From: Raillietiella orientalis
Taxonomy: Eukaryota
Assembly: GCA_036172245.1 (NCBI GenBank)
Contig: JAYWIR010000043.1
Location: forward strand, 1,240,001-1,304,000
Reading direction: 5' to 3'
DNA: 64,000 nt
In this document: piece by piece, positions 1-64,000 of the stretch
How the letters are laid out: each line of letters starts with the position of its first letter
Numbering within the stretch: the stretch's first letter is position 1
Notes under the pieces: model-generated
Seen by the model: the letters and a program-made list of their open reading frames with translations, nothing else
What the model was told of the DNA's origin: nothing
Databases searched by the model: none
Position numbers and translations under genes: made by a program

Positions 1-184
1 AAATTTTAGATTCATGATCCGATCAATCACTGAAATCCACGGAAGTACCAAGTCTTAGCAAGGCTTCATCAGCTCTTTATAAGGCATCGTTCAGGTGTCA
101 GCCACACCCAATTTAGCCCCGTGTTTTTTCACACTCTTGGAAAATATTTTTGTGCTCCTAATCACATGAAGCTGCCTTAATTGA

Positions 185-1730
185 AATTGGAAGGAGTGTT
201 GAAGTGATTTGAACTCGAAATCTGCTACTGCTTCTCATTTTGCAGCGCTCTGTTTACTGCTAATCAGCAGTGCGATACCATTACTCAATACATTTGATTG
301 GCTTTCTCGAGAACTTCCTTGGAAAACACTCGGCGATCTCTTCTAAGAAAGGGCAACATCACAAAGCGACCTGGACGAGTCCGAGTTTTCCTGGCAAGAT
401 TTGAGCCGCAGCCCTGATCTGAACATGGACTTTTGGAAAGCCTGCTCTTAAACAAGAAGGATGCGATTCCACAGCTAGCAAACCACTAACGATTGAATTC
501 CGATATCCGTTTGGTCCTCCTTGTGTAGTCGGAATGATATCCATCGGAATGATGTCTTCTGCTCTAAGCTTTACTGCGATTTTAAAAGAGGATTCTGCGA
601 AATATGGAATTTCACTTGAAAAGCGATCGATGGAGGATTCGAGCGTTGCTTCCGGGGTTGATGCTTCTTCGAATGGCGCAATCGTTGCACAGAATCAGAG
701 AGCTACTCACGGTGGTGCATTCAAGGCAAGCTGTTTCAGAAGCAGAATCCTTACTGCTTCTTCCAGATTAATTAAGCAGTAGACCAAGAGTAGTGCAGCG
801 AGACGAAGTTTCATTTGAAAAGAAGAAAAGTCAAGGCCAGCCAGGTATTCAAACTGCTGGCATTTGGCAGAAGGACGACGTCAATTCTATAGGCGAAGGT
901 CAAAGGTCGAATTCAAGCTCGGATTGTGCGGAAGTTGGGTTCTCATCGACGTCGATCACCTCAGTTTCTGCTAGTATCATCAGTTTGTTCCAGGAACCAC
1001 TTCGGCATCCCTTGAATTTGAGACGCAGACAGAGCAGCAACTTCGAGGATGCAAAGATCACATCTGTGCCTCCAAAAGAGTATTGGAGAGCAAAACGGAT
1101 TATAAAGCTTTGTTCTCCCAATGTGCGAAAAACCAGCCGCAAGCAAAAGCAGTTGAACCAACTCAGAGTCCGTGGAGGAAACTAGCTGCGGTTTCCAATC
1201 ACCAAAAATGACCCCCTATGAACTGTGCAGTTTTTTACCCGGTCACGCTGGGCGCTTGTCTTGAAGGAACGAACAAGCAAGTTGGGAACGTCGTTCCCGA
1301 AACAAAAACGACAAGAAAGAAGCTCCAGAAGAGGGTTCACCGACCATCAGGAGCGGAAGAAAGGGGGGCAAGACATAAACAAATAGATGGAAAAGGGTCT
1401 TTGGTTTCGGCGGCTCCCTCTCGCTTGCAGTCGGCACAGAACGCCGGCGATCTCCGACTCGACTTCTTCCAGGTGAGGACACCTCGCGGGCGTCCCCATG
1501 TAGACGGCTGCCATGCGGTTCCCCTCCCTCCGCTGCTCTCGAGACTCCAGCACTTGGAGAACTGTAGACGGTGGCGCGGGTGCAGCGCAAAGTTGCGGTA
1601 ACGGCGGCTGCCGAAAGTCCCCCGCGCGCAAAGAATCGCAGGGCAAGAATCGCCGGGGCAAGTCCTTGGTGGTGTCCTCCAGCTGCAGCAGCACCGATGC
1701 CAGACTCTGCCACAGTTCTCATAGGGCAGT
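185..1730 (-). mobile_element. Decayed L1/Tx1-like LINE fragment (APE to start of RT)
   Basis: Minus-strand degenerate motifs in the expected order: LRAGDFRQ (~GDFN), SDQGCG (~DQxC..PGR), EVLEKANQ (~DxEKAFD). Many stops and frameshifts; ends approximate. Confidence 0.5.
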
Positions 1731-1739
1731 GCAGTCCAG

Positions 1740-2986
1740 CAACCGCTTAAGGTGCGGCACGATCGGATCGTTCCCGCAGCTCAAGCTGCGTGGGGATGCG
1801 ACTCCCCGGAAACAAGGAGCCGGCGCTGATTGTACGGGGAACCCCGGTGCGCAACACACAGTGCTGCTGCAGATCCTGTCCCACCTCAAGGAGAGCGCCG
1901 AAGTATCCAGAAACGAAGGGGGGACCAGATTCTTCGGGAGGCACGCTGAGCATCTCCCCTCACCAAAGCAGTTCCGCGAATGGTAGGTTGCAGAAAACCG
2001 TTCACACGTGATCGAGGATCCAGGAGCCTGGTGCGGAACAGGTGCGACGTTTCCTGTACGCTCGTAACAACAACTGCACGCTCCGGGAGATCCTCAAATA
2101 TTCCCAGAAGAGTGCATGGGCAAGCAGATGCTCCCTCGCCGCCGCGCTGCCCTCCCTCAGGGAACAGCTTTACGGCTAGATGGGAGGTTACTGTGGGAAT
2201 CTCCGGAAGGAGAAAAGGACTGGGAGAGTGGACGACGGATTAGCTCACCGAAGCTGCGACCCCGATCGCTCGACCTCATGAAATTATGCGCTGGAGCGTG
2301 CTACTGGGTATTCCGGAGGAAGGCGTGCAGTAGCTCCCGGTGCTCATGAACACCCGCACCCTCCCCTTAAAGTGGTAGTAGTCGGCGTTGATGCTGCTTC
2401 ACTGGGGCCTCCCATGCAACGCCCGCCGGCATCATTAGAAATGGGGGGTGTAGACCCTAACAGTGTCAGGTGAGAGGAGAGGGAATCGTCCTCGCACCTC
2501 CTAGTGGACTGTGTTGCCCTCCGGCCCCTTGAGGGACGCTTGGCCACGACACTTGGACGTCTTTGGCAAAGCCAGAGACGTTGTAAAGCGCCTCTTCCTG
2601 CGCGGCGCCCTCATGATGGCCGCATCCCCAGCAGCACTTTGCTGCTCACGCGATAGGACCGTGGCTGCATGGAGCAGCAACTCCAGAGGAGACCAGGACG
2701 ACAGGGACGTCATCTATTTTGCTGTCCTCTTCATGACGATGGCGTCCATATGGCCCCATCTGGGAGTCTTGAAACAGGAACTTGCCGGCTCCTCACAAGG
2801 CTTCAGAGGAACACACCTTCCAGCACACAGTGATCCCTTCCCGAACTTCCTCCCTAATTTTTGACTGTAGTTTTTTGCTTTATTTTTTTCTTTTTGTTTG
2901 TCTCCGCTTCCTCTGTGCTGCCGAGGCGAACCCCGCCGGCCTACGTGCGAGTTCCCGGCAGGTTCCTTTTCGTATCCATAAGTAAC
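1740..2986 (+). mobile_element. Decayed L1/Tx1-like LINE 3' end (post-RT, zf-RVT-like, C-terminal tail, 3' UTR)
   Basis: LPLKW..ALMLLHWGLPCNAR and ESSSHLLVDCVALRPL (zf-RVT-like CCHC region). The C-terminal peptide is homologous to 12832-13110 and 35700-36038, followed by a T-rich tract and a hairpin. Confidence 0.7.
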
Positions 2987-5380
2987 GTGGCAGGATCGAA
3001 CGTCCTGCCACAGACATGTAGTTTTAGGAATAAACGCCTCGGCATGACAGGGTATCAACCAAAGCAGTCCCTTAGTTTGGGAACAAGGAGTGGCGTCGTG
3101 TACCAGATCCACCTATCCCCTCCGGTAGACCACTGTCGTTGCCCGCCCTTAGGGGAGACAGAACTGCAGCATAAGATGTGAGGGCCATCCGTCGCAACAC
3201 TTCGTCGAGCCCCTCAGGGCATCTACAAACGGGTGGAGAGGGAGAGTTCACAGGTGACGGGGTATTTCTGGAAGTACAATCTGACGAACAATTAAGCGTC
3301 CAGTCGGTTTTCGAGCTCCTGGCCGTCATCTGTTTCGCCGCACGTGCAGGGATGCACGCTGCACTCGGGAGACATGCAGATATTCGGTCCTAAATCTCTT
3401 TGGTGCTGTTTCCCAGCGGGGAAATTGTACTTTCACCTACAGGCCGTGTCCAAATGGGTCTGGACTTCGAGGGTCTGGCAGTGGTTGGTGCCGTCCGATC
3501 TTGAGAACGACGTTCCTGCGAAAGTACTCGGACCTCTCGTCCAGTAAGACAGTGGGTGAGGGTGGTGATGCCCTTTGAACCCGTGTGTCAAAATAAGAAA
3601 CCACTTTCTGGTAACGCTCAAAAGCATCCCCAACCATCTCCTGGGCGCGGAATGCAGGATGTGCTGACAGCAGTGCTGAGAGCCAGCAGATCGCTGAAGC
3701 TGCGTGTTTCACGTGGAACCGTAGGTCGAGGCGCAGGACGTCCGACATCTGTGGCGTCGTGATCTGCGATCTGCCAAACCTCGGAATCCGTTGCGAAAGA
3801 TTTCCCAAAGTAGGTTTGTAAGAAGAGAAACAACGCATAGCGCATCTTTGTTTCCGCCCGCAGGCCACCAAACGGACGCAATTTGGAATCGGGAGCGATC
3901 AATTCTTCGCTGAGATTTCGACCATCTTGTTCCCTTTGGCGATTTTGGTCACCAGGTAAACTTCACCATTGTATGGGAAATCGTCCGGGGAGCGTCGGAG
4001 GTGCTCGCTTGGGGAGTAAACGGCAGCACGCTGGCAGGTCTCCTGCCCAATTAGAATGAAGGGGTTGACATCAGAAGGATCTTCATCTTTGATCGTGTTG
4101 GCATGGATCCTCGTCTGACCTGTCCTGCGAGACAAGCAACGAAAGATGAGTCTCGTGGGCGCGCGGTGAGGAAAGGCATGGTTTCGGCTTCCATGCAGAG
4201 CGACCTCTCCCAGGAGACGGAGCCTATCCCGGTAATCACACCCGAATGGGCGATGACCGCTGCAGAGAAATAGGTTGCAGGACGTGCCCCACCAAAAAGA
4301 GAAGATGAGGAAGAAATTGAAGGAGGCACATCGCAAGGGGTGCTGCTGCCCTTTGCCGCCCTCCAGCATAGCAAAACGGAATCACCCTTTGAGAAATGCG
4401 ACGCTTCCGCGATGGTGGGAGAGCAACAGACTGCTGATCTGCAGCGCTGGACTTGTAGCTGGAGCACATAATGTTGCAGTGTCGTCAGGAGCACTTCTTG
4501 CCCAGAGAAATGGGACGCTAAACTGGGACGTGATTTCCAGGATTCGCCGTAGGTCTGGAAGATTTCTGCCCAACGGAGGCCCGCTTTTGGATGGTGGCAA
4601 GCTCACCCAAACAGGCCGTACAGCTCCGTGAGTTCTGAATGAAATTGTGAAACCCAAGCGCTTCAGACGCAATACGCACGCACCCCGAAAATAAGAGGAA
4701 TTGAATGCGTTCCTCGCAGTGCTTGCCTCCTGGCTGGAGAACCAAACACCAAACACCCTTCACCGCACGACGCACTGTGGGGGAGGAAGGCATGCCCATG
4801 CTTGACAGGGAGAAGTTTCCGTTCTTCCAGCATTACGAGGGCTGCTTTCGTGCAGCTATCTCGAAATGACAGCAATCTAACTGTCGAAGACACTCAAGTA
4901 ACGGCTCACTGCTGAGCAGCAAGGACGTGCTCAAGGAGGTCGATTTCGCGGAACGGCAGTGGTTGATTCACGTCTTGAGCACCTGCCGACAACACTTTGG
5001 ATCATTCGGTTGACGCCTAGTGTGAATTCCTACTGAGGAACCATTTTTCCTATATTCCATTTCCTGAAACGATAGGTATGAGTGGCTTCCGGGAATCCTC
5101 TACCTCGGCTTACCGATGGAATTGGATCTGCAGGCCGCGTTTCAGGTTCAACTTCGTAGCAATCTGACTCAAGGATGCTGGAGCGATTCCAAGGAAGCCA
5201 TCAGCGAAGTCAGGAACATTCACTGGGTATTTGAGTGGAATGGCTTGGACTTTCACGCAAGTCTTCTGGGAAGGCTTGGGGAAAACGTTCACTGTCCATG
5301 CTCTGAAACAGATTCTCCTATTTCGACAATCATCTTCCTGCTTCCATCCAGGGAAAAAAAAGAAAACAGGTTCATTCTCA
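2987..5380 (-). mobile_element. Decayed L1/Tx1-like LINE ORF2 fragment (APE, linker, RT)
   Basis: Collinear degenerate motifs: PTRLIF...TIKDED linker, WLGMLLSVTRK (~WRPISLLN), SYAAV (~YADD), LSCRGVY (~LKYLGVY). Confidence 0.5.
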
Positions 5381-5419
5381 GCTCTTTAGAAGTTGTGGGA
5401 TTTAGTAATCGTTAAATCC

Positions 5420-6222
5420 ACCTCGAATGGTCCGCAGAGCCACTCTGGAACACCGAAAGTCGGCAGCTGCCAGCCAACCTGTTCACAGGGAGCTGATCCA
5501 GGAAAACTGGAGGCAATTGTACCGGAAGTCATTTTCATTTCTTAAGAGCATTCAACACCGAGACGCCAGAAGGAGCAAGACGAAAGAATGAGAGCAGGTG
5601 GCTTTGCACTTAGCCTGCAAAGGAGTGACGGCGACCTCAAGAGCAATCATCTCTTGGACACTAGTGAATACTTGACGCCGCAAAATATTGAAGGATGCAA
5701 AAATCCATAAAACAGGAACACAGAAAGATCCTATCCTTTCACCACAAAAGAAATGGACTTCTCCGGCAGCTATCGTTTCAGGGATGCTGGATGTTTTCTG
5801 GATGAACCGCATCGAAAGAGGCGTCAAAAAACCTCTCCCTTGCGAGGGTGGTGGAGGGGAACGGAGAGTCGTTACAGGTTGTTTGTTTGCACCCTCTTAT
5901 CTCAACAGGAACGCAACCGGTAAGTTTGTAAGTGAAATCACCGCGGGCAATATTTACCACCGTCTCCTTCAGGACCTGGTCTCGCCGCTGCATGCTCATT
6001 CGATACAGCAGTCCGTCCTTCGCTCAAGCCGACTTCAGTCCCTGGGGGCTTCACCAAATCTGCTTTCCACAAGGAAAGCGAACTCCAGTGCCGCGCCTGC
6101 GACGTCATTTGTCCTCTGCTAACCGCAGAATGGTGACTAGCACTTGTCTGGAGACATATCTTCATACACATAAAAACTCGTGGTCTTGCCTTCATATTGT
6201 ACCTCTTTTTTGTTTTCCGAGG
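5420..6222 (+). mobile_element. Decayed LINE post-RT fragment
   Basis: LYRKSFSFL (~F.FLW), RAGGFAL (~GGLGL), ITAGNIYHRLL (~TxKxIYxxL). Confidence 0.45.
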
Positions 6223-9026
6223 AATTGGAAGGAGTGTTGAAGTGATTTGAACTCGAAATCTGCTACTGCTTCTCATTTTGCAGCGCTCTGTTTACTGCTA
6301 ATCAGCAGTGCGATACCATTACTCAATACATTTGATTGGCTTTCTCGAGAACTTCCTTGGAAAACACTCGGCGATCTCTTCTAAGAAAGAACCCAACATC
6401 ACAAAGCGACCTGGACGAGTCCGAGTTTTCCTGGCAAGATTTGAGCCGCAGCCCTGATCTGAACATGGACTTTTGGAAAGCCTGCTCTTAAACAAGAAGG
6501 ATGCGATTCCACAGCTAGCAAACCACTAACGATTGAATTCCGATATCCGTTTGGTCCTCCTTGTGTAGTCGGAATGATATCCATCGGAATGATGTCTTCT
6601 GCTCTAAGCTTTACTGCGATTTTAAAAGAGGATTCTGCGAAATATGGAATTTCACTTGAAAAGCGATCGATGGAGGATTCGAGCGTTGCTTCCGGGGTTG
6701 ATGCTTCTTCGAATGGCGCAATCGTTGCACAGAATCAGAGAGCTACTCACGGTGGTGCATTCAAGGCAAGCTGTTTCAGAAGCAGAATCCTTACTGCTTC
6801 TTCCAGATTAATTAAGCAGTAGACCAAGAGTAGTGCAGCGAGACGAAGTTTCATTTGAAAAGAAGAAAAGTCAAGGCCAGCCAGGTATTCAAACTGCTGG
6901 CATTTGGCAGAAGGACGACGTCAATTCTATAGGCGAAGGTCAAAGGTCGAATTCAAGCTCGGATTGTGCGGAAGTTGGGTTCTCATCGACGTCGATCACC
7001 TCAGTTTCTGCTAGTATCATCAGTTTGTTCCAGGAACCACTTCGGCATCCCTTGAATTTGAGACGCAGACAGAGCAGCAACTTCGAGGATGCAAAGATCA
7101 CATCTGTGCCTCCAAAAGAGTATTGGAGAGCAAAACGGATTATAAAGCTTTGTTCTCCCAATGTGCGAAAAACCAGCCGCAAGCAAAAGCAGTTGAACCA
7201 ACTCAGAGTCCGTGGAGGAAACTAGCTGCGGTTTCCAATCACCAAAAATGACCCCCTATGAACTGTGCAGTTTTTTACCCGGTCACGCTGGGCGCTTGTC
7301 TTGAAGGAACGAACAAGCAAGTTGGGAACGTCGTTCCCGAAACAAAAACGACAAGAAAGAAGCTCCAGAAGAGGGTTCACCGACCATCAGGAGCGGAAGA
7401 AAGGGGGGCAAGACATAAACAAATAGATGGAAAAGGGTCTTTGGTTTCGGCGGCTCCCTCTCGCTTGCAGTCGGCACAGAACGCCGGCGATCTCCGACTC
7501 GACTTCTTCCAGGTGAGGACACCTCGCGGGCGTCCCCATGTAGACGGCTGCCATGCGGTTCCCCTCCCTCCGCTGCTCTCGAGACTCCAGCACTTGGAGA
7601 ACTGTAGACGGTGGCGCGGGTGCAGCGCAAAGTTGCGGTAACGGCGGCTGCCGAAAGTCCCCCGCGCGCAAAGAATCGCAGGGCAAGAATCGCCGGGGCA
7701 AGTCCTTGGTGGTGTCCTCCAGCTGCAGCAGCACCGATGCCAGACTCTGCCACAGTTCTCATAGGGCAGTGCAGTCCAGCAACCGCTTAAGGTGCGGCAC
7801 GATCGGATCGTTCCCGCAGCTCAAGCTGCGTGGGGATGCGACTCCCCGGAAACAAGGAGCCGGCGCTGATTGTACGGGGAACCCCGGTGCGCAACACACA
7901 GTGCTGCTGCAGATCCTGTCCCACCTCAAGGAGAGCGCCGAAGTATCCAGACACGAAGGGGGGACCAGATTCTTCGGGAGGCACGCTGAGCATCTCCCCT
8001 CACCAAAGCAGTTCCGCGAATGGTAGGTTGCAGAAAACCGTTCACACGTGATCGAGGATCCAGGAGCCTGGTGCGGAACAGGTGCGACGTTTCCTGTACG
8101 CTCGTAACAACAACTGCACGCTCCGGGAGATCCTCAAATATTCCCAGAAGAGTGCATGGGCAAGCAGATGCTCCCTCGCCGCCGCGCTGCCCTCCCTCAG
8201 GGAACAGCTTTACGGCTAGATGGGAGGTTACTGTGGGAATCTCCGGAAGGAGAAAAGGACTGGGAGAGTGGACGACGGATTAGCTCACCGAAGCTGCGAC
8301 CCCGATCGCTCGACCTCATGAAATTATGCGCTGGAGCGTGCTACTGGGTATTCCGGAGGAAGGCGTGCAGTAGCTCCCGGTGCTCATGAACACCCGCACC
8401 CTCCCCTTAAAGTGGTAGTAGTCGGCGTTGATGCTGCTTCACTGGGGCCTCCCATGCAACGCCCGCCGGCATCATTAGAAATGGGGGGTGTAGACCCTAA
8501 CAGTGTCAGGTGAGAGGAGAGGGAATCGTCCTCGCACCTCCTAGTGGACTGTGTTGCCCTCCGGCCCCTTGAGGGACGCTTGGCCACGACACTTGGACGT
8601 CTTTGGCAAAGCCAGAGACGTTGTAAAGCGCCTCTTCCTGCGCGGCGCCCTCATGATGGCCGCATCCCCAGCAGCACTTTGCTGCTCACGCGATAGGACC
8701 GTGGCTGCATGGAGCAGCAACTCCAGAGGAGACCAGGACGACAGGGACGTCATCTATTTTGCTGTCCTCTTCATGACGATGGCGTCCATATGGCCCCATC
8801 TGGGAGTCTTGAAACAGGAACTTGCCGGCTCCTCACAAGGCTTCAGAGGAACACACCTTCCAGCACACAGTGATCCCTTCCCGAACTTCCTCCCTAATTT
8901 TTGACTGTAGTTTTTTGCTTTATTTTTTTCTTTTTGTTTGTCTCCGCTTCCTCTGTGCTGCCGAGGCGAACCCCGCCGGCCTACGTGCGAGTTCCCGGCA
9001 GGTTCCTTTTCGTATCCATAAGTAAC
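6223..9026. repeat. Direct repeat copy B (contains the same minus and plus LINE relics as copy A)
   Basis: Near-identical to 185-2986. Confidence 0.98.
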
Positions 9027-10850
9027 CTTCTGCCTTCTGCTCCTCCTCCTGGACTCCTGGTGATGAGACGCTCCGCATTTCATTTCCTGAAGCAAATGGG
9101 TTCCACCGCTCCGCAGTTCATGCGGCCAATTGCGAACGGAGCGCCTTATCGCGTCATAGGTAGCGATACGAATGTTAATGAGGGTGATGATGGTGTCAAG
9201 GGAGGCGCTTGGTAATGATGCTGGCGGGTGGGATGAGTCATTATTGCTTGGTGGCTTTATCGAGCTCGGCTCTCAGGGAAACTCGATGTCGGCGGTATTG
9301 CAAGAACCAATGTACTCTGCCCATGACCGCGGCCTACCGTTGTTCAAACGGTGCAGTCTGAGAGCTTCTCGAAGAGGCATCTTCCACCGGGACAAGCAGA
9401 AGAGCTCATCCACATGAACATAGTCCATGGGCATCTTTTCAGGCAAGGTGTCTCTCAAGTAGGGAGTCCGGCGGAAGGATTCCTGCAGCCCGAAGGGGGA
9501 AGGCGACGGGAAAGAACCGGACTATTATTCCTATAGTCGTTTGGCCTTGAGCCAAGACGACGGTGCCGGCTTCATTTTTTGAATCAGATGAGGACACACC
9601 TCGCAGTTCCCCCATAGCAAGGAAACTGCCAGCAGGTTGGCGTAGGTCTTCCGTCGGTGCAACTCGTTAGCGGGACGAGTCGCCATCATCGTTCACAGCC
9701 GTCGTCTGGGCTGCCTGCACTCGTCCGTGAGGACGAGTTTGGATCAGCCAGGAGAAAGGGTGCCGAACTTCAAAAGAAGGTTGGGATGGAGGAGGGAAGG
9801 GATGAACATTACTATAAATCTCCCCTCGCACAGCCCGGGCACTCTATCTACCCCCTGCACCTGTCCGGTCGTGATGATGCCCTTCGCGCATGAGTCCCCA
9901 GTGGCCGCGTCTACATCTGAGCTGCTGGTGACCCCTCAGGTGGACGGCAGGTTCCACCCGGGAGGACAGTAACAATCCTCGCTTTCTCTGCTCTCGCAGA
10001 AGCAAGAAGTTGGAAAGGTGGTACAAGAGCAGTCTCTATTCTTAGGACCATGGGTGACCCAAAGTTTCAAATAAAATAGGAGAAAGGGGGAACTGGAACC
10101 AAGGGTTTGGCAGATGTATACGCTGCAGTCGCGTGGGTGATCTCACCGCGAACTGCGGTCGGATCTTCTGCTTGTGGTCTCCCTTTATTATTGACAGGGA
10201 GTTGGCGATTTCCCGTTCGAATCTTCTCGCTTCTGCTTGCAGCTTTCCCACTTTAGGCTGCAAATTCTTGCAAAGTTCTCAACGGCGAACCGAAGGTAAT
10301 CTGAACAGATGGTCATCTCACATATCCTGGTTGAGCATCTGTCCAGATGAATTCCAGCCTCATCCGTTCGCCATCTGCAGAACGGATGCGGCCTTCTTCT
10401 ATGTTGTCCAGGCAGAGTGAGCTCGAAGAGGCGCATTGTAACTGAAATAATGATTCATTTTCTGGAACGCGTGAGGCGCGTTCTTGCTCTGGTTCCCTCT
10501 CTGCCGCCGCCTGAGGCTTTTCAAAAGGTGGAAATTCATTTTTGTTTTTATTATTCGGGAAATCCATGCATCCATGGGCGACTGTCCTGGACCAGCGATC
10601 CGGATTCCGACTTTGGAATCGTCTTTGGGCACCGATCGCCTTTCGAGTCGACGCAGCTGCCCTTCCAAGGTCGCTTCCCCCACTCCTGCAGTTTTCGGTA
10701 CTGCCATTCCAGCAACACCAGGATGGGTGGGTCTGTTGCCCGTCGATACGGCAAACCTCAGTGACAAACGATTTCCCCGCAAGAGCATCTCGAGATGTAT
10801 TCGTCGTCGTCGGACACACGGACTGCTTGAGCCGAGCCTCCGTCAAGTCG
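9027..10850 (-). mobile_element. Probable decayed LINE 3' half
   Basis: Tail peptide IATYDAIRRSVRNWPHELRSGGTHLLQ weakly resembles the family C-terminus (..WP(H/Q)LG.LK..L.GILQ). LSRWKMPL resembles the zf-RVT start. Confidence 0.35.
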
Positions 10851-10889
10851 CCGTCGTCGGCAGAACGCCAGCTGCTTCCATTCATAACA

Positions 10890-12060
10890 TGCCGTCCTCG
10901 ACATCAGGAGTCCTCCTCACCCAGATGCGTGGCAGAGTCATTCTCACCTTGATGCGCTTGCTGCTCCTGAGACTCCAAGCAGCACCTACAGCGCTCTTCG
11001 TACCCGAATGCATGTAGGCCAGCCAGCGTCGTCTTGCAGGAGGGATCGAACCCGCGACGCACTGCGTCGATTCTTTCAGAGTATTTTCGGGCCCTATCGA
11101 GCCTCCGACGCGGGCTCGGTCCCCGTCCATGCGTCGCGAGGGAGATGCAGCCGACTAACGACGAAGCTTTCACGGATCACTTCCGTTTGTTTCTCAGCAA
11201 GTCGTGACCCGGATGGGCAGCTGGAGATCAGGAGCCGCGCGCCATGTCTCAGCAAGACGAACCTGGCTCCGCTGGGGTGAGGCAGTGCAGCTGAGCCAGG
11301 CGGGGCAGGCAGACCGAAGCACGTGAGCCGTTTTGCGAGCCAGCATGGCTGCCACCTGCACTCGATGCTGTCTCCTGACGAACACTGCTCCGCACGGATC
11401 CTCCTCGAGGTCGCAACGCGCGCACGCTGTCGAAGGAGGCCTCCGGCTGGCCCCATGTGCCCGTCGTGATCAGCGAAACCGTAGCCGCCACCACAGCAGG
11501 GTCCGAAAAAGGAGGCGTGGCGGGCTGCCTACGGATTTCTGCGGCAGACGTCAATTTGCTCGCCAAGGCGTGGTGCGTGCTAATGGAACGAGTGGCGGCG
11601 TTTGCAGTGGCAGGACTTCGCAGTCCCAGGTGGAGCCAGCAACCCTCCTCGCCCTCACCCCCTTCAGATTGCGAGGCTGCCGCCGCCTCCAGGAGGTGCT
11701 GCACGGGAGGCTCGTGCAGCGTTGCACTCGATAAGGGGGCGCCGGCTCTCGCAGTCGACCTTCGAAAGACCTTCCGCCTGCGAAGCACTTTCGACGGCGT
11801 TGATCATCCTCCTGGAGCTGATTGCCTCGCCGGCCCCTGGAACATTGGCGGTCGCTGCGGTCTATACGCGTCGTCCAGCTGTCCTTACCTCACCCGGAGA
11901 CTTTCGTGTCCGGCGAGAGAGAGCCGGATGCGGTTCGGCACCTATTCCCAGCTGGTGCTGGATGCGTGTCCACATTCCTCAGCCCCCAGAGCAGCACGCT
12001 GCAGCACTGCCCTACGCCGACGGATTCCCTCTCTTGTTGACAGAGACCCCACTCGAGGAA
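10890..12060 (+). mobile_element. Decayed LINE RT-end/post-RT fragment
   Basis: VDSFRVF (~FKYLG), LEIRSRAPCLSKTNLAPL (~LSxxGRxxLxxxxL), EGGLRL (~GGLGL). Confidence 0.5.
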
Positions 12061-12069
12061 ATGACAATT

Positions 12070-12800
12070 TAATCAGATAAGAATTAAATCAATCAATTTA
12101 AAACTGTTCTTTTTGGTTGAGTTTTTATGATGATAGAAAAGGTCGAAAGCACGCTCACCAATGACAACACCAACAGGGATAGTGTTCGTTGTGCAGCTTG
12201 TGACAATAAACTCTCTTTCGAATTCTGTCTCGACATCAACAAATACTTTGGAAATTGAATGTTTCGAAAAGTGAATGAACATCCCTTCACCAGATCTCTG
12301 ACAGACTCCTATGTGCCAGGAATGATTGAATTAGCCTGCATGGGAAAAGACCAAAGTATAGGCAACTCTGCAGATACAATGCCCGACATTACAACACTAA
12401 GTATAGCTGAAGCACTTGCTTTTGAGGATGGGTTTGGGGTTTCCCGATGGGGTATTTCCTGAACAATGCGCCGGCAGTGGACATTCTAAAAGGATAATCG
12501 AAAAAGGAAATTGGGATCAGGGGCTGTGGACGCATTCCCATTTGGGCTTGCGGTTACATCCTGCAAGGCACTGAGGAACGTCGCCAAGTGAGCGGAATCT
12601 CCTCAAGAACCTAGTAAATCCATTCCCTAAGAACATTACTCCCAAAAGCAAGTGACGCTCAATGATGTCAAACTCCGGAAGTGACAAACTGAGTGACAGC
12701 ACTGTGAGTCAATGTAGCATAAGGTTGACACCCCACCGCGAGTCGGACTGGGGAAGGGCTTGGCCACTAACAGTGTTGTACTCGACATGGACTGATCTTG
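12070..12800 (-). mobile_element. Decayed LINE APE/linker fragment
   Basis: VIGERAFDLFYHHKNSTKKNSF (~GEKxTxYFF..K..KN linker motif) and LLLG-(GDF)-like segment. Confidence 0.4.
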
Positions 12801-12819
12801 TTAACTTACAGTCGATCAG

Positions 12820-13290
12820 CCATAGAAGTTTGTGGGAATGTTTGCCCTGTTCTTTGCCATCCCAGTGGACGACTCCAGAAACATTCTAAAGACCCTCTTC
12901 GTGCGGGATGCCATGTCGCCCACGGCCGCAATCGCGGAGCTCTGCCGCGTGCGCGGTGTCATCGCAGAGAGATACGAGGCCGAGAGTGGCCAAAACAACA
13001 CGGGAGCCATCCCTTTCTCCATCAGTTCCTGCGGATGGTCTCCAGGAGGTGGTTCCACCCCGGAAGCCATCGAGACGGGCTCGCCGGCATCCTCCAAAGG
13101 ATGCAGAGGACCCAACGTTGTGGGCTGCGATCTTTCCCTTCCCCATTTTTTTTTAAAACTCAAAACAGAATTTTTTTCTCTCGTTCTTCTCCATGACTCT
13201 TGAGGACCTCGTCGGTGCCCCCTTTGGGTTCTCTGATTCTGACCCGGTGGGACATCATGTCCCACCGACTGCTGTCCTCATGAGACTGGT
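12820..13290 (+). mobile_element. LINE C-terminal tail and 3' UTR (third diverged family member)
   Basis: LFVRDAMSPTAAIAELCRVRGVIAER...LAGILQRM aligns with FFVRDALQPTAALAALCCIPGIVAAR...LEGILQSM at 35800-36015. Followed by a T-rich tract. Confidence 0.7.
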
Positions 13291-13529
13291 TGCCATGCTA
13301 GTGATCTCCTTTGGCTACGAGCGTTGCTGCTGGAACACAAGGCGGACTGTCACTGTGGTGCTAGTGGAACCAAGGAACGCACGCTGGAACAACAAACGTG
13401 GAGCTTGGAATGCAAGAAATGCTTTTACAAGTGAACGTCGAGCAAGTGCTGCCTTCCACACTGGCCAGAGGTGCGACTATTGTGCCGCTTTACAGATGTG
13501 CACGACTTCCTGTTGCTTATTGCAAACTT

Positions 13530-13870
13530 CCAACATGGCGACATACCGAGTGAAGGCGTTTACGTGGGTACCCAGCGCTGACACGACCTTAACGATTGAG
13601 CCCCTGGATGGCAGATGGAGCTTGCTTCATGGCGAAGGGCTGTCCGAGACACGCGTGTTTCTGCTCATCGACTGCAAGAGCTTACACCTGCAGCCGCAGC
13701 CAGGAGAGAATGCCTCCGCTTACAAGTAGCGGTAAGACGTTGATGCGCGTCATACGTCGGCTTGGACCGGCCGTTGCTGACGACCTTCGCAGGCAGTGAT
13801 GCCCTTCCGGGATGCGAGAGAAGGTGCAAGCAAGCAGTCACCGAAGAGAACAACGCAGACCGCTAAAATA
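13530..13870 (+). mobile_element. Possible decayed APE fragment
   Basis: EPLDGRWSLL (~DxxGR) and PAVADDL (~IVAGDFN); weak. Confidence 0.3.
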
Positions 13871-13899
13871 AATGCTAGCTTCTCTCGTCAACCATCGCA

Positions 13900-16750
13900 C
13901 CTACTCCAAAACACTACTCTCCATTCCATCAACTTGATATAGGCAACGCCAATCCCAATACACCTCCTCACATCTCTTCCTTACACTCACGATTATGCAG
14001 AATGAACTTTCCAACATTCTTCACGTTTAAATACGCACCATCCGTTCGCGTGTACCGCATTCCAGTAAAACACAATCATATAGTTTCCCCACACATCAAG
14101 AAGCGTTGAATCCAATTGGGTACTGGGCAGGCAGTAGTAAAGGGCAGCAGCGCGTGAAGCAGGCGGAGTTTGTGGATGCGGAATCCATGCATAGAACGAA
14201 ATGGAAAAAGGGCTTCCAGACGGTGGTTGGTCAAGTTTCGACGGATGAGTCGAGCAGCATTCGTGCTCCTTCGACAGCGACGAGGAGCATGAATCCTGTG
14301 GTCCAGAGTAGTGACGCAGCATGCGAAATTGCTGATACTGCTGGCGTGTATCCATCTTGTCTTCTGCAGATTCGGATGTCTGATGGGATGGCGGCGAGTA
14401 CGGAGGCTCAGGTGGAATCGGCTCACAAATGCATGTCTAATTCTAAGTCCTACGTGGGGGGATCAAAGTAGCAATCCTAGATAGCCGAATGTTGGGAGGC
14501 CTTTGTAGAAGTTCTTCGCGGTGTGACGAAGATTTCTTCGCTCCTTCTATCCAAGAATGACCTTGAGCGTAATTTCGAAGCCGGAAAGAATCCAAATGGC
14601 GTCCGGATTACCAGAATAGGTGTTGGTTATTCCAGGAGGATAGCAATGATCACCAGGGATGATCATCCCGGTGATCAACGCTAAAGAATTCACTGTCGAA
14701 GAGGGATGTTCGAAACAAGGATGTGTTTGCGAATGACAGGACGGAAAAGTGCATGGTTCTTAGGCTGGTTGGGAGTCCTGTCCTTAGCTGCAGGCACTCA
14801 AGAAATTGCTATGTCATTTCTCGCGGAAATGCAGCGTCCGTCCTGCAGTTGGTCTTTCCGAGTATGCACGCCTAAAGAGTGCACTAGGAAACGCTGGTGG
14901 TCAAGGTCGTAATCTGGGGTTGCGTAGGCAGCATTCTCAGGCTGTATCTGGTGTCCCAGTTAGCAATCGTGCGAGTGTGTGCCGAAACCAGCTATGCTGC
15001 TTGTATTGCTAGGAAGAACATTCTGGTCAGAGCGTGAGCGGTGATGATGATGCTCGTGATGATGTGAACTTCGTTGTTTTTAATGAGGGGACCACTCGCC
15101 TATTTCTCTCTCACCTAAATTTATCTCACTTATTTATCTGCCTTAAGAGTTCCATGAGGTCGGACGCAATTGTAACCTCACCTGTTTCATCTGCTCCAAA
15201 CAACCAGTGATGTCATGTTCTCGTCATAAACCAGTTATCTAACGCAACGCAACTCTCCCTACCACCTTGGCAGAAGGGATTCAAGCTGGAAGCTCTCCAG
15301 ATCCACAAGTAGGGGAACAAATTGCAAAAATATTTTGGAATGAGACTTCTGCCTTCAAATCTCCCAGCAAGGGCCGTCTCCCAGCGAAGTGTGTTGCCAT
15401 CCCCGGTCGTCCCCTCCCCAGAGAAACTTCTTGTCCTGCTTTTTTTTCCCTTTTTGTTGCTTTTCTTTCCCGGTTTCCCCTTCCCCGTCGCCGTGGAAAC
15501 GGACCTCGCCGGTCCACGTACCGGTCGTGGCAAGTTCCGAGCGCGTGGTGCAATCAAGCGTCTCGCCACACCCGAGCATTCGAGTAGACGTTTCTTATCA
15601 TTTTTCTTTCATAATAAATGCCCCGGCAAAATGAGGTGGAAACCGTTTCGCCACCAGCGTTTCCCGGTGCACTCTGCAACCGTGCAGGTGGATTCTTACG
15701 ACATTTGCAACATGATCTGCAGGATGTTGGCAAAAGAGGCTTCGGGGATGCCTGACCGAAGAAGAAGGAATGGAAAGTCTCCTACACGGTGGGAAGATTC
15801 AAACCAGGCCCCAAATGAAGAAAGAAAAACAAATGTGTTGATCGACGAAAGAATCATTTTGCCTGAACCTTTGGATCTTTCTTGAGGTCGGTTCAAAGTA
15901 CAAGGAGTGATCTTTGAAAAGATGTGATCTCGGCGCTGCAAATCTGCAAAATGACGCAGCTCCCCGAAGAAGGCATCTCTACCACCAGCTTCTCTACTGA
16001 CTTGCCACCTTGCTCTGATCTCCGTTTCTCGAAAACATCTCGAATCACTTGCTCAAAGCAACACCAACTAGCAATGCTGCAGCGGGCAAAGCGCCTGAGC
16101 AGACTTCTTTGTCCACCTTCAGATTTGGGGAAACCCAACTTCCTCCCACAACACACCTACTGAGTCCTACTGTGTCGATGGGAAATGCCTGCTGCTCCCC
16201 ACCAGCTTTTATCAGTGGCCATTGTGCACTACGCCGCCTTTTGATGTCCGACTTTTCAGAACCTTTGAGAGCATGGCCTTCTTCCACATAGGGCTGATAA
16301 CACCTTCTCTCAATACGCGCCCTACGACTCGCATCTGGAAGGGATGGAAGGTGTTTTAGGCGTATTGCTCCACCTTTCACACTTGACAACTCCTAATTGA
16401 AATTTTCGATTTCCTTTGACTAACTTTTGGTAAAAAGTTCTCGACAGCCCTGATAGAAAACTTTTGTATGCTTTGAATTCCATATTAATTATTTTGTGAC
16501 AGTACCTATCAATTTGCTGTTGTACATTTCCAGAAAACGGAACAAAACGGCCGATGGCCGCAGCAACGAAGAGCAAAAAGCTCCAAGAGCGGATCATCTT
16601 CGCATCTCATGGTCTGCCAATGCAGCTGCGCGGTCTTTTCTCTGGGAAAGTTGGCTGCGGCATGAGCACCAGCTACATGAGCTTTCTTCCGCAGCATCCC
16701 GATGAAAGCTTCCTCGCCTAGCTCTGTTCCAGCAGGCCTGCATTTCCTTC
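13900..16750 (-). mobile_element. Probable decayed LINE 5' part (ORF1 with basic tail, then APE)
   Basis: Knuckle-like LGCGET segment followed by the basic tail GKGKPGKKSNKKGKK, as in other copies. Downstream motifs are weak. Confidence 0.35.
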
Positions 16751-17229
16751 CTCTTTTCTCCCCCGTTGCATGCGTAAAGAAGCCGATTGCATCCTAAGAA
16801 GAAAGTGCGTTACAATTGACCTTTCGAATGAGGAAAAGAAGAACAAAGAGTCAAAAGAAAGTGAACGCACTCATACCGACGTTTGCCTTTCGGAAGGAAC
16901 ACACCACAAATACGAATGAACCTTCACCTGGGGGTAACTCCAAGGGTTCTTTGCAGTTGGTTCCATCACCATTGCCATTCGGTGTGACGTCTTTCCAAAC
17001 AGTTTGCGCCCAATTTTCGACTGTATGTCAAACCACGACTCAGCAAGGGAAAGCAGCTCTGTTTCACGATGCACGTCAGCAGTCTCTTCGAAAGTTTCTT
17101 TTTTTTTTCTTCCTTTTCTTTCCTTCAATTTTCCTTGCTCACTTTTATTTTGCCCCCTGTGAGTGGGTGTTCAAGTAAAACATCAGCATCCCCTCCTTTG
17201 CACACTGCGATGTTCAAGCCAAAGTTGTC

Positions 17230-17967
17230 CTAGATTCTCTTTCTCGTTTCTTTAACGGTAAATTCAGATTTTTCTTGTATCCGTGCCTTCACATGTCCCA
17301 GCCAACTCTTGATTTCAGTTCGTTTTTCCGAGGACCTCACGGAGAGCTACACGGACAGCCCCACCCAGTGAGAAGGATCACTGGAAGCAGCTGCACTTGA
17401 TGGAGGTATAGCCGCATCGAACAGCCCCAGGAGAACAAGACGGCCTTTTTTCCTCTCTTCATAAGAGAATTCTTAGGCTGCTCAGGGCGGAAGGTGCGGC
17501 AGTGTATCGATCATCCATCTTATTTCCTTGTCGAGAAATTTCTGGTCCTCTTTCTTATGCACTCCCAGCTTCCCGTAGTGTATGGCACTGGAAAAAAATA
17601 AAGTTTCCATGGCATCAAAGATTGATGCTATGAAAACCACCTTTTCCATTTCAGGGTATATTCAGCTTGGGCAAGGATTTCTTCGTTAACAAGAAGAGTC
17701 GTGCCTATTTCAAGCCCAAACGGGACCCTCCTAGACACTCATAGACCTCTCATATATTTATGTTGGCAATTGAATCACTGCTGACATTCAGGTCCAGGCG
17801 GGCCTCAAACATCGAGAAGTCATGCCAGAACGGAAAAGACAAAAGCATTCGGACGGATAAATATCACACCAGCCCAATCAGCGACATCCTTAGAATGGTG
17901 TGGCCTATTCCTGAGGGCCCCTACCGAATCCGCAAGAATGACTAAGCCATCCATGCGGATTACGAGA
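17230..17967 (+). mobile_element. Decayed LINE RT fragment
   Basis: HWKQLHLMEV (~NWRPISLLNV), PLIFMLAIESLL (~PLLFILAIEPLL, typical of L1/Tx1), KAFGRINIT (~AYADDIT). Confidence 0.6.
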
Positions 17968-18600
17968 GACGCATAGCAGGCAACACCGCCATGCAATGTG
18001 CTCCTTTCTGTGGTCGAGAGAGTGGCACGACCTCCAAATCCAACCGCAAAGGCCGTCTTGCTGCACAAATTGGCACTCTTTGCTCGTCAGTGGGGCGCGC
18101 CAAGAGCACAGAAGGGTGCGCCGAATGATGGGCGGCGCACCTACGAATTCTGCCTGTACGATGAGCAGCAGCCTGTCTCCATGGCTGCACGCGCTCCGTG
18201 TCTCCCCCCTGGGCATGAAGCGCGTTCTTCTAGATGGAACACTGTCCCCTTCCAGTTTGCTGTGCACGGATGGCATCTTTGGGTAGGTTAAGATGCACAA
18301 GGGAAGAAAGTGACCACGTCGAAGGTAACGACGGTCTTATGGAAGCGCTTCGCTTGCAGACGATCCGAATCGTCGCTTGCTGAGGTCCTTCTTTGGCAGG
18401 TTGCATTTTCGAATGGTGTCACGGGCGCTAACGGACGTAGCCTGCGGATGTGCCTTTGCATGTTGGCAGTCAGACTGCCCCCCATAAATACGCTGCTTGC
18501 AATCGGCACGCAGAAAGCACAGCCAGACCGTGGCGTGTGTCGTTGCTTCGACGAAGTGAATGTCGAGATCCTTTTTCACGTAAGCATACCGTTTGAAGGT
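17968..18600 (-). mobile_element. Decayed APE fragment head-to-head with ANK-1
   Basis: KKDLDIHFVEATTH (~DIIxLQETH) and FVQQDGLCGWIWRSCH (~LxDxWRxxH). Same sequence as 42390-43026. Confidence 0.55.
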
Positions 18601-18610
18601 TAGCTTGACC

Positions 18611-20374
18611 ATGAATAAAAGTGCTTATTTATTTGAGAGAGTAGTGAGTGTAATCAAGGAAGGAACTGAAAAAAGATTGAAGGAAATCTTAAAATCCCTT
18701 GGCATATACACACCGAAAGTATGGAAAGAAGGTTACTTGCTACATCGAGATGTTTTTAAAGATGATCCTTGTCGCGTGGCCCGGTGTCTCTTATCCGGGG
18801 GAGACTCAGCTTTAGAGACACCTTACGACCAATCTCTCACGTCACTGCACATAGCTGTGATTCTGGGAGACCGGTCGAAAGTTGATTTTCTTTTGGATAA
18901 CAGTGAGAATGTAAATAGTGCAGATAAAAGAGGAAGGAGTGCCCTTCATTTGGTTGCAAAGCACGAGAACCGCGCAATTGCTAGATTGCTATTATGTAGG
19001 GGAGCAGATGCTAATGCTGTGGACGAAAATGGGATCACTCCTCTGCACATGGCTGCTGAAGAAGGATCTCTAGCGATCGCTGAGGAACTTCTCAAACATG
19101 GAGTTGATGCGAATTTTCCTACGGGCGTCAGTGCCATATCACTTCATTTCGAAGAAGACTTCAAAAGAATGCCGAATTCTGAATGTCTTCAAGCTTCAGC
19201 TGAAATCACAGCAACCGAAGGCACATCTTTTCACGTTACTTTTAGGAAACCACCTTTTCAAAACAAAGAAAATGCTTCCTCCACATATTTGCTTGGTACG
19301 ACGGCACTCCATATCGCCGCGGCTAAAAGAAATGCAGAATTAGTAAAACTTCTCTTGGATTTCCATTCCGATGTCAATTTGAAGAGAATGGATGGAGCAA
19401 CCGCCCTTCATGTTGCTTCTAGGAAATCAAATGAGAAAGTAGTAAAACTTCTCTTAGATGCTAATGCAGACATCAGTGCCATCGAGGAAAAGGGTTCAAC
19501 TCCTCTACACGAAGCTGTTAAGTATCAGAGAGTTGAGATAGCGGAACTTCTTTTGAGGCACGAAGCACGTGTGAACTTTAAGAGAAAGGACGGGAGGACT
19601 CCGCTTCATCTTGCCGTCGAGAATAAAAGTGATACACTCGTAAAGCTCCTATTGGATTACAAAGCAGATATCAATGCTCAGGACACATATGGAACAACAG
19701 TTCTTCATATGCTCACTTTTTGTGGAAGCATAAAAGTTGCTGAAACACTGCTAGAACACGAGCCTGATATGAATGTGGTGAATCAAAATGGCGAAACAGC
19801 CTTGGATGTGGCTCTCCATACTCTGAAATCTTATCATAACTTCAAGAGTCCTGATCGTGTTAGACCTTATTACCTCAGAAAAACCGTAGCCAAGCTCATT
19901 ATACAGCATGCTTTCAAGCTCAAATCTTCCGGGGATTACTTAAGTCAGCAGAATTTACAGTCTCTTGATGACCGCAAGGATGCCAATCCGATATTATTTT
20001 TGAACGCATGCCAAAGTGAACTCGACAAGATGAAACTCACGAATATCAGAAGGAATATATTCGTCTACGACATCTTAACTGAAAGTGTTCAGAAGGTGTC
20101 TGCATACATGAGGAATTCCAGCATGGCTGACTTCCTCAAATCAGAATGGTACAAAGAGGAATTTCCAATGTTTGCAAGTATGATAAAACAGCAGATTAAG
20201 AAGGCAGTAAAAAGGAATGAGCTACTGGAGGATTTTTACAGAGTTTTCCATTCTGCTCACAACAGCTGCCGCATTCTGCCATACACGTTTGCTGAAAGCC
20301 TCAGCAATTGCTTGCGGGATCAAGACCTGAAAAGTTACATACGTGGCCTGCAGAACGTGGACACCTGTGATTGA
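18611..20374 (+). CDS. Ankyrin-repeat protein with C-terminal PRANC/F-box-like domain (ANK-1, ~587 aa from first ATG)
   Basis: About 9 TxLHxAA-type repeats. The C-terminus CQSELDKMK...YDIL...FPMFASMI...RNELL...LPYTFAESLSNCLRDQDL fits the PRANC pattern. Uninterrupted ORF. Confidence 0.92.
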   Translation: MNKSAYLFERVVSVIKEGTEKRLKEILKSLGIYTPKVWKEGYLLHRDVFKDDPCRVARCLLSGGDSALETPYDQSLTSLHIAVILGDRSKVDFLLDNSENVNSADKRGRSALHLVAKHENRAIARLLLCRGADANAVDENGITPLHMAAEEGSLAIAEELLKHGVDANFPTGVSAISLHFEEDFKRMPNSECLQASAEITATEGTSFHVTFRKPPFQNKENASSTYLLGTTALHIAAAKRNAELVKLLLDFHSDVNLKRMDGATALHVASRKSNEKVVKLLLDANADISAIEEKGSTPLHEAVKYQRVEIAELLLRHEARVNFKRKDGRTPLHLAVENKSDTLVKLLLDYKADINAQDTYGTTVLHMLTFCGSIKVAETLLEHEPDMNVVNQNGETALDVALHTLKSYHNFKSPDRVRPYYLRKTVAKLIIQHAFKLKSSGDYLSQQNLQSLDDRKDANPILFLNACQSELDKMKLTNIRRNIFVYDILTESVQKVSAYMRNSSMADFLKSEWYKEEFPMFASMIKQQIKKAVKRNELLEDFYRVFHSAHNSCRILPYTFAESLSNCLRDQDLKSYIRGLQNVDTCD

Positions 20375-21499
20375 GATGCAGCAGAAAAATGATGCTGAAT
20401 TTCGTGGACTTCTTCAGCTACAGCGAAAGATTTGAGCACGTGGAGAGGAAGCAACTTTCGAAACAGCTTCACGAAGAGTGTTTCCTTTCTGTTGATACCC
20501 CAAATAGGATCCTTTTCCTCCCTATTACGCACCCCATGTCTACTCCCCCTGAAGCTTCCCTACTGGATCTATTGAAACCGAAACCTGAAGAACGAAGTAA
20601 CCGCCATTCTCAGAAAGTGGTTAATGGAAAGTGCAGCAGGGTCTACCACAGGGGCATGGCTTCTTCCTCGCACTTCACAAGTGATGCTTGTGAAACTGAT
20701 GGGAGAAGCCCACTGGACCATGGAAAAATTCAACCTAGCCGGAACCCTGCACTAGAATGGAAGAGCAGCTCGTGGATGCAGATCGTGATGGATACTCTCA
20801 CCTTCGAAATTTCAATGATGCAGCTCACACCACTTTCATTAAAGTTTAGGCAACATTGCCTGCGTGTTTCGCGTGTTTTGTTTCTTGCACGCAACTTGTA
20901 ATATGGATTAAATTAAAAGAAATTCTTTTCATTGCATGGAGTTCAATAACTGTATGGGATTTGCAAGGAAACATTCGAACGCCAACCTAAATAAAGGATG
21001 CTGTTGGTCAGGCTACATGGTAAGTACAGCAAAAAGGCCTTCGAAAAGATGATGCCGACATCTGGACATCTGGATAAGCCGAGTCCTAGAAATACTCGCT
21101 TTTGCTAAACTCGCGCTCTTTCAAAGATCGCGAAAACGTCTCGCATTATTTGAACAGCTCTATCTCCTGATATGGTTGCTATACTTTATCTCTTGTCTGG
21201 CAGACATAGTAAAATATGTTATAGAGGGAAGGGATCACAGCTTACTTACTGGCGTCCTCAGCATTATCTGAATGATAACTTCCTCTTTTTATTAGCAGCA
21301 TTTTTAGACCTTGTGTCAACTTCCTCATGAAGCTGCAGACGATTGGTATGAGATCGCCGTTTGACTGGCCACTTCCGGCGTCACTATCCCACTCACGAAG
21401 GACAGAGATGAAAGAGAGCTGCACGTAAAATCTCGAGTGACGAGGTGCCACAAGACCTCTCTACCGTTCCTCATCGGAAGTGGGAGGAACGCAGCTAAG

Positions 21500-24400
21500 C
21501 ATTCGCAACCACTCAGGACAGCAACACAATGACGTGTGAGGGAAGAGGTCGTCCTTCACGTGGGCCGGGGACCTTACTGCATCCGAGAGGCTCTTCGCAC
21601 AAGTTCCCCGATTCGGTTTTTTATATCCTTACGCGGGACACAAACAAAAAGAAGAGGTCGGAGAGAAAGAAACTCGAACGTTTTTCCAGAGGGCCTCACG
21701 TCCCGGCAAGGAAAACCTGCCACTCAGGAAAGGGTTGAGCGTCTATTCTGCCTTTCATAGGCAGCGTGACAAGGCTTCTTCTATGCAGAAGTCCCTGGAG
21801 GGACCCCTAGGTACTTAAAGCAACTGACCACGAGTCAATTGACAGTGATCCAGCCCTGTTACCCGGATCACGCCGCACCGACGGGAAGCACAGTCTCCCT
21901 GCTTATGCGGATGGCAGCTCCACGGAGGGTTAGCACGAAGAATTGCTCCAGCAATGCTGCCGAGGCTGACTGGAGCCGAAGATCGTCCGCATAGGGCTAC
22001 ATGGCAGGCGTTTCGAGGCACAAACTGGAAAGAGCAGCAAGCGATGTCGTGTACGCTCTCAGCACCACGCTGAAGAGCAGCGCACCCTGGCGGTCTCCTT
22101 GCCCAATCCCGCGCCGTACAGGTACGCGGTACACGTGTCGGCCCACGTACTTCCAGATGGGTTCGCTGAATATGCAGCCTGCCTACTTTTCCTCTTTCTG
22201 CTATTTGAAATGCATCCCATGGATACTCAGAATGCCAAACGACGATCTCAATGATCACTTTCCTCCCAGTCCGTCTGCTTGACAGCGGCCGACCCTCCTG
22301 GTGTCAGAAAGGTGTTCTGGATATCACCACTCGGCGCACCGGAGAAGGATATGAAACTGAATTTTCGCATCTTCGGCATGTTCTCGGGAAGGCAACAGGC
22401 AACTTCCGAAAAAACTGTCCTACACGCATCTTCAAAGAATCTCTGGCGATTCCCTTTCGTGTATTCGTTCCCATCCCATGAGCTGATGTGAATGGACTCC
22501 TTGCTTGCAAACGAGAGAAAATCTTCTCCCGCCTACCGGTCACCTCGCACGAAGCACCTTCTTCCCATGAACGTCCTTTATTGCAAGTGCCTCGGAGATA
22601 AGCGGTCTCTATTCAGGGGACGGAAGATCGGGAGGCATCCGTGGGAGCAAGCAGGGACCAATTCGTGACAATGAGGATGGGAATCGCTGAGCGGGGGGGT
22701 AACTGCACGGCAGAGCGCAGCAAACGTTCTCAGTGCAATAAGCACGCCTGAGGCTGTAGTACCAGGGATTAAGGGTTCTTTTCAACGGGATGCTCCTTCA
22801 GCTCGTTGGATGCTCATCGTTTGGGTGCTTCTGCTGTATCCTCCTCCTCCTATCAAACTCTTGCAAGAAAGAATCGCATCGTAGGAGGGTGAGGGACACT
22901 TCTTGGCGTATTCGGCATCCTATGCAGGATGCCTGCAAGTTCCAACTTGAGTTGAGGGAGCTGCTGCAGTCTTAAGGTGAACAGAGTAAAGGAGATCAAC
23001 CAACGGGTTGGCGTCTCTCGTCTCCACGCCTGCATCACCATCGTGGCTTTCTCCAACACCGCGTAAGCAGCAAAGGGCTGCAATCGACGCCGCAGGCGGC
23101 ATTCCTCTGAAGGCGCCAAATGTTTCTCTTGGTGGAGCGGAAACTCCTGGGTCTCCTACCTCCCCGCGAACTGCACCTCCCGACTTCCGGATTCAGTCCC
23201 CACTCGAGGGAAAGCGGTACGGCGCAAGCGACCACCACCTGCTCTGTCCGCAACGTGGCACATACCCTCCTCAGTCGGTGCAGGAGGTCGTCAAGAAACC
23301 AATGAATGCTCTTTTGGTTTCTTAAACCCCTACTACCGCAGCGCTTTCTTCCTTCAGGAAGATACGTAACCAAGGAACTTCAGAAAGGTGGAAAGTGATC
23401 TGCAGAATCCAAAAAGAAAGGAAATTTCCGCTAGAGTGCAGTGAACGGATGCTGACTGACTCTGAAACGTCCACGTTTACCATCCAAAGGACTGAGGAGC
23501 TGGCCTAACAGATCTTGAGGAGATTCCTACTGAATTTGTGACGCTCTTAGCCGCATTCACACTCACCTCGTCCACTTCCTCAAGTTACAGAAGAAGCGGA
23601 ACGCTGAGGCTCTTGCATGGAGGTTATCCAGGCGAGGCTTTCTTCTTCACCACTGGAATTCACCAAGGACGTGCCCCTGACTGAGCGAAACTCTTTTTGA
23701 AGATCACCGCGAGATAGCCCACGAGGGAAGAGAGAAAAAGGAACCTGGGAGCATCCTACAAAGAATGAACAAAACGTAGAGGCACACAGCGCGATCCCCA
23801 TTCCAAACACTCGGAGAAAAACACTTTTTCTATTTCTTTACTTTTTCGTTTCCTCTTTCCCTTGGCTCCCCCCCAGCCACAGCGTCACCGAGACGCCCGT
23901 CCGCCTGGCATGCTAAGCTCCAACTTTGAAAGCCGTGCCGACCAAGAGTTCCATCCAAGAATGCGCGTTCGTTGCGTGCAAAAGAAACGCTGAGACGTAA
24001 GCGGGTGAAAAACGTCTGCGGGAGGCGAGCTCTCCATTTCCTGCTCGTGCAGCACGCACGGTGCCCCGGGTTGCCAGAGCAGCTGTTATGCCCTGACCCT
24101 GCATTCGGGGCACCCGGGCTCCTGAAGTCGATTCGCACTTGTGGAAAAGCGCGCCTGTTCCCGATGACCTTCCCCAAGCCCACGAGCCAGAAGGACGGCG
24201 GATGGGGCTGGAAAGGAAACTGCCCAATCGAGCCCTTCCTGCGGTCCCGGTCCTCCGGATTGGTGATTGCAAAAGCTACGGAGGAAAGCGTATCGCCGCT
24301 ACACCGTGGCTCCCGGAGGGCACAGCCAATCTCCCTGCAGAGGCCCTGCATCTGCTGGATATTCAACCGTCCAGAACGCTTTGCAGGCGACTCAGCTCCG

Positions 24401-25760
24401 GCTCGATCTCGAAATGGTCAGACAGGACGGAAATCCCTGTCCGCGTCGTGCTCAGCTCGGCAACGCAGATGGTCGTCAAGGTGCTCGACCGAGTGCTGCA
24501 TTGCAGGCCCATCGCTGAGTGAGTTGCTCGCGTGCTCATAGAACTGTTCGTCCATCTGCGCTCGAGGGCCTCGCCAGCGGACGTGAATCTACGGCACACG
24601 GACGTGGCAATCGCGTTGGATCAGATGCGCCCCAAGCGGGTAACCGCGTCGCGCAGCCGCTGGCCTTCGAGCCAACCGAAGAATCGCGTGCTGTCTGACT
24701 GCACGTTGCGGCCACGCAGGCGCGTATGCGCCAAGAGATCGATGGCATCGGACCGCTGGAGCACGCCAGTCGGCCCACGGGCGCTTCGCATGGCGTCGCG
24801 GAGGCGCGCGTGCACGAGGAACGCGACTCTGCGCCTGGGCCAGCAAGCACACAGCGCCAGCGAGGCTCACCCTGGGGGCACGCGCCTCGATTTCCCTCCC
24901 CTCCTCCGACGGAACGCTTTGGCCTTCCTGGTGGAGGGCGCAGACTTCGGGCCACGGCTCGCCTTCTTCGCGCCGTCGAAAATCCAAACCGGGAGCATTC
25001 CGAACGGCGATTCGCGATCGGCGCCAAGAGGAGGACTGCCCTCATTGCTGCTGCTGGGAAGTGCTCGTGGCGACTGCCGCTTCGCGTGGAAGCAGAGAAC
25101 TCTTGTCGGCAGAGAGGCATGCGGAGGGGCCGTTCCTCCGTCTCTCCCTGCGAGGACTTTGGACGATCGACATCTTCCTCGGAGGTGCTCCACGGACACC
25201 GTCGTGCAATCGGGCGCTGTCCTCGGAGGATTTGGCCTCGCGGGCGCTCGCATCGTGCGTTCTCTCGACGGGATTTTCCGTTCCCATCTCGGATTGCGAA
25301 GTTTGCCCGCGGGATTCAGCCCTCGGGGTTCTTAATTGTTTGACCTTTTCGGCCGACTTCCCCCGCTGCAAGGTCCTCTGCAGGGTCGGCAACCAGTTGT
25401 CGACCTTGCCGAGGACACGACGGTCTTCGCCACCTTCCTCGGTTCTCGACTTGCATACTTGGATCGCGACGACTCCTGTCGTTCCCTGTTGCGGACTTAC
25501 CCGCTCCTTCCGCTGCCCTTCATGCTGGTGGCTCGAGGATTCCCCTTCCCTCTTCTCTTCTTCCCATCCACCTCCAGCGTCCTTGGCTCCCACCGGTTTG
25601 TCCTTTTCAGTCCAGCTGAAATCGCGAGGGAGTTTCGTGCGCTCCCACGCTGATCGCTGTCGGCATTCTGCCGACCGCTGCTTTTCTTGTTTTCCTTATT
25701 TCGCGCGTGTGTTGTTTCCCTCGACTCACGGAAATCGCTGCGTTTCTCGCGCATGCACCA
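21500..25760 (-). mobile_element. Best-preserved L1/Tx1-like LINE relic (ORF1, APE, RT; internally deleted, non-functional)
   Basis: In order: knuckle-like SCSGNPGHRACC, FRSVRG and ITSMQEP (APE), RPLIS, EKIFSR, RRGIGQGDRQGALLF (~22075-22115), YADDL (21979-21993), FKYLGV (21802-21819). Confidence 0.8.
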
Positions 25761-25761
25761 A

Positions 25762-28338
25762 CTGGCGTGGGCAGATTGATCAGTGCGATGTGTGTTTTCT
25801 TTGCTGTTTGCCATCAGTTGAGAAGGTGGGAAGGCGTTCTGAACAGTGAGGCTTTTCATGGATTCCCATTGAACGTTGGTGTGGGTATGAGATGAGAAAA
25901 CACGTCACGGTGATGTAAGCTGGTAGTGGGGAGTTTCTGGAAGGAACAGAATAAGGGAGGTGCCCGGAATACCTAGCTCGAGAAGGAAGAGATGATGGAG
26001 AAGTTATCGAGAGGTGAGGAGGATGTAACGCTTGTTGCAGGACACGGAGTTTGCGTATGCAGAGGAGATTGGAATGTCTCCGACTTTAGAGGAGGGAGAG
26101 AACGATGGCAGAGAACGCTGTGACAGGGCACGAGAGGAGTAATGGATGAAGATCGCTGCATCCAGGAGAAGGTTAGGAGCGTTACCAGCCGGTTACGCCG
26201 GGGCGTTTGTTAAAACCCTACAGAAACGTGGTACGAGGCCCCACTAGCGGCCCACGCACTACCGGCCCACCTGCCGGGACGCAGACCAACGTGACTCTCC
26301 TCGGCAGTGGAGGGTGATGGGGGACAAAACAAAAAGAAAAATAAAATAGAAAGGAAACGAAAAGAGTTTGGAGGGAAGGGAAGGAAGGGATCACCGGCCA
26401 CCGGGAGGTGGGTGCATGCTTTGCAGGATGCCCTCGAGGTCCTTCTTTAGTCCACCCAGCTGGGGCCATCCGGTAGCTCTCTGCGGGAAGCGATCAGCAT
26501 ACGGGATGACGTCCCTCTCGTTGTGAACATCTTCGTCGTCGTGGCCATCGCTCCGAGCCGCCACGATGCCTGGGATGCAGCAAAGTGCTGCCAGGGCTGC
26601 GGTTGGCTGCAGGGCGTCCCGCACGAAGAAGAGGAGCCGGAAAACGTCTCTGGGCGCGCTGCCCACCGGGAGCCCGGGGGCCCATAGGGGACGGAGGGCA
26701 GGGCAGTCAACAATCAATAGGAGGAGGGAGCGGTTAGGAGCGAGTGGAAGGCAAGCGATCATGCGACTGGGTTGCCATTGTAATTCTGGTTCTGCGAGGA
26801 GATGGGTGGACGCAGGAAGTTTCGGAGAGGAAGGATTCGTGGATGAGAGCGAAACTAAGGTGGTATTTGTTTCGATGCCGCAGAGGGATCGAAGCATGAG
26901 ATTCCGGACTGAAGTCTGGAATATTGACTGGAATGGTGGTTGTATTTGGTTTAGGGCCGTGTACGGGACAGGGGGCAGACACGCATTTTCCTACCCCTGT
27001 GAAGATCGGGAATCGCGGCGTTGGGGAGGTCGAATGGTTTGTTTGTGTTTCTCACGGAGACAAGTGCGAGGGAGAAGGAAGAGTAGGCGAGGAAGGTGCG
27101 AGCAGGCGGCTGCAAAGAGTGGTGCGAACGCCGGACAAGGCAGTCGTCGATTCGCTGTGCTCCTCTGCGCAGCGCAGAGGAGGCGCGCACGATGACCGCT
27201 GCTGCGCGTGCGCACGATCGGCCGAGCTGACGTCGGAAGATTGGCGGTAGGCTCGGCGTGTGGCCGGAGAGCTGCTCACGACGCTTCGCGTTTGTGCTCG
27301 CGCAGGTCAGCTGCAGATGGGGGATGGGGGGGGGTCAGCTGCGCGTTGGCCACCGCCGTCCGTCGCCGGCAACGTTGGCGAAGGTCGGCGCGAGGGGGCG
27401 AAGCAAGTTCGCGGCTGCCAGACGGCCCGGAGACGCCGCGTGACAACCAGGAAGCGAGAGGAAGCAACGGAAAGGAAGAAGCGTCGTCGCTCGTGCGAGC
27501 GCAGCTTCCATCGCTGCCTAAGACGGTGGAGACTGCTCTTCCGGAGGCGGCATGGCCGAATTGCGGCAGCGCTCGCGCGGGAGCGTTGCAAGAGACCGCC
27601 ACTTCTCGTGCTGCCGGCGGCAGCTACGGAAGACGAGGATGGGGAAAAATAAGGAAGAAAAATGAGCCTGTATTCCAGGAGGTACGCTGGTTGATGCGGC
27701 GAAAATAATCAAGGAAGCCAAATTTATTCGGCGCCAGCTGTTCTTCGGTGACGCCGAGGAGCAGCGTAACTGCCATTCGAAGCCACTTGTGGCTGCTGCT
27801 CGCTCTCAGGCCAGACAGCAAGTGGGGATTTTTTGCACGGGGAAACGCGGAGCGACGTGCACGAGTCCTCCAGTCGGAAGGAGCCTCTTCCTGGGAACGA
27901 GTCCATGAAGCAGGTTCGTATCGTACATGGGTGCCTTCTTCCGCTGTGGTAGCCGGCGCTTTTACGATGCTGTCACAGCAGTGATACCAGAAGCATTCTT
28001 TGGATTACAAGCTTCCGTTAAGCTTTTCAGATCTGCGTCGTTCAGGTAGCCGGTAATTTTGTTGGTGCAGCAAAATGGTAAATTGGGCAGGTTGCGGAGA
28101 CGAGGAAAGAAACGATCGCACTTTCGTAGCAGCAGCCTACGCTTTCTAGCTTTTCTAAACTTCTTGCCTATCTTGCTAGCATAGATCGGAAATTCTCTTT
28201 GATATTCAGTCGACTCTAACATCTTCAGGTTTCTTTTTCTCCTTGTGAATGCAGCTAGCCTGTTCCTCTCTTTCCACAGAACATCGTGAAGCGGAAAGCC
28301 ATCGGCGATCATCCTGCTCTTCATTTTCTCCACTTCCT
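25762..28338. repeat. Inverted repeat 1, left arm (2577 bp; partner 34091-36667)
   Basis: Mirrored ORF set with coordinate sum 62429. Two substitutions noticed (DSFP/DSVP, NPKN/NPTN). Confidence 0.98.
27962..28338 (-). pseudogene. Antisense duplicate of the last ~125 codons (PRANC region) of ANK-2
   Basis: Peptide identical to the ANK-2 C-terminus except one residue. Truncated at the inverted-repeat boundary. Confidence 0.92.
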
Positions 28339-28419
28339 TTGACAGGGTGCATTTCCTTTACCGTCATCCGGCTCCACGTGCTCCTTCTACCTGGACTGGA
28401 ATATTGGGAATCTTCTGAT

Positions 28420-31400
28420 TTCGTTTCCGTAAAAAAGTGATGAAGTCTATAGTTGTGTTTTTATCACCTTAGTGGTGTTTTCTGGTATTCTGGTTTCTGT
28501 TCTTCAGGACTTTCAGCAAACTCTTGAAACAAGAAAAAAAGATTATTCTTCAGATAGTCAGTAAAAAGGACGTCTGCATTGTCAAAGCTCCCTTTCACCA
28601 TTGCAGTGGTTTTACATTGGGCCAGGTGGAGTAGAGGGGAGACCTTCCCAAACCTGTGCTTCGAGTCTGTGCCTTTGTTACGTGCTTGAACTCCTGGCCG
28701 GACATCCAGAAAGACATTCTGGAACTCCTCTTCCCGCTTGGATGGTCACCCCCGAGTGCGATCGCTGCTGTGTTGCCTCCGCGGAGACGTATGCTCTGTG
28801 TGGGCATCGACCGCGGGCAACCATCCACGGCTACTGAGGCTTTCGCCAAGGAAACGGCATCTCTATAGCCTTTCTCTTGTCTGAAGATCTCGTAGAGATG
28901 GTCGCATTTTAGGCATTGAAAGGATAAACTGCTGATATTCAGGAAGGGATGAAGTAGGAAACCGCTTTGACTACTCAGAAGGGTTCAGCACTGACATTTT
29001 GCGGGAGAAGAGAGGAGAGGCGACTCCGTGATCCACGACCTGTTCTATTGATCTGGGGCTTCCGACAACCAGGGTGAAAAGCTCAGAGCCTTCTCAATGA
29101 CACCTGGCAAAGAACATTCCGGCTAGGAAGAGCCAAGGTGTCAACGTGACGCTACTTTAACACCTCCTTCCTTCTCCATGAATCCATGGAGACGGAATGA
29201 GGTAGCAAAGTAGGTAAGGATCAGTAGCCTCAGCAAAGAACCAGTAACTTCGAGGAGAGCAGGTTCATACGAAGAGACACAATTACTTACCTATTCCTTA
29301 TATTACTAAACAACTGATGGCTGCACTCCTAACTTTGACATGGCAAAGGAAGAACGACATCATGAAACGCAAAGTGGTGAATGGAACTTGAGAAATAAAA
29401 TGGTACCATGCAGCTCTTCTAGTGTGAACACATCGGTGGTGGCAGAAGATCAGTTGGAGCGTTGGTTTCTGCCTCCAGGAAACCTTCCAATTGGAGAAAG
29501 GCCATCCACTTTGGAGGAGCGAGAGAAGCACATGGAGCTCAACTTTTCGGCAATGATGGTTGTCCGTGCAAGATGATAAATCCCTCAGATAGCAAGGAAG
29601 ACTATAAATCGGCGGGCATCTTTGTCGATTTCTCAATGCACATCGTCTCTTACTTTTCTTATGTACTCGTTTGCTGAGTCACGAACATCAGACCACACCA
29701 GACCAACACCAAGTATCAAGAATTATAGCAAAGAGCGTCAGCGTCTCATAGCGTCACGGACCTTTGTTCACGAGCACCAAACTCTCCCAAACTTGGAAAG
29801 TATCGCGTCTCCTTTCTCAACCAGAGCTATCCTCTAGCCTACTACTATTCCCTCCGCCCTAAAAATTCACCTTATATATAGGTGAATACAAGCGGTCCTC
29901 TATACTGGTGTTGAGGTCCAGGTTACAGAGACATTGGCTGCCTCATCCGAATACCCCGAAAGACATACAATGCTGCCGAAATTCCAATCGAATTTTTTTC
30001 ATGGAAATTGGAAGGTCTCCGATCTCCGCGAACGAGTAAGAAACGTGCGCTTCTGAGTGAACTACAAGTGGCCATTACACGACGCTTCGAGACATCTGCT
30101 TGTCTTCGACGAAGCCGTGTAATTCCTTCGAGCCGTTCCGGAATCTTGAAGCACACCGTTTTACCTTTCAAGAGAACATATTCTTGAAAACCATGTCGTT
30201 GGTGTGTTTCGGGGATGCTCTGATCTCAGACAAAAAACGCAACTGATTCCCGGAGATACTCTTTGTGAAGACCTTATATACATCTGCTTCTAACGTGAAA
30301 GTGTAGTTCGGCCTAATTCGGGAGCTCTGGATTTGTAAAGAGTTCTGCAGTCTGCTTCAAAGATGGGACTCAGATGCCCAATAAAGTTTCTATCGCCTAT
30401 CACTTTTTCTATTACTCTGGTGATCTTCTTAGGCGGTTTTGTTAGTCATCCAGCCGAACCTAACATTTACCATAAGTCGCGATTTGGCTGGCCTCTTGGA
30501 AAACAAACGACGCACGCCTCGGATGTATCCTGCAGGCAAAAGCAATCGAAAGGAGAGGCTACTGCGCTGACGAGAGTGAGCCAGTATCAGCCCACGTGGG
30601 ATATTCGAACCACCTACTAGTAGATGGAAAGAGCCACTCTCTTTCGAGGAGTCCAGGTGCTGGCTGGTTTTCCACGATTCATAACGTGATTCACAATGGG
30701 TGCACATGGCACTTAAAGGTCTTCGCTCAGCAATTACTGAACAAATGAAGCACTGGGGTATCTGAAGATTTTCTCCGATGAGACTGCTTGGAAACCAATG
30801 CCCACTCTTCCATTTCAAGAACGTCACCATGCAACAAATTTTTTGCTCCTTCTGTGGAAGGCATGTACAGCACCTCGCGCTCTTCAGCCCTCCTGCAGAT
30901 GTCAACCATTTGTTCTTACTTTGTCAAGTCTAATTTCCATCTGCTGAAACATCGGCAGTGCTTCAAAGCCATAAAGACTGAGCACCATGAAGATGTCGGT
31001 TAGCACGTGAGGGTTCGTTCCTATCTGTTCTTTTTTTTCTTCTTTTGACCTCTCCATCTCCTTTCCGTGTGCCTTTTTTTTTTTTTTTTTTTCCATTTTT
31101 GCTTTCACTCTATAACATGACGAGATATGGCGTTCTTGGAAAATGAAGGTGAAAGGGAGAGGGAATTCAAATGCATCCTTCTCTCAAACCAACGCCTCGT
31201 GTTGGGACCCTTCTGCTGCTTGCGATGGCGAGCATAGCGACGGAATTCGCCCGAAGGGACATTTCCAGTCTTGCCGCGCACGTGGCGTTCCCTGAAGAAC
31301 TGCTTGGCAATAAGGAAACTTTCTGAGCCTCGGCGATCCGAGTCCTCGGAAGGTTTCGGGGTTTTCGAAAAGGCCGTTGAGAACGGCGGAGGAAATGCCC

Positions 31401-31500
31401 CGTGATTTTGTCGAATTCAAATGTTCCACGGTGTTTTCCAAAGGGTGCAAGCAAGAAGACACGAGTAAAATTGTGTTACATCACAAAGGGTCAACTTTGG
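28420..31500 (-). mobile_element. Decayed LINE (ORF1 end, APE, linker, RT) head-to-head with ANK-2
   Basis: Poly-Lys ORF1-like tail, LYMPS (~VYxP), LIGENL (~LIGDFN), RSARFLLVRGDRRPSNFH (~RSR.W...GDRxTKFF), PPIYSLPC (~RPISLL). Confidence 0.55.
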
Positions 31501-31533
31501 AAGACAGGATCCGGAGCATCGGTGCAGTCAAAG

Positions 31534-34467
31534 ATGGACCTCATTCAGTGTGGGATTCGCCTCTTAGTGATCATGAATGAGCAGGACAGAGTCAGTTTGA
31601 GCGATCGTGCACGTGAGCTTGAATTACTCGCTTCCTTGTTGGGGAAAGGGAGAGGCACGCGTGGTTCTTCGTGCCTATGCAACCTGCAAGTGTGGCGTGA
31701 GAGTTTCGTACTGTTCCGTTATGCGTTTGACTACAGTCACTGTGAATGGGTGCTTTCAAGTGATTCTGCCGTGAACGGAATCTGCAGCTCTTCTGAAAGA
31801 CCGCTCCCGTTTGGTGCTTTTAGCGATGACGTGGAAAGTATTGTGTTGCTTAGCAGACACGCTGACTTCGAAGTGGCATGCCGGACAAGACAAGGAATGG
31901 TTGAATTGCTTTTTCGTTACGAATGCTTTCATGTTATGGATGGCAGGGGAGTTAGCCGTCTTCAGGGAACCATGCGTCAGACGTACCCACGGATTCTTCC
32001 GGATCTTTCGGATCACGGAGCTCATGTTAACTCTGCTTGCATTCCGGCGATCGTAGGAGGTTCGACACGACTTTGTCTGCCCGCTACTGTACGAAACAGT
32101 GGAGAGGTCGCCATGTTTTCAGAAAGTCCAACGGAGTCCGATGCCCAGGGAATCACTAGGACGGTTCCTCTTCACAGCCATTCCGAGTACAGGCATTCGC
32201 AATTTGCCCAGAGCGATTTAAAACACGGAACTTTTTCTGACCCTGTGTGCACCGAAACCTGGGAAGGTTGTACATCGCTCCAGCCGACCCTTGGAAAGGG
32301 GAGAGAAAACATTTTCGAACTGATTTTGAATCACGGATATGTTGTCAACGACAAGGACGACTTGACTCAACTTGGTATTACTGTTCAGAATAGGGATGAA
32401 AAGAATGCCAGTAATCTTCTGGATCTTACTGCTGATGTTGATGTCAGAAGCAAGAGTGATAGCGTTCGTCCTCATCATTCACTTAGTGAGAAACGCGCAT
32501 CAGTGGCTGAAGATCATTTGCAAGACTTGGCTAACTGCGATGTCGTGGAGAAGGGAGTTGCACTTCATTCTTCAGCTCATGGATATGAAAAGCCATATGG
32601 AATGATGCTTGATGTCCTGAAACATGGTTTTACTGCTGCCCATACATGTGGAAGCCATTGCGGAGTAACGCATTTTGATCTTGGGCAGAGATATCTGGAG
32701 ATTGCTGAGTACTTTCTAAGGTGGGTTGCTGATTCCAGCAGTGCAGGTACCTCAACTTGGGAAAAAATTGGCGCGCCGCCTTGTAATGCAGTTCAAAGCA
32801 GGCACGAAGAAGTAACTGAGTTCCTTGAAACCGGCGTCCACTTCCGGAACGGAATGACTGCATGCCATGCAGCAGAAAGTGAACATCCGGAAATCACTAG
32901 GCTGCTTTTGGAAAGTATAGCTCACATCAAGGATGGTTTCAGAGAGCTTCGCTTTCCTCCTAGCCCGCAGTGCACCCGAGTTGCTGGGATGCTTCTCGAA
33001 CTCAGCGGTGGCAAGCACGAAGGACTCAGGATCAGACGCAACGTCCTCAGCATTGCTGCTGAAAGCGGATTCGAGAGAGTGGCGAAACTTCTGCTGGAGT
33101 GCGGCACCGATGTGGATGCCAAGTCGGAAGACGGGCAAACCGCTCTCTGTGTTGCTGCTCAGACGGGTTATGGGGAAATAGTGGAGCTTCTCTTGGAGTA
33201 CAACGCTGACATCAACGCAAGGACCAACACTGGCGCAACGGCTCTCCACGCTGCCGCAGAATGCCAGCACGAGAAAGTCGTAAAGCTGCTCTTGGAATGC
33301 AACGCCGACGTCAATGCTCGGTCGAAGGATGGGAGGACTGCACTCCACATTGCTGCGCAGACGAGAAATGAGAATGTCATCAGACTTCTTTTGAGACACA
33401 ACGCAGACGTGGATGCGAAGCGCGTCGACGGGACGACCGCACTCCACATTGCCGCTCAAACGAGAAACGAGAAAGCCGTAAAGCTCCTTTTGGAGTACAA
33501 CGCGGATGTGGATGCTGAGCGTGGTGATGGCATAACTGCGCTCCACGTGGCCGTCCAGAAAAAGAATGAGAAAGTTGTAAATTGCCTGTTGCAATATCAA
33601 GCCGACGTTAATGCCAAATGCAAGGATGGCACGACTGCGCTCCACATTGCAGCTCGAAACAGGAACGAGAAAATTGCACAGCTTCTTCTGGAAAGAGATG
33701 CCGATTTGAACCCGAGATGTGAAGACGGCGCCACCCCGTTGCACATTGCTGCTTCAAATGGAAATGTAAGAGTCGTTGCAGCTCTTCTTGAATATGGAGC
33801 GGACGTGAATGCTGAGACCAGCAGGGGAGAGACACCACTTGAATCAGCTCTTGATGGGTTCGAAGAGTGGTTCAAGCAAATGCCTTATGATGATGGCAAT
33901 TACGATTCTCATTATAATTATCAAAATCATCATCATCGTTCCATCTTCTCTTGCGAACTGAGCGCCAAAGTCCTCATACAGCACATGGTCCAGTTGAGGT
34001 GCAACCATCTGTACGTAAGTGAAAAAAATTGGCAGTCTGCTGCTAGCGAGGATCGGAAAGACTTGCGAACCTTCCAGATTCAATGCAAAGAGGAAGTGGA
34101 GAAAATGAAGAGCAGGATGATCGCCGATGGCTTTCCGCTTCACGATGTTCTGTGGAAAGAGAGGAACAGGCTAGCTGCATTCACAAGGAGAAAAAGAAAC
34201 CTGAAGATGTTAGAGTCGACTGAATATCAAAGAGAATTTCCGATCTATGCTAGCAAGATAGGCAAGAAGTTTAGAAAAGCTAGAAAGCGTAGGCTGCTGC
34301 TACGAAAGTGCGATCGTTTCTTTCCTCGTCTCCGCAACCTGCCCAATTTACCATTTTGCTGCACCAACAAAATTACCGGCTACCTGAACGACGCAGATCT
34401 GAAAAGCTTAACGGAAGCTTGTAATCCAACGAATGCTTCTGGTATCACTGCTGTGACAGCATCGTAA
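31534..34467 (+). CDS. Long ankyrin-repeat + PRANC-like protein (ANK-2); start uncertain (ATG at 31534 or 31573)
   Basis: Frame is open from 31402. About 9 clean repeats at ~33040-33855 follow degenerate repeats. PRANC-like CKEEVEKMK...FPIYASKI...RRLLL...LPFCCTNKITGYLNDADL. Confidence 0.9.
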   Translation: MDLIQCGIRLLVIMNEQDRVSLSDRARELELLASLLGKGRGTRGSSCLCNLQVWRESFVLFRYAFDYSHCEWVLSSDSAVNGICSSSERPLPFGAFSDDVESIVLLSRHADFEVACRTRQGMVELLFRYECFHVMDGRGVSRLQGTMRQTYPRILPDLSDHGAHVNSACIPAIVGGSTRLCLPATVRNSGEVAMFSESPTESDAQGITRTVPLHSHSEYRHSQFAQSDLKHGTFSDPVCTETWEGCTSLQPTLGKGRENIFELILNHGYVVNDKDDLTQLGITVQNRDEKNASNLLDLTADVDVRSKSDSVRPHHSLSEKRASVAEDHLQDLANCDVVEKGVALHSSAHGYEKPYGMMLDVLKHGFTAAHTCGSHCGVTHFDLGQRYLEIAEYFLRWVADSSSAGTSTWEKIGAPPCNAVQSRHEEVTEFLETGVHFRNGMTACHAAESEHPEITRLLLESIAHIKDGFRELRFPPSPQCTRVAGMLLELSGGKHEGLRIRRNVLSIAAESGFERVAKLLLECGTDVDAKSEDGQTALCVAAQTGYGEIVELLLEYNADINARTNTGATALHAAAECQHEKVVKLLLECNADVNARSKDGRTALHIAAQTRNENVIRLLLRHNADVDAKRVDGTTALHIAAQTRNEKAVKLLLEYNADVDAERGDGITALHVAVQKKNEKVVNCLLQYQADVNAKCKDGTTALHIAARNRNEKIAQLLLERDADLNPRCEDGATPLHIAASNGNVRVVAALLEYGADVNAETSRGETPLESALDGFEEWFKQMPYDDGNYDSHYNYQNHHHRSIFSCELSAKVLIQHMVQLRCNHLYVSEKNWQSAASEDRKDLRTFQIQCKEEVEKMKSRMIADGFPLHDVLWKERNRLAAFTRRKRNLKMLESTEYQREFPIYASKIGKKFRKARKRRLLLRKCDRFFPRLRNLPNLPFCCTNKITGYLNDADLKSLTEACNPTNASGITAVTAS

Positions 34468-36667
34468 AAGCGCCGGCTACCACAGCGGAAGAAGGCACCC
34501 ATGTACGATACGAACCTGCTTCATGGACTCGGTCCCAGGAAGAGGCTCCTTCCGACTGGAGGACTCGTGCACGTCGCTCCGCGTTTCCCCGTGCAAAAAA
34601 TCCCCACTTGCTGTCTGGCCTGAGAGCGAGCAGCAGCCACAAGTGGCTTCGAATGGCAGTTACGCTGCTCCTCGGCGTCACCGAAGAACAGCTGGCGCCG
34701 AATAAATTTGGCTTCCTTGATTATTTTCGCCGCATCAACCAGCGTACCTCCTGGAATACAGGCTCATTTTTCTTCCTTATTTTTCCCCATCCTCGTCTTC
34801 CGTAGCTGCCGCCGGCAGCACGAGAAGTGGCGGTCTCTTGCAACGCTCCCGCGCGAGCGCTGCCGCAATTCGGCCATGCCGCCTCCGGAAGAGCAGTCTC
34901 CACCGTCTTAGGCAGCGATGGAAGCTGCGCTCGCACGAGCGACGACGCTTCTTCCTTTCCGTTGCTTCCTCTCGCTTCCTGGTTGTCACGCGGCGTCTCC
35001 GGGCCGTCTGGCAGCCGCGAACTTGCTTCGCCCCCTCGCGCCGACCTTCGCCAACGTTGCCGGCGACGGACGGCGGTGGCCAACGCGCAGCTGACCCCCC
35101 CCCATCCCCCATCTGCAGCTGACCTGCGCGAGCACAAACGCGAAGCGTCGTGAGCAGCTCTCCGGCCACACGCCGAGCCTACCGCCAATCTTCCGACGTC
35201 AGCTCGGCCGATCGTGCGCACGCGCAGCAGCGGTCATCGTGCGCGCCTCCTCTGCGCTGCGCAGAGGAGCACAGCGAATCGACGACTGCCTTGTCCGGCG
35301 TTCGCACCACTCTTTGCAGCCGCCTGCTCGCACCTTCCTCGCCTACTCTTCCTTCTCCCTCGCACTTGTCTCCGTGAGAAACACAAACAAACCATTCGAC
35401 CTCCCCAACGCCGCGATTCCCGATCTTCACAGGGGTAGGAAAATGCGTGTCTGCCCCCTGTCCCGTACACGGCCCTAAACCAAATACAACCACCATTCCA
35501 GTCAATATTCCAGACTTCAGTCCGGAATCTCATGCTTCGATCCCTCTGCGGCATCGAAACAAATACCACCTTAGTTTCGCTCTCATCCACGAATCCTTCC
35601 TCTCCGAAACTTCCTGCGTCCACCCATCTCCTCGCAGAACCAGAATTACAATGGCAACCCAGTCGCATGATCGCTTGCCTTCCACTCGCTCCTAACCGCT
35701 CCCTCCTCCTATTGATTGTTGACTGCCCTGCCCTCCGTCCCCTATGGGCCCCCGGGCTCCCGGTGGGCAGCGCGCCCAGAGACGTTTTCCGGCTCCTCTT
35801 CTTCGTGCGGGACGCCCTGCAGCCAACCGCAGCCCTGGCAGCACTTTGCTGCATCCCAGGCATCGTGGCGGCTCGGAGCGATGGCCACGACGACGAAGAT
35901 GTTCACAACGAGAGGGACGTCATCCCGTATGCTGATCGCTTCCCGCAGAGAGCTACCGGATGGCCCCAGCTGGGTGGACTAAAGAAGGACCTCGAGGGCA
36001 TCCTGCAAAGCATGCACCCACCTCCCGGTGGCCGGTGATCCCTTCCTTCCCTTCCCTCCAAACTCTTTTCGTTTCCTTTCTATTTTATTTTTCTTTTTGT
36101 TTTGTCCCCCATCACCCTCCACTGCCGAGGAGAGTCACGTTGGTCTGCGTCCCGGCAGGTGGGCCGGTAGTGCGTGGGCCGCTAGTGGGGCCTCGTACCA
36201 CGTTTCTGTAGGGTTTTAACAAACGCCCCGGCGTAACCGGCTGGTAACGCTCCTAACCTTCTCCTGGATGCAGCGATCTTCATCCATTACTCCTCTCGTG
36301 CCCTGTCACAGCGTTCTCTGCCATCGTTCTCTCCCTCCTCTAAAGTCGGAGACATTCCAATCTCCTCTGCATACGCAAACTCCGTGTCCTGCAACAAGCG
36401 TTACATCCTCCTCACCTCTCGATAACTTCTCCATCATCTCTTCCTTCTCGAGCTAGGTATTCCGGGCACCTCCCTTATTCTGTTCCTTCCAGAAACTCCC
36501 CACTACCAGCTTACATCACCGTGACGTGTTTTCTCATCTCATACCCACACCAACGTTCAATGGGAATCCATGAAAAGCCTCACTGTTCAGAACGCCTTCC
36601 CACCTTCTCAACTGATGGCAAACAGCAAAGAAAACACACATCGCACTGATCAATCTGCCCACGCCAG
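34091..36667. repeat. Inverted repeat 1, right arm (probably the ancestral copy)
   Basis: Reverse complement of 25762-28338. ANK-2 and the adjoining LINE relic continue across both of its ends. Confidence 0.98.
34470..36210 (+). mobile_element. Decayed LINE 3' half immediately after the ANK-2 stop (mirrored at ~26220-27960, minus strand)
   Basis: MYDTNL (~YADDT), LSGLRASSSHK (~SGLxINxxK), LLIVDCPALRPLW (zf-RVT end), family C-terminal tail, T-rich tract, hairpin. Confidence 0.65.
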
Positions 36668-38050
36668 CGAGCATTTCTTGTTTCGGGCATCCACTATCTC
36701 TTACGGAAAGACAAAAAGTCTCTCCAGGTCAGTCTCTCCTTCTTCCAACCGAGCTATTGCAGCTACCGTCATCTCCATCCTGTGAACCACAATCATTGCA
36801 TGAACCGTACAGGTCGTGCGCAAAACCAGGAACACCTCCATCCTACGCCATTTCCGTCGCAAAACGGCTTCCTCACCTTCCAAACCGAGATATCAGCGTA
36901 TCCTCCGCTCATCGCATTTCCCCTCTTTTGAAGAAAAGGGTGTTCCCAGCATCAGTACTTCTAGCGCTCATTCTGCAGAGAATGAAGTCATTGCAAACAC
37001 ACTTTCTCCCTTAAGGACGAACACCTTTCTGAGCGGATCACTGCACTTTTTTCTCTTATCCTGGTCAGCTTCCAAAACAGCACTTTCATCCCCAAAGGAA
37101 ACGCCTTTTTTTCCAGCCCTACTCTCATCCCATTTTTCTCTCTCCACGTCATCGTACTCATTCTGCTAATTGCAATCAGCAAGCTTATGACAGCAACGCA
37201 TGCTCGGAGGAAATCTTTCGGCGAGCCCAGTCAACGCCAACACCACTCCTTCAACACTCTTCCAGCAATTGACCATCGTCAACGCTCTAAGAGAGTCCTT
37301 TACGAGGCAAAAATGCTTCACCTTGCGGTCATTCGTATTCACATCTGAAGACAAACTTCGGCTCGAAATCCCCCACATGCATTCAACGCGAAGGATACTT
37401 TCCTTTGGTCCGCAGCTCCCACTTATTACACCTACAACGCAACAAATGGGAAGAGATTGCCCATATTCAAGTCCAGGAAGGAGGACGTGGAGCCGGATGA
37501 CGGTAAGGGAGGAGCACCCTGTCCGGGATGAAACCAGGCCTCACGTGGTGCCAGGAAACCGACCGGCGCTGCCGTGGATTGCGGACCGCCTTACAGCCGT
37601 CGAGAGCTTTTTCTCGCGAGGGTTTCGCGGCCTTTGCTTAGGAAATTCGGAGCTCCACAGTGGAGAGTGGGGACGGAAATCCAGAGCTCATCTTTCAGGA
37701 TGCAGAACTTGATCAAAGATCACTCCTCAGTATGGTGACCAGAATCGGGGCGCGAAGCTTCTGCTGGTCACCGAGGACCACTCGATGGCCGTGCACACAG
37801 TCAATCCCTGAGGAGGAACGAAAAATAATTCCGCCAGTTATCGGTGCACGCGCTTCGGCCGATGCCGAACCTGTTCCCGGAATCCCCGGGATCCTGTGCA
37901 GGGTCGCGTCCGCGGAGCGTGCGACTCTTGCAGAAGGAACGCAGCTTCCTCATAGACTGGCAGCGGACGCGATGTGCGCCGCCGACTTGCGGCTCGCGGG
38001 CAAGCCGAGCGTTCCCAGAAAGTTCATCAAGACGGGACATCCGGGGAGGA
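36230..38050 (-). mobile_element. Decayed LINE ORF2 (APE start to RT, internally deleted) abutting the CRESS rep
   Basis: VLMNFLG (~NxRG), AFLLQESH (~LQETH, ~37919-37945), SFGDESA linker, FPLNVGVG (~F....GVRQG), GEEDVTL (~YADDVTL). Confidence 0.6.
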
Positions 38051-38084
38051 AGTGTCCCGGAATCAAGCGTTGCCGCGCCGAGTC

Positions 38085-38903
38085 TTGTTCTTACTCCGGA
38101 TCGAAGACGATGCCATTTTTTATGGATTCTATGAATCGACATTGTACGACTTCTTGGTGGTCTCGGGTGAAGTCGGCAACTACGATCGGCCCTCCCTTAT
38201 AAATGTGAGCCGCGTCGGCCTTCTTGCAAGAGTGCATGTAGATGGCATTCCTTTTGAGATATAGACGTTCTGCCATCGTTGTCTCGCCGGCGTTTCCTAC
38301 TGGATCGTAAAACCAGTATATGTTTCTTGGGTGGGTAGGTCTCCTGATGATGTCCAGTGGATCCATCTGCCATCCTCTCAGACGTAAGGTAGCTCGTGGG
38401 TTTTTGGCAGTCCTGTTTCTTGTGAGGCGGAAGCGTTCTTTTATGATGTTTATACTCCGAGCGTAAAATTTCGTGTGATGTTGGAGTATGAAGCTTTGAT
38501 CTGCTCCTGCTTGTATGAGTTGAAGGATAGGATGCGAGTTTATGAAATTCATGTATGCAAATGCCTGTTGTTCGTAGGACGCTGGTTCTACGTCATCGGC
38601 GATTGCGCCGAAAGTGCAAGCAGCTTGTCAGATTTCGTGCAGTACCGTAAGTTGCTTTGAGGCGACCCTTTGCTTTTTTCCAAGTGGCATTTTGCAAATG
38701 GTTTTCTATGGAGCCCTGGTAGTGTTTTTGGTTCTATGAAGCTGCATGTATCCCTGGAGATGTTGAGTTCCCGTTGTGGCAGTTTCTTTTCCGAAGACGG
38801 CGAACTTGCAATTGCTGCAACACCAAGTCTTGATTTTGGCTAGTTCGTCTTCGCTGTAGTTGTTGAAGGTGATGCCATATGGACTATTCTTCAACCGGTG
38901 CAT
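38085..38903 (-). pseudogene. rep: Endogenous CRESS-DNA virus replication initiator (HUH endonuclease + SF3 helicase), disabled
   Basis: Motif I ITFNNY, motif II QHLQGY, motif III NLRYCTKSD after HLEKSKGS. Helicase IYWFYDPVGNAGET (Walker A, K>E), IVVADF (Walker B), IESIKNGIVF. Frameshifts near 38741 and ~38615; stop at 38091-38093. Confidence 0.93.
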
Positions 38904-38994
38904 GGTGAGACTTGTAGAAATTCACTGAAGGTAATAACCGCGGATCGGTCGTAGTTGGTGCCTTATGTACGCCGTAAGTGCGTAGTTTGTGGCG

Positions 38995-39026
38995 CAGCAA
39001 TCCGGTGAGTATTACCCAGTTTGCTG
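38995..39026 (+). promoter_or_regulatory. CRESS rolling-circle origin stem-loop with nonanucleotide GAGTATTAC (39007-39015)
   Basis: NANTATTAC-type motif in the loop of CAGCAATCCGG / CCAGTTTGCTG (9 of 11 pairs), between divergent rep and cap. Confidence 0.88.
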
Positions 39027-39273
39027 AGTAACCGATCCTGTGGGGAATTGATAGGCAGCGCGGTATGGGTGTTCTGTTTCTGGCTAAAGCCCACGATCCT
39101 GAAGGACTCGAAGTATGCGGAAAGCCTTCAGAGCTCCCAGATGGGTGGCTGGTGAAACCCGACCTCGTGGGGGGATCAGATAAGTCGGTTGGGCGGAGCG
39201 CACCAGCTGGGGTGTGGAGTACAAATGGTAAGGGGGTCAATAAAAAAATGGCAGTAGGCTGTCAAGCAGCTGA

Positions 39274-39615
39274 ATGGTGTCGTCTATGCGTTTTCGCTCG
39301 CGGAAGCGGAAAGGAGGGCAAACGTCTTTCGTTAGTAAAAGGAGGAAGTTAGTAAGACGTGGACACAGTACATATAAAAGGCGTCGAAGGTTTAATCGGA
39401 AACGTAGACGCGTCCGCATATTGCGAAATCCGAGATGGAAGTATGCGAAAGCTGTTTGTGCAGTGGAGCGCGCAGGTTTGCTGCAGGCTTTGCATTACAG
39501 TTCTGAGCGTATGATGGCTGCTGATGCCATAAATTGCTGTTGGATGTTTATGTAGGCCGAGCAGTACTGGAGAGGGTTGTTGAAATTTGTGAATTTGGAA
39601 CAAATGGGAAGGCCC
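39274..39615 (+). pseudogene. CRESS virus capsid N-terminal fragment (arginine-rich motif), truncated/frameshifted
   Basis: MRFRSRKRK...KRRKLVRRGHSTYKRRRRFNRKRRRVRILR, divergent from rep across the origin. The 3' end is approximate. Confidence 0.78.
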
Positions 39616-39927
39616 CGCGAACTCTGGTCTCGGCCTCCTGACGCTTTTGAGGACGAAGCGCCAGCTCCAGTGTACAAGATTAGCCCCGGAAGAGATGGTA
39701 CGGACCACCCATCGCAGCGTCATAGCCAGCCTCCTGGCCAAGAGAGCAGGCGGTGCCGAGTCACTCGATGGGTTCCTCGTGCATGGCCACCGACAGTTGG
39801 TGCGATGTGCTTATCTACTCCTGCAAATGATTTCCTCGCTCCAGGAGAAGCCAGATCGACTTCAGGCCGCCCGCCAACAGCAGCGCCTGAAAACAGGAAA
39901 AAGACTGGCAATCTGAAAGATCAAGAA

Positions 39928-42900
39928 TTCAGCAAAGCAGTTCTTTTTTTAGGATTTCGCGTATTCAGATGTCGGCATCACCTTTTGGGAGAGTTTCCCA
40001 TTCTCATCATGTAGCCTAACCATCAGCATCCTTCCCAGATTGGTGGCGATGCGTTCGAAAGTTCACTTGCAGCCCCCTATTCAGTTTTTCAATTGCATGC
40101 AATGAAATGTAAAAGTTACTATTTATTGCATGTCAGAATTTTTGCTCAGGAAACAGAAACATTCAGTCATAGTCTCTTAGCTGGACTTCAAAAGTGGTGT
40201 GAGCTGCATCATTGAAATTTCGAAGGTGAGAGTATCCATCACGATCTGCATCCACGAGCTGCTCTTCCATTCTAGTGCAGGGTTCCGGCTAGGTTGAATT
40301 TTTCCATGGTCCAGTGGGCTTCTCCCATCAGTTTCACAAGCATCACTTGTGAAGTGCGAGGAAGAAGCCATGCCCCTGTGGTAGACCCTGCTGCACTTTC
40401 CATTAACCACTTTCTGAGAATGGCGGTTACTTCGTTCTTCAGGTTTCGGTTTCAATAGATCCAGTAGGGAAGCTTCAGGGGGAGTAGACATGGGCTGCGT
40501 AATAGGGAGGAAAAGGATCCTATTTGGGGTATCAACAGAAAGGAAACACTCTTCGTAAAGCTATTTCGAAAGTTGCTTCCTCTCCACGTGCTCAAATCTT
40601 TCGCTGTAGCTGAAGAAGTCCACGAAATTCAGCATCATTTTTCTGCTGCATCTCAATCACAGGTGTCCACGTTCTGCAGGCCACGTATGTAACTTTTCAG
40701 GTCTTGATCCCGCAAGCAATTGCTGAGGCTTTCAGCAAACGTGTATGGCAGAATGCGGCAGCTGTTGTGAGCAGAATGGAAAACTCTGTAAAAATCCTCC
40801 AGTAGCTCATTCCTTTTTACTGCCTTCTTAATCTGCTGTTTTATCATACTTGCAAACATTGGAAATTCCTCTTTGTACCAATCCGATTTGAGGAAGTCAG
40901 CCATGCTGGAATTCCTCATGTATGCAGACACCTTCTGAACACTTCCAGTTAAGATATCGTGCATGAAGGAGTTTCCAATTTTCCAGTGCTTCATCAACTC
41001 CAGTTCACATTCACAATCTCTAACAAACTCTATGGTGTCATTGAATTCAGAAAGGGGCAATGCATTTGACATACTTAAAGAGTCCCCGATGCTGCAGATC
41101 TTGCAAGCATGCTGTATTATGAGCTTAGCTACAGGTACTATCAACTCTCGCCCATAATACCTACTACCACAAAGGGTATCAAGAGCCACATCCAAGGCTG
41201 TTGCGTTATTCCCATTTACCACATTCATATCAGGCTCGTGTTCTAGCAGTGTTTCAGCAACTTTTATGCTTCCACAAAAAGTGAGCATATGAAGAACTGT
41301 TGTTCCATATGTGTCCTGAGCATTGATATCTGCTTTGTAATCCAATAGGAGCTTTACGAGTGTATCACTTTTATTCTCGACGGCAAGATGAAGCGGAGTC
41401 CTCCCGTCCTTTCTCTTAAAGTTCACACGTGCTTCGTGCTTCAAAAGAAGTTCCGCTATCTCAACTCTCTGATACTTAACAGCTTCGTGTAGAGGAGTTG
41501 AACCCTTTCCGTCGATGGCACCGATGTATGCATTAGCATCTAAGAGAAGTTTTACTACTTTCTCATTTGATTTCCTAGAAGCAACATGAAGGGCGGTTGC
41601 TCCATCCATGCTCTTCGAATTGACATTGGAATGGAAATCCAAGAGAAGTTTTACTAATTCTGCATTTCTTTTAGCCGCGGCGATATGGAGTGCCGTCGTA
41701 CCAAGCACGTACGTGGAGGAAGCATTTTTTTTGTTTCGAAAACGTGGTTTCCTGGAAGTAACGCGAGAAGATGTGCCTTCGGTTGCTGTGGCTTCAGCTG
41801 AACCTTGAAGACGTCCAGAATACAGGGCTCTTTTGAAGTATTTTTCCAAATAGTGTGGTATAAGATTGATGCCCGTAGGAAAATTCGCATCAACTCCATG
41901 TTTGAGAAGTTCCTCAGCGATCGCTAGAGATCCTTCTTCAGCAGCCATGTGCAGAGGAGTGATCCCATTTTCGTCCACAGCATTAGCAACTGCTCCCCTA
42001 CATAATAGCAATCTAGCAATTGCGCGGTTCTCGTGCTTTGCAACCAAATGAAGGGCACTCCTTCCTCTTTCATCTGCACTATTTACATTCTCATCGTTAT
42101 TCAAAAGAAAATCAACTTTCGACCGGTCTCCCAGAATCACAGCTATGTGCAGTGACGTGAGAGATTGGTCGTAAGGTGTCTTTAAAGCCGAGTCCCCCTT
42201 GCCTAAGAGACACTCGACCACGCGACAAGGATCATCTTTAAAAGCATCTCGAAGTAGCAAGTAAGTTTTCCATATTTGCGGTGTGTATATGCCAAGGGAT
42301 TTTAGAATTTCGTTCACTCTTTTTTCATTTCCTTCCTTGATTACACTCACTACTCTCTCAAATAAATAAGCACTCTTATTCATGGTCAAGCTAACCTTCA
42401 AACGGTATGCTTACGTGAAAAAGGATCTCGACATTCACTTCGTCGAAGCAACGACACACGCCACGGTCTGGCTGTGCTTTCTGCGTGCCGATTGCAAGCA
42501 GCGTATTTATGGGGGGCAGTCTGACTGCCAACATGCAAAGGCACATCCGCAGGCTACGTCCGTTAGCGCCCGTGACACCATTCGAAAATGCAACCTGCCA
42601 AAGAAGGACCTCAGCAAGCGACGATTCGGATCGTCTGCAAGCGAAGCGCTTCCATAAGACCGTCGTTACCTTCGACGTGGTCACTTTCTTCCCTTGTGCA
42701 TCTTAACCTACCCAAAGATGCCATCCGTGCACAGCAAACTGGAAGGGGACAGTGTTCCATCTAGAAGAACGCGCTTCATGCCCAGGGGGGAGACACGGAG
42801 CGCGTGCAGCCATGGAGACAGGCTGCTGCTCATCGTACAGGCAGAATTCGTAGGTGCGCCGCCCATCATTCGGCGCACCCTTCTGTGCTCTTGGCGCGCC

Positions 42901-44266
42901 CCACTGACGAGCAAAGAGTGCCAATTTGTGCAGCAAGACGGCCTTTGCGGTTGGATTTGGAGGTCGTGCCACTCTCTCGACCTCAGAAAGGAGCACATTG
43001 CATGGCGGTGTTGCCTGCTATGCGTCCTCCGCCGCATTTGATTGGAAGCCGATCGAGGGTCCGGTGGACAGGTTTCCAAGTGTTCCGAGAGTTTGCTGAA
43101 GGTTGTCATGGAAGAGGTTTTCGTGGTACGCATCCGTCCAGGTTGCGGGGCGACTCTTGCATGGTTTCACTTGGCAGCGAGGAGAAATTTTCAACTTTTC
43201 GCCAGCTCACCCGTGTGCGTCCTGTTGACGTGACACGGAATCACTTCGCTCTCATGCACCATCCAGATGCGTAGCGGACCTTGTGCCAGAGGATGCGCGA
43301 GACGCTGCCTGGGTCGCACGTTCGGCATTTCTTGCCACATTTCTTCGCTGGGAAGTCGAGGCGAGCGCGGAAGTGGAAGAAGGCGAACTGCTCGCGTGGT
43401 TTGCAGCTGAAAAGCGAGATCGGTGAGACGCGGAGGGACAGTGGCCACGCTAGGGCATGGCGAGCTCTGGATGTCAACATGGATGTTGAGAAGAGAATCA
43501 GCGTTCTTGGAGAAAGCGTTTATCGCTTACTCTTGTTTGCTGGCAAGTGTTCTCTGTAGTTTCGCCCACTTTCGGTGGCAGTGTTCGTCTCCCATGCAAA
43601 AAAAATGCCTTGCATCGTCCCCCTGAATTGCTCTTCAGGGAAGGCCTACGCCTGCCTGTATGGCTTTCCCGTTTTCCTTCTTTGGCTTCCAGCTCCGCGT
43701 CAGCTACAGCTTAATTTTCTATTCGGCTGTGGTGATTGCTTCGCTCGCGGCCAACGCCGTTTGCTGGCTCCTCGGCCATGGCCTTCCGCGATGGGTGCCA
43801 TCGAACGATCTGGACTCAGGTCACGCTGAGAAAGCGGGTCAGGTGATGTAAGGCGATGATGCAACGGCGACTGCCTCGAGGCCATGTGAATCGGAGCCCG
43901 CCCACTGCTCAAAGTGGTGATCGGTCCGCAACGCGCCGTGAGATGCGAGGCAGGACAGATGCCTTGATCGGTGCTTCCTGACTCGGACGTTTCGGTAGTC
44001 ACGATGCGGGTTCCAGCTGCTCATTCCTGCTTTCTTCATCCTCCGTGACCTCACGACTGTGCGTTGTTTCAGCACGTTGAGATGTGCGTCTACAAATTGT
44101 GGGCGGTTTCGTTGGGAACCGGCGGCTGCTCTGCATGTTTCGCCCGAGGGCAACACGGGAAATCGCGCATGCACTGACAACGCCTGCAGAACGTGCCTGA
44201 ACGTCATCAGCAAAGAGAAGATCTTTGAAGCTATGCGTCAGGAACTTCACTTGCATGCTGTGAGCT
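39928..44266. repeat. Inverted repeat 2, left arm (4339 bp; partner 53799-58137)
   Basis: Mirrored ORFs with coordinate sum 98065. A handful of substitutions noticed near the outer end. Confidence 0.98.
40653..42383 (-). CDS. Ankyrin-repeat + PRANC-like protein (ANK-3, 576 aa from first ATG)
   Basis: Intact ORF; one residue different from ANK-4 (NVDTCD vs NVDACD). Confidence 0.92.
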   Translation of the reverse strand: MNKSAYLFERVVSVIKEGNEKRVNEILKSLGIYTPQIWKTYLLLRDAFKDDPCRVVECLLGKGDSALKTPYDQSLTSLHIAVILGDRSKVDFLLNNDENVNSADERGRSALHLVAKHENRAIARLLLCRGAVANAVDENGITPLHMAAEEGSLAIAEELLKHGVDANFPTGINLIPHYLEKYFKRALYSGRLQGSAEATATEGTSSRVTSRKPRFRNKKNASSTYVLGTTALHIAAAKRNAELVKLLLDFHSNVNSKSMDGATALHVASRKSNEKVVKLLLDANAYIGAIDGKGSTPLHEAVKYQRVEIAELLLKHEARVNFKRKDGRTPLHLAVENKSDTLVKLLLDYKADINAQDTYGTTVLHMLTFCGSIKVAETLLEHEPDMNVVNGNNATALDVALDTLCGSRYYGRELIVPVAKLIIQHACKICSIGDSLSMSNALPLSEFNDTIEFVRDCECELELMKHWKIGNSFMHDILTGSVQKVSAYMRNSSMADFLKSDWYKEEFPMFASMIKQQIKKAVKRNELLEDFYRVFHSAHNSCRILPYTFAESLSNCLRDQDLKSYIRGLQNVDTCD

Positions 44267-44600
44267 CGATGGTATTAGAAGGAGGCACTTGGAGGATTGT
44301 GAAATCTCCTGCTACGTACTGCTTCATCTGTGCGCCTCGAAGACAGCTGCAGATACCGATATGTCGTTCGCATTGCACAAATCCCCAGTCTATGTTACTG
44401 CAGAATGCTGAAGTGCCACCGACTCCATGGAGAATTCGGCACGGAAGATCCGTTTCCTACCTTTCTGGAAAGAAAAAGCACTTCGTTTCCTTCTTATAAT
44501 GGAGTACGTACTTCGACAAAGGCCGTGAACAGTGAAGGGCAGAAGTGTGCTCTGTTCCGATATCCCTGCGCAAATGTCCTCGTGTGTGCTGCAGCGCCAC
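42390..44600 (+). mobile_element. Decayed LINE ORF2 (APE to RT) head-to-head with ANK-3 (mirrored at 53799-55675, minus strand)
   Basis: DLDIHFVEATTH, GLCGWIWRSCH, LGHGLP (~PGxDGLP), ISKEKIFEAM (~DxEKAFDxV), GIRRRHLEDCEIS (~RGxxQGCxIS). Confidence 0.6.
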
Positions 44601-44619
44601 TTTCGAGTGAGTGCACCTA

Positions 44620-45680
44620 AACTCAGAGGCACACTTTGTCTGATGAACGACGGCCGCATTGAACCACTGCACATAATGCAGGGAAGTACAAGATAAACTC
44701 GTTGGCACCTTTGTACTTTTCGGGAATTCTACTCCTGCGACCTGGACGCTGCTTGCTTGGACAACGATCGATTTTGATTTGGCTGCTTGGGCCGACCGAG
44801 GTCAGCGGCAGATTCACCAGGGATGCCACCACGTTTCCCAATCGCGCGTCGCACAGTTTTGAGCAGCAGAAATCCACCTGCAGAGAGAACGAGGTGGTGG
44901 TGGTGGTTCTTCGATTGCAGAGGTGGGCAGGGCCGCCGCTTCCTTGCGACGATGCTCCCAGCTCGCCGCGAGCAGTCTGGAAGACGAGGTTCGCAGCGCC
45001 ACAGGCGCTTTTCTTGGCGCCATGTATCGGTTCGTATTTTTCCTGAGCCGGTGCGTAAAGCTGCAACGTTTTAGCGACTAAGTCGGGTGTTGGGAACCAG
45101 AAGAAGCAGCTTCCAACGCTTTTCCTAAGGGGATTTCCATTCTGTTTCTGAACGAATGGCAAAGAGAGCGATGGCGAGATGCTTACCGGAGACATGATGA
45201 AGACATGATGCAACTGTCCTTGGTGCATCGCGTCAGCCAAAATTCTTTCATTTTCCGCTGGCTGCAAAGATGACTTTTCCATCTGATTCCTGAAGCTCAA
45301 GGAGCCAGGAGCTTACAGGATACGGACTTTCGAGTCTGGAAATCCCGCTAGATAACCATGGATCTTAGGGGAAAGCGCTCCGACAGAATGAGCTCATTTA
45401 CATCTGGAGATTGGAGCAGCGCCCGTGGAAATTCCTGTCTTTGAATTTCGGTGGCACCTCCCAGGAAGCAGCTCCGACGGTTGCCACATGCGAGGACAGG
45501 AGCGCCAACTCTGCAAAGGGCAGGAAGAGGAATTCGTTTCCTGCCTGCTGTCCCAAGGATGGAAGCAAGGATTGCGAATTCAAGGTGTCTGCAGGCGAGG
45601 ATTCGCAAGGAAAGCAGCAAGGAACGCCCGGGATCGGTCCCAAATCTCGCTCGCCGAAATCACGAAAGATCAGAAAAAAT
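44620..45680 (-). mobile_element. Probable decayed LINE RT fragment
   Basis: LVAKTLQLYA (~WIxxLY) and GASSQGSGGPAHL (~GxxQGxPxSxxL); weak. Confidence 0.4.
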
Positions 45681-45699
45681 AAATATGCGCGCTTATTCT

Positions 45700-46080
45700 A
45701 AATGGATTCATATGCAAGTTATTTTCAATCTATGTACTTGTGCATATTTACTTAAATGCATATTATTAGCAGTGCCATTATATTAAAAAATATATATGTT
45801 TGTCAATGTCTATTAAGATACACATTTATAGAATTCAGTGTTTTATGATATTTTTCATATCCATATATTCAAGGGCATAAATTATACATGTATGCATCGT
45901 TTCTGTGTATACACGCATATGTTCAGTAAATACATAAATGTGGAATTTCAAAAAATGAAAAATAATCGCGACCAACCAAACCAAAAGCAAACCAATCAAA
46001 GAAACAAAAAGGGAATCGTGATGTATGAAAACCCACATGAGAATGTAATGTATCCATTGTGGTTCTCATAAAGTTGGGTG
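45700..46080. other. AT-rich low-complexity spacer (TA/CATA-rich)
   Basis: Abrupt drop in GC content with TATATA/ACAT runs. Confidence 0.75.
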
Positions 46081-46099
46081 GCATGAAGTAAGAGCTGGC

Positions 46100-47750
46100 C
46101 GAGTTTCAGCACAGTGGCGGTAGCAGGAAGAGAAATCACGAATTTTCGATAGTTCTGAAGGCAAAAAGGAGCGCACCCCACAGACCGAGGAGGCCGATGT
46201 CCACTTTAATGAACTGAGAGGCGCATTGCATTCTACCTATGCTTGACTACATGATGACTGCATCAGAGAAATGGTTGATCGGAAGGATGTCCCAAGGGTA
46301 ACCGAACCCCGAAATTCTTCACTCGAGAATCTGAGACTGTTGAAGAATTTAAGAATTATCAGATTCTGTTTCCAACCATAATTTCTACCACTTCGTCATT
46401 GCCGACGGTTTTCCTCTGGGTCGGAGGACCTAGAGAAGAATTCTCGACTTGGTCTCTGCTGCCTGCTTCTGTGACATGAAGCTCGGGCCATGTGTGGTGT
46501 CCAGTGGTTTCACGATGCAAAACTTTGAAAGAGTAGAATCCCACCAGACGACCCGCATGACCCCAGCATCCATCTTCATCTGTGGGGCTGTCGGATGCAG
46601 CTTCAGAACGCGGACTGCAACAGCACCCGCTCAAGTGCTAAGCATGAAGATGCCCTTCATTCATGATTTGGAAACTGCGCAACTGCGTTAACGATGCAGC
46701 TTGAACTACGTGTTGACCGAGAAACTTCCAGACCATGTGTGTCCGGAGGGGCGTGCACGCCCTCTGCTCAACTGAACACTGTCACTGATGTACATTTGGA
46801 AAGTCCACATATTGAGCCGGATTGTTAGATGGCCTCTGGCACGAGGACAGGCCACCTCAGCCACCAAATCTAACATGCCTGGGGGTAGAGCGGCGTACGG
46901 CAGTGGCGGCTCCAGTGGTGACGGTGACAAATGAAGGAGAGGAAGCCCCATTGGCAAGTACGCTACAAGATTCTTTTGAGACGGATGCGCGCGAGATGGA
47001 AGAGCCAGAAGGAAGAGGTTCGAGATTTGCTTCTGCTAGAATCCTTCTGGAACAGAATGGTTTCTACAGGAGCCTTTAAGAAAGCGTTATTGTCCCCATC
47101 GAATGAAAGCACAAGTACCCTCAGTTTGAGATCAAGATGGAGATGCTTTGACTCTCGATGACTCTCGCCTCCTTCATATGCCGTACTTCCCCTCCCGGTT
47201 GCGAACGAACATATTTGATCCGCAGTTCGCTAATGCAAGCGAAGAAATAACTCGAATGCCACAGGAAATTTTTAAATCGACAGGAGGAAGGTCCACGGAA
47301 GAAGGCGAATTGATGTCTATTTCGCTCCCTGATAAGAAAGTGGGCGACGATAGAGAAAAAATTGCCAACTCCGACTGAATTGCAGTCGAAAGATCTGGAA
47401 GAAAGTCGGAAAAAAGGAGAACGTACAGTAGGAGATGTGGCGATTCTCGGTAATGGAGAGTCGCTCGCAACGGCTACTTGATGACGAGAGGACACGGCGG
47501 AGAAGTGCGGAGGCTGCGTACGACTCCGTTTGGGGAAAAGAGCGTCATGTTCCGAGGAAAAATCCTTCAAAACTGCGCGCAAGAACGCAAGAACTGTGGA
47601 CCCTCACGACCAACCTGCAGCCCAGAAATTGTACAATACGAATCGAATGAGGGCAATGCGAGCAATTTTGATACGAAAAGAGCTCCGATGGTTGATGGAT
47701 CAAATAGCTATCCTGGGACGTTGTTATCGTGAACTGAAGCTCACCAGAAG
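46100..47750 (+). mobile_element. Decayed LINE RT/post-RT fragment
   Basis: RRPMSTLMN (~WRPISLLN), RIPPDDP/PASIFI (~RQGDPLSPxLFI), CVND (~YADD), LTCLGVE (~YLGV). Confidence 0.5.
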
Positions 47751-47765
47751 AAGCTGACGATAACT

Positions 47766-47799
47766 GGATGTTACGTCATCTGAAGCTGACGTAACATCC
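47766..47799. repeat. Perfect 13-bp inverted repeat with 8-bp spacer: GGATGTTACGTCA-TCTGAAGC-TGACGTAACATCC
   Basis: Read directly from the sequence; function unknown. Confidence 0.95.
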
Positions 47800-47879
47800 C
47801 TCTGCAAATGCAAATAGGGAGAAAGAGACGGATTTCGCCTTTACGCAAGAAGGGGTTTCTGCGCTCCTACGCAGGGCGA

Positions 47880-49500
47880 AGAATTCCTATCCCGGAGAAG
47901 ATGGGGTTACGTAACCCAGATGAGGGTTGATTGATCCGGAAACCACCATTCCAACTCTGCTGTTCAATGTAATCCTAATGAAATTCAGCTGAATTCTGGA
48001 AGAGTGGACGCGTGTGCGAACAACCTGAATTCCGGAAGCTTCTGCTGCCTCATTAAAAGAGACCAACGAATGGAGGCCAATTTTCATTAGCAATAATATT
48101 GATAGACTTTGCATGGAAACGTCTCAGCATTGAAAGGACGGATGCTAGAAAACAAGGTGGTATGTCCACAACATGAAGCAATTTCACTTTTCGATGGACT
48201 TGTTGGCCAGAACTCTGTTCTACAAACGCGATTGCACCCCTCAAGTCGATGACCCAGAAATATTAGATTGTCCCCAGGTCCGACAAGAGGTGGGGTGAAT
48301 TTACGAAAACAAAGCAAACTATCAGTCTTTTCTGTCCTTCCAATGTTTTCCACTAGGAGCTGCACTGTTTTGTTTTGCTTTTTTTTGTTCATTTCACTTC
48401 GCTTTTGAGTCTATTCGAAGTTTGCGTTCAGGGTGGGCGGGGGATCTTTCCTTTCGCCTGGAAGTAGTCGTCAATCTTCCTGAGGATGCAGCGGTACGAT
48501 GTACAGTTCCAGATCCCGCTGATGATGATGGAAGTCCTTTTAAGTTCTTTTCTGTCTTCGCTGTTTTTTCCCTTCCAGCATTTTTTTTTCCAGATTTTTC
48601 AGGTTTTCTGTTTTATGGTTCGCTAAGTACCAAAAAAAAAGAAAACCTGAAAAATCTGGTCGCTGGTACCTCAAGAGCTGGTCGCGTGCCTCGCGGCGCA
48701 CGTGGCTCTTTGACACTGTTCCACGCCACTTGCGGAATGTGCGTGTTATTTTTCAAGATAGGGGAAGCACCCGGAAGGGGGTCCGCCCTATAAATCCAGA
48801 AAGGCTCGGAGACCGTTCCTCTCACGTTTGGGGAGGGGATGGCACCTCCCTCCCTGGTTGTCTCCGAAGGGGGACCCCGAAGGGAATCTCCTTCCTCATT
48901 CTCTTCGGAGGGACACCCCCCCTCTAACGGGGAGGGGCTGTCCTCTCCATTTCATCTTCTCCGAAGACAGCTCGGAAAGGATCCGCTAGTAGGAATTCTT
49001 CTCCGGAGGGAACCCGCAAGGGAACCGCTCCTGTTCACTCCTCTGAAGAGAACCCCGAAGGGACGCTTCCGAAACTCAGAAGGGGCGCTGCAGCTTCCCG
49101 CAGGGGGATCGCTCCCGCTTGCTTCCTTGCACTCTGTGAAGAGGCGATGACGCGGAGGGTCCCATCTGCAACAGAGGGGTCTGCTCCTTTGAACAAATGG
49201 AGAGGTGCCTGTGAGGGCTCCTGCTCCATCTTGAAACCGGAGGCGGTCCCCCCGGTGACGGGGGTCTACTCTCCTTTGCACACAGGAGGGGTAACTCCCC
49301 ACTCCTTTATTCCTGGAAGAACCCGAAGGTCGACTCCCATTGTTCCGACCTTCATCGGGGGGGCCTCCAGCTTAATCCACCGCCGGGTCCACGTCCGAAT
49401 GATTAGGCCAGCCAGCGCCATCTTGCAGGAAGAACCCAACGACACAGTGACTTCCGTTTCTGCTGGAGTATTCGAACCCGCGACGTACGTTGCCACTCGC
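47880..49500 (-). mobile_element. Probable decayed LINE 5' part (ORF1 with basic tail, APE start)
   Basis: KSHVRRE knuckle-like segment (also seen near 31280), Lys-rich tail, QLLVENIG and DNLIFL (~APE N-terminus). Confidence 0.4.
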
Positions 49501-49649
49501 AGGAGCCTTAACCACAAAGCCTCCCACGCGCGCTCACAGACCGCGCAGTCCCGTGGGCGGCGCCGTCAGCACACGCGCAGCGGCGCAGGCGTGTACGCCC
49601 AAGAGGAGCCGCTCGCGTTTGCCGCCAGCCTTGCTTACAAGGACGGTCC

Positions 49650-50280
49650 TCTTTTTCTTCCGGGAGGATGTTGAGAGCCGACTCCTACGGCCTGTGACGA
49701 TCAGGGGAGTGACTGCAGCCGTGCGAAAAGGCTTGCGATGCGCAGACTCCGAGATCGAGGATGGCAAAGAAGGATCGAATGATGAAAGGCAACGCACAGA
49801 AGATGAATAGAGAGGGCATGCACGCTTCGCCCGTAAGGTCAATACCTACGAATACGCCGGACAGGGAAGGTGAAGATGAACATCGGGATGACTGCGATTG
49901 CTCGAGGTCGATATAGGTATTGCCCCTCGCTGTTATCCCTTATTATCGGACCGGTACTAGGCATGCTGATACCGGTCAACATGTGTTGGGTCACTACCGC
50001 CTCACGTCTGCATGGGGCTGCATTTTCTTGTGGGTACATTCCGGAAAAGGGATTTCATGTGTGTTGTTGAGTTAGCCTGTGATGTGCAGCAAGAATCACT
50101 CGGATTACCCAACACAACTTTCGCAAAAAGTCCCTCTTCGGTTCACTCCTCACCGAGACACATTGAATGCGAACACCCTGCAGGAGAACATTCCACTTTG
50201 TCGCATTCAATGAAACGGATTGATGCTCTCAGTCATGGAAAAAAAGAGTAGCAAGCACAAGAATAGAATCGCGCTATTTC
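49650..50280 (+). mobile_element. Decayed LINE RT fragment
   Basis: CEKACDA (~EKAFD), RGRYRYCPSLLSLIIGPVL (~RGVRQGCPLSxLL..IEPLL), SAWGCI (~SAYADDI). Confidence 0.55.
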
Positions 50281-50299
50281 CCCTTAGACACACGTATTC

Positions 50300-53200
50300 T
50301 CCCTCGTCGTTATGACGAAAGCGTTCTCCAAAGGAACAAGAGCTGTACAAGTTTTGAAGCCATAAATATTATTCTTCTCACAATGTGGAAAGAAAATCTC
50401 TTTCTTCCAGCTGTTTTTTGTTTTGTTCTGAAGAAGAAAACGGTGGAGTGTGAAGCACTGGAGCCGCAAACCCCGAAGAGTGTAGTTGATGGAATACCGC
50501 TGCTGCTCTTAGTGTGGAGAAGTGCTTTTGCCTCATAAAGTATCATCAGCGAAATCGACAGATCAACACGGGATCGTCATCATTGCTTTAGTGCACTGAA
50601 CTCTGAAGGAGTAAGATTTCCAGATGATGAATGGCTCTTCAAGAGTTGCTCTTTCAAGTGCATTAGTGCAGCTGTTAATGCTTTGCTGTTTGGCGAGATG
50701 GCGTCTCTTGTAGTGGAGATTTGTCAGCTCCCACCGTGACAAGAATTTGTTCACGAAAAGAGTGCAGAGCTTCCAAGTTTCTTGTTTTCCTCGAATGAAA
50801 GCCGGAGGGACTCTCTGCAAGGATTGTCAGTTTCCCTAAGGTAACAGTACTTTCCGCATCCATCCAATTTTCAAACCGTGGACTTGTACAAAACACAACA
50901 GCAAGCGAGTGTTCGCCAATGAGACATTGCGTAGGAAATGAGACAACCTTTGCTCCATCACAGTTGGGAAGACATTCGTTGAAATTTGCAGCAAATGGCA
51001 GTATTTGGAATGAAGATTTCAGTTGTGAGTGGGAAGGAAACGTACTAACTACTCTTTGTGGACACTTTGCATCCTCTGCGGTGTTGAGTTACAGTGCGCT
51101 ATCCCAAAGTCACTTGTCACATTGTGCAGGAGGCTGGTTGTGATTTCTTCCAGGTTCACCGACAGGAGTTTCGTCTGCTGAACGAAGGTCTTTATGAGGA
51201 ATCGCCGCGAGATGGCCAATGTGGGAAGTAATACAAACGAACTTGCCAGCATCCTCCGAAGGATAAATGGGACGTCGAGGTTCATCACTGCCGAGCATTC
51301 TGCACGTTGTAGGGCCAAGGGTCCTACCGAATTTGCATGTTTCATTTGAGAACAAATGCCCCACGGTGACCGCGGGAAACAGCTGAGCCGGAGCCCAGTG
51401 TTTATGATTTCCGTAATCGAAAATGGCTCTTTGAGGCGCTCTGTCGCCTCCTCTCCAATAGTGGAGGTACAATTCTCTAGCAGCAATCGCTGTGAAAAGG
51501 CTCTCTCCACCGTCGCCTTTCTGTAGAAAGGGGAGTGAAGGTCACGCACTGATCACTTCTCTTCCGAAGGTGCCGAGCACTACCGACTGTGGTCGTCCAA
51601 CAGACAGGTCTCACCAGACCGCCACACTTGCCTCTCGACTCCGACCTTGAACTCGGCCGACCTACGCACGTCGGCCGAATTCAAGGTCGGAGCCCAGAGA
51701 GTGTGTGCTCCTGCAGAAATTCTCTGCTGCTGTCCTCCCCCTCTCCAAATCCGGATGGGAGAAGAGATAGTGGGAAGTACTCTCTGGACCCTCGGACCGA
51801 GACCATGAAATGATCCCAATCCTCGAGCCTGAGAACGATGAAGCCTAGAAGAAAACCATGGAGTATTCCCGCAGCTTCCGGGGGGCTCAGCCAGTCTCCA
51901 AGCAACCTCACCACTTTGATTGATAGTCCCTTCCCTGGAGGACAAAACTCGAACGCGAGCCTGCGATGGTCCAAGAGAACCGACGTCCTTCTTCGTCGAT
52001 AGCCCACCCGGCAACACCGGTGTTCTCCAAGGAAGGCATGGTTGATGGCTTCCTGCATCCCAGATTTTTCAGCCAAGTTGCATGAATGCATGGATGCATC
52101 TGCGCCCACTTGCCACAAGACAGCAGACGTACGTTGACGTTTTCCTCCCAGTCACGCCGGGGCGTTTATTTTATAAAAATAAGCCAGTTGGGAACAGAGT
52201 TCCCAACCAAAGACAAAAGAAGTTCAAGGGAAGTGTTCACTGACACTGAGGTCAGAATTCCTGTCCGGGGAGGGACTGAGGAAAAGGGTGTCAACCAGAA
52301 TCAGGAAATACGGGAGCGATGTGGCAAGTCTTTGGTGTTGCTTAGAAGACATCGGCAGAAATATAGAAAATAACGGAAAAAGTATGGAGAAAAAAGGAAG
52401 TGCTCCATGGAAAAATAAATAAACAAATGAAGGGAGACTGGGGACAAATGAGACCAGTACCGGCTGTTCCCAGTCTTCAGCTTTCTTGGATTGCTGGTTG
52501 TCAGCATCTTGGCATTTGAGTACTTTCGCATCACTGGAGGTGCCAAAGGCTTCCTCTCCATCCTCAAAGAAGCAAGCTACTCCTGGGACCACTATCCAGT
52601 TGTCCTTCCGTAATACCGAATCTGACCTTAGAGTTGAATCAGAACCAGGGAGATGCTGATTCTTGGACATCAGTTACTATTCTTGCACCTTCCACCGCTG
52701 CTGATCTTGTTCATAATCGCATCATGCCGGACCGTGTGTAGATGAGGATGAAGAGACGTGCGTGGAATGTTCTTGCAGTGCTTCGTTGCGTGTCTCCTCT
52801 TACAGGTCATAACCACGACGTGAGCGATCAGAATTCCACATCTGGCACTGATTGCCCCTCCTATGAGATGCAGATTGAGCCTTGCAGCGTCAGTGGATCT
52901 GTCGTCCGCAGATCCCATGTGGTCACCATTTGTAAGAAAATAGCCCGAGGAGCCATGCAGCTCTAGCGCGAAGCACACCGTTTTCTCTTATATCCAGATG
53001 TTTCTCCATCATTCATTATCATGGCTCCTCTAGTTGTGCTGCTTTTACGAAAGGAGATTTTTTCTTCTCAAGCAGAATGAAGAATCATCTCTCCGATTCG
53101 AATTGTCGGTTCTTCTCGCTGAAATTTGCGAACTGCTCCTGATCTTGACGCAGCCCGTTTTCCGACGTTTCACAAGCTTCGTATGTCCCCACTGATTCCA

Positions 53201-53350
53201 AAACACTTCCTGGATGTGTCGCCCGACGTAAATTTGCCAACATCACTCTCCGTGGGGGGTCTAAAAATTTTTACTAGCCAGCACCTCACGGAGAGTTTCA
53301 ATGACAGCTTCACCCGGTGAGAAGGATGAATCCAGAAAACCGAGCACTCG
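50300..53350 (-). mobile_element. Decayed LINE ORF2 (APE, RT, post-RT)
   Basis: LVKIFRPP (~NIYxP), ISGDIR (~GDFN), GDH (~SDH), NAPA*LG (~APGxDG), SREFLQEHTLSG (~RGxxQGxPLS), LLDD (~YADD). Confidence 0.55.
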
Positions 53351-53399
53351 AGTCCAAATTTCCAGGAAGTTTTTTTCATTTTCGCTTCGGAACTTTTCC

Positions 53400-53798
53400 C
53401 GCTGAAGGACTTCATTGCTAGCACTCTCAAGGAAGGATTCCTTGCTCCAGGAGTGCAAAGTGCGAACAAAGGTAACTCGAATGCAACTTATCCTCTTGAC
53501 TGAAAACTGGGGACCACCGCTTCAAGGCCAGAAGGTTCTAGAACTTTGCTACGGGAACGGAGAAGGTGCTTTCGCAAAAGAAAAAGCCCAACAACTACCA
53601 ACGCTCGCGGGATATACGAACCAAACAGCAAAATAAAAAGAGTAATCAATAGCGCCAAAAAGACATGATCAACGAAACACTTTCAGATTTCACGAAACGA
53701 CCCAAACAAACACGCACCTAGATCACTAAAGAAGAGCGCCAGTGGCGACGTTAATGTCGCCTTTGACACTGCTAGCAGCGACAGGGACACATCGTCAC
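53400..53798 (+). mobile_element. Decayed APE fragment
   Basis: DSLLQECK (~LQETK) and SGDVNVAFD...DR (~GDFNxxxD..DR). Confidence 0.55.
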
Positions 53799-56700
53799 AG
53801 CTCACAGCATGCAAGTGAAGTTCCTGACGCATAGCTTCAAAGATCTTCTCTTTGCTGATGACGTTCAGGCACGTTCTGCAGGCGTTGTCAGTGCATGCGC
53901 GATTTCCCGTGTTGCCCTCGGGCGAAACATGCAGAGCAGCCGCCGGTTCCCAACGAAACCGCCCACAATTTGTAGACGCACATCTCAACGTGCTGAAACA
54001 ACGCACAGTCGTGAGGTCACGGAGGATGAAGAAAGCAGGAATGAGCAGCTGGAACCCGCATCGTGACTACCGAAACGTCCGAGTCAGGAAGCACCGATCA
54101 AGGCATCTGTCCTGCCTCGCATCTCACGGCGCGTTGCGGACCGATCACCACTTTGAGCAGTGGGCGGGCTCCGATTCACATGGCCTCGAGGCAGTCGCCG
54201 TTGCATCATCGCCTTACATCACCTGACCCGCTTTCTCAGCGTGACCTGAGTCCAGATCGTTCGATGGCACCCATCGCGGAAGGCCATGGCCGAGGAGCCA
54301 GCAAACGGCGTTGGCCGCGAGCGAAGCAATCACCACAGCCGAATAGAAAATTAAGCTGTAGCTGACGCGGAGCTGGAAGCCAAAGAAGGAAAACGGGAAA
54401 GCCATACAGGCAGGCGTAGGCCTTCCCTGAAGAGCAATTCAGGGGGACGATGCAAGGCATTTTTTTTGCATGGGAGACGAACACTGCCACCGAAAGTGGG
54501 CGAAACTACAGAGAACACTTGCCAGCAAACAAGAGTAAGCGATAAACGCTTTCTCCAAGAACGCTGATTCTCTTCTCAACATCCATGTTGACATCCAGAG
54601 CTCGCCATGCCCTAGCGTGGCCACTGTCCCTCCGCGTCTCACCGATCTCGCTTTTCAGCTGCAAACCACGCGAGCAGTTCGCCTTCTTCCACTTCCGCGC
54701 TCGCCTCGACTTCCCAGCGAAGAAATGTGGCAAGAAATGCCGAACGTGCGACCCAGGCAGCGTCTCGCGCATCCTCTGGCACAAGGTCCGCTACGCATCT
54801 GGATGGTGCATGAGAGCGAAGTGATTCCGTGTCACGTCAACAGGACGCACACGGGTGAGCTGGCGAAAAGTTGAAAATTTCTCCTCGCTGCCAAGTGAAA
54901 CCATGCAAGAGTCGCCCCGCAACCTGGACGGATGCGTACCACGAAAACCTCTTCCATGACAACCTTCAGCAAACTCTCGGAACACTTGGAAACCTGTCCA
55001 CCGGACCCTCGATCGGCTTCCAATCAAATGCGGCGGAGGACGCATAGCAGGCAACACCGCCATGCAATGTGCTCCTTTCTGAGGTCGAGAGAGTGGCACG
55101 ACCTCCAAATCCAACCGCAAAGGCCGTCTTGCTGCACAAATTGGCACTCTTTGCTCGTCAGTGGGGCGCGCCAAGAGCACAGAAGGGTGCGCCGAATGAT
55201 GGGCGGCGCACCTACGAATTCTGCCTGTACGATGAGCAGCAGCCTGTCTCCATGGCTGCACGCGCTCCGTGTCTCCCCCCTGGGCATGAAGCGCGTTCTT
55301 CTAGATGGAACACTGTCCCCTTCCAGTTTGCTGTGCACGGATGGCATCTTTGGGTAGGTTAAGATGCACAAGGGAAGAAAGTGACCACGTCGAAGGTAAC
55401 GACGGTCTTATGGAAGCGCTTCGCTTGCAGACGATCCGAATCGTCGCTTGCTGAGGTCCTTCTTTGGCAGGTTGCATTTTCGAATGGTGTCACGGGCGCT
55501 AACGGACGTAGCCTGCGGATGTGCCTTTGCATGTTGGCAGTCAGACTGCCCCCCATAAATACGCTGCTTGCAATCGGCACGCAGAAAGCACAGCCAGACC
55601 GTGGCGTGTGTCGTTGCTTCGACGAAGTGAATGTCGAGATCCTTTTTCACGTAAGCATACCGTTTGAAGGTTAGCTTGACCATGAATAAGAGTGCTTATT
55701 TATTTGAGAGAGTAGTGAGTGTAATCAAGGAAGGAAATGAAAAAAGAGTGAACGAAATTCTAAAATCCCTTGGCATATACACACCGCAAATATGGAAAAC
55801 TTACTTGCTACTTCGAGATGCTTTTAAAGATGATCCTTGTCGCGTGGTCGAGTGTCTCTTAGGCAAGGGGGACTCGGCTTTAAAGACACCTTACGACCAA
55901 TCTCTCACGTCACTGCACATAGCTGTGATTCTGGGAGACCGGTCGAAAGTTGATTTTCTTTTGAATAACGATGAGAATGTAAATAGTGCAGATGAAAGAG
56001 GAAGGAGTGCCCTTCATTTGGTTGCAAAGCACGAGAACCGCGCAATTGCTAGATTGCTATTATGTAGGGGAGCAGTTGCTAATGCTGTGGACGAAAATGG
56101 GATCACTCCTCTGCACATGGCTGCTGAAGAAGGATCTCTAGCGATCGCTGAGGAACTTCTCAAACATGGAGTTGATGCGAATTTTCCTACGGGCATCAAT
56201 CTTATACCACACTATTTGGAAAAATACTTCAAAAGAGCCCTGTATTCTGGACGTCTTCAAGGTTCAGCTGAAGCCACAGCAACCGAAGGCACATCTTCTC
56301 GCGTTACTTCCAGGAAACCACGTTTTCGAAACAAAAAAAATGCTTCCTCCACGTACGTGCTTGGTACGACGGCACTCCATATCGCCGCGGCTAAAAGAAA
56401 TGCAGAATTAGTAAAACTTCTCTTGGATTTCCATTCCAATGTCAATTCGAAGAGCATGGATGGAGCAACCGCCCTTCATGTTGCTTCTAGGAAATCAAAT
56501 GAGAAAGTAGTAAAACTTCTCTTAGATGCTAATGCATACATCGGTGCCATCGACGGAAAGGGTTCAACTCCTCTACACGAAGCTGTTAAGTATCAGAGAG
56601 TTGAGATAGCGGAACTTCTTTTGAAGCACGAAGCACGTGTGAACTTTAAGAGAAAGGACGGGAGGACTCCGCTTCATCTTGCCGTCGAGAATAAAAGTGA

Positions 56701-58137
56701 TACACTCGTAAAGCTCCTATTGGATTACAAAGCAGATATCAATGCTCAGGACACATATGGAACAACAGTTCTTCATATGCTCACTTTTTGTGGAAGCATA
56801 AAAGTTGCTGAAACACTGCTAGAACACGAGCCTGATATGAATGTGGTAAATGGGAATAACGCAACAGCCTTGGATGTGGCTCTTGATACCCTTTGTGGTA
56901 GTAGGTATTATGGGCGAGAGTTGATAGTACCTGTAGCTAAGCTCATAATACAGCATGCTTGCAAGATCTGCAGCATCGGGGACTCTTTAAGTATGTCAAA
57001 TGCATTGCCCCTTTCTGAATTCAATGACACCATAGAGTTTGTTAGAGATTGTGAATGTGAACTGGAGTTGATGAAGCACTGGAAAATTGGAAACTCCTTC
57101 ATGCACGATATCTTAACTGGAAGTGTTCAGAAGGTGTCTGCATACATGAGGAATTCCAGCATGGCTGACTTCCTCAAATCGGATTGGTACAAAGAGGAAT
57201 TTCCAATGTTTGCAAGTATGATAAAACAGCAGATTAAGAAGGCAGTAAAAAGGAATGAGCTACTGGAGGATTTTTACAGAGTTTTCCATTCTGCTCACAA
57301 CAGCTGCCGCATTCTGCCATACACGTTTGCTGAAAGCCTCAGCAATTGCTTGCGGGATCAAGACCTGAAAAGTTACATACGTGGCCTGCAGAACGTGGAC
57401 GCCTGTGATTGAGATGCAGCAGAAAAATGATGCTGAATTTCGTGGACTTCTTCAGCTACAGCGAAAGATTTGAGCACGTGGAGAGGAAGCAACTTTCGAA
57501 ACAGCTTCACGAAGAGTGTTTCCTTTCTGTTGATACCCCAAATAGGATCCTTTTCCTCCCTATTACGCAGCCCATGTCTACTCCCCCTGAAGCTTCCCTA
57601 CTGGATCTATTGAAACCGAAACCTGAAGAACGAAGTAACCGCCATTCTCAGAAAGTGGTTAATGGAAAGTGCAGCAGGGTCTACCACAGGGGCATGGCTT
57701 CTTCCTCGCACTTCACAAGTGATGCTTGTGAAACTGATGGGAGAAGCCCACTGGACCATGGAAAAATTCAACCTAGCCGGAACCCTGCACTAGAATGGAA
57801 GAGCAGCTCGTGGATGCAGATCGTGATGGATACTCTCACCTTCGAAATTTCAATGATGCAGCTCACACCACTTTTGAAGTCCAGCTAAGAGACTATGACT
57901 GAATGTTTCTGTTTCCTGAGCAAAAATTCTGACATGCAATAAATAGTAACTTTTACATTTCATTGCATGCAATTGAAAAACTGAATAGGGGGCTGCAAGT
58001 GAACTTTCGAACGCATCGCCACCAATCTGGGAAGGATGCTGATGGTTAGGCTACATGATGAGAATGGGAAACTCTCCCAAAAGGTGATGCCGACATCTGA
58101 ATACGCGAAATCCTAAAAAAAGAACTCCTTTGCTGAA
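53799..58137. repeat. Inverted repeat 2, right arm (probably the derived copy)
   Basis: Reverse complement of 39928-44266. Both ends cut neighbouring features. Confidence 0.98.
55682..57412 (+). CDS. Ankyrin-repeat + PRANC-like protein (ANK-4, 576 aa from first ATG)
   Basis: Intact ORF with about 9 repeats and a PRANC-like C-terminus. Confidence 0.92.
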   Translation: MNKSAYLFERVVSVIKEGNEKRVNEILKSLGIYTPQIWKTYLLLRDAFKDDPCRVVECLLGKGDSALKTPYDQSLTSLHIAVILGDRSKVDFLLNNDENVNSADERGRSALHLVAKHENRAIARLLLCRGAVANAVDENGITPLHMAAEEGSLAIAEELLKHGVDANFPTGINLIPHYLEKYFKRALYSGRLQGSAEATATEGTSSRVTSRKPRFRNKKNASSTYVLGTTALHIAAAKRNAELVKLLLDFHSNVNSKSMDGATALHVASRKSNEKVVKLLLDANAYIGAIDGKGSTPLHEAVKYQRVEIAELLLKHEARVNFKRKDGRTPLHLAVENKSDTLVKLLLDYKADINAQDTYGTTVLHMLTFCGSIKVAETLLEHEPDMNVVNGNNATALDVALDTLCGSRYYGRELIVPVAKLIIQHACKICSIGDSLSMSNALPLSEFNDTIEFVRDCECELELMKHWKIGNSFMHDILTGSVQKVSAYMRNSSMADFLKSDWYKEEFPMFASMIKQQIKKAVKRNELLEDFYRVFHSAHNSCRILPYTFAESLSNCLRDQDLKSYIRGLQNVDACD

Positions 58138-58142
58138 CTGCT

Positions 58143-59973
58143 TTGAGATGCGACGTCAGAGTGCATAGATTGCTTCATCTGGCGACTCTTTCTGCTGACA
58201 AGGCGACTGTGAAAAATTTTTTGAATAGAGGGGCGGAAGTGAATTCCCGGAATGGTATTGGATGCACTGCGCTCCATTTTGCGGTACTGCGGAACGATCT
58301 GAGGATAGTGAGATTGCTTTTAAGAAGAGGAGCGTTCGTCAATGCCACAGACAGATTTGGGGTTGCTCCCCTTCATATTGCTGCCGAGAAAGGATCTACG
58401 GCAGTGCTTATGGACCTCCTGAATTGTGCTGCGAATGTGAACCTCGTCGTAAAGTTTGAATTTTCTTCAAAACTGTATAAAAGGAAGAAATTTCGCCCGT
58501 CTGTGACAAATTCCACATCCTCCGCTGATGCTCCCAACGACTCCGTCACCATCTCCGATGTTGAATCTCTAGAGTGGAATCGGAGTGCCTTCAAGACTCC
58601 GTTCTATTACAAGCTTAATACTTATTTCAAGTACATGGCTGGAAGCACCGCACTTCACATTGCTGCGCATAACGAGAATTGCGAATCGGTGAAGCTCCTT
58701 CTGACCAACGGAGCCGACGTGAACTCCAAACTGAAGGACGGATCGACTGCGCTCCACATTGCCTGCAGAAGAAACAACTGGCGACTCGTAAAGCTTCTGG
58801 TTGGCTTCCAGGCTGATGTGAGCGCCAAGGACGCCAATGGGATCACCCCCCTTCAGATAGCTACCCTACAAGGGAACCTCAAGCTCATGAAACTCCTCTT
58901 GGATTGCAAGGCGGAAGTGGATGCCATGAACTGTCTCGGAACGACCGCGCTTCATATTGCTTCTGCCGATTCCGGGAGCTCACTGGCAGAACTGCTTCTG
59001 CAGTACGGAGCGGACGTCAACGTGAAGAGGACGCTGGACGGATCGACTGCACTTCACATTGCTACGAGCGTCTCATCTCCGAATGTGGTGAGTCTCCTTT
59101 TGGATCACAATGCAGACGTTAACGCCACTGATTGCTACGGGGAAACAGCTTTTTACATAGCTGTGTGGAGAAGGAAAATCGAGGTAGGGAGACTTCTTGA
59201 AATTGAAATCTAATGTTGTTGATGACGGTCAGTGTGAAAGAAATTTCCATCTGGCTCCTTTGTTCGCAGACATACGTATCGTTATGGATCTACTGGAACA
59301 CAGAGCGGATATTAACGTGGAGAATCAAGACGAACGGACACCCTTGGATTTCTCTATACTGATTCTCTATCATGCCTTCTATTTACGCAGCTCTTCTGAT
59401 TATCCTTTGGAATTTAAGATCAAGCGTAATTTTGATCGTGCAGCCAAGCTTGTTGTACAGTATGCTTTGATGCTCAAATCTTCCGGAAACTATGTGAGTA
59501 CTCATAATTCGAAATCCATTCAGAATTCCAAGGGCGAAGATTTGAGCTTTTTTATCGACCAATGTGAGAACGAACTCGAAAAGATGAAGTGCCGGAAGTT
59601 CAAAACGAACGCTTTGTTTCATGATGTTCTCGTAAAACGCACTGACGAGTTGATGCCCATTCTGAAGAATCCAAAGATCAGTAAGATCTTCAGATCAGCA
59701 CGTTACAAATCAGAATTTCCGATGTTTGCTTCGTTCATTACATATAAGTTGAAGAATATGGAAAAAAGGCGGAAGATGCTGAAGTGCTGCTATCCCGGTT
59801 TAGGTTATGTTTTCCCGTACTACTCCAGTTTACCGCAGACTTGCACAGAAATCATAGAGCGCAATTTGACTGATAGAGACCTAAGAAATCTGCTGCATGC
59901 TTTCGAAACTCGCTTCTATTCGCAACCGGGAGCACAGAAAAAGGCTCTGAATCTTCTGTTCCATAGTGCGTGA
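58143..59973 (+). pseudogene. Divergent ankyrin + PRANC-like gene (ANK-5), one frameshift at ~59200 and no obvious ATG start
   Basis: ORFs 58143-59213 (repeats) and 59197-59973 (last repeats + PRANC CENELEKMK...FPMFASFI...LPQTCTEIIERNLTDRDL) join if one A is removed from GAAATTG. It begins 6 bp after the inverted-repeat boundary. Confidence 0.85.
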
Positions 59974-59999
59974 ATTTCCAAAGCGAAGATGGCAAACGA

Positions 60000-61480
60000 G
60001 GTGCAGCTCTAGCTAGTGGTGACTTGAGCAAGAAAAGCGTTTGCTTGTTGATCCGCCTTTCAAGATTTGCACGTACCGTTCTTTCTGAATGCACAAGCGA
60101 ATCCACGGATACGCAATTGACAGGGAAGTAAATAACGGGCGTGTGCGGAATTTCCCGGACGCGCTCTCTGGTCGCCAGCGCTAAGAGGACTGGAGGAAGA
60201 TGCTACTCGGCATCCGGATTCTCATGTGAACCATGAGAATTGTCACGTGATCTCTATATCTTCATTGCCGCGGAGAGGGCTGCTGAAAATATCACCAACT
60301 CGCATGTCTCAGGTGGAGGCAAGCAAATGGACAACGAAAACTGACACGGTTCATCTCTCTAGGGATAGGAATTTGTCTCAAGAGAGAGTGCTACAAATAT
60401 TCACACCTTTTTTGACATAGTACAGAGAAATATATCAAATGCAAGTAGATCTTTTCAGATTCACTCTTTTGCGAAGAATCTGATGCGAGACGAAGGCTGA
60501 TTATGTCTTCCGGTGCAGGTTGGTATCGTTTGTTTCAGCAAGGGCTGGTTGGAATACGTCTTTGCGCTGAAATGAGCCAGGCTGGACCATTCTGACAGTG
60601 TTGGAACAGAGCAAAAAGAACTCCGAAGGCCGTGGGATAGTGGCATCTCTTTCCAGATTTCACATATGAGCGTCGACAGAATTCTGACCAGTCTACATGA
60701 TGCCCACTTGTCACTTTTGAGGGATGCTTCATCAGCCTATCGGTTGCTGTAGCTACTGATTTCAGGGATGGTGGCGACTACTTCTGTCGTGGAATATAGG
60801 AACGGGCATGGGCATAAATGCACACTTTTAAATGAATGAAACCACAGTGGCTCCCCGCGCTGCGATGCACCCTTTTTTTCTTTAGAAGGCGATGTGGGTC
60901 AACGTGATTTGAGCCTCGCCTGAGGCGCCTAGCCCGAAGGTAATGGCATCGGTGCGCTGTTCACCTGCTATGCTTCGAGTTTGCAGCGTAGGCAACGGAG
61001 AGCCATAGTAGCGGGAATGCGCTTGAGTCGGTTTCCAAGATCAGTAATGAGTTTGTATGACCACTCACCTTTCCAATTGAGGAGGATTACGAACGATGCG
61101 AAAACACCCCACCTTAAATCAGACGCTAACCAATACTTTAAGTAAACAGATGTAGACTTTTAACAAGATCTTGCCTACCGCAAGATGGTAAACCGTTTTT
61201 ACGTTTATGCCGACTGCAAAGAACTTACTGAAGCATCTGTGTTTGAAAGAAAATACTCTACCGCTTCTCCGACTACGAAGAGAAGATTCACTGGAAGCAA
61301 CGTGCAAGCAATCCTCACAATGGGAGGATGGCTTGGATTCTTCACCTTTCTCTTCAGCTCAAATCATGCGTTATGCTCGAAGATGTCAGGCGGAGGATGA
61401 CCAGGTGTGTGCGATAAAACCTCCCATATCGTCGCTGTCAATGCAGTTTGAAATTTTACTTCAACAGGTGCAGACCTCAC
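60000..61480 (+). mobile_element. Decayed LINE RT fragment
   Basis: GGLRTM (~GxRQG), YVYADC (~YADD), FERKYSTAS (~FxxYSxASG). 5' boundary uncertain. Confidence 0.5.
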
Positions 61481-61499
61481 TTTGAGGGGCGTAGGAGTT

Positions 61500-62650
61500 C
61501 CGCGACGCTCCCAGATTGCGCGTTCTTCTCGAAGACTACCAGGTTTTCGAAACGACAAGCTGAAGGGATGCGGGCTCGATCGAAGGGGCGGGCTCGGGAA
61601 GGAGCAGCGTGCCGAGTGTGGCACCACTGCTTGCCGACCTGCACCCTTGCGCACCATCCTCCCCTCGACGCGAGGCTGAATGGAAGACGCGCCGCCTGGT
61701 AGCACGAACGCCGAGCTTGCGTGCAACGCTCGAGTCCCCCGATGGAGCAGGGGCGGTCTCGGGGGATGGGGGATGGGGGCGCAGTCTCACCGCCGGCCCC
61801 CGAGCACGTCGGTCTCCCATCCACGGGAGAGTGCAGGCGCGCGCGACCAGGTCGACGGAATGGGCAGGGGACTCGCCTTTCTGCTCCCTCGTACCCGCCC
61901 AAACAGACGACGGGGGCTTCGCACGCCATTCCTGTCGCTCGTTCCTCGTTTGCCCGCCCCCCCATTCAGAGAGGACTCTGGACGCCCGCTACTCGGTATC
62001 CCACTCTTTGCTGGCTACCGCCACCTGCCCGCCTGTCGGCCAGCGATCCGGAATGCGTGGTTGCAGGAAGCGGTCCGCGCCACCTGCAGGAGGCGCAAGT
62101 GCTCTGGAAACACTTGCACTTTGGCGACCGCTCCCCTGCGACCGGCTAACTGATTCCCTGCAAGAACAACGCTGCAGGAACAACGCGACTACGAGTCTGC
62201 GTGTGCAAGAAGCCACTCAGTTGCCTACCGGCCGGATGTGAGGTGCCCTGAGGAACTACAGAGGTCCAGCGCATCTCTTCGGAGGCGGGCGAGCGGCAGG
62301 GATGCTGAACGCGCAACGTGAGCGCGGCAGGGGCTGCTCCGGTGGAAAGATCACTCACTTCTTGTCGTGAGCCACACTTGCTAACAAACGTCAGCATGCA
62401 CGGTAATAGAAGAGGAAAGCTTTTGAATTTATGGATCCATCCGTATTTCCCCTGAGGTTCAGCAGGAACGGAATTTCTGCGCCAAACAGCAATCCACGGA
62501 AACGCGTCTGCAGATGAGAGGAGCTCCTCGATGCCATGACGACGAGAATTGCATCCGAGAAGGAGGAGGAATTCCGAACGCTCCTCACCGCATGCGCTCA
62601 CTTCCATATGGACAAATAAATATGCGAAATGATTTGTGAGTGTCGCTCGA
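61500..62650 (-). mobile_element. Probable decayed APE/linker fragment
   Basis: EERSEFLLLL (~ERxxFxxxL), SSADAF (~GDF), DGRPT (~GExPT); weak. Confidence 0.35.
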
Positions 62651-62699
62651 AAAGGCTCACACGAGTTACAAATTCCAAGATGAGCAAGCAAATTCCAAA

Positions 62700-63150
62700 T
62701 TGAACTTTCTCCAATTGTACACGATATATACATTACAATACAAGTCACCACGAAGTGGTTCCGCACACACGTGAGTTTTCAAAGTCTTCCCTACGTGGAA
62801 ATGGCGTCCATATGTGTGTGTCGTCTTCACGTCCAGATCGTAAACGAATCCTATGGAAACGTTCGTGGATACGCGCATTCATTTCCCTCCGATTGTGACC
62901 ACCCACGGCATGTACGTATAACCATAGAGAAACCCTCATCGTATTGTCGAAATGCATACACGGACGTGTTTCCGTATAAATACGTAAATAAATACATATA
63001 GAAATCTGTGCACATGTTCCGATGTCAGGATATATGTGCAGATACATATACATGGTCCTCTAAATATATATATATGTACACAGATATTTCCATACAGAGA
63101 ACTCTCTCCCTACGTACATTGAGAGCTTCATGTATACGGAGATATGGTGA
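62700..63150. other. AT-rich low-complexity spacer (TA/CATA-rich)
   Basis: ATATAT/ACAT runs, similar in character to 45700-46080. Confidence 0.7.
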
Positions 63151-63349
63151 CTTTTTTCTGATCGAAATTCCTACCCAACAACGACTGCAGGAAGCTGAAA
63201 AATGACTTTCCGTAAAGAACATCCATCCGTCGATTGAAAAGGTAAATTTACGGCAATCGTCATTTGTTTTCCAAAGATGAATTTCTCTCATTTTTACCCA
63301 ATCAGTTTTAATCAGCAATTCGTGGGAAATCATCTTCAATGTTTCCGAC

Positions 63350-64000
63350 ATGTTGAGTCCAATGCGCTAAACTAGGATTACCAATCAATTCACCACCAAC
63401 CTTCGGAAATGCTCACCAAACATCCCTTTTCCTTTCGGTCCGAGTGGTTGCGTTCTGACAGTCACGTGCACAAAGGTGCATGGGAGGTGGAGGCAGAGAT
63501 CATCCGGAAACACGGAATCCGAGCTCCCGGAAGCATCGTAGGAATTGGCACGCGGAGGAGCACATTGCACCCATCAGCCACACACACAAGAGCGCACCTA
63601 CACGAGGGTAGGAGGGTGTGGTTAGAGAAACGACATCATCATCTTCGTCCAAACTCGCCAGGATTCCAAAGCTCAGCTGTTGTTGTTTGGATTGGGAAGG
63701 CGTTCACCAAAATGGTCCACGCTTTGGTTGCATCCCATACACGTGCAGGGGTGCTAAGTTTCCCTTCTTCGCAAAGGCAGAACCCGTGGGAGAGGCAGGA
63801 ACGACATGACCGCAAACATGCAGAGGTACAGCAACAGGTGTTGCTCCCGGTACACGCGAGACGTGCGCACGAACGTACGTACAGTGCAAGGAGTGGGGTG
63901 GGGCCATCTGCTTGCGACAAATTCTGGAAAATGGTCATCCTATGGAACACGTGTGAAGTGCAGGTCTCCTGAATTCCCAAAAGACTGCCATTCTCAAAGA
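63350..64000 (+). mobile_element. Decayed LINE RT fragment running off the window
   Basis: VVVWIGKAFTKMVH (~LDxxKAFDxVxH), SACDK (~SAYADD), AGLLNSQKT (~SGLxINxxKT). Confidence 0.55.

Follow-up and report, generated by a model that had tools for sequence, protein, structure and literature searches.

We analyzed a 64,000-nt stretch of DNA (the window) and found that its ORFs encoding ankyrin (ANK) repeats with a PRANC-like end are genuine, comprising three distinct intact genes (A, B and C, the last recurring as D), one pseudogene (E) and one fragment (F). Gene A (18611..20374, plus strand, 587 aa), gene B (31534..34467, plus strand, 977 aa) and gene C (40653..42383, minus strand, 576 aa) are intact and intronless, and gene D (55682..57412, plus strand, 576 aa) is intact and differs from C by one residue. 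Pseudogene E (58137..59973, plus strand) is frameshifted, with the ANK part at 58137-59213 and the PRANC-like part at 59188-59973 in the +1 frame. It is also 5'-truncated: the N-terminal ~75 residues are missing, its alignment to A begins at about residue 75, and its open frame begins exactly at the outer edge of an inverted-repeat arm (P2, 58137/58138). Fragment F (27962..28338, minus strand) duplicates the final 377 nt of B and so covers the PRANC end only. The longest other stop-to-stop frame within the window had 401 codons and lay inside a block of 60% GC, so the gene ORFs stand well above background. The first-pass annotation had reported four open ORFs and a frameshifted fifth. The ORFs were confirmed at 576-977 aa, as was the fifth gene, but since C and D are nearly the same protein and occupy the arms of an inverted repeat, there are three distinct intact genes and not four; fragment F had been missed.

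Two inverted repeats were identified in the window. The arms of P1 (left, 25762..28338; right, 34091..36667) had 2 mismatches in 2577 nt; the inner edge of the right arm cuts gene B within its CDS, and fragment F sits in a P1 arm. The arms of P2 (left, 39928..44266; right, 53799..58137) were 99.91% identical over 4339 nt, with 4 substitutions and 0 indels, and carry C in one arm and D in the right arm. Gene A lies in a duplicated unit (17968..20836, plus strand) that has two more copies, one inverted with C and one direct with D. As the third copy, A is 9% diverged and located elsewhere in the window, the non-coding flanks within its unit differ from those of D at 2 of 1105 nt, and the unit has sharp breakpoints. 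There was also one direct repeat of 2.8 kb with 99.8% identity. These arrangements showed that the family had expanded in place via segmental and inverted duplication, which agreed with the earlier suggestion of amplification in the host. Inverted repeats whose arms are 99.9% identical, together with such a direct repeat, could also be assembly artefacts, with fold-back reads giving false inverted duplications, or the locus could be symbiont or viral contaminant DNA joined to host sequence. We consider an artefact of either sort highly improbable, since the arms enclose unique spacers of 5.7 and 9.5 kb, differ by 2 and 4 substitutions with no indels, and end at sharp breakpoints with unique sequence outside, while gene A provides a diverged copy at another place. 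Symbiont contamination was excluded by the gene GC of 42-49%, the ~30% identity to Wolbachia proteins and the lack of bacterial neighbour genes.

The surrounding DNA had been described as a retrotransposon (LINE) graveyard, and this description was not supported. Pfam searches of the 364 non-gene stop-to-stop ORFs of at least 70 aa found reverse transcriptase, AP endonuclease, integrase or transposase in none of them. The scan left out 43 of 301 ORFs of 70-119 aa (42 in copies at least 99.8% identical to scanned stretches and one at the window end), as well as ~18 ORFs of at least 120 aa in such near-identical copies. LINE surroundings were thus not supported among ORFs of at least 70 aa, and very decayed LINE debris may lie in shorter ones. 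A 71-aa circovirus-like Rep fragment was the only true match among the non-gene ORFs besides the PRANC fragment. Matches to bacterial-type or other gene families were not found among the 364 ORFs, the Rep fragment aside. The non-gene DNA had a GC content of 0.52 and a CpG observed/expected ratio of 0.91, and the window is probably eukaryotic nuclear DNA of an arthropod. The neighbours without bacterial matches, the gene spacing (5-11 kb), the GC and CpG values and the identity of at most 38% to any known protein indicated that the genes are long resident in a nuclear genome and are not a fresh bacterial insert.

All five genes shared one layout, in which ankyrin repeats are followed by a C-terminal PRANC-like domain. 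The ankyrin assignment was strong (Pfam Ank_2, E 1e-53 to 1e-72 for A-D and 1.4e-54 for pseudogene E). Gene A consists of an N-terminal module (aa 1-75), three ANK repeats, a low-confidence insert of ~50 aa (aa 176-224), five to six further ANK repeats and the PRANC-like part (aa ~407-587). AlphaFold2 (AF2) modelled residues 78-170 and 229-400 as helix pairs with pLDDT >90, in line with tandem 33-residue ANK repeats, and the PRANC-like domain (19889..20371, plus strand), which ends in an F-box-like LP..L..CL...DL motif, as nearly all helical with a pLDDT of 85.2. In gene B the N-terminal module is weak; it is followed by ~400 aa of degenerate ANK-like repeats, nine canonical ANK repeats (aa ~505-800) and a PRANC-like end (aa 788-977), and the gene shows a 99-nt period. 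Residues 1-416 drew no Pfam match but were similar to ANK arrays in related proteins and to residues 541-778 of B itself (2e-11).

The C-terminal domain was PRANC-related, as first proposed: the C-terminus of A matched 392 proteins at E<=1e-3, 58 of them at E<=1e-10 (phmmer), always at their C-termini. PF09372 was found at E<=1e-3 in 16 of the best 20 of these matches and at 25.8 bits or more, the gathering cut-off of this profile, in 11 of the 20; in alignment A1, 24 of the 30 members had a PRANC match at E<=0.01. The window proteins scored below the cut-off (A 22.7, B 18.4, C 19.9, D 19.9 and E 17.0 bits), as did fragment F (23.2 bits, ORF 27962-28357) and the isolated C-terminus of A (25.2 bits). 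Since every copy fell slightly under the cut-off, we refer to it as a PRANC-like domain, meaning a divergent PRANC. It was C-terminal and directly followed the ankyrin array in all five genes and in the database matches. In alignments A1 and A4, a truncated F-box-like terminal motif (LP, a hydrophobic ladder and DL..L) could be seen in A, B, C/D and E; its last L is Y in A, C and D, and the family-invariant FP and LP...DL..L end was retained in all copies. The F-box profiles PF00646 and PF12937 had no match at E<=0.01 in the window proteins. The annotated ANK arrays with a PRANC-like end stood as to their ANK matches and PRANC homology, whereas the PRANC scores under 25.8 bits and the lack of an F-box match at E<=0.01 spoke against them. 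The F-box cut-off was reached by the G237 ortholog of the phage WO protein gwv_1092 and by a flea relative, the scores at the homologous position being 20.7 bits for the G237 protein, 20.5 for P0013 and 33.4 for P0022. A profile of the family matched the KDM2B F-box weakly (E 0.1) at the right place. A search for a solved PRANC structure for comparison found none, and the fold search gave no match.

In overall build, the window genes closely resembled gwv_1092 (AOA49510.1, KX522565.1), an 'ankyrin repeat with PRANC domain protein' that belongs to the eukaryotic association module of phage WO, carried by the insect symbiont Wolbachia (Bordenstein and Bordenstein 2016, PMC5062602). Gene A and gwv_1092 aligned as whole proteins (BLASTP 2e-65) with a conserved helical N-terminal module, the ANK array and a helical PRANC domain collinear, and the order of parts was the same end to end, terminal LP...DL..L motif included. 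The N-terminal likeness to a Wolbachia-type ankyrin family, which the first-pass annotation had proposed, held: residues 12-87 of A aligned with residues 12-87 of gwv_1092 (33.1 bits). The first 80 residues of A matched 25 ANK-PRANC proteins from outside the window (E<1e-3), in 23 of them within the first ~80 residues, and the module was also evident in the A5 consensus. By tblastn, the C-terminus of A matched three phage WO records at E 1e-19, with 33.6% identity and 94% coverage for its PRANC part against gwv_1092. Among 301 sampled genomes of Wolbachia's order, the family was present in seven and PF09372 in six; profile A4 reached 244.6 bits in one, in a protein 98% identical to gwv_1092 whose PRANC scored 32.0 bits. 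The phage protein also differed from those of the window. It has 946 aa, against 587 for A and 576 for C/D, with 8-9 ANK repeats and the ~50-aa insert in A, C and D; identity was only ~30%; the phage-type protein passes the Pfam PRANC and F-box cut-offs, whereas the window copies are below both; and the window genes lie in GC-richer, gene-poor, eukaryote-like DNA without phage or bacterial neighbours.

The nearest eukaryotic relatives were arthropod proteins (spider, Artemia and insects), none above 38% identity. Relatives were found in Artemia, Ceutorhynchus, Ctenocephalides, Leptopilina, Halictus, Uloborus, Nasonia, Eretmocerus, Glypta and Pseudomyrmex, and further in Chrysoperla, Andrena, Lasioglossum, Copidosoma and Phymastichus. 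Among arthropods the family is present in spiders, in one branchiopod and in five or more orders of insects. The trees were star-like with weak deep support (inner branches below 80 in 73 of 162 in the larger tree and 32 of 58 in the smaller). A, C/D and E clustered with a spider protein (SH-like 95-96), a sister on a long branch (2.34), and constraining the four window PRANC domains to one clade was not rejected (p-AU 0.734). A short-branched clade of 64 rows (SH-like 99) united Wolbachia, a crustacean and five insect orders, and the window copies lay outside it. The Wolbachia sequence had the shortest end branch and was the nearest non-window row by path to A, C/D and E. The window domains did not group with the rows of Nasonia, Copidosoma, Eretmocerus or Phymastichus and hence were not members of the chalcid CLANK clades.

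Amplified, lineage-restricted ANK genes whose products end in a PRANC or PRANC-like domain have been described as CLANKs in Nasonia and other Chalcidoidea and as sets in Pseudomyrmex, Ceratina, Bemisia and Microplitis. The window genes share with them clustering with Wolbachia proteins, fast divergence and variable numbers of ANK repeats (Pers and Lynch 2018, PMC6161386). In contrast, the window CDSs are intronless, while almost all Nasonia CLANKs have introns (PMC6161386); the window copies fall outside the named insect clades, with a spider protein nearest; and they lie in inverted repeats that are nearly perfect, their divergence being mosaic. Such gene families are already known from wasps and ants, and the window is a new example, not a new kind.

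Divergence among the copies was mosaic. A patch of A (19826..20065, plus strand, aa 406-485), covering the linker and the first part of PRANC, was highly diverged from C/D. Between A and C it had a dS of 1.28 and a dN of 0.50, while the following 102 codons had five differing sites; its indels of 9, 12, 6 and 3 nt were all in frame, and nucleotide identity across it was 0.62 for A-D, 0.58 for A-E and 0.47 for D-E. All five CDS indels between A and D were multiples of three, which was mostly not so just outside the duplicated unit. Within the unit, the 2 changes in 1105 nt of flank compared with ~18 changes at 338 synonymous sites (p 3.7e-10). In the ANK part, all 15 amino-acid differences across eight repeats fell at register positions 21-33 (loop/hairpin) and none in the helices. 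The copies thus diverge mosaically with frame, ANK helices and PRANC core kept.

Such open frames could be a sign of youth and not of selection, if the genes were non-functional relics of an old insertion that was recently duplicated and is drifting. A and C, the only usable dN/dS pair since C and D are nearly identical and uninformative on constraint, gave 0.83 overall, 1.35 for the ANK part (not significant, p 0.46) and 0.35 for the PRANC core. Because mosaicism confounds these ratios, they demonstrate neither positive nor purifying selection in the ANK part. The overall ratio would suit relics, as would the broken state of E, the fragment F, the silence of C/D on constraint and the half of B that lacks a recognisable ANK consensus. 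Against this, A and C are both open despite ~167 substitutions and five indels, all in frame; in simulations with random substitutions the ORF stayed open in 25 of 20,000 runs with 167 changes and 647 of 20,000 with 84. Furthermore, the ANK helices are free of differences, A, B and E retain the family-invariant residues though roughly half of their nucleotides differ, and B keeps a frame of 977 codons. We therefore judged the relic explanation very unlikely. Of the annotated claim that the family is under selection, what stood is that the reading frame is clearly maintained; the dN/dS values did not bear out the rest.

We regard it as reasonably likely that the window holds a nuclear, arthropod-type cluster of an ANK-PRANC family common to Wolbachia or phage WO and scattered arthropods, with an old transfer and a putative role as SCF adaptors. 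The long-ago transfer would have involved a host ancestor and a Wolbachia-like bacterium or phage, more likely with the host ancestor receiving the family, which would then have diverged to about 30-38% identity. Several bacterium-to-insect transfers have been argued by Pers and Lynch (2018, PMC6161386), which favours this course over descent within arthropods. The earlier claim of horizontal acquisition was upheld in that the family occurs both in Rickettsiales or their phage and in scattered arthropods; the tree does not show which way it passed. The family could instead be an old arthropod invention, inherited vertically with many losses and captured from hosts by phage WO, Orientia and poxviruses, in which case the window would show an ordinary lineage-specific expansion. 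Given the rarity of the family in the sampled bacterial order and its broad eukaryotic spread (spider, Artemia, flea, lacewing, weevil, bees, ants and parasitoid wasps), an arthropod origin fits equally well. It also agrees with the position of the window copies outside the short-branched clade with the Wolbachia sequence, and with a report that the PRANC of gwv_1092 is closer to invertebrate than to bacterial sequences, in which an animal-to-phage route is discussed (Bordenstein and Bordenstein 2016, PMC5062602). However, the window genes lack introns and align collinearly with the phage protein along their whole length, the bacterial sequence sits on the shortest end branch and is the row closest by path to the window domains, and the mixture of taxa in the 64-row clade is hard to square with vertical descent. 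We regard an arthropod origin as the less likely course.

Known systems suggest how the proteins may act. By analogy, they would be substrate adaptors in which the ANK loops recognise a target while the F-box-like C-terminus attaches to SKP1 in an SCF (Cullin-1) ubiquitin ligase, as shown for ANK-PRANC proteins of poxviruses and Orientia. In Orientia, Cullin-1 and Skp1 were recovered in pull-downs with ANK-PRANC proteins, but not with those lacking the motif (PMC4148323). The window proteins share with the ANK/F-box (PRANC) host-range proteins of poxviruses and the Ank-PRANC effectors of Orientia tsutsugamushi a bipartite build of ANK repeats and a truncated F-box-like C-terminus, but those proteins are effectors acting on a foreign host, whereas the window genes belong to what is presumed to be the host's own genome. 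Poxvirus proteins gave no direct sequence match, nor did two scans of viral contigs. The proposed action would also resemble that of cellular F-box proteins, in which a repeat domain holds the substrate and the F-box binds SKP1. In those proteins, however, the F-box is N-terminal, while the window proteins carry a short F-box-like piece at the very C-terminus, which PF00646 and PF12937 do not detect.

A further and rather doubtful reading is that the locus is a diversity-generating arrangement for ubiquitin-ligase adaptors, in which patches would be shuffled by the near-perfect inverted repeats and by ectopic gene conversion with unseen paralogs as donors. It draws on the contrast between the near-identical unit flanks and the changed synonymous sites, and on the confinement of the ANK differences to loop/hairpin positions. 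Patches would enter the recognition part (ANK loops, insert loop and linker), and the scaffold helices, PRANC core and regulatory flanks would stay identical. If this were true, an effector fold derived from a symbiont or phage would have become a fast-evolving recognition repertoire of the host, serving immunity or genetic conflict, like other variable repeat-receptor families.

We called open reading frames with the standard genetic code and found four intact, ATG-initiated ORFs of 576-977 codons in the window: gene A (18611-20374, plus strand), gene B (31534-34467, plus strand), gene C (40653-42383, minus strand) and gene D (55682-57412, plus strand). A fifth gene, E, was present as a pseudogene in two frames (58137-59213 and 59188-59973) with a single frame change located within 59188-59213; it was also 5'-truncated, and could be aligned to A only from about residue 75 onward. 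The piece F (27962-28338, minus strand) was a copy of the last 377 nt of B and scored 23.2 bits against PRANC. Ankyrin (ANK) repeats were strongly recognized in A-E by Pfam (Ank_2, E 1e-53 to 1e-72), and PF09372 (PRANC) matched the C-terminal end of all five with most of the 97-position model covered. The large ANK ORFs with PRANC-like ends described in the first-pass annotation are therefore real. The PRANC scores of 22.7 (A), 18.4 (B), 19.9 (C), 19.9 (D) and 17.0 (E) bits were nonetheless all below the Pfam gathering score of 25.8 bits, so that the proposed HMMER check came out strong for ankyrin and, for PRANC, sub-threshold yet homologous; the C-terminus of A taken alone reached 25.2 bits. 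The earlier count of four open ORFs plus a frameshifted fifth was correct for the four open frames and the split E, but C and D, whose proteins differ at one residue, are one gene present twice, and F had been overlooked. When we searched the window by tblastn with 11 family proteins, we obtained 0 HSPs for more ANK/PRANC debris between the annotated pieces. Since no further debris was found, C and D are near-identical, E is broken and F is a partial copy, the cluster amounts to three different intact genes (A, B and C), with D as a duplicate, E as a pseudogene and F as a fragment. A 333-codon open frame lies antisense to the canonical ANK repeats of B (32752-33753, minus strand); Pfam did not match it, and it probably arises from the codon composition of the repeats.

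The last 183 residues of A were used as a query against 1.84 billion representative proteins. This search identified 392 matches at E<=1e-3, 58 of them at <=1e-10, and all were located at the C-termini of the matched proteins. The best match had an E-value of 2.5e-20 at 33% identity, and identity did not exceed 38% among the top 20. PF09372 was detected at E<=1e-3 in 16 of these 20 proteins, nearly all with long ANK arrays, and reached the cut-off in 11, confirming the homology of the C-termini to PF09372 proteins; in the domain alignment, 24 out of 30 members had a PRANC match. The alignment also gave a family signature common to all window copies, consisting of KMK, FYDIL, RN, an invariant FP (in FPIYAS), FRKG..R..LL and a terminal LP...I..YL...DL..L. 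Because the family homology and the shared signature were accompanied by sub-threshold scores, we call the C-terminal domain, as judged from its sequence, a divergent PRANC that is homologous to the family and formally below the Pfam threshold. A word-based protein search with residues 400-587 of A gave no match. AlphaFold predicted an almost all-helical domain with confidence (pLDDT 85.2). Foldseek returned no PDB match for this model at E<=0.001, and the best VIA-align hit (Z 6.0) covered the last two or three helices only, a result common for helical hairpins. The best ESM Atlas score (0.83) is a lead at most. A PDB sequence search with the domain alignment returned DARPin/ANK matches to a few ANK columns and, as the only non-ANK match, the KDM2B F-box (E 0.1), which was placed at the terminal motif.

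Pfam F-box did not match the window proteins, while it matched their relatives at the homologous position. By analogy, the ANK groove and loops would hold a target protein, and the F-box-like helices at the C-terminal end would engage SKP1, so that the target is delivered to a Cullin-1 ligase. In Orientia, Ank-PRANC proteins that carry the motif are described as pulling down Cullin-1 and Skp1, which those lacking it do not (PMC4148323), and the poxvirus ANK/PRANC proteins offer a second analogy for such a scheme. We infer from these cases that the window proteins may dock on SKP1/Cullin-1.

The PRANC part of A matched three Wolbachia phage WO records by tblastn (E 1e-19, 33.6% identity, 94% coverage). 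The match in KX522565.1 was gwv_1092, annotated as 'ankyrin repeat with PRANC domain protein', to which the whole of A aligned with a BLASTP E-value of 2e-65. The N-terminal 90 residues of gwv_1092 aligned with residues 12-87 of A at equal coordinates (33.1 bits), in agreement with the resemblance to a Wolbachia-type ankyrin family given for the N-terminus in the first-pass annotation; the match was weaker to C/D (27.6 bits) and marginal to B (9.7 bits). This N-terminal module recurred at E<1e-3 in a further 25 ANK-PRANC proteins, within the first ~80 residues in all but two, and was prominent in the consensus of the full-length alignment. The N-terminal match, the whole-protein BLASTP and the shared module together indicate that homology spans the full architecture, the window genes having kept the whole architecture of gwv_1092, N-terminal module included, at ~30% identity. 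In a sample of 301 genomes of Wolbachia's bacterial order, PF09372 was detected in six (one over the cut-off) and a profile built from the family alignment in seven; the best protein (244.6 bits) was 98% identical to gwv_1092. Scanning of viral contigs with the PRANC of the G237 protein (an ortholog of gwv_1092 from a genome of the same order) and with that of A gave no match, nor did tblastn against plasmid sequences. A search of genome contigs with another alignment (A3) produced 110 pattern matches, of which 0 were confirmed.

All named eukaryotic relatives were arthropods: Artemia franciscana, Ceutorhynchus, Ctenocephalides, Leptopilina, Halictus, Chrysoperla, Andrena, Lasioglossum, Nasonia, Phymastichus, Copidosoma, Uloborus diversus, Eretmocerus, Glypta and Pseudomyrmex. 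We built a FastTree phylogeny of 166 PRANC domains and an IQ-TREE phylogeny of a 61-row subset. In both, the Uloborus protein, itself on a long branch (1.75 and 2.34), joined A, C/D and E in a single clade (SH-like 96 and 95), and B stood alone on a long branch. Holding the four window domains as one clade was not rejected (p-AU 0.734). A 64-row, short-branched clade (SH-like 99) combined the Wolbachia/phage WO sequence with sequences of flea, lacewing, bees, ant, weevil and Artemia (brine shrimp), a mix that suggests many recent transfers or symbiont sequence within those host assemblies; the window sequences fell outside it. The shortest end branch belonged to the Wolbachia sequence. By path length, no row from outside the window was nearer to any window domain, and only window paralogs were closer in some cases. 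Deep branches were weak in both trees. The BLASTP and phylogenetic checks thus supported the Wolbachia-type ANK-PRANC identity but gave no direction of transfer. At the level of sequence, the data show a family common to Rickettsiales or their phage and, patchily, to arthropods, with a host lineage that appears old and diverged; the direction of transfer is not given by them. Among the papers listed in a literature search on PRANC in spiders, ticks, mites and crustaceans or on its lateral transfer, none contained PRANC. The published view holds that there were multiple transfers from Wolbachia to insects (Pers & Lynch 2018, PMC6161386), and the phage WO paper also weighs an animal-to-phage route (PMC5062602).

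Amplification within the host, as proposed earlier, was evident from local segmental and inverted duplications in the window. The arms of the inverted repeat P2 (39928-44266 and 53799-58137), which hold C and D, are 4339 nt long, lie on either side of a 9.5-kb spacer and differ by 4 substitutions and 0 indels. The outer edge of P2 coincides exactly with the start of the open frame of E (58137/58138). In a second inverted repeat, P1 (25762-28338 and 34091-36667), the arms differ by 2 substitutions and enclose a 5.7-kb spacer; because the inner edge of P1 falls within the CDS of B, the last 377 nt of B were duplicated as F on the minus strand. The C/D unit has a third copy (17968-20836, with a weaker extension to 21064; 91% identity overall), and this copy contains A. 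We considered a retrocopy or mobile-element origin of this 2.9-kb unit and rejected it, its edges being without a visible poly-A tail, target-site duplication or terminal repeat. Elsewhere, a direct repeat of ~2.8 kb (185-2986 and 6223-9026; 99.8% identity, copies ~6.04 kb apart) represents a tandem segmental duplication without Pfam-recognisable coding content.

We compared A with C by the Nei-Gojobori method and obtained a dS of 0.12, a dN of 0.10 and an omega of 0.83, with strongly heterogeneous divergence. Only 2 of 1105 nt differed in the non-coding flanks inside the duplicated unit, versus ~18 of 338 synonymous sites outside the most diverged patch (Fisher p 3.7e-10). Between 17968-20836 and 55039-57874, divergence is much greater in the coding sequence than in the non-coding stretches on either side of it, also at synonymous sites, and gene conversion is a candidate explanation. 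The diverged patch (aa 406-485; A 19826-20065) had a dS of 1.28, while the 102 codons of PRANC core that follow differed at 5 sites with an omega of 0.35. Identity in the patch was 0.62 for A-D, 0.58 for A-E and 0.47 for D-E. Since A is about as near to E as to D and D is far from E, the C/D patch has a different ancestry, and its putative donor is neither B nor E. In eight ANK repeats, all 15 amino-acid differences fell at register positions 21-33 (the part with the inter-repeat loop and hairpin) and 0 at positions 1-20, which contain both helices; repeats 3 and 4 are separated by a 54-residue insert, modelled at pLDDT <50, that differed at 21 positions. The omega of the ANK part (1.35) was not significantly greater than 1 (p 0.46). 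The five indels in the CDS all had lengths divisible by three, unlike most indels immediately beyond the unit. In simulations, the ORF survived 167 random substitutions in 25 of 20,000 runs and 84 substitutions in 647 of 20,000. The in-frame indels, the rare simulated survival and the loop-limited changes indicate that frame, scaffold and PRANC core have been maintained, with variation channelled to the loops and linker. We read this pattern, from the alignments, as probable mosaic evolution by gene conversion together with selection against disruption.

The first-pass annotation had placed the genes inside a LINE graveyard. This setting was not reproduced, since Pfam recognized no reverse transcriptase, endonuclease, integrase or transposase in 364 non-gene stop-to-stop ORFs of at least 70 aa, the floor of the survey. 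The survey skipped 43 of 301 ORFs of 70-119 aa (42 in copies >=99.8% identical to scanned stretches and 1 at the window end) and ~18 longer ORFs in near-identical copies. The only real Pfam matches among the surveyed ORFs were F and a circovirus-like Rep fragment; matches to DAP_epimerase and Eapp_C were sub-threshold and were dismissed as noise. The Rep fragment is a 71-aa frame (38709-38921, minus strand) that matched the circovirus/CRESS-DNA virus Rep endonuclease PF02407 at 30.2 bits (cut-off 26) and showed FNNY-type and HLQG motifs. ORFs beside it contained no helicase or other Pfam domain, and the frame resembles a short piece of endogenous viral sequence. Rfam gave 0 matches in the window, and the sole tandem period detected by TRF was the 99-nt ANK period within B. 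Non-gene DNA had a GC content of 0.52 and a CpG o/e of 0.91, and the genes were AT-richer (GC 0.42 in A, 0.43 in C/D and 0.49 in B). Two blocks (24000-28000 and 34000-36700) were GC-rich at 58-61%, the P1 arms having a strong, opposite GC skew; they contained long open frames in several frames without Pfam match or tandem repeat, and the longest other stop-to-stop frame of the window (401 codons) lay in a 60% GC block. Because the genes are 5-11 kb apart and have no bacterial-type neighbours, the window looks like nuclear DNA, apparently of a weakly methylated eukaryote.

The genes are real, and their Wolbachia-type ANK-PRANC identity and local amplification hold; the LINE setting was not supported by the ORFs surveyed. 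The movement of ANK-PRANC genes among arthropods, viruses and Wolbachia or its phage is a textbook case, and embryonic patterning in Nasonia has come to incorporate such genes. The locus is no new kind of system; it belongs with the ANK-PRANC families that are encoded in arthropod genomes and related to phage WO. Two of its features deserve follow-up: inverted repeats that are almost perfect, and a mosaic divergence limited, inside the ANK repeats, to loops. To the known families it contributes a set that is deeply diverged and amplified locally; the nearest relative of this set is a spider gene, and it apparently falls outside the insect groups with described families. With its mosaic copies, the locus offers a concrete case in which loop diversification and gene conversion could be studied for this kind of family.

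Follow-up and report, generated by a model that had tools for sequence, protein, structure and literature searches.

A probable endogenous relic of an ambisense CRESS-DNA virus in the genome of Raillietiella orientalis

CRESS-DNA viruses and their chromosomal fossils

CRESS-DNA viruses are known mostly as metagenomic circles without a host, and a chromosomal fossil directly attests to past infection of its host lineage. Rep-derived CRESS fossils are widespread in invertebrates, and integrations of whole genomes are known as well (excerpts of PMC3198968, PMC6069186, and PMC7493932). As far as the excerpted surveys of CRESS and circovirus-like fossils in invertebrates go, these are Rep-derived and usually diverge from the named families, some carry frameshifts and stops, and ants, mites, and molluscs are among the recorded hosts (Liu et al. 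2011, PMC3198968; Dennis et al. 2018, PMC6069186); the excerpt of the earlier survey counts 302 Rep-like and 3 capsid-like sequences, and that of the later one describes its fossils as "all derived from rep". In Entamoeba, the excerpted account reports complete integrations of genomic DNA in the native gene layout, which have near-identical exogenous relatives and were used to assign a host to a metagenomic lineage (Kinsella et al. 2020, PMC7493932). With respect to genome organization, the excerpted description of Cyclovirus gives an ambisense rep/cp arrangement, in which the Cp-coding strand carries NAGTATTAC at a hairpin within the 5' intergenic region, and an arginine-rich N-terminus of Cp (PMC8622408).

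We analyzed a 64-kb stretch of contig JAYWIR010000043.1 of Raillietiella orientalis (hereafter, the window), within which about 1.5 kb, roughly from 38097 to 39600 as delimited by G+C steps and the end of homology, is, with a probability of about 85%, a dead, non-functional endogenous viral element derived from a small ambisense CRESS-DNA virus (Cressdnaviricota) and joined into host DNA. The G+C content is ~0.47 within the insert and ~0.60-0.64 beyond both ends, and the steps, at ~38100 and ~39600, agree with the bounds of 38085-39615 proposed in an initial annotation of this DNA, all the listed features of which are present and statistically above chance. The insert, with rep on the minus strand and a cap-like open reading frame (ORF) on the plus strand, comprises ~270 codons from the start of rep, the complete 5' intergenic region, and ~93 codons from the start of the capsid-like gene, and lacks the 3' portions of these two genes as well as the 3' intergenic region. 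In the assembly, the viral stretch, which is unique within the window, lies between ankyrin genes, with host sequence on both sides, and it is disabled by two frameshifts, the truncation of both genes, and a change in Walker A.

Like the invertebrate fossils in the excerpted surveys (PMC3198968, PMC6069186), this insert is Rep-derived and diverges from the named families, but in contrast to those nearly rep-only collections, it has kept the origin hairpin and the start of a divergent second gene. In that respect it resembles the integrations described in the Entamoeba excerpt (PMC7493932), which are likewise genomic DNA in the native layout; however, those are complete and have near-identical exogenous relatives, whereas here ~1.5 kb with broken genes remains and no exogenous relative above ~48% identity was found. 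The locus is of a known kind, though more complete than most; fossils of this sort occur commonly in invertebrate genomes, and hundreds have been catalogued. Because the origin and both gene starts are retained, the layout of the donor genome is recorded beside the Rep sequence, and the insert could serve to identify its counterparts among free viruses of the same host group.

Rep, origin, and cap-like gene

A CRESS-DNA Rep occupies 38094-38903 on the minus strand, split over three frames. Against a Rep profile built from 201 related Reps (365 positions) and tested on 1912 ORFs of the window, the three pieces, A, B, and C, cover positions 31-88 (E = 5.9e-15), 80-119 (E = 2.9e-5), and 138-285 (E = 5e-41), respectively, and since they align collinearly to the same Reps while lying in different frames, two frameshifts are implied. 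Piece A (ORF 38706-38921, minus strand, of which the part from the Met codon at 38903-38901 spans 38718-38903) carries motif I of the HUH endonuclease, ITFNNY (38856-38873), and motif II, HLQGY (38748-38762), and matches both Pfam Viral_Rep (E = 5.4e-7; 30.2 bits, with a cut-off of 26) and PDB 7kii_A (E = 5.2e-7). Piece B (38624-38743, minus strand, within ORF 38588-38839), delimited by the profile and Pfam, supplies motif III, YCTK (38633-38644), together with the segment that separates it from motif II, and aligns with positions 56-81 of Viral_Rep at E = 0.029. The three rolling-circle motifs thus occur in the order found in Reps of Cressdnaviricota, and this order, the Viral_Rep match above the cut-off, and the profile E values together confirm that a rep with motifs I-III lies on the minus strand, as initially claimed. 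The first frameshift zone, placed by frames and profile coordinates at 38718-38743, contains a run of five T (38725-38729, plus strand); given that such a homopolymer is prone to indels in some assemblies, rep may be slightly less broken than it appears. The second, delimited additionally by alignment at about 38613-38626, between motif III and the segment that starts with FG, is outside any homopolymer.

Piece C (38094-38627, minus strand), as delineated by phmmer, the profile, and alignment, comprises the linker/oligomerization region and the SF3 helicase up to motif B'. Its Walker A, Walker B (Asp at 38172-38174), and B' motifs align with those of relatives, and the IESIKNG motif ends at 38112; the Walker A motif (38280-38297), however, reads GNAGET, with Glu at 38283-38285 in place of the Lys of the GxxGK signature that is present in 13 of 13 aligned relatives. 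An exhaustive phmmer search of 1.84 billion representatives yielded 1553 matches at E<=1e-3, 170 of them at E<=1e-10 (best 5.7e-22), and when 40 of the 150 matches listed for this piece were scanned against Pfam, Viral_Rep was found in 35 and RNA_helicase in 30. Relatives of piece C were recovered only by this search and by profile-seeded scans, single-sequence searches of Pfam, the PDB, a word-indexed protein search, and IMG/VR having returned nothing. The Pfam and CRESS Rep searches proposed in the initial annotation, which named the lack of a significant CRESS Rep match as the outcome that would speak against it, thus produced significant CRESS Rep matches.

Homology extends only to profile position 285 of 365. 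Neither motif C nor the Arg finger is present, since both the homology and the low G+C stop at ~38097, and this is a truncated pseudogene state rather than a sign of another family. An in-frame stop (38093-38091, minus strand) comes immediately after the final residue aligned to the profile, where G+C steps up; either the viral gene was mutated here or the stop already belongs to the junction or the host. Among the disabling lesions listed initially, the two frameshifts and the Lys-to-Glu change in Walker A are therefore borne out, whereas the stop possibly marks the junction instead of a lesion in the viral gene. A continuation of Rep past the stop to ~37950 was favored at first, when 33 of 157 tblastn alignments crossed the stop, and was then rejected: the profile match ends at FDP and reading through with an X adds nothing (137.3 vs 137.9 bits), the 46 residues beyond the stop are at shuffle level (on the three measures, 97, 200, and 239 of 300 shuffles do as well), and G+C jumps at the stop. 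As it stands, the insert can yield no functional Rep, and neutral DNA is the best reading of the locus.

A 5' intergenic region of 370 nt (38904-39273) separates the start codon of rep from that of the divergent cap-like ORF and contains, on the plus strand, the nonanucleotide GAGTATTAC (39007-39015), the single occurrence of NANTATTAC on either strand of the window; shuffles predict 1.69 occurrences per window and hence ~0.01 in a region of this size. It is enclosed by the 11-nt arms (38995-39005 and 39016-39026) of an origin-like hairpin with the loop TGAGTATTAC (38995-39026, plus strand), in which 9 of 11 positions pair as an inverted repeat. The fold is weak (z = -1.86; 9 of 200 shuffles are equally good), and the minimum-energy fold in a 76-nt context does not include this hairpin. 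Immediately 5' of the hairpin, on the same strand, two copies of an iteron-like direct repeat, CGTAGTTGGTG (38950-38960) and CGTAGTTTGTG (38981-38991), are identical in 10 of 11 positions at a spacing of 31 nt and could represent a putative Rep-binding site. The stem-loop origin of the initial annotation accordingly stands with respect to the uniqueness of the nonanucleotide, its intergenic location, and the paired arms, not with respect to folding: NANTATTAC sits at the apex of an intergenic hairpin, as in CRESS genomes, though of a weakly folding one.

The cap-like ORF (39274-39555, plus strand) has 93 codons, with its ATG right after a stop and its own stop at 39553-39555, and falls far short of the length expected for a full capsid gene. 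Its N-terminal arm is very basic, with zero acidic residues among the first 55, and the best 50-residue stretch contains 25 Arg or Lys residues, the highest value among the 787 ORFs of at least 50 amino acids in the window (median 9, 99th percentile 17). Neither Pfam nor a scan of IMG/VR yielded a homolog of this ORF, the ESM Atlas gave no usable match, phmmer against 931 ORFs of 75 related loci reached E = 0.34 at best, and the ORFs of 60 IMG/VR loci had no match in 39000-40400. The Arg-rich plus-strand ORF reported initially is thus present, and its N-terminal arm is the most basic in the window; its identity as a capsid is suggested by position and composition, given the lack of a detectable homolog, and we refer to it as a putative capsid. 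The ORF at 39556-40014, in frame after the cap stop, likewise matches nothing and, being G+C-rich, is read as host flank. The right junction probably falls within 39556-39600, where the G+C profile shows the last low-G+C bases followed by the step to ~0.60.

Relatives and lineage

The relatives of the Rep are 2-3-kb metagenomic circles at 30-48% identity, which sit on 1-4-kb contigs typical of CRESS genomes; a clam genome protein, named 'MREP-like' by its source, is also among the profile matches. No relative above ~48% identity was found in any collection searched, so that the "possibly unclassified lineage" of the initial annotation is a fair description, and the donor lineage is not sampled at close range. 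The separate endonuclease and helicase trees that the annotation had envisaged were built (90 rows and 99 columns, and 96 rows and 149 columns, respectively), and left the window Rep unplaced: among the sequences included, which comprise no named Circoviridae, Genomoviridae, or other references, its place is fixed in neither tree, and it sits on a long branch. The nearest endonucleases belong to 2.1-2.3-kb metagenomic circles (L005, L008, L009, and the source of protein P0018), with the same two-domain Rep as the window and, in the case of L008, 48% identity over 77 columns, and the helicase is of a type common to nanovirus-sized Reps. Unlike the window, these circles carry TAGTATTAC on the rep strand; their endonucleases group with that of the window with a support of only 8, they do not join it in the helicase tree, and no capsid common to them and the window was found. 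Both polarities occur among the relatives and, accordingly, polarity does not track phylogeny.

The layout of the window, namely, rep on the minus strand, a divergent cap-like ORF on the plus strand, and NAGTATTAC in the 5' intergenic region on the strand of the cap-like ORF, coincides in its ambisense arrangement, origin strand, and Arg-rich N-terminus of the cap-like ORF with the excerpted description of Cyclovirus (PMC8622408), in keeping with the cyclovirus-type polarity initially noted. Assignment to Cyclovirus depends, in addition, on grouping of the Rep with Circoviridae and on genome-wide identity above 55% to cycloviruses. Judged by matches to 7lar_A alone, a solved full-length 314-aa Rep that we take to be that of porcine circovirus 2, the Rep does not group with Circoviridae: piece C has no match to it at E<=10, piece A matches at E = 0.13 only, and the Rep profile matches over the endonuclease half only.

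The wording of the helicase, W.YD..GN.GK and IE.IKNG, is instead that of nanovirid master Reps and alphasatellite Reps. Nanovirus-sized circles match the window Rep at 31-36%, among them ten of ~1.0 kb with 286-aa Reps (E ~1e-14) that, from their size and Rep length, are presumably nanovirus DNA-R. These circles have no gene other than rep, which shares its strand with the nonanucleotide, whereas the window has a second, divergent ORF and the nonanucleotide opposite rep; its layout thus departs from that of the Rep-only ~1-kb circle, with rep and nonanucleotide on one strand, that is characteristic of Nanoviridae and Alphasatellitidae, and the ten circles form a clade with 100% support to which the window helicase is external. 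The earlier view of the helicase as similar to those of nanoviruses, alphasatellites, and unclassified CRESS viruses holds in that it resembles nanovirus-sized Rep-only circles and unclassified CRESS Reps, with no match to 7lar_A at E<=10.

Integration and competing interpretations

The insert lies between two ankyrin-repeat genes in a repeat-rich region with inverted duplications that are 99.9% identical, the nearest edge of which is at 39928, ~330 nt past the insert; self-comparison revealed no empty, pre-insertion site inside the window. Two divergent gene starts and an origin in a single piece would not come from a single mRNA, which favors the proposal that genomic DNA was integrated. Under this scenario, ~1.5 kb of the double-stranded replicative form would have been joined to host DNA between the ankyrin-repeat genes. 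The absence of the 3' parts of the genes and of the 3' intergenic region implies that the opening of the circle took place at a distance from the origin; either a linear piece of the genome could have been captured or both ends might have been trimmed later. With the nick site intact inside the insert and not at a junction, joining by the host appears likelier than Rep-catalyzed joining, such that the viral DNA may have entered by host end-joining at a chromosome break, and the locus offers a small case study of how circles enter chromosomes. Decay would have followed, leaving rep with two frameshifts and with neither the Walker A lysine nor motif C.

It is quite improbable that a free or defective CRESS virus, or contaminating viral DNA, was wrongly assembled into a host contig, with nothing integrated. 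Samples are often contaminated with CRESS DNA, the near-identical inverted duplications make this region hard to assemble, and one frameshift zone includes a homopolymer; but the piece is no full circle, being truncated in both genes, the second frameshift is outside the homopolymer and is accompanied by the Walker A change, the viral stretch occurs once in the window, away from the duplication edge, and G+C changes sharply at both ends, in keeping with real junctions. An origin from a bacterial plasmid Rep, a Helitron-like element, or another HUH replicon would account for one top match (P0001) being labelled a bacterial MAG, and Pfam Viral_Rep does occur on plasmids, too. The fusion of the HUH domain to an SF3 helicase and the location of the matches on 1-4-kb contigs make such a non-viral source exceedingly improbable, as does the NAGTATTAC hairpin between rep and a divergent ORF with an Arg-rich arm, which is the CRESS arrangement in the excerpted description (PMC8622408).

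Five kilobases from the insert, at 44787-44996 on the plus strand, there is a second, weaker Rep trace, with a local-alignment mean of 39.6 compared with 25.7 (sd 0.86) for shuffles, none of 200 of which scored as high. This trace could hint at a locus that collects viral fragments and at a fossil kept for host use, for example, as a source of antiviral small RNAs. Typical small-RNA clusters, however, carry transposon domains, and none was detected in a scan of 124 ORFs from the rest of the window, the Rep pieces and cap-like ORF excluded; moreover, the protein reading frame is destroyed, and two fragments in 64 kb may be chance, so that we give host use very little credence. Compared with these alternatives, an endogenous viral element that decayed in place accounts better for the insert. 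An extended version of that reading, in which the insert is the single host-anchored trace of an unsampled Cressdnaviricota lineage that combined a nanovirus-type helicase with a cyclovirus-type ambisense genome, with the origin on the cap strand, and infected this arthropod, and the second, older trace attests to repeated germ-line capture at one locus, conceivably one that supplies antiviral small RNAs, is speculative and, on balance, unlikely. With regard to the surroundings, 17 flanking or overlapping ORFs and 87 further ORFs contained no transposon or viral domains; the flanking ankyrin/PRANC genes match insect proteins best at full length, and one more PRANC remnant was identified.

A rep gene in three frame pieces

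The replication-initiator gene rep lies on the minus strand (38094-38903) and is broken into three frame pieces. Piece A (38706-38921, minus strand, Met codon at 38903-38901) carries RCR motif I (ITFNNY) and motif II (HLQGY) and, in the Pfam search proposed by the initial annotation, matches Viral_Rep with an E-value of 5.4e-7 and 30.2 bits, above the curated cut-off of 26 bits. Piece B (38588-38839, minus strand) contains motif III (YCTK) and weakly matches the end of the same model (E 0.029, profile positions 56-81). Piece C (38094-38627, minus strand, 178 residues) corresponds to the helicase part of Rep; as a lone query, it found no match in Pfam, PDB, a word-index protein search or IMG/VR, and exhaustive phmmer against 1.84 billion representatives recovered 1553 proteins at E<=1e-3, 170 of these at E<=1e-10 (best 5.7e-22). 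Viral_Rep was present in 35 and RNA_helicase in 30 of the 40 proteins taken for a Pfam check from the 150 matches listed, so that the relatives of piece C are two-domain CRESS Reps.

The three pieces are collinear when aligned to the same proteins, and in a profile of 201 Reps (365 positions) they occupy positions 31-88, 80-119 and 138-285, with E-values of 5.9e-15, 2.9e-5 and 5e-41, respectively, among the 1912 ORFs of the window; they are therefore parts of a single rep gene split by two frameshifts. From the frames and profile coordinates, these fall on the minus strand within 38718-38743 and approximately 38613-38626; the first zone contains a five-base homopolymer and the second none, so the first frameshift may be an assembly error. 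Walker A reads GNAGET in the window, with Lys in all 13 aligned relatives, and the same alignment shows conservation of Walker B (Asp152) and IESIKNG. Thus, the rep described in the initial annotation, with RCR motifs I-III, two frameshifts and loss of the Walker A lysine, is recovered by Pfam, the profile and the 13-relative alignment.

At the left end, G+C content rises from 0.49 to 0.64 at the rep stop (38093-38091), and at the right end, near 39600, from 0.42 to 0.60. Together with the end of the profile match, these steps place the originally proposed bounds, 38085-39615, within about 15 nt of the limits they indicate. Continuation of rep past the stop was first suspected, given that 33 of 157 tblastn alignments cross it, and then rejected: profile position 285 of 365 (residues FDP) is the last one aligned, replacing the stop by X and reading on yields no gain (137.3 bits vs 137.9 without), the match of the following 46 residues to Rep C-termini is equaled on three measures by 97, 200 and 239 of 300 shuffles, and the left-end rise in G+C coincides with the stop. 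The disabling stop noted initially is indeed in frame at 38093-38091 and may already be junction sequence rather than part of the viral gene. About 80 positions at the C-terminal end of the profile, including motif C and the Arg finger, are missing from Rep. Given the two frameshifts and the missing Walker A lysine and motif C, the gene as it reads is unable to yield an active Rep, and we read the locus as neutral.

Origin and cap-like ORF

The 370-nt 5' intergenic region, from the rep Met codon to the ATG at 39274, separates the divergent gene starts and contains the nonanucleotide GAGTATTAC on the plus strand (39007-39015). This is the sole copy of NANTATTAC on both strands of the 64 kb; dinucleotide shuffles predict 1.69 per window and about 0.01 for the 370-nt interval. 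The origin stem-loop originally pointed out is present, with 9 pairs across 11-nt arms and a 10-nt loop containing GAGTATTAC. Its fold is weak (z -1.86, equaled by 9 of 200 shuffles) and is not selected in a longer context, which fits an eroded stem and is no independent proof of one. Immediately 5' of the hairpin, two 11-nt direct repeats (10/11 identical) look like candidate iterons. The intergenic region also harbors a second nonamer with TATTAC, GGTTATTAC (38932-38940, minus strand), which lies at a distance of 70 nt from the main hairpin and does not match NANTATTAC, and an 8-bp perfect inverted repeat, GGATCGGT / ACCGATCC (38942-38949 and 39031-39038), which encloses the main hairpin and brackets this nonamer.

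The cap-like ORF (39274-39555, plus strand) opens with an ATG immediately preceded by a stop. The most basic 50-residue stretch of this ORF contains 25 Arg/Lys, ranking first among 787 ORFs (median 9, 99th percentile 17), and its first 55 residues include no acidic ones; PMC8622408 describes an arginine-rich N-terminus as the hallmark of circovirus-type capsid proteins. Pfam, an IMG/VR scan, ESM Atlas, and phmmer and direct comparison with ORFs of related loci detected no homolog. Hence, of the capsid start claimed initially, the Arg-rich plus-strand ORF stands, and it is a candidate capsid start by position, strand and composition.

Relatives and gene layout

The contigs of the ten best piece C matches span 1.2-3.9 kb, and one is labeled a bacterial MAG. 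A profile-seeded IMG/VR scan yielded 60 related loci and a metagenome scan 15 more, with 25-42% identity to the helicase piece. Among the IMG/VR loci, ten circles of about 1.0 kb encode a 286-aa Rep and nothing else (31-36% identity, E ~1e-14); this circle size and Rep length are those of nanovirus DNA-R, a candidate identity for them. Named profile matches include Crucivirus-224, a McMurdo Ice Shelf pond circular DNA virus, a 'Cressdnaviricota sp.' MAG, Chemarfal virus 268, and, from the clam Mya arenaria, an 'MREP-like protein' whose contig is 58 Mb long. The Reps P0233, P0167 and P0205, encoded on very long contigs (58 Mb in Mya arenaria; 0.33 and 0.83 Mb in ENA), are likely further endogenous CRESS Reps of other eukaryotes, those on the ENA contigs probably being other fossils.

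Piece A matches several solved Rep endonuclease domains (best 7kii_A, E 5.2e-7). For 7lar_A, a full-length Rep of 314 aa, piece C gives no match at a threshold as loose as E<=10, and the Rep family profile matches this protein in its endonuclease half alone; if 7lar is porcine circovirus 2 Rep, as we assume, the helicase differs in type from that of circoviruses, in agreement with the initial annotation. Separate domain trees, as proposed there, were built. In the helicase tree (96 of 98 rows, two with fewer than 100 filled columns removed; 149 columns), the window has a long branch (1.56) within a polytomy; the ten 1-kb circles form a clade with 100% support that excludes it, and P0167 and P0205 cluster with P0001, P0019, P0128 and P0091, apart from the window. 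In the endonuclease tree (90 rows, 99 columns, X across the frameshift zone), the window is placed beside metagenomic circles and a protein (P0018, L005, L008, L009) at a support of only 8, with 48% identity to L008. Neither tree, with rows lacking named Circoviridae or other family references, fixes a family or reveals different kin for the two domains.

With GAGTATTAC and the cap-like ORF on the plus strand and rep on the minus strand, the insert has the ambisense polarity recognized initially, the one described for cycloviruses in PMC8622408. A simple scan of 56 related loci of <=3.6 kb located hairpin-flanked NANTATTAC opposite the rep strand in 19, with exact GAGTATTAC in four (L027, L029, L034, L037), and on the rep strand in 17, among them all ten circles of 1 kb as well as L001-L003, L005, L008 and L009, which are near relatives; none was found in the other 20. 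The polarity is common in related viruses and says little about kinship, as Rosario et al. 2018 (PMC6186406) likewise state.

Probable integration and genomic surroundings

The insert comprises two divergent gene starts with the origin between them, both genes being cut in their 3' part. We infer that it derived from genomic (replicative-form) DNA rather than a transcript, the viral circle having been opened opposite the origin; these data are equally well explained by full-length integration with subsequent trimming at the two ends. For the joining itself, Kinsella et al. 2020 (PMC7493932) regard integration mediated by Rep as likely among CRESS viruses generally; here, because the nick site is intact within the insert, host end-joining would be likelier than Rep-catalyzed joining at the origin.

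Rep-derived CRESS fossils are common: Liu et al. 2011 (PMC3198968) count 302 Rep-like vs 3 capsid-like sequences across 35 eukaryotes, and Dennis et al. 2018 (PMC6069186) describe many invertebrate fossils, every one of them derived from rep and some, in mites and an ant, resembling cycloviruses. In Entamoeba, complete CRESS genomes have been described as integrations (PMC7493932), and a cressdnavirus lineage has been linked to vertebrates via fossils and poxvirus gene capture (PMC10193959). The insert is therefore of an already known kind; what is unusual is the retention of the origin and the start of a second gene, and the lack of a close sampled relative.

The window is low-coding, eukaryote-like DNA. 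On either side of the insert lies an intronless ankyrin-repeat gene: 31381-34467 (+) to the left and, to the right, 40653-42410 (-), which has a weak PRANC domain and best full-length matches to ant, chalcid wasp, fly, lacewing and bee proteins (25-34% identity). The host is likely to be an arthropod, probably an insect. The two genes belong to a cluster that also includes 18584-20374 (+), 27965-28357 (-), 55655-57412 (+) and 58137-59213 (+), and several of its ORFs have weak C-terminal PRANC matches under the Pfam cut-off (E 8.7e-5 to 1.1e-3). Besides the Rep pieces and the cap-like ORF, Pfam identified no transposon or further viral domains in 124 ORFs of the window. Direct and inverted segmental duplications, 95.6-99.9% identical, bear the ankyrin-repeat genes: 39928-44266 is inverted at 58137-53799 (99.9% identity), and ankyrin sequence recurs in a third copy at 17964-20836; an inverted copy of 25762-28338 occupies 36667-34091; and 185-2986 recurs at 6223-9026. 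These reflect either very recent duplication in the ankyrin-PRANC cluster or a collapsed or mis-joined repeat-rich assembly. The insert lies outside all of them, and none contains an empty (pre-insertion) site.

A second Rep-helicase-like stretch, G+C-rich and far more decayed, is located 5 kb from the main insert at 44787-44996 (+), perhaps extending to 45041, with WWWWFFDCRGGQGRRFLATML vs IYWIYDPVGNHGKTYLATYL in relatives. It is detected by tblastn with the related Rep P0005 (E 7e-6) and only at E 0.15 by the 201-Rep profile; its mean local-alignment score, 39.6, exceeds those of all 200 shuffles (mean 25.7, sd 0.86). The stretch probably represents an older Rep fossil of independent origin.
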